A stretch of 18,053 nt of DNA from a virus. Location: positions 1 to 18,053 of IMG/VR virus record IMGVR_UViG_3300045988_162755; one strand, written 5' to 3'. The translations under genes and the position numbers were made by a program. Below the pieces are notes generated by a model that saw nothing but the letters and a program-made list of their open reading frames with translations, was not told the origin of the DNA and ran no database searches. Positions 1 through 18,053 of this stretch are shown here, in pieces; the stretch's first letter is position 1, and each line of letters opens with the position of its first letter.

Positions 1-235
1 GGGGGAGCGCACAAACTCCACAAGGGAGAAACAGCACGGCAGGGGCGACAGCACAGTGCAGGGGGAGCGCACAAACTCCACAAGGGAGAAACAGGCACAG
101 TGCAGGGGGAGCGCACAAGCTCCACAAGGGTGAAACAGCACGGCAGGGGCGACAGCACAGTGCAGAAAAGCGCACAAGCTCCGCAGGACGGCAAGAGCGA
201 CAGCTCAGGAAAGCAGGAACGAGGGCGGCAGGCTC
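1..235. repeat. GC-rich tandem repeat array, ~60-bp unit (copies 1-60, 61-104 with a 16-bp deletion, 105-164, then a degenerate copy to ~235)
   Basis: Direct reading: the unit gggggagcgcacaa(a/g)ctccacaaggg(a/t)gaaacag[cacggcaggggcgacag]cacagtgca repeats head-to-tail. The segment is about 60% GC against roughly 37% for the rest of the window. It is exactly mirrored at 17819..18053. Confidence 0.8.
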
Positions 236-442
236 TCAGAAGTTGCGACTTTGGCGGTCATTGTTTTGGAAGCCTATTATTAAGTTATCATTCAGCGTTG
301 CAAGGTATGCGTTGACCTGCTCCAGTTCCTTGCGCATTTCACGTGCTTCAAACCATGTTCCAATGATTGATATGATTATCAGTATAAATACGATTAGCCC
401 GGCTATAAACCAAAATGTTAAGGTTGTTAATACCGCTTCCAT
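236..442 (-). CDS. small membrane protein (68 aa: N-terminal TM helix, charged coiled C-terminus) co-oriented just downstream of the XRE regulator
   Basis: ORF track. The mirror copy 17612..17818 has a strong RBS, aaggagg, 8 nt upstream of its ATG. Hydrophobic stretch FWFIAGLIVFILIIISIIG. Confidence 0.55.
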   Translation of the reverse strand: MEAVLTTLTFWFIAGLIVFILIIISIIGTWFEAREMRKELEQVNAYLATLNDNLIIGFQNNDRQSRNF

Positions 443-790
443 TTACTTTTCCTCCTTGATTTTGATAACAGCCTTAGGGCTGTTTTTCTGTGTTATGTTG
501 TATTTTCCGTTGCTTTGCTCCTTGTATCCTCTGCCGCGCTTGTCATTTGTCAATCCTGCTATATAGTCAATGCTCACATCATAAAAAATCGCAAGCTTTA
601 TTACTCTTTCAAATGGGATTGGTCTTACGCCGTTTTCATACTTGGCATAATATGATTGCTCTGTCCCTAGTATTCTTGCCACATCTTCTTGGCTTAAATC
701 TTTGTCCTCTCTGAGGTCTTTCAACCTTGGATAATAATTTGTACTAATTTTTGTCACTCCTTTGTTGTTACACTTTTGGTTATTTATCAT
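443..790 (-). CDS. XRE-family helix-turn-helix transcriptional regulator (phage repressor-like)
   Basis: Canonical HTH_XRE signature ...LKDLREDKDLSQEDVARILGTEQSYYAKYENGVRPIPFERVIKLAIFYDVSIDYIAG. The exact start is uncertain, because the N-terminal ~25 aa upstream of the HTH are unusual. Confidence 0.75.
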   Translation of the reverse strand: MINNQKCNNKGVTKISTNYYPRLKDLREDKDLSQEDVARILGTEQSYYAKYENGVRPIPFERVIKLAIFYDVSIDYIAGLTNDKRGRGYKEQSNGKYNITQKNSPKAVIKIKEEK

Positions 791-837
791 AATTTAATTA
801 CCTTAATTTTGTTTAAGTAAACAAATTATATCACAAG

Positions 838-911
838 TGACCTTAAAAGTCTTGACAATAGGCTATATGTGACCTATAATGCTAATTGTAGGTTACATAT
901 GACCTAAACGC
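838..911. promoter_or_regulatory. Divergent promoter/operator region: rightward consensus promoter TTGACA(852-857)-17 nt-TATAAT(875-880); leftward promoter with extended -10 (TGaTATAAT on the minus strand); three TGACCT-containing operator-like half sites
   Basis: Direct reading. The -35 and -10 are perfect consensus hexamers with 17-nt spacing. The near-palindrome atatgtgacct...aggttacatat overlaps the -10. TGACCT motifs lie at ~842, ~870 and ~901. Confidence 0.6.
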
Positions 912-956
912 AAAGTAAAGGTGAGCGGATAACCTCAACCGCAGAAAGGAAAAAAC

Positions 957-1262
957 ATGAGAGGAATACTTATAGGAGCAATCCACAAGAAAGGCACATT
1001 TACGGACGATAACGGAAAATCAATCGACTATGACAACTTGGTGCTACAGGTGCAAAAGCCTATAGAAAACAAGTTGGCAGATGATTCAAATTTCGTTCAG
1101 GGTGTCGGTTACACTATCGCCAATGACTGCAAGTGTGCTTGGAGCGAAAGAGGAAACGTGTTCGGCAAAGATGTGTCTATGAAAGATATCGGAGAACTTG
1201 TCGGAACGGAAATCCAGTATTTCTACAACGATAAGAAGAAGCTTGAAGCGGTCATTATCTAA
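957..1262 (+). CDS. hypothetical 101-aa protein, the first gene of the structural operon; possibly the ssDNA-binding protein (gene V analogue), by position only
   Basis: RBS aaagga 7 nt before the ATG. The position (first gene after the regulatory region, upstream of the coat genes) matches gene V in inovirus gene order. No sequence motif supports this. Confidence 0.3.
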   Translation: MRGILIGAIHKKGTFTDDNGKSIDYDNLVLQVQKPIENKLADDSNFVQGVGYTIANDCKCAWSERGNVFGKDVSMKDIGELVGTEIQYFYNDKKKLEAVII

Positions 1263-1274
1263 GGGGGCTTGAAC

Positions 1275-1448
1275 ATGACAGTATACGCACTTTATTTTTG
1301 CTTGGTGGTGGCGCTTGCCCTGTTTTATTGCCTTACTCGTTGCTTTAAGGCAATTGATAAGAAAAATAAAGAAATTTCTAAACTGCAGTTCCGTGTTAAG
1401 GAACTGGAGCGGCAGGCTCAGGGAATTGAGGTTGTGGGCGTTGAATGA
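1275..1448 (+). CDS. small membrane protein, 57 aa (TM helix plus coiled-coil tail); possible minor virion or assembly protein
   Basis: Not in the ORF track, which lists only ORFs of 60 aa or more. ATG at 1275 is preceded by the RBS aaggggg at 7 nt. Translation MTVYALYFCLVVALALFYCLTRCFKAIDKKNKEISKLQFRVKELERQAQGIEVVGVE. Confidence 0.5.
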   Translation: MTVYALYFCLVVALALFYCLTRCFKAIDKKNKEISKLQFRVKELERQAQGIEVVGVE

Positions 1449-1665
1449 TGTCACTTCTTCACAAATTGATGTATCGTCTGTTTCTACCTCTGAGCAGACT
1501 GATGAATATACTATGTCGGCTGTTATCGAAAATCAGCACACTATAATCAATAATCAAAATATTACAATTTCATATTTAGGCACTATATGCTTTTTGATAA
1601 CAATATCTATCGGTATTTATCTTGTCATCAAGTTTGGCAAGTGGATATATAGCTTAATTAATTAA
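1441..1665 (+). CDS. small membrane protein (acidic, Ser/Thr-rich N-terminus and a C-terminal TM helix); alternative shorter start at ATG 1513
   Basis: C-terminal part of ORF 1315..1665. A TTG at 1441 is preceded by GAGGT (1428-1432) at 8 nt and overlaps the upstream stop, consistent with translational coupling. TM helix YLGTICFLITISIGIYLVIKFGKW. Confidence 0.35.
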   Translation: MNDVTSSQIDVSSVSTSEQTDEYTMSAVIENQHTIINNQNITISYLGTICFLITISIGIYLVIKFGKWIYSLIN

Positions 1666-1682
1666 GAAAGGAGAATGTGTTA

Positions 1683-1871
1683 ATGAATCCTGTTTCTACA
1701 ACTGCAGAAGGTGGCAATACTCTCGTAAATGTCGGTGAACTTATGAAACAGTTCGCTAACTCTGCTATTCAGGGCGTTTCCGATTCTATCGTCGCTCTTA
1801 TCCCTGTGATAACTCTGACAACTGTAATCGGCATTGCTATCAGAATGTTCAAAAAGTACGTAAAGGCGTAA
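1683..1871 (+). CDS. inovirus major coat protein (pVIII-like), 62 aa
   Basis: RBS aaggag 9 nt upstream of ATG 1683; the ORF track starts at GTG 1677. Classic architecture: polar N-terminus, hydrophobic helix SIVALIPVITLTTVIGIAI, basic C-terminus RMFKKYVKA (compare M13 ...IKLFKKFTSKAS). Followed directly by a strong terminator. Confidence 0.8.
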   Translation: MNPVSTTAEGGNTLVNVGELMKQFANSAIQGVSDSIVALIPVITLTTVIGIAIRMFKKYVKA

Positions 1872-1886
1872 GCCTGATAGCAACGA

Positions 1887-1918
1887 GGGCAGTTCATTCA
1901 GTGAACTGCCCTTTTATT
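1887..1918 (+). terminator. rho-independent terminator after the major coat gene
   Basis: Stem gggcagttca / tgaactgccc (10-11 bp) with a short loop, followed by ttttatt. Confidence 0.8.
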
Positions 1919-1941
1919 ATGCTAATTTTTAAGGGGGAATT

Positions 1942-2193
1942 ATGATAAATAGAAAACTATTTCATATAATTAACTTTATGCTTTGTATGCTTGATACTTG
2001 GCTTTTCATTGCCCCCTTTATAGTTTTTCATGTAATTACTTTTAATAGTATAATTTCATATCCCTTTACTACACCTAAACAAACTGCTTTATTTGGATTT
2101 ACTTTGTCTTTTCTTTTGGAGTTTATTATACATCATCTTATTTTTTCTGTTTGTCATCTTGTTGATTATTTTAGAAAGGAGAAAAAAATATGA
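1942..2193 (+). CDS. 83-aa polytopic membrane protein (2-3 TM helices)
   Basis: RBS aaggggg before the ATG. The stop overlaps the pIII start (ATGA). Hydrophobic throughout. Confidence 0.6.
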   Translation: MINRKLFHIINFMLCMLDTWLFIAPFIVFHVITFNSIISYPFTTPKQTALFGFTLSFLLEFIIHHLIFSVCHLVDYFRKEKKI

Positions 2194-3764
2194 AAACAAA
2201 ACTTCGGCGGCTTTTGTCAATCTTCTCTGCTATGGTGCTTATGGTCTGCTGTGCCGTCCCTGCGTTTGCTGATGATGTTAGCGGTGGTGGTTCGTCTAGT
2301 AACGTTATTCGTGTGAAACGATTTTCACAAATGATTGATTATGCAAAAAATAACAATATTGATATTGAAAATTCTCATTATATTATGACATATTCTGAGG
2401 ATAGTTCACAGTATTATTGGTGGTATTACATTTTCTTTCTTCCTGATGATATTTTGGTTAATGATACATTAATTCTTACACATGGTCGCTATTCATCATC
2501 TTTTACTAATTCTTTTATTAAGGCTCGTGTTTCTGACTATGGTAACTCTGACATAGATGATTTAGAATATTGTGCTAATGTTGATGTATCTTCTTTTTCT
2601 TTATTTGTTGATGATGATGAACAATCACATTCTTATCCTAATCACATCTTTAAATCTAATATTAAAATAACTAACAACGGCGATGATATAACACCTTCTG
2701 ATCCTTCCGCCCCACCAGTTCCCTTTACTGTCGATTATTCCCCTGCTCTCTCTGAGGGCATGAGTCGTAAGGGTACACTTGTTGCTCCGGGTGCAAGTAA
2801 TGACGGACAGGAAATTGAAAGCAATGGTCTTAACGTCCGTGTCACACTAACGGACGAATTTTTAAAACTCCGTGACAGCTATGATGAACTTAAAGATTAT
2901 ACATATGAATTTGTATGTTATATTACTACTTCCCCGCCTGAAAAGTCGTCTTATGAAGAAAGCGTTAAAAACGCTGTTTATACTTCTTTGGACTATGGCA
3001 AATATATGTATACTACAAGCGGCGTTGTTGATGATGTTACGGACGACAATAAAGAGCCTGCAGAATGGATAAAGGCAGAGGGCATAAATGCAGGTTACAT
3101 TATTGGTAAGGGTGGCTCTGTCAAGAATGTTACTATCAATCTTGAAAATCTTGATAGTTCACAGTTCACAGCCGATACAAAGCTTTATATCGTGGTATAT
3201 GGTCGCTTGACCTCTCTTTCAGTTCCTACTCCTGATTACTTTGACCTTGATAATCAAGGTTATTTGTGCAATCAAGGTTCTTTGAATACAAAGCAGATTG
3301 TAACAGTAAATGCTGACCCCGAAACAGGCGAGGGAACAGACGTTGTAATGCCTGATTACTATTGTGTAACGTCAACGGCATTTAATTATAAAGATTATCC
3401 TGAATATAAGCCGAAAATCTTCAAGAATGGTGCTGAAATGGATACAAACAAGCCGTTTACTGATTATCTTGATAAGAAGTTGACCCCTGATTATATGTAT
3501 GATTATGATATGGATAAAAACGGAGAAAGCGGTCTTGCTCCTGACGATTTCAAGAAATATGAGGAACAAAAAAAGCTTGATGAGAATTTCGGTTCTTTCG
3601 ATTTCGGACTTGACAGCATTAAATCAGTGTTTGACGGCTCGTCCGATTTTTTCAAATTCTTAACCGCAAGTATAGGTATCTTGCCCACAACGTTTTTAAC
3701 TATTCTGATTTCGTTTTTCGTTATCATGTTAGCAATATGCGTTGTTAAATGGGTCTTGAAATAG
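2190..3764 (+). CDS. pIII-like minor coat / adsorption protein, variant 1 (524 aa): signal peptide plus C-terminal membrane anchor
   Basis: RBS aaaggag. Signal peptide MKTKLRRLLSIFSAMVLMVCCAVPAFA|DD. C-terminal TM FLTASIGILPTTFLTILISFFVIMLAICVV. Large secreted middle part. The position after the major coat gene matches inovirus gene III. Confidence 0.6.
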   Translation: MKTKLRRLLSIFSAMVLMVCCAVPAFADDVSGGGSSSNVIRVKRFSQMIDYAKNNNIDIENSHYIMTYSEDSSQYYWWYYIFFLPDDILVNDTLILTHGRYSSSFTNSFIKARVSDYGNSDIDDLEYCANVDVSSFSLFVDDDEQSHSYPNHIFKSNIKITNNGDDITPSDPSAPPVPFTVDYSPALSEGMSRKGTLVAPGASNDGQEIESNGLNVRVTLTDEFLKLRDSYDELKDYTYEFVCYITTSPPEKSSYEESVKNAVYTSLDYGKYMYTTSGVVDDVTDDNKEPAEWIKAEGINAGYIIGKGGSVKNVTINLENLDSSQFTADTKLYIVVYGRLTSLSVPTPDYFDLDNQGYLCNQGSLNTKQIVTVNADPETGEGTDVVMPDYYCVTSTAFNYKDYPEYKPKIFKNGAEMDTNKPFTDYLDKKLTPDYMYDYDMDKNGESGLAPDDFKKYEEQKKLDENFGSFDFGLDSIKSVFDGSSDFFKFLTASIGILPTTFLTILISFFVIMLAICVVKWVLK

Positions 3765-3774
3765 GGGGTTCAAA

Positions 3775-3942
3775 ATGGATTGGTTTTCACTTATGAAGTC
3801 GCTGTTTGTATCAATACAACACTTGATGTGCTTGCGTATTCGTTTCGGTGAATTTAGTTTTACAGTAGGTGCAATGATTATAGGATTGTTTGTTATATCC
3901 TGCTCCGTTGCCCTGTTACGTTATCTTTTCCACAATACATAA
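3775..3942 (+). CDS. small membrane protein, 55 aa (possible pVI-like virion or assembly component)
   Basis: Not in the ORF track. RBS aggggg 8 nt before ATG 3775. Translation MDWFSLMKSLFVSIQHLMCLRIRFGEFSFTVGAMIIGLFVISCSVALLRYLFHNT. Confidence 0.45.
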   Translation: MDWFSLMKSLFVSIQHLMCLRIRFGEFSFTVGAMIIGLFVISCSVALLRYLFHNT

Positions 3943-3954
3943 GGAGTTGTTAAA

Positions 3955-4200
3955 ATGGTTGCAATATTAAAATTATTCGTCCTGTCACTGATAGTAATTC
4001 TTGCTATCAGTGCAGTTCTTGGCTTGGTGGCGTTCTTTATGGACTTGCACGCCTTTAAATCTGATAAAGACTTGTCGCTCCCTCGTAAACGGCTTATTGA
4101 AGCATTATTTGAGGAACAAGAGTTAAAAAAGCAATCGACTGAACAGCCACAGAACACGCCACAGATTGACAAGCAAGAGCCTGAGAAAGTGAGGTGGTAA
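3955..4200 (+). CDS. 81-aa membrane protein (N-terminal TM, charged C-terminal tail)
   Basis: RBS aaggag 8 nt upstream. TM VAILKLFVLSLIVILAISAVLGLVAFF. Confidence 0.55.
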   Translation: MVAILKLFVLSLIVILAISAVLGLVAFFMDLHAFKSDKDLSLPRKRLIEALFEEQELKKQSTEQPQNTPQIDKQEPEKVRW

Positions 4201-4400
4201 ATGTGTTATATGATGTTCAAAATGCCTGTTATCAGTTGCTAAAGCTTCTTGGCTGTGATCTCGCCGCTATTGACGTTATTAAAACTTGGAAGCAATTCGG
4301 TGTGCTTTGCATTGAATTTGTGTTTGCCTGTTTAATGCTTTTCCTGCTTTGGAAAATGCTTTATAATGCTATGATACGTTTCTTCAACCCTCGGAGGTAG
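4194..4400 (+). CDS. 68-aa hydrophobic protein (start GTG 4194 or GTG 4203)
   Basis: ORF track. gaggtgg lies just upstream of GTG 4203. The gene is tightly packed between its neighbours. Confidence 0.4.
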   Translation: MVNVLYDVQNACYQLLKLLGCDLAAIDVIKTWKQFGVLCIEFVFACLMLFLLWKMLYNAMIRFFNPRR

Positions 4401-4403
4401 CTT

Positions 4404-5201
4404 ATGATTTTATTAGATTATTTCGTTCGTCTGCCGTCCTTGGCGGCTTATACTGCCTATGATAAGGCTACGGCTTTATATTTTAATTGGTCGCAGATTT
4501 TCAACGGTTGGGGTATTCACCTTTTTGTCGGTAAATTCGGAGCAGGTAAGACCTCGCTTATGGTCGCTGAAGCTTATGAACTCTGTTGTAAATATCCTCA
4601 GCTTCACATACTAACAAACATTAATATTAAAAATTTCCCCGACTATACGGAGATATTACCCTTGAACACTGCACAAGATATACTCAACGCCCCTAAAAAC
4701 ACGCTTGTACTTATTGATGAAATAGGTACTATATTTAATAGCCGTGACTTTTCGGGCGGTAAATGTGCCGTTCCTAAACCGTTATTTCAGCACCTTTGCC
4801 AATGCCGTAAACGGCGTATGATGATATATGCAACAGTGCAGAGATTTAACCTCTTAGACAAACAAATTAGAGATATTACCGCAGACGTGACCGCTTGCCA
4901 TACGCATTTCAAACACCCATTTTGCCGTATACAGACAGGCTATACATATGACATTGAAGAATACGAACTCTATGCGGAAAATAAGGCTTATACACCTGCA
5001 CAGATGTACAATAGAACGTATCTACAGACAAATAAACGCCGTGAGCTTTATGATACATCACAGCTTGTCACAAATATGCTTTCAAAAGAGTATCTCAGTG
5101 ATGAAGAAATACTCTCCAATCGTGAGGGCATAGAGCCTAACACACAGCCACTTGACCGAAAGCAACGCAAATCTATTCGCAAGCGGAAAAATGCTTGGTA
5201 A
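4404..5201 (+). CDS. Zot-like P-loop NTPase (filamentous-phage assembly/morphogenesis protein, pI-like), variant 1
   Basis: Walker A FVGKFGAGKTSL near the N-terminus. Walker B LVLIDEIGT. The position after the pIII/pVI-like genes matches inovirus gene I / Zot. Confidence 0.65.
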   Translation: MILLDYFVRLPSLAAYTAYDKATALYFNWSQIFNGWGIHLFVGKFGAGKTSLMVAEAYELCCKYPQLHILTNINIKNFPDYTEILPLNTAQDILNAPKNTLVLIDEIGTIFNSRDFSGGKCAVPKPLFQHLCQCRKRRMMIYATVQRFNLLDKQIRDITADVTACHTHFKHPFCRIQTGYTYDIEEYELYAENKAYTPAQMYNRTYLQTNKRRELYDTSQLVTNMLSKEYLSDEEILSNREGIEPNTQPLDRKQRKSIRKRKNAW

Positions 5202-5206
5202 CGAAA

Positions 5207-5244
5207 CAACTCGCAGTGGTTGCCGTGAGGCTCACTGCGAGTTG
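5207..5244. terminator. bidirectional terminator hairpin between convergent genes
   Basis: Perfect 12-bp stem caactcgcagtg / cactgcgagttg with a 14-nt loop, flanked by T-rich sequence on both strands. Confidence 0.6.
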
Positions 5245-5468
5245 TTGTTGTCTTTGTTGTTAATCATCAGCAGATTGCTATTAACTGTGTTCTGCTGTAT
5301 CTGTCTTAATAATTCCGTTTGTTTCTCTTCTTCTCGTCTTATCGCTTTGCTGTTACCTGCTGTTTCAAATATAGCACATATCAACAGTATCACAATGACT
5401 ATTTTCACGATAAGTATAACAACGCCCATTGACGTCATAGCGTCCAACGCCGTGAATATTTCTTCCAT
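5232..5468 (-). CDS. 78-aa membrane protein (N-terminal TM, polar C-terminus), co-transcribed downstream of the RHH gene
   Basis: RBS gaggggtgag just upstream of the ATG. TM MGVVILIVKIVIVILLICAIF. Confidence 0.55.
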   Translation of the reverse strand: MEEIFTALDAMTSMGVVILIVKIVIVILLICAIFETAGNSKAIRREEEKQTELLRQIQQNTVNSNLLMINNKDNNNSQ

Positions 5469-5472
5469 ACTC

Positions 5473-5697
5473 TCACCCCTCGTCTGTATGTGTCTTTATT
5501 ACAATGTGGCTGTCCTCTGCGGATTTTATCTCATCAGTGATAACCTTTTTGAGATATCCTGCTTTTGATAAACCAAGCTCTTTTGCTCGGTCATTTATCA
5601 TCTGATTAAACCCCTTTGGAGCATAAAACTGTATTTTTTCGAGATTTTCTGCGTTCCATTTTGCATTTGCTTTCTTCTTGGCTTCTGATACCGCCAT
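5473..5697 (-). CDS. ribbon-helix-helix (CopG/Arc-like) DNA-binding protein
   Basis: Strong RBS aaggtggtgaggt. RHH-type pattern: N-terminal beta-strand segment (KIQFYAPKG) followed by two helices (NQMINDRAKELGLSKAGYLKKVI). Similar in pattern to the 59-aa protein at 10372..10551. Confidence 0.55.
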   Translation of the reverse strand: MAVSEAKKKANAKWNAENLEKIQFYAPKGFNQMINDRAKELGLSKAGYLKKVITDEIKSAEDSHIVIKTHTDEG

Positions 5698-5713
5698 TAC
5701 CTCACCACCTTTT

Positions 5714-5835
5714 CTACATTATACTATATCTATTGTAATTTGTCAACCACAATATACACTATATCCAGTTAATAATTATTTAATAAATACTTTACACTAT
5801 ATCCATTGCACATGGACTAGATATAGTGTATACTT
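5714..5835. promoter_or_regulatory. AT-rich regulatory region with three copies of the ACACTATATC motif (two direct at ~5755 and ~5796, one inverted at ~5821-5832); candidate RHH operator
   Basis: Direct reading: atacactatatccagtta, tttacactatatccattgca, ctagatatagtgtatac. Confidence 0.45.
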
Positions 5836-5892
5836 AATACAGACAAAGGGAAAGCGGTTATCCCACAAACCGCAGAAGAAAGGGTGTTTAAA

Positions 5893-6153
5893 ATGACTAT
5901 TTCAAATTACTATGTTCGTGAGTATCTTCGCCTTTATCGTGAATATCGTAAAGTAATTAATATATTTGATGCTTTTCTTTTGTATGGGAAAATAGAATAC
6001 ACCCTCGGTGAGTTGCGGAGAGATCTTTCTCTTGACTATCAATTTCACTGTGCCCTTCATGATAGGCTCTTTAATCTTTCTTGCCGTACTTGTGAAAAGT
6101 TCGGTCGTACTTGTGAAAAGTTCGGTAAACTTAAATCTCAGAATAATTTCTGA
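5893..6153 (+). CDS. hypothetical protein (86 aa) carrying a perfect in-frame 21-bp tandem duplication (RTCEKFG x2)
   Basis: ATG 5893; the ORF track starts at GTG 5884. The unit cgtacttgtgaaaagttcggt is duplicated at 6085-6105 and 6106-6126. Confidence 0.45.
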   Translation: MTISNYYVREYLRLYREYRKVINIFDAFLLYGKIEYTLGELRRDLSLDYQFHCALHDRLFNLSCRTCEKFGRTCEKFGKLKSQNNF

Positions 6154-6181
6154 TTTTTTTCTAAACTGAAAGGAGATTTTT

Positions 6182-6388
6182 ATGAAAAATAAATTTTACA
6201 CTGAGCAAAAGCACAGAGAAACTATGAATTCTGTTGATATGCTCGAAGGTCTTATTAATCGTATGTGCGTTACTAATGATGTCGATGAATTACGTCATCT
6301 TCTGACTTCTTCAATGTGTAGTTTGTCTGAATTATATGTTGTTGAGCGTGAAAAACTCAAAGAACGTATTTCTCAGAATGATTTCTGA
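6182..6388 (+). CDS. hypothetical protein (68 aa)
   Basis: RBS aaaggag 8 nt upstream. Its C-terminus ...ISQNDF and 3' flank resemble those of the preceding gene (...KSQNNF). Confidence 0.45.
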   Translation: MKNKFYTEQKHRETMNSVDMLEGLINRMCVTNDVDELRHLLTSSMCSLSELYVVEREKLKERISQNDF

Positions 6389-6436
6389 TTTTTCTATCTG
6401 TAAAATCTATCATGCGAACGGCTGGGGGTGAATTGC

Positions 6437-6545
6437 GAATTGTTGGAATTGTTGGAATGTTGGAAACAACAGCTTACAGGTTTTCAACATTTCAATGATT
6501 TCAATGATTCACAAGAGGGGAACGCCGTTCAAGATTTCCCCTTTT
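6437..6545. promoter_or_regulatory. iteron-like direct repeats (ttgttggaa x2 plus tgttggaa; atttcaatg x2) and a hairpin (aggggaa/ttcccct, 6516-6542) upstream of the Rep origin
   Basis: Direct reading of 6437-6545. Confidence 0.5.
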
Positions 6546-6578
6546 CACTTCCCTCTCGGCGTTCTGCTATACTCTTAT

Positions 6579-6608
6579 GAAGTCGGGGTTAGTATTACCC
6601 CCGACTTC
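6579..6608 (+). other. candidate rolling-circle replication origin (nick-site stem-loop): 10-bp stem GAAGTCGGGG / CCCCGACTTC with loop TTAGTATTAC, containing the nonanucleotide TAGTATTAC (6590-6598)
   Basis: Direct reading. TAGTATTAC is the canonical circovirus/nanovirus CRESS origin nonamer. Flanking direct repeats TTCTGCACA / TTGCACAA at 6606-6690. It sits immediately upstream of the HUH-SF3 Rep gene. Confidence 0.7.
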
Positions 6609-6705
6609 TGCACATTGCACAAAGTTTATAAATCTGCGTATCTACGTTATTAATCTTGTGCGAAAATATTTGCACAACTTCTGCACAAAAGGTGGTGATG
6701 TTAAT

Positions 6706-7905
6706 ATGGCTGATTTCAGTTGCCATTCTGCGTTCTGCGTTATAAACAACCCTCGCTACGATATTACATACAAGCACAATGAAGAGGGTGAAATAATCAA
6801 AGACGAGAACGGCAAGGCGGTTATATTAAAGCAAGAGCCTACGGAGTATCATTCATTGACAGAACAACAGATATGTGATGATGTTCTTAATAAGTGGGTC
6901 GGTGATGATGATAAGCGAACAGGAGCGGTTTTATTCTGCGTATCTGCTCTCGGTCTTGAACACTTGCATTGCGTTTTTGAAAGTGAAAAGACTTTCCGTC
7001 CGCTGTCTGCTTTGAAAAAGCTTTTTCCAAAGGTACATATTGAGATAACCAAAGGGAACAAAAAGCAAGTCGAAGACTATATAAACAAGGTCGGCAAGTT
7101 CGAGGAAAAGGGCGAAAAGATTATAGCAAAATCTCAGGTCGGTGAGATAAAAGGCTGTCAAGGCAAGCGTAACGATTTGATTTCAATGTCTGATATCCGT
7201 GATCTTATTTACAGCGGACAAACTCCGAACGATATATATAGGCAATATCCGCAGGCTATCAAGTCCAAAACTGCAACAGAAGAATTATTCTATTTGTACC
7301 GAAAGGACAACACACCGCCCGAACGTGATGTTAAAGTACATTGGTTGTTTGGTGGCACAGGTTGCGGAAAATCGTATACATACATTGAACTATGTGAAAA
7401 GCATGGTGATGTAAATATCTATCGTGTGACCGACTATGACCACCCTTTTGACGGCTACCAAGGAGAGCCGATATTAATACTTGATGAGTTCCGAGGGCGT
7501 ATCTCATACAGCTATTTGCTCACTCTGCTTGACAAGTACCGCTCTCAGGTATCTGCACGATACAGCAATAAAATGACGTTATGGACGGAAGTTTATATTA
7601 CTTCGCCGTTTCTGCCTACAGAACTTTATCAAAAAATCGCTGAACGTAATGACGGCATAGATAAACTTGAACAGCTTACGAGGCGTATTGATGATATAGT
7701 GTATTGTTTCAAATATCCTGCCGAGAACAACAGCGGTACATTTTATTGTAAATACAACGTTGATTTTGACCTTCATTGTGATAGTCACGCTATCCGTGAG
7801 CAGTGTTCACACGTTCGCCATGAGGTTTCACAAATGGGCTTGTTCACACTTATGGACGGCTTAACGTCAAAATTTGTTGAAAATAAAAACAAAAATGTCG
7901 GCTGA
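6706..7905 (+). CDS. rep: Rolling-circle replication initiator, CRESS-like: N-terminal HUH endonuclease (superfamily II, single catalytic Tyr) fused to an SF3 helicase
   Basis: ATG 6706 with RBS aaaggtgg. The alternative start at 6577 would read through the origin hairpin. Motif I FCVINNP. Motif II (HUH) LEHLHCVF. Motif III DYINKVGK (YxxK). Walker A GGTGCGKS. Walker B ILILDEF. Motif C ITSP. Confidence 0.75.
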   Translation: MADFSCHSAFCVINNPRYDITYKHNEEGEIIKDENGKAVILKQEPTEYHSLTEQQICDDVLNKWVGDDDKRTGAVLFCVSALGLEHLHCVFESEKTFRPLSALKKLFPKVHIEITKGNKKQVEDYINKVGKFEEKGEKIIAKSQVGEIKGCQGKRNDLISMSDIRDLIYSGQTPNDIYRQYPQAIKSKTATEELFYLYRKDNTPPERDVKVHWLFGGTGCGKSYTYIELCEKHGDVNIYRVTDYDHPFDGYQGEPILILDEFRGRISYSYLLTLLDKYRSQVSARYSNKMTLWTEVYITSPFLPTELYQKIAERNDGIDKLEQLTRRIDDIVYCFKYPAENNSGTFYCKYNVDFDLHCDSHAIREQCSHVRHEVSQMGLFTLMDGLTSKFVENKNKNVG

Positions 7906-7953
7906 TTTTACAAAGCCGACAACATATATTATAATCATTTTGGGAGGTACACC

Positions 7954-8187
7954 ATGAAGCAAAAAGAAATTTGCAAGGAAGAAATCAACCTTTTCTATTT
8001 GTGGCTCTGTGGCACGATAGGCAAGGAGAAAGGAGAGGATAAAAGGCTTGTGTTTCTGTGCTGTCCTGCTGAGCGTGACACGCTCCTTAGGCTGTTTCTT
8101 GCAGAGTACAAAGCAGAACACCGCTACAACGCATTTAAGAGGGCTTTTCAGCCGTCCACACGCATTATAACAGTAAAAAGAGTGTAG
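7954..8187 (+). CDS. hypothetical 77-aa protein between rep and int
   Basis: Strong RBS gggaggt 7 nt upstream of the ATG. Confidence 0.45.
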   Translation: MKQKEICKEEINLFYLWLCGTIGKEKGEDKRLVFLCCPAERDTLLRLFLAEYKAEHRYNAFKRAFQPSTRIITVKRV

Positions 8188-8264
8188 CCATTATAAGCCC
8201 ATGTATTGGCGTACATGGAATGACTACACCCGATATTACAACCCCTCGAAAGGAAGTAATCACT

Positions 8265-9173
8265 ATGAAATTTAAAGAATTTTATTACAAGGACTTTCGC
8301 CCCTCTTATTTAGAGGGCGTTGTCCGCTATCCTGAGCAAACCGACTATGTGATTGAGCAGAATTGCAAGCCGATAAACGGCAAGGACCTTTCCGAAATCG
8401 GTCTTTCTGACCTCAATAACATTATCAAGATATGTGATGATACATATTGCATTGACAGAGTGAAAAAGCTCCGCAGTGTTCTTAAGCGTATCATGCGTTA
8501 CGCTTACGCTTGCCGTTATACGCCTATTGACCTATCTGCATTCGAGTTAAGGCGGTGCAGAAAACGCCCTGAAACAGTGCAACAGCTATCATTTACGGCA
8601 GAGCAAGCCGCTTTTCTGACTTCGGGTGATAGCACTATAATGAAGATGTTCCGTTTTGAGTGCTTGACAGGTCTACGCCGTGAAGAAATACTCGCCTTGC
8701 GTTGGGAGAACGTTGACCTACCTCACCGCCGTATCTTTGTTTGTCAAACTGTTGTTGTTTTAAAAGGCTGTGCAAGGCTCGTTGACGATACCAAAAACCA
8801 CAAGTTTCGCTATGTGGAGTTGAACGAAAGTGCTTACAAACTGTTGCTTTCCGTTCCGCAGACCTGTGATTTTGTATTCGGCAATCCACGTTCAAAGAAC
8901 TTTCTCAGCCCTCGCCGTTACCACGAGGAGTATAATACAATGTTCATTCGCAAGAATGAGGAATGGAAAAAGACCCACGCAGAGGGCTTGCCACACCTCA
9001 CACCGCACAAATTCCGTCACACGTTCGCAAGTCTGCTGACCGCTAACGGAGCGGATGTTAAGACAGTTGCCGACTTGCTCGGTCACACAAAGCTTGACAC
9101 CACAAACATTTATTTGCACTCTTATGATGATTTACGCCGTCAGGCGGTCGATAAGATACAATTAGATAATTAA
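8265..9173 (+). CDS. int: tyrosine recombinase / phage integrase, variant 1 (alternative start 8220)
   Basis: RBS aaggaag 8 nt before ATG 8265. Box I LTGLRREEILALRWENVDL. Box II HKFRHTFASLL. LLGHTKLDTTNIYLH with the catalytic Tyr. It ends 24 nt from the 3' end of tRNA-Pro. Confidence 0.8.
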   Translation: MKFKEFYYKDFRPSYLEGVVRYPEQTDYVIEQNCKPINGKDLSEIGLSDLNNIIKICDDTYCIDRVKKLRSVLKRIMRYAYACRYTPIDLSAFELRRCRKRPETVQQLSFTAEQAAFLTSGDSTIMKMFRFECLTGLRREEILALRWENVDLPHRRIFVCQTVVVLKGCARLVDDTKNHKFRYVELNESAYKLLLSVPQTCDFVFGNPRSKNFLSPRRYHEEYNTMFIRKNEEWKKTHAEGLPHLTPHKFRHTFASLLTANGADVKTVADLLGHTKLDTTNIYLHSYDDLRRQAVDKIQLDN

Positions 9174-9197
9174 TTTAACAGCCGCTCTTCGGGCTTT

Positions 9198-9274
9198 TGG
9201 TCGGAGTGACCGGATTTGAACCGACGACCTCTACCACCCCAAGGTAGCGCGCTAACAATCTGCGCCACCCCCCG
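9198..9274 (-). tRNA. tRNA-Pro (anticodon GGG), 77 nt including an encoded CCA
   Basis: Manual cloverleaf fold of the minus strand: acceptor CGGGGGG / CACTCCG (one mismatch), D arm GCGC/GCGC, anticodon stem CTACC/GGTAG with loop TTGGGGT, T arm with the TTCAAAT loop, discriminator A, CCA. Confidence 0.75.
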
Positions 9275-9285
9275 ATATCGTATAT

Positions 9286-9314
9286 ATTATACCCGATTTG
9301 GATACAATAGTCAA
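9286..9314 (-). promoter_or_regulatory. sigma-70 promoter for tRNA-Pro (minus strand TTGACT-17 nt-TATAAT)
   Basis: Plus-strand agtcaa at 9309-9314 and attata at 9286-9291, with a 17-nt spacer. The transcription start falls at the 5' end of the tRNA. Confidence 0.6.
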
Positions 9315-9352
9315 GAGTTTTCAGTCAAAATAAAAAAATTGCAAAAAAGGTA

Positions 9353-9381
9353 TTGACATTCACATTCATTTGTGATATAAT
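9353..9381 (+). promoter_or_regulatory. consensus sigma-70 promoter for tRNA-fMet (TTGACA-17 nt-TATAAT with a TGn extended -10)
   Basis: ttgaca at 9353-9358 and tataat at 9376-9381, with tga immediately upstream of the -10. Confidence 0.7.
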
Positions 9382-9424
9382 AAATAAGCACTCAGGAGAG
9401 AGCAGTAAAAAAACAGTAGAATAT

Positions 9425-9501
<77 letters not shown>

Positions 9502-9507
9502 GAGAGA

Positions 9508-9541
9508 AGGCTGTTGCAATTGCGACAGCCTATTTTTTTTT
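9508..9541 (+). terminator. rho-independent terminator downstream of tRNA-fMet
   Basis: Stem aggctgttgca / tgcgacagcct followed by a run of nine or ten T. Confidence 0.8.
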
Positions 9542-9552
9542 GTTGAATAGTG

Positions 9553-9894
9553 CTAAAGATTTTCAAACGCAAGAATTTTTTCATGTAATTCAGAAGCGAA
9601 TTTTTCAAGAGCAGACTTAGACCAAATTAAATTCGATTGATTTTTTTTGAGTAAATCAAGGGTATAACTATAAGCAGCTTTATAAATTTCATAATCGGAT
9701 ATAGCAGTAAGAGTAATCAACCCTTTTTCATAGTACGAATCCATTGCAAACATAAGCTGAAAGCATATCCTACTTAGTCTTTCTTCTTCAACATCATTAT
9801 CTAAATTTAAAATAATATTTTGCCACTTTGCATTATAAACACGATACGCAAAAGCAAGAATATAATAATTATCAACAGTATCAAATTTTTTCAT
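9553..9894 (-). CDS. hypothetical 113-aa protein (AT-rich gene)
   Basis: RBS gaaagg before the ATG. No recognisable motif. Confidence 0.45.
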   Translation of the reverse strand: MKKFDTVDNYYILAFAYRVYNAKWQNIILNLDNDVEEERLSRICFQLMFAMDSYYEKGLITLTAISDYEIYKAAYSYTLDLLKKNQSNLIWSKSALEKFASELHEKILAFENL

Positions 9895-9912
9895 TTTAAT
9901 AAACCTTTCAAC

Positions 9913-9941
9913 TTGACATTTAGTAAAATTTGTGTTATACT
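9913..9941 (+). promoter_or_regulatory. consensus sigma-70 promoter TTGACA(9913-9918)-17 nt-TATACT(9936-9941) with a TGn extended -10, driving the candidate small RNA
   Basis: Direct reading. Confidence 0.45.
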
Positions 9942-9947
9942 CGGATT

Positions 9948-10026
9948 TACAAAGCGGAGGATATCCGAGTTTGTGTGTGATTATGTAGTCGGTGTGTTTT
10001 GACGGATAGCCGACTACATTTTTTAT
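9948..10026 (+). ncRNA. candidate small RNA (~75-80 nt) ending in an intrinsic terminator (10-bp stem atgtagtcgg / ccgactacat, 9983-10019, plus a T run)
   Basis: The promoter lies about 7 nt upstream. There is no credible ORF: the only frame is a 60-aa track ORF with no RBS. The terminator faces the plus strand only. Confidence 0.35.
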
Positions 10027-10184
10027 GCTTCTTCAAGCATTTGTTTGAGTTCGTTAATCAGCTTTGATAAAGCTTCATATTCGCAATCAGCATGAATATT
10101 ATAAGCCTTTTCGATAATAATTCTAAGCTGTTCACGCTTTGCATACTTTATCGCAAGTTCTGTAGCTGTAGGCATGTTCTGCAT
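10023..10184 (-). CDS. hypothetical 53-aa protein
   Basis: Not in the ORF track. Strong RBS aaaggagtgagg before ATG 10184. Translation MQNMPTATELAIKYAKREQLRIIIEKAYNIHADCEYEALSKLINELKQMLEEA. Confidence 0.45.
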   Translation of the reverse strand: MQNMPTATELAIKYAKREQLRIIIEKAYNIHADCEYEALSKLINELKQMLEEA

Positions 10185-10204
10185 TATCCTCACTCCTTTC
10201 AATT

Positions 10205-10371
10205 TCCTCCGCTGTGAAAGTTACCTTTATCTCTTTCACTATATATATTATAGCATATTGCTAGCAATATATCAATAGGCATTTTGCATGAAATTTGCTA
10301 GCATTATATGTTGAAATTGTATATTGATAGCATTATAATTATATGATATAATAGAGCAAAGAGGTGATAAC
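10205..10371. promoter_or_regulatory. AT-rich regulatory region with the 16-bp palindrome atattgctagcaatat and repeated GCTAGCATTATA-like motifs; candidate operators for the adjacent RHH protein
   Basis: Direct reading: tagcatattgctagcaatatatc, ttgctagcattatatg, ttgatagcattataat. Confidence 0.45.
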
Positions 10372-10551
10372 ATGGTAAGCGAAGCACAAAAGAAAGCCAC
10401 AAGCAAATATATTTCAAAAGCATATGACCAAGTATCTTTACGAATGCCAAAGGGCAAACGAGAAGAATACAAAGCCCATGCAGAACGGCAAGGCAAGAGC
10501 CTGAACGCCCTTATAATTGAACTACTCGAAAAAGATATGCAGGAGCATTAA
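10372..10551 (+). CDS. ribbon-helix-helix DNA-binding protein, 59 aa
   Basis: Not in the ORF track. RBS agaggtga 6 nt before the ATG. Translation MVSEAQKKATSKYISKAYDQVSLRMPKGKREEYKAHAERQGKSLNALIIELLEKDMQEH. Same pattern as the 74-aa RHH at 5473..5697. Confidence 0.5.
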   Translation: MVSEAQKKATSKYISKAYDQVSLRMPKGKREEYKAHAERQGKSLNALIIELLEKDMQEH

Positions 10552-10568
10552 GCCCCTGCATTTTTTTA

Positions 10569-10766
10569 TTAATCATTTTCCTGCTGTTTTGCATAATCTC
10601 TCATAAATTGAGGGGCGGAACAATTTTCACAAACAGTTGAATCCGTAAAATGATAAACACATTCATCACAATAACCATAACAGCCGCACTCAAAAAAACC
10701 GCATTTCTTATTATCACACTTACCGAAATCAGTATTTTCCTTGCACCAAAAATTAAACTCTTTCAT
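10569..10766 (-). CDS. Cys-rich miniprotein (~65 aa, 11 Cys); putative zinc-ribbon or metal-binding peptide
   Basis: ATG at 10766 with RBS aaagga; the ORF track starts at TTG 10793. Translation MKEFNFWCKENTDFGKCDNKKCGFFECGCYGYCDECVYHFTDSTVCENCSAPQF... Confidence 0.45.
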   Translation of the reverse strand: MKEFNFWCKENTDFGKCDNKKCGFFECGCYGYCDECVYHFTDSTVCENCSAPQFMRDYAKQQEND

Positions 10767-10859
10767 TTTCAACATTCCTTTCAAAATTCTCAATAATCAT
10801 TTCAAGAACATAGCTCACATAAAGCAGAAACACCCCTGAATAAGCCGTAAGTGCTACCC

Positions 10860-11852
10860 TCATAAGTTATCACCCTTATAAGGTGAAAGCTTATAGCCTA
10901 TCGTTTTCGACATCTGAGCTTTATTCTCAGCAGATACATGAGTATATGTATCAGCCGTAAGCTTGTATGTACTGTGACCGAGCCACTCCGAAACCTCTTT
11001 CATACTGAAACCGCTATTAAGCATAAGCGTTGCATTGCTATGTCTAAGGTCATGTATACGAATTTTCGGTAAATCATTCTTGCGGAGCAAGTCTTGAAAG
11101 GCGTGCAGTACATAATCATAGTGAAGCGGTACACCCTCAGCGTTAACGCAAACATAATTCCTTGCCTTGCACAGTGGAGCTTGTCTGCCATAAAGCTTTT
11201 GCAAATAATCAAGCTGCTCATTACTAAGAGGAAATTCACGGCGAGATTTTACAGTTTTCATTCTCTTGTTTTGACTTTCGACCCAATGCCCTGACTTATA
11301 GTCTTTTATCCTAGTTCTTGTTTCACGGATATAAAGACAACGCCCGAGGAAGTCAACATTATCCCAACGCAAACCAAGTATCTCGGACTTGCGAAGTCCA
11401 AACCACACAGCGAGATACACAAAGCTTTCTATCTGAGTACCATAAGCCGCACGCAGGAGCTTCAAGAGCTGTTCTTCTGTATAGTATGACATTTCATTTT
11501 CAACCTTTCTAGGAAGCGAAAAAGCCGTGTAAGGGTTTTTGCTTATAAAATCGTTCTTATATGCGTAATTCAGACACGCACGCATGACTTCATGATGTTT
11601 ACGGAGCGTATTCACAGAAAGCCTTGTATCATGCAGTATGTGCCTTTGATAGCCCTCTATGTGCATAGGCTTAACGTCAATAAGCTTAAGTCCTTTGCTC
11701 TTGAAATAAGGGTAAAGGTATTTTGTAATGATACCTACATAGCCATCATAAGTTGACGGAGATTTTCTGTAACACGTTTCATTATTCCATACTATGATAT
11801 AGTCACAGAACAATATTTTATCCGTGTCAATGTTTTCAATGCTCATTATCAT
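10860..11852 (-). CDS. int: tyrosine recombinase / phage integrase, variant 2
   Basis: Box I GLRKSEILGLRWDNVDF. Box II HDLRHSNATLML. WLGHSTYKLTADTYTHV with the catalytic Tyr. Clearly different from integrase 1. Confidence 0.8.
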   Translation of the reverse strand: MIMSIENIDTDKILFCDYIIVWNNETCYRKSPSTYDGYVGIITKYLYPYFKSKGLKLIDVKPMHIEGYQRHILHDTRLSVNTLRKHHEVMRACLNYAYKNDFISKNPYTAFSLPRKVENEMSYYTEEQLLKLLRAAYGTQIESFVYLAVWFGLRKSEILGLRWDNVDFLGRCLYIRETRTRIKDYKSGHWVESQNKRMKTVKSRREFPLSNEQLDYLQKLYGRQAPLCKARNYVCVNAEGVPLHYDYVLHAFQDLLRKNDLPKIRIHDLRHSNATLMLNSGFSMKEVSEWLGHSTYKLTADTYTHVSAENKAQMSKTIGYKLSPYKGDNL

Positions 11853-12154
11853 TTTGCCAAGGTCCTTTCCTGATGATAGTTGTTATAGATTTTTACCTTT
11901 GTCACGTTATCAAGCTGATGAAAGACGGCTCTTGAAAGTCTGTGCTTGCGGAGATATTCAAGGAAACTTTTTGATTCAGTTGCAGGCGAAGTATTACGTA
12001 AAGCCCTAACAATATCAGAATTGCAATCGTTATTATAAAAGCTTTCAAGTATTTGTTGCTGAACGTTTTCAGACAATGACAAATAATGATTATAACTAAT
12101 CCTGCAAGTATCAGATAGAAAACGTTGAAAAGCAATAAGCATTTCATCATTCAT
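11849..12154 (-). CDS. hypothetical 101-aa protein between rep and int
   Basis: RBS aaaggagtga before the ATG. It overlaps the rep stop. Confidence 0.45.
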   Translation of the reverse strand: MNDEMLIAFQRFLSDTCRISYNHYLSLSENVQQQILESFYNNDCNSDIVRALRNTSPATESKSFLEYLRKHRLSRAVFHQLDNVTKVKIYNNYHQERTLAK

Positions 12155-13151
12155 TTAGTTCACTCCTTTCAAAATAATCATCATATTCCTTGCGGTACTC
12201 GTCAGAGTAAATATAATCAAGGAAATCTGCAATATTATCAAACCTAGCTGAAACTTCTTCAAAGTTCGGAATAATATTTACATTTGTATTGTACTTATAC
12301 TGGTTAGAGGTATAAGGTTTTGTAATAGCCGACTTTGAAACGCTATCAAAATCGGTATTACTGTATATGATCTGAGGGTCTCGATTACAGTTTCGACTGC
12401 TCCAATAATACTTGCCGAATATCTTATTATTGCCCTTTGTAATATATTTTGTGATATAGAACGCAAGAGCCGCCGAATTATTTTCCACAGGAATAGCCGT
12501 GGAAAAGCCGTATTTCCATTCAGGTATATTATACACAACGTTTCTAACGTGCAAGTTTTTTTCATCAATAGTCTTTAATGTAACAGGCTTGTTATATCCA
12601 GTTACAAGCCTTGTGCCTGAATCGACCATATCAAAGCAATCATTGATAAGAGCGTGACAATGTATACCGCCGTTCTTATGCCTTTCAGGAATGAGCAAGT
12701 ATTTCATATCTTTCCGCTTGACCTGATTTTCAAGCCACCGCCTAAGTTTTTTCTTAACAAAATCAGCATTAGAAAAATCGTATTCACTACCATTGAAAGT
12801 AATAGTGAGAAAATACGCCCACTCATTTGAAAAGGCTATATCAAAGACCTTGTCTTTTGCACGCTTTAATATATCCGTCCGTTCCCCTCTTTCCTCTTTT
12901 GAAACCTTTGCAGGTTTTTTGATTATATCAAACATATCTGTTTGAGTATCTTCTTCCTGCTGAGATTTCTCAAATTTCTCCCATTTTCGTTTAAGCTGTA
13001 ATATTTTCTGATTTTGCTGATACTCTTTAAGGTTTTTATCAACGAATATGTAATTGTTGCAATAAGTTGTTGTCGAAGAGCCGTCAGCATAGATTTTTGT
13101 TTTAGTATTTTTTAAAACGACCTCAGGGGGTAAATCATAAAAATTTGCCAT
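12147..13151 (-). CDS. rep: Rolling-circle replication initiator, φX174 gpA / filamentous-phage gII-like (superfamily I HUH, two-Tyr motif)
   Basis: Motif I FLTITFNG. Motif II (HUH) GGIHCHALIN. Motif III AFYITKYITKGNNK (YxxKY). No helicase domain. Confidence 0.7.
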   Translation of the reverse strand: MANFYDLPPEVVLKNTKTKIYADGSSTTTYCNNYIFVDKNLKEYQQNQKILQLKRKWEKFEKSQQEEDTQTDMFDIIKKPAKVSKEERGERTDILKRAKDKVFDIAFSNEWAYFLTITFNGSEYDFSNADFVKKKLRRWLENQVKRKDMKYLLIPERHKNGGIHCHALINDCFDMVDSGTRLVTGYNKPVTLKTIDEKNLHVRNVVYNIPEWKYGFSTAIPVENNSAALAFYITKYITKGNNKIFGKYYWSSRNCNRDPQIIYSNTDFDSVSKSAITKPYTSNQYKYNTNVNIIPNFEEVSARFDNIADFLDYIYSDEYRKEYDDYFERSELNE

Positions 13152-13274
13152 TTTCCCACCGCCATTTTAGTTTTTGACGGAAATTTGCGGTTATTATCAA
13201 GTATATAACCGCAAATTTCTAAGCTTGCAAGCTGTTCGCCACGGCGCACGCAGAAGCGTGCGCACGTGGCTGAA
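13152..13274. promoter_or_regulatory. intergenic region of the right phage: 14-bp perfect inverted repeat aaatttgcggttat / ataaccgcaaattt (13181-13218), 12-bp palindrome agcttgcaagct (13222-13233), and a GC-rich hairpin (13239-13268); candidate origin / packaging signal
   Basis: Direct reading. The position between the morphogenesis ATPase and rep matches the inovirus IG region. Confidence 0.45.
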
Positions 13275-14102
13275 TCAATCTTGCATAGCTTTTAAAATTC
13301 TGCTTGCTATTTTCTCTTGCTCACTCGTCCGACCGATTTTCAGCCCCTTAACAATTTCTTTTGTGTCATAAAGCGACCTTAATTCATCAGTAGCACAGAA
13401 TGTTTCTTTCCATTCTTTCGGACGTTTCCTCGTTCCTGCACTGCCCTGCTCTCCATTAATGAGATAATTTTCTTTTGTATAGCACTTATTGACGATAAGA
13501 CGTGAATTAAAATACGCCTTACAATCTATGATATAATTGACCTGCTCACGAATTATTTTTGTACACCTTTTCCACTCCTGAGCCGACCCCCATATACACT
13601 TGTGTAAATGCCGTTGCAGCGAGATATATTCGAGAAGCTCGTCCGGAGCATCTTTCCATGATTGAGAATTAAGAGTCAGGTGCATTTCATCGAACAGAAA
13701 CAGCACGCCTTGATTAACACCGTTTTCGTCAATATTCTCAACGTTCAAGATATCTTCCCAACAATCAAAAAATCTGTCAGCCACTTCCGTGTGAAAATTT
13801 GCACAAATAAGCACTTTTGGAAATCTACTCTTGACCTCTTGTGCACGTTTCACCATGCTTATAGTTTTACCTCGACCGCCTAAGCCGTTATAGAGATATA
13901 GCCCATACATATTGAACGGAACTTCTTCACCTTTAAGCCGTTTTCTAATAGTCTTGAAAGTGTCCTTTACCGATAGAGGGAACGCATGAAGCACAGGAGT
14001 TCCAAACAACATAAGAAGCACGATAACGCCCACCACAACGCTTCCCAAGGCGAGAGGTATAAGCATAGCTTTCCAATTGATATTAGCAAATGCCGACCAC
14101 AT
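13275..14102 (-). CDS. Zot-like P-loop NTPase (assembly/morphogenesis), variant 2, with an N-terminal TM helix
   Basis: Walker A LYNGLGGRGKTIS. Walker B VLFLFDEMH. N-terminal TM AMLIPLALGSVVVGVIVLLMLFG. RBS aaggggg. The start overlaps the upstream stop (TAATG). Confidence 0.65.
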   Translation of the reverse strand: MWSAFANINWKAMLIPLALGSVVVGVIVLLMLFGTPVLHAFPLSVKDTFKTIRKRLKGEEVPFNMYGLYLYNGLGGRGKTISMVKRAQEVKSRFPKVLICANFHTEVADRFFDCWEDILNVENIDENGVNQGVLFLFDEMHLTLNSQSWKDAPDELLEYISLQRHLHKCIWGSAQEWKRCTKIIREQVNYIIDCKAYFNSRLIVNKCYTKENYLINGEQGSAGTRKRPKEWKETFCATDELRSLYDTKEIVKGLKIGRTSEQEKIASRILKAMQD

Positions 14103-14320
14103 TATAAAAGCCCCCTTACAAAGTTCACAAGTGCAGATACAAGCAAAAGTCCGAGAACATAGAAAATGCTCTCAAACATCAATTCAAGATTTAAGAATTG
14201 GTCAAGCTGATACAGAAAAGAAATCATATCCCTAAGAGCTGAATAAGCTTCATCACTTATTGAGAATGACTTAAAGAACGGCAGACTAAAGAACAGCTCT
14301 ACTATTTTCGCAGTTATCAT
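14102..14320 (-). CDS. 72-aa membrane protein (pVI-like position)
   Basis: RBS gagggag. The start overlaps the pIII stop (TAATG). It has a hydrophobic C-terminal half. Confidence 0.5.
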   Translation of the reverse strand: MITAKIVELFFSLPFFKSFSISDEAYSALRDMISFLYQLDQFLNLELMFESIFYVLGLLLVSALVNFVRGLL

Positions 14321-15864
14321 TATTCTCCCTCACTTTCACTTGATTCATGAAGCTGTATTCCGAAGCAACGGAACAAAGCCTTAATTGTCGCATAGATACA
14401 GATAGCGTACATTGCTATAGTTGAAGCATTGAACAGCGCACTCTTAAGCTCGTTCGGAGCGGAGTTCATATTAAAATCAAAGTCCTTTCCGAAAAGTGTA
14501 AACGTAACTGAATTTGATGATGATTGCTTACCCTGCTGAAAAGCTTTTCTCAGCTTGGCATAAGCAGGAAATTTGCTTTCTATAGCCACATTCAAATCTT
14601 TTGAGTTAGGTACAAAAAGATAGGTCACGAGCTTCTTCAAGTCGACCACGAGATTATACAGTGCAATGCCGATATTTTTAACAATAGTCCACAAACACTT
14701 GCCGAGCCATTCAAAAATGCCTAAGAAGTTGAAGAATACAAATTTCAGAGCCGCCCACAGCCAACGGAAGAAGCCTGTGAAAGCGTTCCACAGAAATTCA
14801 ACAACCGCCTTTAAAAAGTCCGATATGCCGTCCAAGTCTTGAAACATATCAAAGTTAACGTAATCTCTTATATCAGGAAAATCAGTATCTATATAATCAG
14901 ACAAAGACGGAAAGTTTTCATAATCTTTCTTTTCATCAAACGGCTCTTTCTTGTGACTATCTACAGTATCAACAAGACTATATTCATAACTTGCGGCGCA
15001 AAATCTATCCTTATATAACGCTTCATCACCCTTGCCCTTAGCCGCTATCAAGAAGAAATAAAGCTTGCCCGTATTTTCAATATCTTTGTTGCTGTTATAC
15101 CGCATAATGCCGTCACGCATAACATTCAGAGGGATTGAGCCATGCAAAGGATTTTCTTTCGTGAAATCTCCCGAAGTGTCCATAGGGAGATAGTACCACC
15201 CATCAGAGTTAGGATAATTCCATTCTGATTGATTAGACACGGCAATATTTACGTTGTATACATCATTATCATTTTTCGGTTCAAAATTAAACAAAAAGTT
15301 TTTGCTATCATCATCATAAGTAATAGAAGCTTTATATGGTTTCGCAAATGGACTTGATACATCAAGTTTATCTCCATTATTGGTAATGTTAACATTTGTA
15401 GCATAAATGTGATTAAGATTAGAATGTGATTGTTCATCATCATCAACATATAAAGAAAAAGAAGATACATCAACATTAGCACGATATTCTAAATCATCTA
15501 TGTCAGAGTTACCATAGTTCGGTATACGCGCTACAATAAATGATTGAGTAAAAGATGATGAATAGCGACCATGTGTAAGAATTAATGTATCATTAACCAA
15601 AATATCATCAGGAAGAAAGAAAATGTAATACCACCAATAATACTGTGAACTATCCTCAGAATATGTCATAATATAATGAGAATTTTCAATATCAATATTG
15701 TTATTTTTTGCATAATCAATCATTTGTGAAAATCGTTTCACACGAATAACGTTACTAGACGAACCACCACCGCTAACATCATCAGCAAACGCAGGGACGG
15801 CACAGCAGACCATAAGCACCATAGCAGAGAAGATTGACAAAAGCCGCCGAAGTTTTGTTTTCAT
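14320..15864 (-). CDS. pIII-like adsorption protein, variant 2 (514 aa); the N-terminal ~105 aa are identical to variant 1 and the remainder differs
   Basis: Same signal peptide and N-terminal domain as the gene at 2190..3764. Divergence begins at about nt 15549. A hydrophobic C-terminal region is present. Confidence 0.6.
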   Translation of the reverse strand: MKTKLRRLLSIFSAMVLMVCCAVPAFADDVSGGGSSSNVIRVKRFSQMIDYAKNNNIDIENSHYIMTYSEDSSQYYWWYYIFFLPDDILVNDTLILTHGRYSSSFTQSFIVARIPNYGNSDIDDLEYRANVDVSSFSLYVDDDEQSHSNLNHIYATNVNITNNGDKLDVSSPFAKPYKASITYDDDSKNFLFNFEPKNDNDVYNVNIAVSNQSEWNYPNSDGWYYLPMDTSGDFTKENPLHGSIPLNVMRDGIMRYNSNKDIENTGKLYFFLIAAKGKGDEALYKDRFCAASYEYSLVDTVDSHKKEPFDEKKDYENFPSLSDYIDTDFPDIRDYVNFDMFQDLDGISDFLKAVVEFLWNAFTGFFRWLWAALKFVFFNFLGIFEWLGKCLWTIVKNIGIALYNLVVDLKKLVTYLFVPNSKDLNVAIESKFPAYAKLRKAFQQGKQSSSNSVTFTLFGKDFDFNMNSAPNELKSALFNASTIAMYAICIYATIKALFRCFGIQLHESSESEGE

Positions 15865-16112
15865 ATTTTTTTCTCCTTTCTAAAATAATCAACAAGATGA
15901 CAAACAGAAAAAATAAGATGATGTATAATAAACTCCAAAAGAAAAGACAAAGTAAATCCAAATAAAGCAGTTTGTTTAGGTGTAGTAAAGGGATATGAAA
16001 TTATACTATTAAAAGTAATTACATGAAAAACTATAAAGGGGGCAATGAAAAGCCAAGTATCAAGCATACAAAGCATAAAGTTAATTATATGAAATAGTTT
16101 TCTATTTATCAT
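15861..16112 (-). CDS. 83-aa membrane protein (identical to the 1942..2193 product)
   Basis: Mirror copy. Confidence 0.6.
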   Translation of the reverse strand: MINRKLFHIINFMLCMLDTWLFIAPFIVFHVITFNSIISYPFTTPKQTALFGFTLSFLLEFIIHHLIFSVCHLVDYFRKEKKI

Positions 16113-16135
16113 AATTCCCCCTTAAAAATTAGCAT

Positions 16136-16167
16136 AATAAAAGGGCAGTTCACTGAATGAACTGCCC
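16136..16167 (-). terminator. rho-independent terminator after the major coat gene (mirror of 1887..1918)
   Basis: Same hairpin and T run on the minus strand. Confidence 0.8.
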
Positions 16168-16182
16168 TCGTTGCTATCAGGC

Positions 16183-16371
16183 TTACGCCTTTACGTACTT
16201 TTTGAACATTCTGATAGCAATGCCGATTACAGTTGTCAGAGTTATCACAGGGATAAGAGCGACGATAGAATCGGAAACGCCCTGAATAGCAGAGTTAGCG
16301 AACTGTTTCATAAGTTCACCGACATTTACGAGAGTATTGCCACCTTCTGCAGTTGTAGAAACAGGATTCAT
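16183..16371 (-). CDS. inovirus major coat protein (identical copy)
   Basis: Mirror of 1683..1871. Confidence 0.8.
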   Translation of the reverse strand: MNPVSTTAEGGNTLVNVGELMKQFANSAIQGVSDSIVALIPVITLTTVIGIAIRMFKKYVKA

Positions 16372-16388
16372 TAACACATTCTCCTTTC

Positions 16389-16613
16389 TTAATTAATTAA
16401 GCTATATATCCACTTGCCAAACTTGATGACAAGATAAATACCGATAGATATTGTTATCAAAAAGCATATAGTGCCTAAATATGAAATTGTAATATTTTGA
16501 TTATTGATTATAGTGTGCTGATTTTCGATAACAGCCGACATAGTATATTCATCAGTCTGCTCAGAGGTAGAAACAGACGATACATCAATTTGTGAAGAAG
16601 TGACATCATTCAA
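16389..16613 (-). CDS. small membrane protein (mirror of 1441..1665)
   Basis: Mirror copy. Confidence 0.35.
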   Translation of the reverse strand: MNDVTSSQIDVSSVSTSEQTDEYTMSAVIENQHTIINNQNITISYLGTICFLITISIGIYLVIKFGKWIYSLIN

Positions 16614-16779
16614 CGCCCACAACCTCAATTCCCTGAGCCTGCCGCTCCAGTTCCTTAACACGGAACTGCAGTTTAGAAATTTCTTTATTTTTCTTATCAA
16701 TTGCCTTAAAGCAACGAGTAAGGCAATAAAACAGGGCAAGCGCCACCACCAAGCAAAAATAAAGTGCGTATACTGTCAT
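16606..16779 (-). CDS. small 57-aa membrane protein (mirror of 1275..1448)
   Basis: Mirror copy. Confidence 0.5.
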   Translation of the reverse strand: MTVYALYFCLVVALALFYCLTRCFKAIDKKNKEISKLQFRVKELERQAQGIEVVGVE

Positions 16780-16791
16780 GTTCAAGCCCCC

Positions 16792-17097
16792 TTAGATAAT
16801 GACCGCTTCAAGCTTCTTCTTATCGTTGTAGAAATACTGGATTTCCGTTCCGACAAGTTCTCCGATATCTTTCATAGACACATCTTTGCCGAACACGTTT
16901 CCTCTTTCGCTCCAAGCACACTTGCAGTCATTGGCGATAGTGTAACCGACACCCTGAACGAAATTTGAATCATCTGCCAACTTGTTTTCTATAGGCTTTT
17001 GCACCTGTAGCACCAAGTTGTCATAGTCGATTGATTTTCCGTTATCGTCCGTAAATGTGCCTTTCTTGTGGATTGCTCCTATAAGTATTCCTCTCAT
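16792..17097 (-). CDS. hypothetical 101-aa protein, gene V-like by position (mirror of 957..1262)
   Basis: Mirror copy. Confidence 0.3.
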   Translation of the reverse strand: MRGILIGAIHKKGTFTDDNGKSIDYDNLVLQVQKPIENKLADDSNFVQGVGYTIANDCKCAWSERGNVFGKDVSMKDIGELVGTEIQYFYNDKKKLEAVII

Positions 17098-17142
17098 GTT
17101 TTTTCCTTTCTGCGGTTGAGGTTATCCGCTCACCTTTACTTT

Positions 17143-17216
17143 GCGTTTAGGTCATATGTAACCTACAATTAGCATTATAGGTCACATATAGCCTATTGTC
17201 AAGACTTTTAAGGTCA
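17143..17216. promoter_or_regulatory. divergent promoter/operator region (mirror of 838..911)
   Basis: Mirror copy. Confidence 0.6.
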
Positions 17217-17263
17217 CTTGTGATATAATTTGTTTACTTAAACAAAATTAAGGTAATTAAATT

Positions 17264-17611
17264 ATGATAAATAACCAAAAGTGTAACAACAAAGGAGTGA
17301 CAAAAATTAGTACAAATTATTATCCAAGGTTGAAAGACCTCAGAGAGGACAAAGATTTAAGCCAAGAAGATGTGGCAAGAATACTAGGGACAGAGCAATC
17401 ATATTATGCCAAGTATGAAAACGGCGTAAGACCAATCCCATTTGAAAGAGTAATAAAGCTTGCGATTTTTTATGATGTGAGCATTGACTATATAGCAGGA
17501 TTGACAAATGACAAGCGCGGCAGAGGATACAAGGAGCAAAGCAACGGAAAATACAACATAACACAGAAAAACAGCCCTAAGGCTGTTATCAAAATCAAGG
17601 AGGAAAAGTAA
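17264..17611 (+). CDS. XRE-family HTH regulator (identical copy)
   Basis: Mirror of 443..790. Confidence 0.75.
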   Translation: MINNQKCNNKGVTKISTNYYPRLKDLREDKDLSQEDVARILGTEQSYYAKYENGVRPIPFERVIKLAIFYDVSIDYIAGLTNDKRGRGYKEQSNGKYNITQKNSPKAVIKIKEEK

Positions 17612-17818
17612 ATGGAAGCGGTATTAACAACCTTAACATTTTGGTTTATAGCCGGGCTAATCGTATTTATACTGATAATCATATCAATCATTGGAACATG
17701 GTTTGAAGCACGTGAAATGCGCAAGGAACTGGAGCAGGTCAACGCATACCTTGCAACGCTGAATGATAACTTAATAATAGGCTTCCAAAACAATGACCGC
17801 CAAAGTCGCAACTTCTGA
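17612..17818 (+). CDS. small membrane protein downstream of the XRE regulator (identical copy)
   Basis: RBS aaggagg 8 nt upstream. Confidence 0.55.
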   Translation: MEAVLTTLTFWFIAGLIVFILIIISIIGTWFEAREMRKELEQVNAYLATLNDNLIIGFQNNDRQSRNF

Positions 17819-18053
17819 GAGCCTGCCGCCCTCGTTCCTGCTTTCCTGAGCTGTCGCTCTTGCCGTCCTGCGGAGCTTGTGCGCTTTTCTGCACTGTGCT
17901 GTCGCCCCTGCCGTGCTGTTTCACCCTTGTGGAGCTTGTGCGCTCCCCCTGCACTGTGCCTGTTTCTCCCTTGTGGAGTTTGTGCGCTCCCCCTGCACTG
18001 TGCTGTCGCCCCTGCCGTGCTGTTTCTCCCTTGTGGAGTTTGTGCGCTCCCCC
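17819..18053. repeat. GC-rich ~60-bp tandem repeat array (mirror of 1..235)
   Basis: Reverse complement of 1..235. Confidence 0.8.

Follow-up and report, generated by a model that had tools for sequence, protein, structure and literature searches.

Co-resident prophages in inverted orientation recombine with each other and give rise to chromosomal inversions and hybrid phages, as in the lambdoid prophage pairs of Streptococcus pyogenes and E. coli O157. The integrated inoviruses of Bacillota have 8-9 kb genomes that encode a Zot/pI-like ATPase, small hydrophobic coat-like proteins, a large pIII-like protein, an RCR Rep and a tyrosine integrase; they use tRNA att sites, and their replication and integration genes recombine as modules (Roux et al. 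2019, PMC6813254). In that work, 800 predictions with more than one pI gene were set aside as tandemly integrated prophages. Contigs whose start and end are the same sequence in inverted orientation form the ITR class of CheckV, and only 33% of these were rated high quality (PMC8116208). We analyzed an 18,053-nt short-read metagenome contig (the window, which denotes this whole stretch of DNA) whose start and end are likewise one sequence, inverted. The window harbors two different temperate filamentous (inovirus-like) phages, L and R, placed head-to-head, and by gene content both would fit the Bacillota inoviruses. Unlike the prophages set aside as tandem, they sit on two adjacent divergent tRNAs and not in tandem at one site, and in contrast to the described inoviruses both phages of the strain appear to share an identical 2.5-kb module. 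The repeat also differs from that of ITR contigs in being an internal prophage module, on a contig that consists of two phages plus host tRNAs; the mirror is neither a genome terminus nor a new kind of element. The inverted homology from related prophages and the recombinant L/R junctions, found here in contigs L021 and L022, resemble the lambdoid pairs, but here the phages are inoviruses, the interval is just 13 kb and inversion is hypothetical.

Base-by-base comparison demonstrated that position x of the window is the reverse complement of position 18054-x with 0 mismatches across 1-2507 (2,507 nt), the first arm mismatch being at position 2508. A repeat search of the window returned inverted arms at 1-2684 and 15370-18053 that were 99% complementary and separated by 12,685 nt. 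Arm identity beyond 2507 was 87% in 2501-2600 and 71% in 2601-2700, and then reached random level (23-39%). The stretch at 2508-2684 (+; mirrored 15370-15546) is a diverged homologous part of the pIII N-domain, ~80% identical; it marks the inner limit of arm identity and is likely to be the inner crossover zone. A perfect 2.5-kb inverted repeat cannot have arisen by chance. These results bear out an earlier note on this DNA, which had described the mirror over the outer ~2.5 kb from the letters of the contig. The note had also listed identical proteins in the two arms, and the arm ORFs are indeed the same, by construction, since the arm sequence is mirrored without mismatch. Its proposal that the inner halves differ holds as well: the Zot-like ATPases share 25% identity (E 2e-15), the integrases 25%, and the Reps are unrelated, while the pIII proteins, said to differ in their C-terminal domains, are alignable solely over their first 183 aa (85% identity).

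The left arm (1-2507, +) is the perfect reverse complement of 15547-18053 and is identical to the stand-alone contig L024. The right arm (15547-18053, -) is the outer part of a recombinant R prophage, R', and the independent contig L022 confirmed that it is linked to the R core and to attR(Met)/GH3. One recombinant module makes up the arm: in it, an R-type block (1-1947) and a 560-nt L-type block meet at one microhomology join. The R-type block starts in a GC-rich tandem array (1-200, mirrored 17854-18053) of 34-nt units with 26- or 10-nt spacers; positions 1-60 make up one full 60-nt period that is repeated at 61-94, and the copy number of the array differs among strains. The region 236-790 (-; mirrored 17264-17818, +) contains the genes for a 68-aa membrane protein (236-442) and a 115-aa HTH_3 repressor (443-790). 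The R-type early/structural genes (957-1871, +; mirrored 16183-17097, -) comprise a 101-aa gene (957-1262), 57/90-aa genes (1275-1665) and a gene for a 62-64-aa major-coat-like protein (1677-1871). The size, position and hydrophobic segment of this last product fit a coat protein, and the 64-aa ORF gave a weak match to Pfam Phage_coatGP8 (19.6 bits, below the 24.6 cut-off). The R-type module joins the L-type segment, designated S, at 1942-1958 (+) in an 11-13-nt microhomology, AATAGAAAACT, which corresponds to the ATG of pIII in typical R phages and to the ATG of an 83-aa gene here; L022-L026 cross this recombination junction. Segment S (1948-2507, +) carries this L-type 83-aa membrane-protein gene (1942-2193, +), the pIII signal peptide and the first 106 pIII codons. 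Typical R phages match 1-1958 and 16096-18053 at ~98% and are devoid of 1959-2258; typical L phages match at 99.7% from 1945 inward, and comparison of S with L015, a typical L phage, gave 0 mismatches. Both inner junctions of S occur independently, the one to the L core in L012, L015 and L020 and the one to the R core in L021 and L022.

Phage L should span ~8.1 kb from att to att, with a CRESS-like Rep and a 317-aa integrase. Its pIII-like minor coat/adsorption protein (524 aa) is encoded at 2190-3764 (+). ORF calls together with Pfam and PHROG scans of the L core (3775-6388, +) revealed small membrane proteins of 55, 81 and 68 aa (+), a Zot/pI-like ATPase (4404-5201, +; Pfam Zot 31.3 bits against a cut-off of 20.3; PHROG ‘protein I of M13’ 5e-12), Arc-like 74-aa and 78-aa genes (5232-5697, -), and 89- and 68-aa ORFs. 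A conserved non-coding long hairpin with TGTTGGAA / TTTCAAT repeats follows at 6400-6545 (+); this candidate ssDNA origin or packaging signal has 72% identity to an R-phage element located between the array and attR. The tyrosine integrase gene occupies 8220-9173 (+). A circularly permuted L genome was found in L175. The L core of the window differs from a typical L phage by just 4 SNPs over about 7 kb. The usual L left module is different from the arm and shorter, with 91/61/100-aa genes beside attL(Pro), and has neither the repressor nor the 101-aa gene; in L015 it occupies 6706-7541.

Phage R is ~8.7 kb in length and encodes a G2P-type Rep and an integrase of 330 aa; L121 contains it as a complete prophage, bounded by att(Met) repeats 8,715 nt apart. 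The R core (9553-15864, -) contains an Arc-like gene (10372-10551, +), the integrase (10860-11852, -), the G2P-type RCR Rep (12147-13151, -; REP_ORF2-G2P 1.8e-12), hairpins (13170-13270), a Zot/pI-like ATPase (13275-14102, -; PHROG morphogenesis family 3e-5), the hybrid pIII of 514 aa (14320-15864, -), and ORFs of 113, 101 and 72 aa (all -). The R Rep protein is present in 1,605 blocks of the assembly collection that was searched. Tailed-phage genes (capsid, terminase) were absent from the Pfam and PHROG scans of the window.

The att cores of both phages are the 3’ ends of tRNA genes. A 46-nt core of L (attR, 9197-9242) lies in tRNA-Pro(GGG) (9197/9198-9274, -), and a 45-nt core of R (attL, 9457-9501) in tRNA-Met(CAT) (9425-9501, +). 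Each integrase adjoins its own tRNA, and therefore L and R face each other. The attL of L is a direct repeat of 9197-9242 that lies beside a host FGGY-kinase gene in other contigs (e.g. L015), and the far att of R, the 45-nt repeat of 9457-9501 in L022, L023 and L121, adjoins a host GH3 gene about 480 nt past the window end. Neither att(Pro) nor att(Met) has a second copy within the window arms. The gene order in the host is FGGY kinase, prophage L, tRNA-Pro(-), tRNA-Met(+), prophage R, GH3 glycosidase. The same head-to-head pair is present in contigs of 50-284 kb (L013, L018, L165) and in the Hominimerdicola aceti isolate Sanger_31 (L037), and the tRNA pair with both phages lies inside the host chromosome in contigs of up to 3.2 Mb. 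With the att repeats mapped and the layout seen in independent long contigs and an isolate, the earlier proposal of two inoviruses converging on a divergent tRNA pair is supported. The host DNA is the chromosome of a human-gut Hominimerdicola (Oscillospiraceae), and the locus is a prophage hot spot.

The caveat raised earlier, that the symmetry might reflect a collapsed repeat, was well placed, as a second, independent assembly yields the arm and the core as separate contigs. L024 (2,507 nt) equals window 1-2507 at 100% and L162 (13,084 nt) is the same as window 2453-15601, reaching 55 nt into the arm at either end; both belong to ENA assembly ERZ28621731, apparently from the same sample as the window. 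The lengths agree (13,039 + 2 x 2,507 = 18,053), and the window therefore comprises the core and, on both sides of it, a single graph node. The 13-kb core is one piece across both att boundaries in two assemblies. L022 and L023 run 1.6 kb beyond position 1 through the array, the hairpin element and att(Met) into GH3. Since the window ends inside the tandem array, with the R att still about 480 nt away, its ends are points at which the assembler stopped, not true termini. The tRNA-Pro of the window has two odd substitutions that L162 lacks, so that either the consensus or path choice of the window is not flawless or its sample differs from that of L162.

The use of one node at both sides may have a biological basis. 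Most likely both prophages of the strain carry the module, which in the assembly graph is a single node joined to both ends of the 13-kb core and written twice by the assembler. Such a repeat could stem from very recent transfer between co-resident relatives that recombined via the shared pIII N-domain, and the strain would then have a genuine inverted repeat, 2.5 kb or more in length. We lean toward a real two-copy repeat, with some reserve. As L normally has an unlike left module, a real left arm would mean that the module was replaced; this speaks against the earlier suggestion that gene conversion homogenised the two phages. In favor of two copies, the window path passes through the R-type block on both sides, and a 98%-identical R-type module is present in another tRNA-Pro-integrating phage, L122. 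The unitig-type Logan contigs L025 and L026 and the SPAdes contigs L023 and L024 also cross 1948 unbroken, an argument which in the case of L025 and L026 presupposes the L core in the same Logan runs; all four end where pIII of L begins to differ from pIII of R, at 2507 or 2604. On the other side, linkage of the R-type block, S and the L core is present in this window only, and we found no homology of the attL-proximal region of L to the R-type module that could end an outer gene-conversion tract. The left pIII of 524 aa was found identical in 23 contigs, and all 23 have the L-type left module where the region is visible, most of those that reach far enough showing the FGGY flank. The R-type module was absent from all ten contexts among the matches listed for the identical left Zot, and the look-up of the 83-aa protein gave no contig linking the arm to the left pIII.

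These observations lend weight to a different account, which we regard as rather unlikely, in which nothing but S (1948-2507, about 560 nt) is genuinely duplicated. The recombinant R' would be the phage on the right, the left phage would keep its normal L-type module, attL(Pro) and FGGY flank, and window 1-1947 would merely copy the end of the right phage, the assembler having taken the R-type continuation twice past S. Every independently assembled left-type phage agrees with this where the region is visible, and the L core of the window is nearly identical to that of these phages. S exceeds typical short-read inserts, hence it is unbridgeable, and L021 joins the L-type module and S to an R core identical to that of the window save for one junction base. 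The arm/core split of L024 and L162 would fit too if the assembler used path extension. However, an L-type branch at 1948 with the same depth as the core should halt a path-extending assembler and not make it repeat the same choice, the unitig-based Logan contigs should break at 1948 and L025 and L026 do not, and L024 is a single contig of 1-2507. A mixed population, of core inversion isomers (via S or the arm copies) or of several recombinant phages, with the contig as one graph path, seems improbable. Of the four possible junction combinations, three occur in independent contigs of near-identical parts: L-type module/S/L core in many contigs, R-type module/S/R core in L022, and L-type module/S/R core in L021, which is from another sample; the fourth, R-type module/S/L core, occurs in the window only. 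In ERZ27311621 the arm continues unbroken into the R core though the window's Rep-L allele is present, which implies unequal abundance of the two phages there. Against a mixture, the 13-kb core is in one piece through both att boundaries in the two assemblies, and L021 passes S without a branch, so that its sample holds one arrangement.

It is very improbable that the contig is a chimera from fold-back or amplification and that there is no biological repeat. The perfection of the mirror and the short-read metagenomic source would suit this, but many independent contigs run colinear with the unique 13-kb core, both arm/core junctions fall within an intact pIII reading frame and recur in other samples, and identity fades gradually over 2508-2684 with no abrupt end. 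We rejected, as the least probable case, that the contig is a whole linear element whose 2.5-kb inverted repeats are truly terminal, whether an ITR phage, a plasmid or a composite transposon-like unit with two phages and two tRNAs as its cargo. The symmetry does extend to both window ends, and ITR contigs are commonly scored complete. Nevertheless, independent contigs with the same arm pass position 1 into phage DNA, att(Met) and host GH3, the ends fall in a variable-copy array, the tRNA pair and both phages are chromosomal, the window scans found no polymerase or terminal-protein gene, and the proportion of high-quality ITR contigs in CheckV is low. The idea in the earlier note of one composite element, and any view of the arms as termini, are likewise not supported, as the R phage continues to its att and GH3.

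The biology of the locus is mostly ordinary: a very common human-gut inovirus system is documented here, whose host and att sites are defined and whose hot spot is variably occupied, and in which pIII N-domain recombination reshuffles modules among phages with unrelated replication and integration genes. Were the two-copy repeat real, very recent exchange among prophages of one host would be readily open to study at this locus. It is possible, although doubtful, that in this Hominimerdicola lineage the two unrelated facing filamentous prophages have acquired a common inverted repeat, perfect over 2.5 kb or more, and that recombination through it and through the shared pIII N-domain would flip the 13-kb tRNA-bearing core. 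If so, whole regulatory/coat modules and adsorption-protein domains would be exchanged and the locus would be a natural generator of hybrid inoviruses; the junction in L021 is of the kind that arm/S recombination inverting the core would produce. The case also calls for caution, since 2.5-kb ‘inverted terminal repeats’ would let this contig be taken for a complete viral genome, although it consists of two prophages and host tRNAs, with one node written twice.

Separate from the mirror, a CRESS-type Rep was observed in a bacterial filamentous prophage. The Rep of phage L (6706-7905, +) combines an HUH endonuclease (motifs FCVINNP, HLH and YINK) with a superfamily-3 helicase, and it matches the solved CRESS Reps 9pqq (1e-14) and 7lar (1e-10), the latter of which we take to be the porcine circovirus 2 Rep. 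In these motifs and the S3H domain it resembles CRESS-DNA-virus-type Reps and the inovirus protein family iPF_00203 (Roux et al. 2019).

Comparing the window base by base with its own mirror returned no mismatch over positions 1-2507; the first lay at 2508, and identity was about 80% as far as 2684 and random thereafter. A repeat search of the window delimited inverted arms at 1-2684 and 15370-18053 that were 99% complementary, and the inverted repeat claimed in the earlier note is thus real. Each arm encodes a membrane protein of 68 aa, an HTH_3 repressor of 115 aa (4e-16), proteins of 101 and 90 aa, a 64-aa protein with a weak major-coat match, an 83-aa membrane protein and the first 106 codons of a pIII-like protein. 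The core of the left prophage (L) carries a Zot/pI-like ATPase with an Arc-like gene, a Rep of 399/442 aa and a 317-aa tyrosine integrase whose end is 24 nt from tRNA-Pro, while that of the right prophage (R) carries a 330-aa integrase, a G2P-type rolling-circle Rep, a Zot/pI-like ATPase and a 514-aa pIII. The Zot proteins of the two cores are 25% identical, as are the integrases; the Reps have no similarity, and the pIII proteins are alike only over their first 183 residues. These comparisons bear out the gene-level description of two phages that differ in Rep, Zot, integrase and the pIII C-terminal domain, and the two cores are unrelated or only distantly related.

Between the cores lie tRNA-Pro(GGG) on the minus strand (9198-9274) and tRNA-Met(CAT) on the plus strand (9425-9501). 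An Rfam match to S774, a Staphylococcus sRNA, scored 54.7 bits at 9333-9444 (gathering threshold 48); since it overlaps the promoter/leader and the beginning of tRNA-Met, it probably does not mark an RNA gene of its own, and it was taken as uninformative. At tRNA-Pro bases 9255 and 9269 the window is unlike all the other contigs examined (L162, L012, L015 and L020); these substitutions abolish acceptor pair 6-67 and the conserved GG of the D-loop. They are likely to stem from an error in the consensus or path of the window, or from its origin in a sample different from that of L162.

The arm matched different phages along its length. Typical R phages match the window at 1-1958 and 16096-18053 (~98%) and at 9891-15340 (95-98%), and lack 1959-2258, their pIII gene standing directly after the coat gene. 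Typical L phages (contigs L012, L015 and L020) are 99.7% identical to 1945-9502 and have quite different genes upstream of 1945 (91, 61 and 100 aa), followed by attL(Pro). The R-type sequence gives way to the L-type segment S at AATAGAAAACT, which occurs both where the R pIII signal peptide begins and at an internal site in the L 100-aa gene. Together, the match limits and the common motif indicate that the arm is a mosaic of an R-type block (1-1947) and S (1948-2507), joined once through microhomology. Five independent contigs (L022-L026) run across the join, which is therefore real DNA. The join is also rare; an exact-pattern scan found it 0 times in IMG/VR and, in the metagenome collection, only in the already known L023.

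The caveat of the earlier note that the symmetry would also suit a collapsed inverted repeat fits what we found in ENA assembly ERZ28621731 (sample SAMEA2581957, whose study label points to a probable origin in the liver-cirrhosis cohort of Qin et al. 2014), where the region is split into an arm and a core. Scaffold_8134 (L024; 2,507 nt) is identical from end to end to window 1-2507, and scaffold_1278 (L162; 13,084 nt) corresponds to 2453-15601, with a 55-nt arm overlap at each end. These scaffolds, and the sum of 13,039 + 2 x 2,507 = 18,053, identify the window as the core extended both ways into a single repeat node that was used twice. Since L024 and the window start at the identical base, they very probably come from one sample. 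Neither end of the window is a biological one. Positions 1-60 make up a complete period of a tandem unit found again at 61-94, inside an array whose copy number is strain-variable, from one unit (L166) to at least four (L022), the number being different in every strain examined (L022 1610-1800, L023, L166). Two contigs with this array, L022 and L023, run outward through it to a conserved hairpin element, att(Met) and GH3, and a terminal-repeat genome was therefore ruled out. In the CheckV study (PMC8116208), only about one third of contigs with inverted terminal repeats were graded high-quality. The array (1-200 and 17854-18053) is GC-rich (~50-60%) with 34-nt units, and the 133-190-aa ORF that gene callers put across it is probably spurious.

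We then considered whether the whole arm or only S is present twice. The junction of S with the L core was confirmed by many typical L contigs and that with the R core by L021 and L022, of which L021 has one mismatch to the window, at the junction, in 6,653 aligned nt and L022 is essentially identical to it over 4,775 aligned nt. Independent contigs with near-identical parts hold three of the four possible combinations, namely L-type module, S and L core (many contigs), R-type module, S and R core (L022), and L-type module, S and R core (L021); the linkage of R-type module, S and L core was found in this window only and is the sole one without an independent contig. We nevertheless lean towards two full arm copies in one replicon. 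A core-depth L-type branch at 1948 should halt a path-extending assembler, yet 1.9 kb continues on both sides, and two Logan unitig-type contigs from different studies (L025 and L026) are unbroken across 1948 and stop only at 2604, the point at which the pIII genes of L and R part, which would count for two copies provided that the L core is present in those runs. Contigs with the window-specific allele of the left Rep do not hold complete copies of both pIII genes, which also favors two copies, as does the R-type block (98% identical) in another phage that integrates at tRNA-Pro (L122), a module of this kind thus being able to occupy the left site.

Several results weigh against two full copies and suit the reading that only S is duplicated and the left outer 1.9 kb is a path error, which we regard as unlikely. 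Among 23 contigs with the identical left pIII, each one in which the left module was visible had the L-type, the identical left Zot lacked the R-type module in all 10 contexts shown, the L core of the window is only 4 SNPs away from a typical L phage, and no outer homology able to end a conversion tract was found. Look-ups of fragments starting at 2577 and 15477 revealed many samples with L and R whose Logan assemblies are interrupted at 2604/2605, so that the break alone is not specific to the arm. The window-specific Rep allele is also present in ERZ27311621, and there the arm continues into the R core without a break, which means that L and R are not always equally abundant. Fragments of pIII truncated at 2507 (C-terminal) or starting at 2454 (N-terminal) were absent from the protein collection. 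A mixed or inverting population is a quite improbable explanation, core inversion being possible in principle. The perfection of the mirror is an assembly property and would, on the favored reading of two full copies, probably reflect a real and very recent duplication of the recombinant module. Among routes to this arrangement, Campbell-type insertion of a circular R' into the L prophage was rejected since it would leave an L-type branch at 1948 or lose Rep and integrase; break-induced replication did not reproduce the window without that branch or that loss, and double crossovers through other patches of L/R homology (5878-6158, 6395-6542) failed in the same way.

Exact-protein look-ups placed both phages in long human-gut metagenome contigs, in the host order FGGY kinase, L, tRNA-Pro, tRNA-Met, R, and then a GH3 glycosidase or an inserted island. 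The locus held R alone in L002, L007, L010 and L166, L alone in L012, L019 and L020, and both head-to-head in L013, L018 and L165; a genome scan gave the host a name, with L and R at the site in Hominimerdicola aceti strain Sanger_31, an Oscillospiraceae isolate (L037). The R phage is very common, its Rep occurring in 1,605 blocks of the searched assembly collection, including contigs of 1.7 and 3.2 Mb. Its att site is a 45-nt direct repeat of the tRNA-Met 3' end (9457-9501); in L121, a complete R copy, two such repeats bound the phage at a distance of 8,715 nt, and the outer copy adjoins GH3 ~480 nt past the window end (L022, L023). For L, the att site is a 46-nt repeat of the tRNA-Pro 3' end (9197-9242), with the outer copy ~100 nt after the FGGY gene (6660-6705 of L015, a typical L contig). 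The arms contained no att copy of the tRNA 3' ends of at least 10 nt. In L175 (Logan SRR19742785_13765) the L genome is circularly permuted with attP(Pro) internal, mid-contig, which suggests that L was present there as an episome (excised or replicating) or in tandem.

Integration at the tRNA pair is not confined to L and R, and the pair is a general hot spot. A third type of inovirus (296-aa integrase, 333-336-aa G2P Rep, 264-aa Zot) also uses tRNA-Pro, either by itself or in tandem with L (L003-L005, L013, L016, L028), or occurs as a hybrid with an R-type repressor/coat module (98% identical); its contigs also include L122 (IMGVR_UViG_3300014767_000043), L133 and L135. Some strains have other islands past attR(Met)/tRNA-Met, a DUF4314/DNA-methylase/Bro-N element or a serine-recombinase element (among L002-L010, L014, L015, L017, L164 and L167). 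Megablast of the whole window against phage and plasmid collections returned only tRNA matches and 169 nt of a 5-kb faecal contig.

L and R are integrated inoviruses of Bacillota with tRNA att sites, a kind already known, of which they are new members. Adjacent multiple inovirus prophages and module exchange have been described (Roux et al. 2019, PMC6813254). The pIII N-domain region (about 2250-2700), with 91-98.5% identity among L, some R phages and the third type, is the evident crossover zone, and fits the known modularity of inoviruses (Roux et al. 2019, PMC6813254). The L-core segment 5878-6158, which contains a perfect 21-nt tandem duplication (6085-6126), shares 86-95% identity with the tRNA-Met-proximal end found in the R phages of other strains and is another exchanged module; in the R phage of the window a 113-aa ORF (9553-9894) replaces such a segment.

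A conserved non-coding element at 6400-6545, with a counterpart in the R phage of L022 (1440-1588), has TGTTGGAA repeats opposite TTTCAAT repeats and folds into a hairpin of 30-47 bp (z -3.1 and -8.7). The element is common to L and R (72%) despite their unrelated Reps, matches the 5-kb human faecal contig MT838628.1 at 94%, and is a candidate packaging signal or complementary-strand origin. Two strong hairpins lie between the right Rep and Zot (13170-13270; z -8.7), where L162 lacks 63 nt (13200-13262). The left Rep (6577-7905, called as 6706-7905) is CRESS-virus-like, with HUH motifs FCVINNP, HLH and YINK and a superfamily-3 helicase, and it matches the solved Reps 9pqq (1e-14) and 7lar (1e-10), the latter being porcine circovirus 2 Rep. 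Pfam detected only its helicase and PHROGs nothing; one inovirus rolling-circle replication family with an S3H domain has been mentioned (Roux et al. 2019, PMC6813254).

Follow-up and report, generated by a model that had tools for sequence, protein, structure and literature searches.

Positions 6433-7905 of the viral DNA analyzed here (IMG/VR record IMGVR_UViG_3300045988_162755, 18,053 nucleotides, hereafter the window) very probably form the replication module of an inovirus-like prophage, made up of a plus-strand origin and an HUH-SF3 initiator protein (Rep) of the pCRESS1 lineage, in a human-gut Oscillospiraceae (Clostridia) host of the Hominimerdicola aceti type. A previous sequence-only reading of the window had proposed a bacterial inovirus using a circovirus-type origin and Rep, and our analysis supports this proposal, with a Zot/pI ATPase, coat-like and pIII-like proteins, an integrase, and an attachment site surrounding the module (Table 1).

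Table 1. Features of the replication module and the surrounding prophage in the window
Feature	Position	Strand	Remarks
Candidate major coat protein, 64 aa	1677-1871	+	PF19199 (Phage_coatGP8), 19.6 bits, below the cut-off of 24.6
pIII-like large secreted protein	2190-3764	+	From position and architecture only
pI/Zot-like morphogenesis ATPase	4404-5201	+	PF05707, 31.3 bits (cut-off, 20.3)
Long imperfect hairpin	6433-6514	+	Inverted repeat I1; arms of TGTTGGAA (three copies) and ATTTCAATG (two copies)
Second small hairpin	6513-6545	+	Inverted repeat I4; AAGAGGGGAA / TTCCCCTTTT; formed in the MFE structure
Promoter-like site	6544-6573	+	TTCACT, 18-nt spacer, TG-TATACT; consensus scan 9/12; reads into the origin hairpin and rep
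Putative plus-strand origin hairpin	6579-6608	+	10-bp stem; 10-nt loop TTAGTATTAC at 6589-6598
Nonamer TAGTATTAC	6590-6598	+	In the loop; predicted nick T6596/A6597
Two tandem iterons	6609-6622	+	TGCACA-T-TGCACAA; abut the 3' arm of the stem
Inverted iteron pair and following repeat	6656-6688	+	TTGTGC ... TGCACAA, then ACTTC-TGCACAA; repeats D3, D7, and I7
rep, 399 aa	6706-7905	+	Mechanical open reading frame, 6577-7905
Candidate iteron-specificity determinant	6709-6732	+	Codons 2-9 (ADFSCHSA); key positions 5 and 7
Rep motif I, FCVINN		+	aa 10-15
Rep motif II, HLHCVF	6961-6969	+	aa 86-91; position given for H86-L-H88, predicted metal binding
Rep motif III, YINK	7078-7089	+	aa 125-128; Y125, predicted catalytic tyrosine
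Rep Walker A through Walker B	7351-7491	+	GGTGCGKS (aa 216-223) through ILILDEF (aa 256-262); aligned to the PCV2 Rep ATPase
Rep motif C, VYITSP	7591-7608	+	ITSP at aa 298-301; without the Asn of CRESS viruses; aligned with ILITSN of PCV2
Conserved basic ORF, 77 aa	7954-8187	+	Always between rep and integrase
Tyrosine integrase	8220-9173	+	PF00589, 92.4 bits
attR	9197-9242		3' part of tRNA-Pro (gene at 9198-9274, minus strand)

Translation of rep likely starts at the ATG at 6706, after AGGTGGTGA at 6690-6698, and the protein is laid out as an HUH nuclease (aa 1 to 150), a linker, an SF3 helicase (approximately aa 209 to 335), and a variable C-terminal tail. All the motifs previously named for it are present. 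Motifs I (uuTu-like), II, and III occur in CRESS-type order with a single Tyr and are invariant or nearly so in 26 homologues; among these family members, the HLH of motif II and K128 are invariant, and Y125 is found in at least 90%. Motifs II and III align with the redondovirus (Vientovirus) Rep, HLH with HYH and YINK with YIKK, and motif III aligns as well with YCSK of the PCV2 Rep. Further likenesses to PCV2 are seen in PKVHIEITKG (aa 108 to 117), which resembles its ssDNA-bridging motif ARCHIEKAKG, and in R326-R327, which align with its YRRI. The motif C Asn is also missing in pCRESS1 and in the YLxH supergroup, as described by Kazlauskas, Varsani, Koonin, and Krupovic (2019, Supplementary Note 1; PMC6668415). 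Because this residue is common to all CRESS-virus helicases, ATPase/helicase activity of the window Rep cannot be assumed.

Profile searches gave a divided picture, with the SF3 domain above the curated cut-off (PF00910, 24.8 bits compared to 21.5) and the nuclease below it (Viral_Rep, PF02407, 15.2 to 17.1 bits compared to 26), and a PHROGs search returned no match for either the full Rep or its N-terminal domain. Given these two results, the family assignment rests on sequence and profile matches to the PDB, on the fold, and on the pCRESS sequences of the supplement to Kazlauskas et al. In phmmer searches of the PDB, in which motifs II and III aligned, the Rep matched that of Vientovirus (E = 1e-14) and that of PCV2 (E = 1e-10), and the family profile matched the PCV2 Rep with an E value of 3e-19. 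The full-length AlphaFold2 model (pLDDT, 86.7) has the Vientovirus and PCV2 Reps as its top Foldseek matches, and the modelled N-terminal domain has the HUH nuclease fold known from circo-, nano-, and geminivirus Reps, being nearest to the Rep nucleases of circoviruses and nanoviruses. The searches thus lead to the Reps of CRESS viruses and not to a primase/helicase family unrelated to HUH.

The lineage of the Rep was traced by BLASTP against the sequences of Supplementary file 4 of Kazlauskas et al. (2019), a set consisting of pCRESS1, pCRESS2, and two CRESS-virus groups only. Identity amounted to 36 to 39% for pCRESS1, 29 to 36% for pCRESS2, and about 25% for CRESSV1/2, with bit scores of 171 to 188 for four of the five pCRESS1 members (128 for the remaining one, ButMB-E1), 97 to 118 for pCRESS2, and 34 to 52 for CRESSV1/2. 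The pCRESS1 matches span ∼280 to 300 aa (E = 1e-54 to 1e-60), and other members of the window family reach 45 to 48%. The motif signature, with HUH instead of HUQ, YxxK instead of YLxH, and motif C without Asn, also fits pCRESS1. By these sequence comparisons, bacterial pCRESS1 is the nearest relative of the Rep among the groups compared, and the Rep is not eukaryotic in origin; the label "eukaryotic-CRESS-style" given to the module by the sequence-only reading does not hold by descent. Circo-, nano-, and redondovirus Reps are relatives of this pCRESS1 lineage. In Clostridia genomes, the Rep family forms 537 clusters at 50% identity (E ≤ 1e-30), and the window Rep differs from more distant family members by an insertion of ∼33 aa following motif I. 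Three family members (WP_124101057, WP_118359467, and RHO65228) are absent from the supplement of Kazlauskas et al., and for this reason no direct overlap between the data sets is shown.

The second component of the module is a hairpin whose 5' arm (GAAGTCGGGG, 6579-6588) and 3' arm (CCCCGACTTC, 6599-6608) pair perfectly over 10 bp, as had been claimed. Folded as ssDNA, it is stable, with an MFE of −13 kcal/mol compared to −4.0 ± 1.7 for shuffled sequences (z = −5.3, with 0 of 200 shuffles equal). The nonamer in its loop, previously equated with the circovirus/nanovirus motif, is indeed identical to the cognate nonanucleotide of FBNYV, TAGTATT*AC (Tompkins 2021), and the hairpin falls within the range of circo-, nano-, and geminivirus origins (9- to 11-bp stem and 10- to 13-nt loop); its nonanucleotide NAGTATTAC, loop, and stem are those of a circovirus/nanovirus-type origin. 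We rejected the nonamer by itself as evidence, since its single copy in the window compares with a chance expectation of 0.17 and 31 of 200 shuffles contain at least one. The significance of the nonamer comes instead from its placement in the loop, the position ∼100 nt upstream of rep, and the conservation in relatives. A hairpin with a (T/C)AGTATTAC loop adjoins rep in every related locus having flanking sequence, down to ∼30% Rep identity, including a locus in which it lies downstream of rep, and at that distance Bajarodino virus 56 retains the nonamer hairpin on an entirely different stem. Counting stem pairs by their position from the loop (loop lengths differ, so that the MAFFT alignment is out of register), pairs 1 to 8 are Watson-Crick in all 10 lineages (80 of 80 cells paired), with double-sided, compensatory changes at pairs 3 to 8. 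The predicted cleavage target of the Rep N-terminal domain (aa 1 to 150) would carry TTAGTATTACC. At 3781-3811 (repeat D8), the left half of the origin recurs in part; we took this as chance, because by our own estimate matches as long as its exact 12-nt core should arise several times in 18 kb and the recurrence lies inside a conserved ORF.

Iteron-like direct repeats had been claimed on both sides of the stem. The repeats are real on both sides, and those downstream, the tandem TGCACA(A) units beside the stem, are iteron-like and represent putative Rep binding sites. Those upstream were rejected as iterons, as together they make up both arms of a long hairpin that is missing from more distant relatives. 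While the iteron layout is the same in all lineages, the iteron sequence is lineage specific and co-varies with Rep residues 2 to 9. Over aa 1 to 150, the window Rep differs from the Rep of one related locus (L004, iteron TGATACA) by D3E, S5N, and H7R only, and comparisons with the Reps of L001 and L018 follow the same iteron/residue pattern. This co-variation makes Rep residues 2 to 9, mainly 5 and 7, candidates for setting iteron specificity. The arrangement at 6656-6688 recurs with other iteron sequences in L001, L004, L005, L006, L007, and L041 and likely acts as a Rep operator; its last element, ACTTC-TGCACAA, repeats the end of the stem plus one iteron just before the ribosome-binding site.

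Upstream of the origin, the long hairpin has 35-nt arms that are 77% complementary, and the ssDNA fold of 6395-6625 reaches −45 kcal/mol (z = −6.6). It is kept in the close relatives L001, L032, and L037 only and is a candidate packaging signal or minus-strand origin. Promoter-like sites are no more numerous in this region than in shuffled sequences, and the site at 6544-6573 is thus weak evidence for a promoter.

The genes around the module place it in a prophage. The pI/Zot-like ORF matches phrog_1675, "morphogenesis (protein I of M13)," with an E value of 5e-12, and the coat protein candidate, which has a single TM-like segment and, after it, a basic C-terminal tail, matches phrog_1646, "major coat protein" (E = 0.0045). 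The pIII-like protein found no family match in profile searches; it begins with a signal-like segment, ends in a membrane anchor (TM-like at aa 5 to 30 and 489 to 524), and has a net charge of −33. The 77-aa ORF, for which Pfam gave no match, has copies 47 to 100% identical in L001 to L007. With three mismatches, the attR matches the 46-nt terminal direct repeat of contig L002, a 7,885-nt unit with an att repeat at either end; the window does not include attL. Together with contig L041, a circle of ∼8.2 kb with a 127-nt terminal overlap that carries Zot, Rep, and origin, L002 gives the small (about 5 to 11 kb), circular, co-oriented genome of an inovirus. The second prophage of the window encodes, as had been stated, a gII/gpA-type initiator, a G2P-type Rep at 12147-13151 on the minus strand (PF23343, 47.8 bits). 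The window opens with 2,684 nt that repeat, inverted and at 99%, the end of this other prophage, so the completeness of the left prophage copy cannot be judged. The symmetry of the inverted ends is perfect, suggesting a contig that breaks off at repeat boundaries. A misassembly falsely joining Rep to phage genes was considered and rejected for the Rep-Zot linkage, because this linkage is common to many independent contigs and an isolate genome, all with the same gene order. In that isolate, the cultured H. aceti Sanger_31, the Rep is 97% identical and the two-prophage arrangement is the same; of nine sampled sub-lineages of a pCRESS1-type Rep, six have the Rep beside Zot in inovirus-like units.

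Could the unit nevertheless be a non-viral, integrative pCRESS-like plasmid element whose Zot/FtsK-like ATPase and small membrane proteins form no filaments? Kazlauskas et al. (2019) read all pCRESS elements as plasmids or integrated plasmids, and the Rep type alone does not make an element a phage, since the same type is also found in elements without Zot, either very small or equipped with FtsK_SpoIIIE and a serine recombinase; the coat protein matches, moreover, lie under curated cut-offs. Yet the Zot match is above its cut-off and has an M13 morphogenesis family as its best PHROG; the order and sizes of the genes, the series of small proteins with one TM segment each, the pIII-like protein, and the unit length of 7.4 to 8.2 kb all fit inoviruses; relatives combining a homologous Rep with Zot have entered the databases as Inoviridae, as complete circular genomes obtained from faecal viromes; and 34 related loci are present in IMG/VR, several of them from IMG metagenomes. 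We therefore regard a plasmid of this kind as improbable. That Rep and origin belong to a separate small replicon lying in or next to an inovirus prophage that replicates otherwise seems to us highly improbable: small units of Rep and integrase without structural genes do exist (L008 and L052), and relatives differ in the segment from Zot to the origin, but searches of the left prophage turned up no further replication initiator, the place of Rep is always within the att-bounded unit, with the structural block on one side and the integrase on the other, and the circular L041 and Bajarodino genomes carry only this Rep.

The remaining alternatives concern the module itself. A recent capture from a eukaryotic CRESS-DNA virus, from virus to phage, would account for a nonamer identical to that of nanoviruses and many circoviruses and for eukaryotic-virus Reps as the top structural matches, although the PDB contains no pCRESS Rep. 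Against it stand the much greater closeness of the Rep to bacterial pCRESS1 and pCRESS2, the size and diversity of the family in Clostridia, the lack of the motif C Asn common to all CRESS viruses, and the similar hairpin with TAGTGTTAC in the Bifidobacterium plasmid p4M, which leave such a transfer extremely improbable. As for an ordinary terminator or operator with a chance nonamer, which the expected frequency of the nonamer alone might allow, we consider its chances negligible: no T-run follows the stem, a scan found no terminator-like site, and the conservation data contradict it, the loop being kept and the stem changing by compensatory substitutions over ∼30 to 97% Rep identity in a hairpin that always adjoins rep, on whichever side.

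For the inovirus-like module that we favor, the observations allow us to predict how nicking, helicase use, strand packaging, and virion production would proceed. Rep would bind the two tandem TGCACA(A) iterons at the 3' arm of the hairpin, with S5 and H7 before motif I setting specificity; the hairpin would extrude and display TAGTATTAC in its loop; and Tyr125, aided by a metal held by His86 and His88, would cut between T7 and A8 and stay on the 5' end. A host polymerase would then start synthesis from the 3'-OH, with the template being unwound by the SF3 helicase of Rep itself, and one round later Rep would cut and rejoin the regenerated origin, freeing a circular plus strand. Since the nonamer lies on the same strand as all structural genes, the displaced strand would be the coding strand, as in Ff phages, and would be coated and extruded by the Zot/pI machinery. 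The extra iteron copies over the rep promoter/RBS region probably serve autoregulation.

Although the combination of inovirus genes with this type of origin and Rep is real and widespread, the novelty implied for it by the sequence-only reading was overstated, as it is preceded by the inovirus family iPF_00203 (Roux et al. 2019; PMC6813254), by Inoviridae genomes in GenBank, and by one Zot-bearing pCRESS2 element of Kazlauskas et al. (2019). Our search for literature on S3H Reps in inoviruses or pCRESS in filamentous phages returned only the 2019 papers and a 2026 taxonomy note, and the origin layout and the iteron/Rep co-variation appear to be undescribed. Rep_trans, HUH, RepL, or transposases are given as the replication proteins of filamentous phages in reviews, the 2026 realm paper among them, and Kazlauskas et al. 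(2019) describe inovirus Reps as having no helicase domain; pCRESS1-type Reps beside Zot correct this common generalization, as well as that of pCRESS elements as free of structural genes. The finding overturns no model and fits the accepted picture of inoviruses swapping replication modules with plasmids. The same nonamer, hairpin geometry, and iteron placement are found in pCRESS1 and pCRESS2 elements, with a one-base nonamer variant in pCRESS3 (p4M), which extends the likeness to CRESS viruses from the protein to the origin and lends further weight to inheritance of the module as one unit. The co-variation of residues 5 and 7 with the iterons offers a precise and cheaply addressed hypothesis on how specificity may be set and cross talk avoided among co-resident phages, and the 97% identical Rep in cultured H. 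aceti Sanger_31 makes nicking, replication, strand packaging, and helicase dependence testable in a bacterium. We further speculate, while holding it to be rather unlikely, that the whole circo-/nano-/redondo-like system (nonamer loop, stem, 3' iterons, determinant before motif I, and HUH-S3H Rep) pre-existed complete in p4M-like (pCRESS1-3) elements, many of which would be ssDNA-packaging filamentous phages. In that case, a bacterial ssDNA virus could have donated the replication module of the Cressdnaviricota, and a cultured gut isolate would provide an experimental bacterial model for circovirus-type initiation.

Compared to known systems, the window shares with the pCRESS1 elements of the p4M-like cluster (pCRESS1-3) the two-domain HUH and SF3 Rep in Clostridia and integration into a tRNA gene by a tyrosine recombinase. 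Kazlauskas et al. (2019) reported that no pCRESS element encodes homologues of viral structural proteins and did not analyze origins, nonanucleotides, or iterons; the window unit, in contrast, has Zot/pI and coat-like genes within its att bounds, a difference of the carrier and not of the Rep. The family iPF_00203 of Roux et al. (2019), given as "RCR + helicase" (RCR motifs and S3H) in the legend of their Fig. 5b and in Supplementary Table 5 without origin analysis, has the motif order of the window Rep. Since 38 of its 56 members match Pfam Viral_Rep, a threshold the window Rep stays below, it may be mainly pCRESS2-like, as is Bajarodino virus 56. Also close are the Bajarodino viruses (PQ006124, PQ006184, and others; Inoviridae from rodent faeces), on which a literature search found nothing, together with the pCRESS2 element HugHat-E1 of Hungatella hathewayi. 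Like the window, the Bajarodino genomes (circular, 5.7 to 10 kb) combine Zot with an HUH-S3H Rep and carry TAGTATTAC in a hairpin ahead of rep, with tandem iterons behind the hairpin. Their Rep, however, is of the pCRESS2 type, 66% identical to that of HugHat-E1 and ∼30% to the window Rep, it reaches the Viral_Rep threshold, and the stem sequence is unrelated.

PCV2, Muscovy duck circovirus, and FBNYV have the nonamer (T/A)AGTATT|AC in a 10- to 13-nt loop on a 9- to 11-bp stem, and the repeats of circovirus origins lie directly 3' of the stem, as do the iterons here. Circovirus and nanovirus Reps also share with the window Rep the single catalytic Tyr in YxxK and the Walker A, Walker B, and RR pair of SF3, whereas motif II of the window Rep reads HLH where theirs reads HLQ, its motif C has no Asn, its identity to them is only ∼20 to 25%, and its element is bacterial, 7 to 8 kb in size, and endowed with filamentous-phage structural genes and integrase-mediated lysogeny. 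In geminiviruses, residues before motif I, the iteron-related domain, co-vary with the iterons; the same tracking of iterons by residues is suggested here, by co-variation only, for another Rep lineage in other hosts. With the Ff phages (M13/f1/fd) and their gpII, the window shares rolling-circle initiation in a filamentous phage and an origin in an intergenic region with other hairpins. Ff replication depends on a host helicase, and the Ff origin is not a hairpin with a nonamer in its loop. Unlike the window Rep, gpII/G2P-type Reps have no helicase domain, as checked for the G2P-type Rep of the sister prophage and in agreement with the description of Inoviridae Reps by Kazlauskas et al. (2019).

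The replication initiator of the left, inovirus-like prophage (Rep) combines an HUH nuclease with an SF3 helicase (S3H). All the motifs named by the sequence-only reading were recovered in its 399-aa product: FCVINN, HLH and YINK lie in the N-terminal part, and GGTGCGKS, ILILDEF and VYITSP (containing ITSP), together with an RR pair, in the C-terminal part. Profile-HMM searches bore out only the helicase side of the expected assignment, with PF00910 (SF3 helicase) matching at 24.8 bits, over the Pfam cut-off, and Viral_Rep staying at 15-17 bits, short of its cut-off of 26; a PHROGs search with Rep gave no match. Among PDB sequences, Rep matched the Vientovirus (redondovirus) Rep (E = 1e-14) and the PCV2 Rep (E = 1e-10), with HLHCVF aligned to HYHCLI and DYINK to NYIKK. 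A profile of 26 homologues matched PCV2 Rep at E = 3e-19, aligning DYINK to EYCSK—the PCV2 motif with the catalytic tyrosine—as well as the linker QGxRxDL and the entire ATPase. An AlphaFold model of full-length Rep (pLDDT 86.7) found Vientovirus and PCV2 Rep as its first structural matches, then AAV Rep68 and picornavirus 2C. Given the PF00910, PDB-sequence, profile, and model results, we see neither membership of another protein family nor misaligned motifs.

Features of the window around the replication module and at the window ends
Feature	Position	Remarks
GC-rich repeats, 44 and 60 nt (GGGGGAGCGCACAAACTCCACAAGGGAGAAACAG...)	1-200, mirrored 17850-18053	unlike the AT-rich phage sequence
Inverted repeat, 2,684 nt	1-2684 and 15370-18053	99% identical, common to both prophages
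Small divergent gene	5473-5697 (minus strand)	between Zot and origin
Relocated segment	5878-6158	between Zot and origin
ORF, 89 aa	5884-6153	
Perfect 21-nt tandem duplication	6085-6126	in the 89-aa ORF; encodes RTCEKFG twice
Adjacent small ORF	6182-6388	
3' ends of the two small ORFs	6113-6158 / 6348-6393	78% alike over 46 nt
Mechanical ORF of rep	6577-7905	
Origin hairpin, 5' arm	6579-6588	GAAGTCGGGG
Origin hairpin, loop		TTAGTATTAC
Nonamer	6590-6598	in the loop
Origin hairpin, 3' arm	6599-6608	CCCCGACTTC
Tandem iterons, two copies	6609 and 6616	TGCACA(A), directly 3' of stem arm
Inverted iteron pair	6656-6677	~40 nt beyond tandem copies
ACTTC-TGCACAA	6677-6688	stem-end repeat + iteron; ribosome-binding site next
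rep	6706-7905 (+)	likeliest start ATG 6706, behind AGGTGGTGA

The origin hairpin is exactly as the sequence-only reading had it, with perfectly complementary arms, and it proved stable when folded as ssDNA, at -13 kcal/mol for a 71-nt stretch compared to -4.0 +/- 1.7 in shuffles (z = -5.3). A single copy of the nonamer is present in the window, and by itself this is not significant, as 0.17 copies are expected by chance. In all loci with rep-flanking sequence, each rep gene has a single hairpin whose loop contains (T/C)AGTATTAC. The hairpin is typically 110-170 nt upstream of rep, starting ~260 nt upstream in one locus (L054) and separated from rep by an additional ORF in another (L041); in Butyricicoccus-type contigs (L046-L048), the TAGTATTAC hairpin is found at 9023, directly downstream of rep (8001-9011) and not upstream. 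When stem pairs were numbered outward from the loop and compared in ten lineages, pairs 1-8 were Watson-Crick in every one, with double-sided changes at pairs 3-8. The layout extends to Bajarodino virus 56, a GenBank inovirus whose Rep is only ~30% identical to that of the window (CTGCCGGG-tctagtattac-CCCGGCAG), and to the Bifidobacterium plasmid p4M (NC_003527; pCRESS3), where GTGGGCGG-catagtgttac-CCGCCCAC (2730-2756) lies 57 nt upstream of repA, carries a nonamer one base off TAGTATTAC, and is followed by the short tandem repeat GTACCA GTACCA. Origins of circo-, nano-, and geminiviruses span a range that takes in the 10-bp stem and 10-11 nt loop of these hairpins. The nanovirus FBNYV has TAGTATT*AC as its cognate site (Tompkins et al. 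2021), and by analogy the Rep nuclease would cut TTAGTATTACC-bearing DNA after T7. The family-invariant PKVHIEITKG of Rep is similar to ARCHIEKAKG, the nonamer-contacting "ssDNA bridging motif" of PCV2 (Tompkins et al. 2021).

Iteron-like repeats had been reported on both sides of the hairpin. Those downstream behave as TGCACA(A) iterons; those upstream (TGTTGGAA, three copies, and ATTTCAATG, two copies) instead make up both arms of an imperfect hairpin of 82 nt, conserved in close relatives only, which may, on the analogy of the Ff intergenic region, act in packaging or in the synthesis of the minus strand. The iteron layout is identical in every lineage examined and the repeated word varies: TGCACA in the window and 6 loci, TGATACA in 12 loci, CGTCACA in 12 (11 plus L005), GTTACA(A) in several, GGAGACA in L049, and TGTCGC / GTCGCA in Bajarodino virus 56. 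Rep N-termini pair with these words, MADFSCHSAF with TGCACA, MAEFNCRSAF with TGATACA, MSEFTCKSTF with CGTCACA, and MSDFACKSTF with GTTACA. Between the window Rep and that of L004, a Hominimerdicola aceti isolate genome, the sole differences in residues 1-150 are D3E, S5N, and H7R, though the iterons differ; changes relative to the Reps of two further loci (L001 and L018) are likewise concentrated in residues 2-9. The iteron word tracks the Rep N-terminus, a co-variation that would be expected if residues 2-9 read the iterons. In geminivirus Reps, residues have been proposed to read iterons in like manner.

The two prophages flank tRNA-Pro and tRNA-Met and are inverted relative to each other. 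On the plus strand, the left one encodes, in order, an HTH repressor, small proteins with a single TM segment, a 64-aa protein resembling coat proteins (weak matches to Phage_coatGP8 and to PHROG major coat), a secreted and anchored 524-aa protein, and Zot/pI (over the Pfam cut-off). The origin and rep come next, then a conserved ORF of 77 aa, the tyrosine integrase gene, and attR in the tRNA-Pro 3' end; attL of this prophage was not found within the window. The right prophage does carry a G2P-type Rep, in line with the gII/gpA-type Rep previously ascribed to it, and its Zot shares just 25% identity with that of the left prophage. In both prophages, the repressor gene, the small structural genes, and some 165 codons at the start of the pIII-like gene fall within the inverted repeat at the window ends. 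Because position x matches 18054-x exactly, repeat boundaries in an assembly graph are probably where the window or contig ends; the junction at 2684 is real, since three related loci (L018, L022, and L031) read across it. In several relatives, segment 5878-6158 lies elsewhere in the locus, inverted in some, and it behaves like a movable cassette. The divergent gene gave only a faint NikA-like match; at the equivalent position, two relatives (L049, 6531-6716, and L050) have a gene with a weak match to PF10723 (RepB-RCR_reg), the CopG-like regulator of pMV158-type plasmids, and the divergent gene may be a copy-number or lysogeny regulator.

The related loci came from metagenome contigs, species genomes, IMG/VR (34 loci), and more distant family members. 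Genomes of Ruminococcus, Oscillospiraceae, and Lachnospiraceae, like gut metagenomes, are rich in Rep homologues, and the family comprises 537 clusters at 50% identity (E <= 1e-30). The isolate genome and many independent contigs share the order Zot-ori-rep-integrase; in one locus (L002), copies of a 46-nt att repeat bound a 7,885-nt unit, and another (L041) is a ~8.2-kb circular contig. Rep is housed in Zot-bearing units in six of nine sampled sub-lineages, the other three comprising one element with FtsK_SpoIIIE and a serine recombinase and two tiny Rep-plus-recombinase elements. In L046-L048, a pCRESS1-type Rep is accompanied by FtsK_SpoIIIE and a serine recombinase in place of Zot. An Acetatifactor MAG (L008, 5300-11455) has two family rep genes ~4 kb apart, each with its own nonamer hairpin, beside a tyrosine integrase; the Reps are ~41% identical to the window Rep, no Zot was detected in this locus, and the region looks like tandem small integrative replicons. 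Inoviruses integrate serially at this tRNA region, which is a hotspot for them. In L004, an integrase 3'-end fragment and att sequence (2396-2723) are repeated at the prophage's left border, and farther left lies another partial prophage with an integrase and a Rep of G2P type that shares 40% identity with the Rep of the sister prophage. The family is large and, with a 97%-identical copy in cultured H. aceti strain Sanger_31, has a cultured host, which makes decisive experiments feasible.

Against the pCRESS and CRESSV sequences of Kazlauskas et al. 2019 (Supplementary file 4, PMC6668415), the window Rep is 36-39% identical to most pCRESS1 members (E 1e-50 to 1e-60), 29-36% to pCRESS2 (E 1e-26 to 1e-34), and about 25% to CRESSV1/2 (E 3e-5 to 7e-11). 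Its motifs are those that mark pCRESS1: HUH is present, YLxH is absent, and motif C (ITSP) has no Asn, a departure from CRESS viruses. Together, closest identity and signature place Rep, as judged from sequence, within or adjoining the bacterial pCRESS1 group and outside the eukaryotic virus lineages; by descent, the module is not "eukaryotic-CRESS-style." The inovirus with a circovirus-type origin and Rep is confirmed as an observation, and its interpretation is supported; nicking, helicase action, the packaged strand, and virions belong to a replication mechanism that we propose by analogy. In the literature searched, we found no paper describing the origin of these bacterial elements.

According to Kazlauskas et al. 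(2019, PMC6668415), the carriers of pCRESS Reps are plasmids that have no virus structural genes, and the Reps of inoviruses have no helicase; contrary to that text, their supplementary table annotates the pCRESS2 element HugHat-E1 (CZAZ01000001) with [quoted passage not shown] The Rep of Bajarodino virus 56 is 66% identical to that of HugHat-E1. The inovirus protein family iPF_00203 (56 sequences) had been flagged by Roux et al. 2019 (PMC6813254) as having RCR motifs plus S3H. A 2026 taxonomy commentary lists efunavirian replication proteins without naming S3H. Inoviruses whose CRESS-like HUH-S3H Rep belongs to a bacterial pCRESS lineage are a kind already on record. Three things appear to be new: that Reps of pCRESS1 type are explicitly linked to filamentous prophages, that an origin layout of circovirus/nanovirus type spans pCRESS1-3 elements, and that iterons co-vary with the Rep N-terminus.
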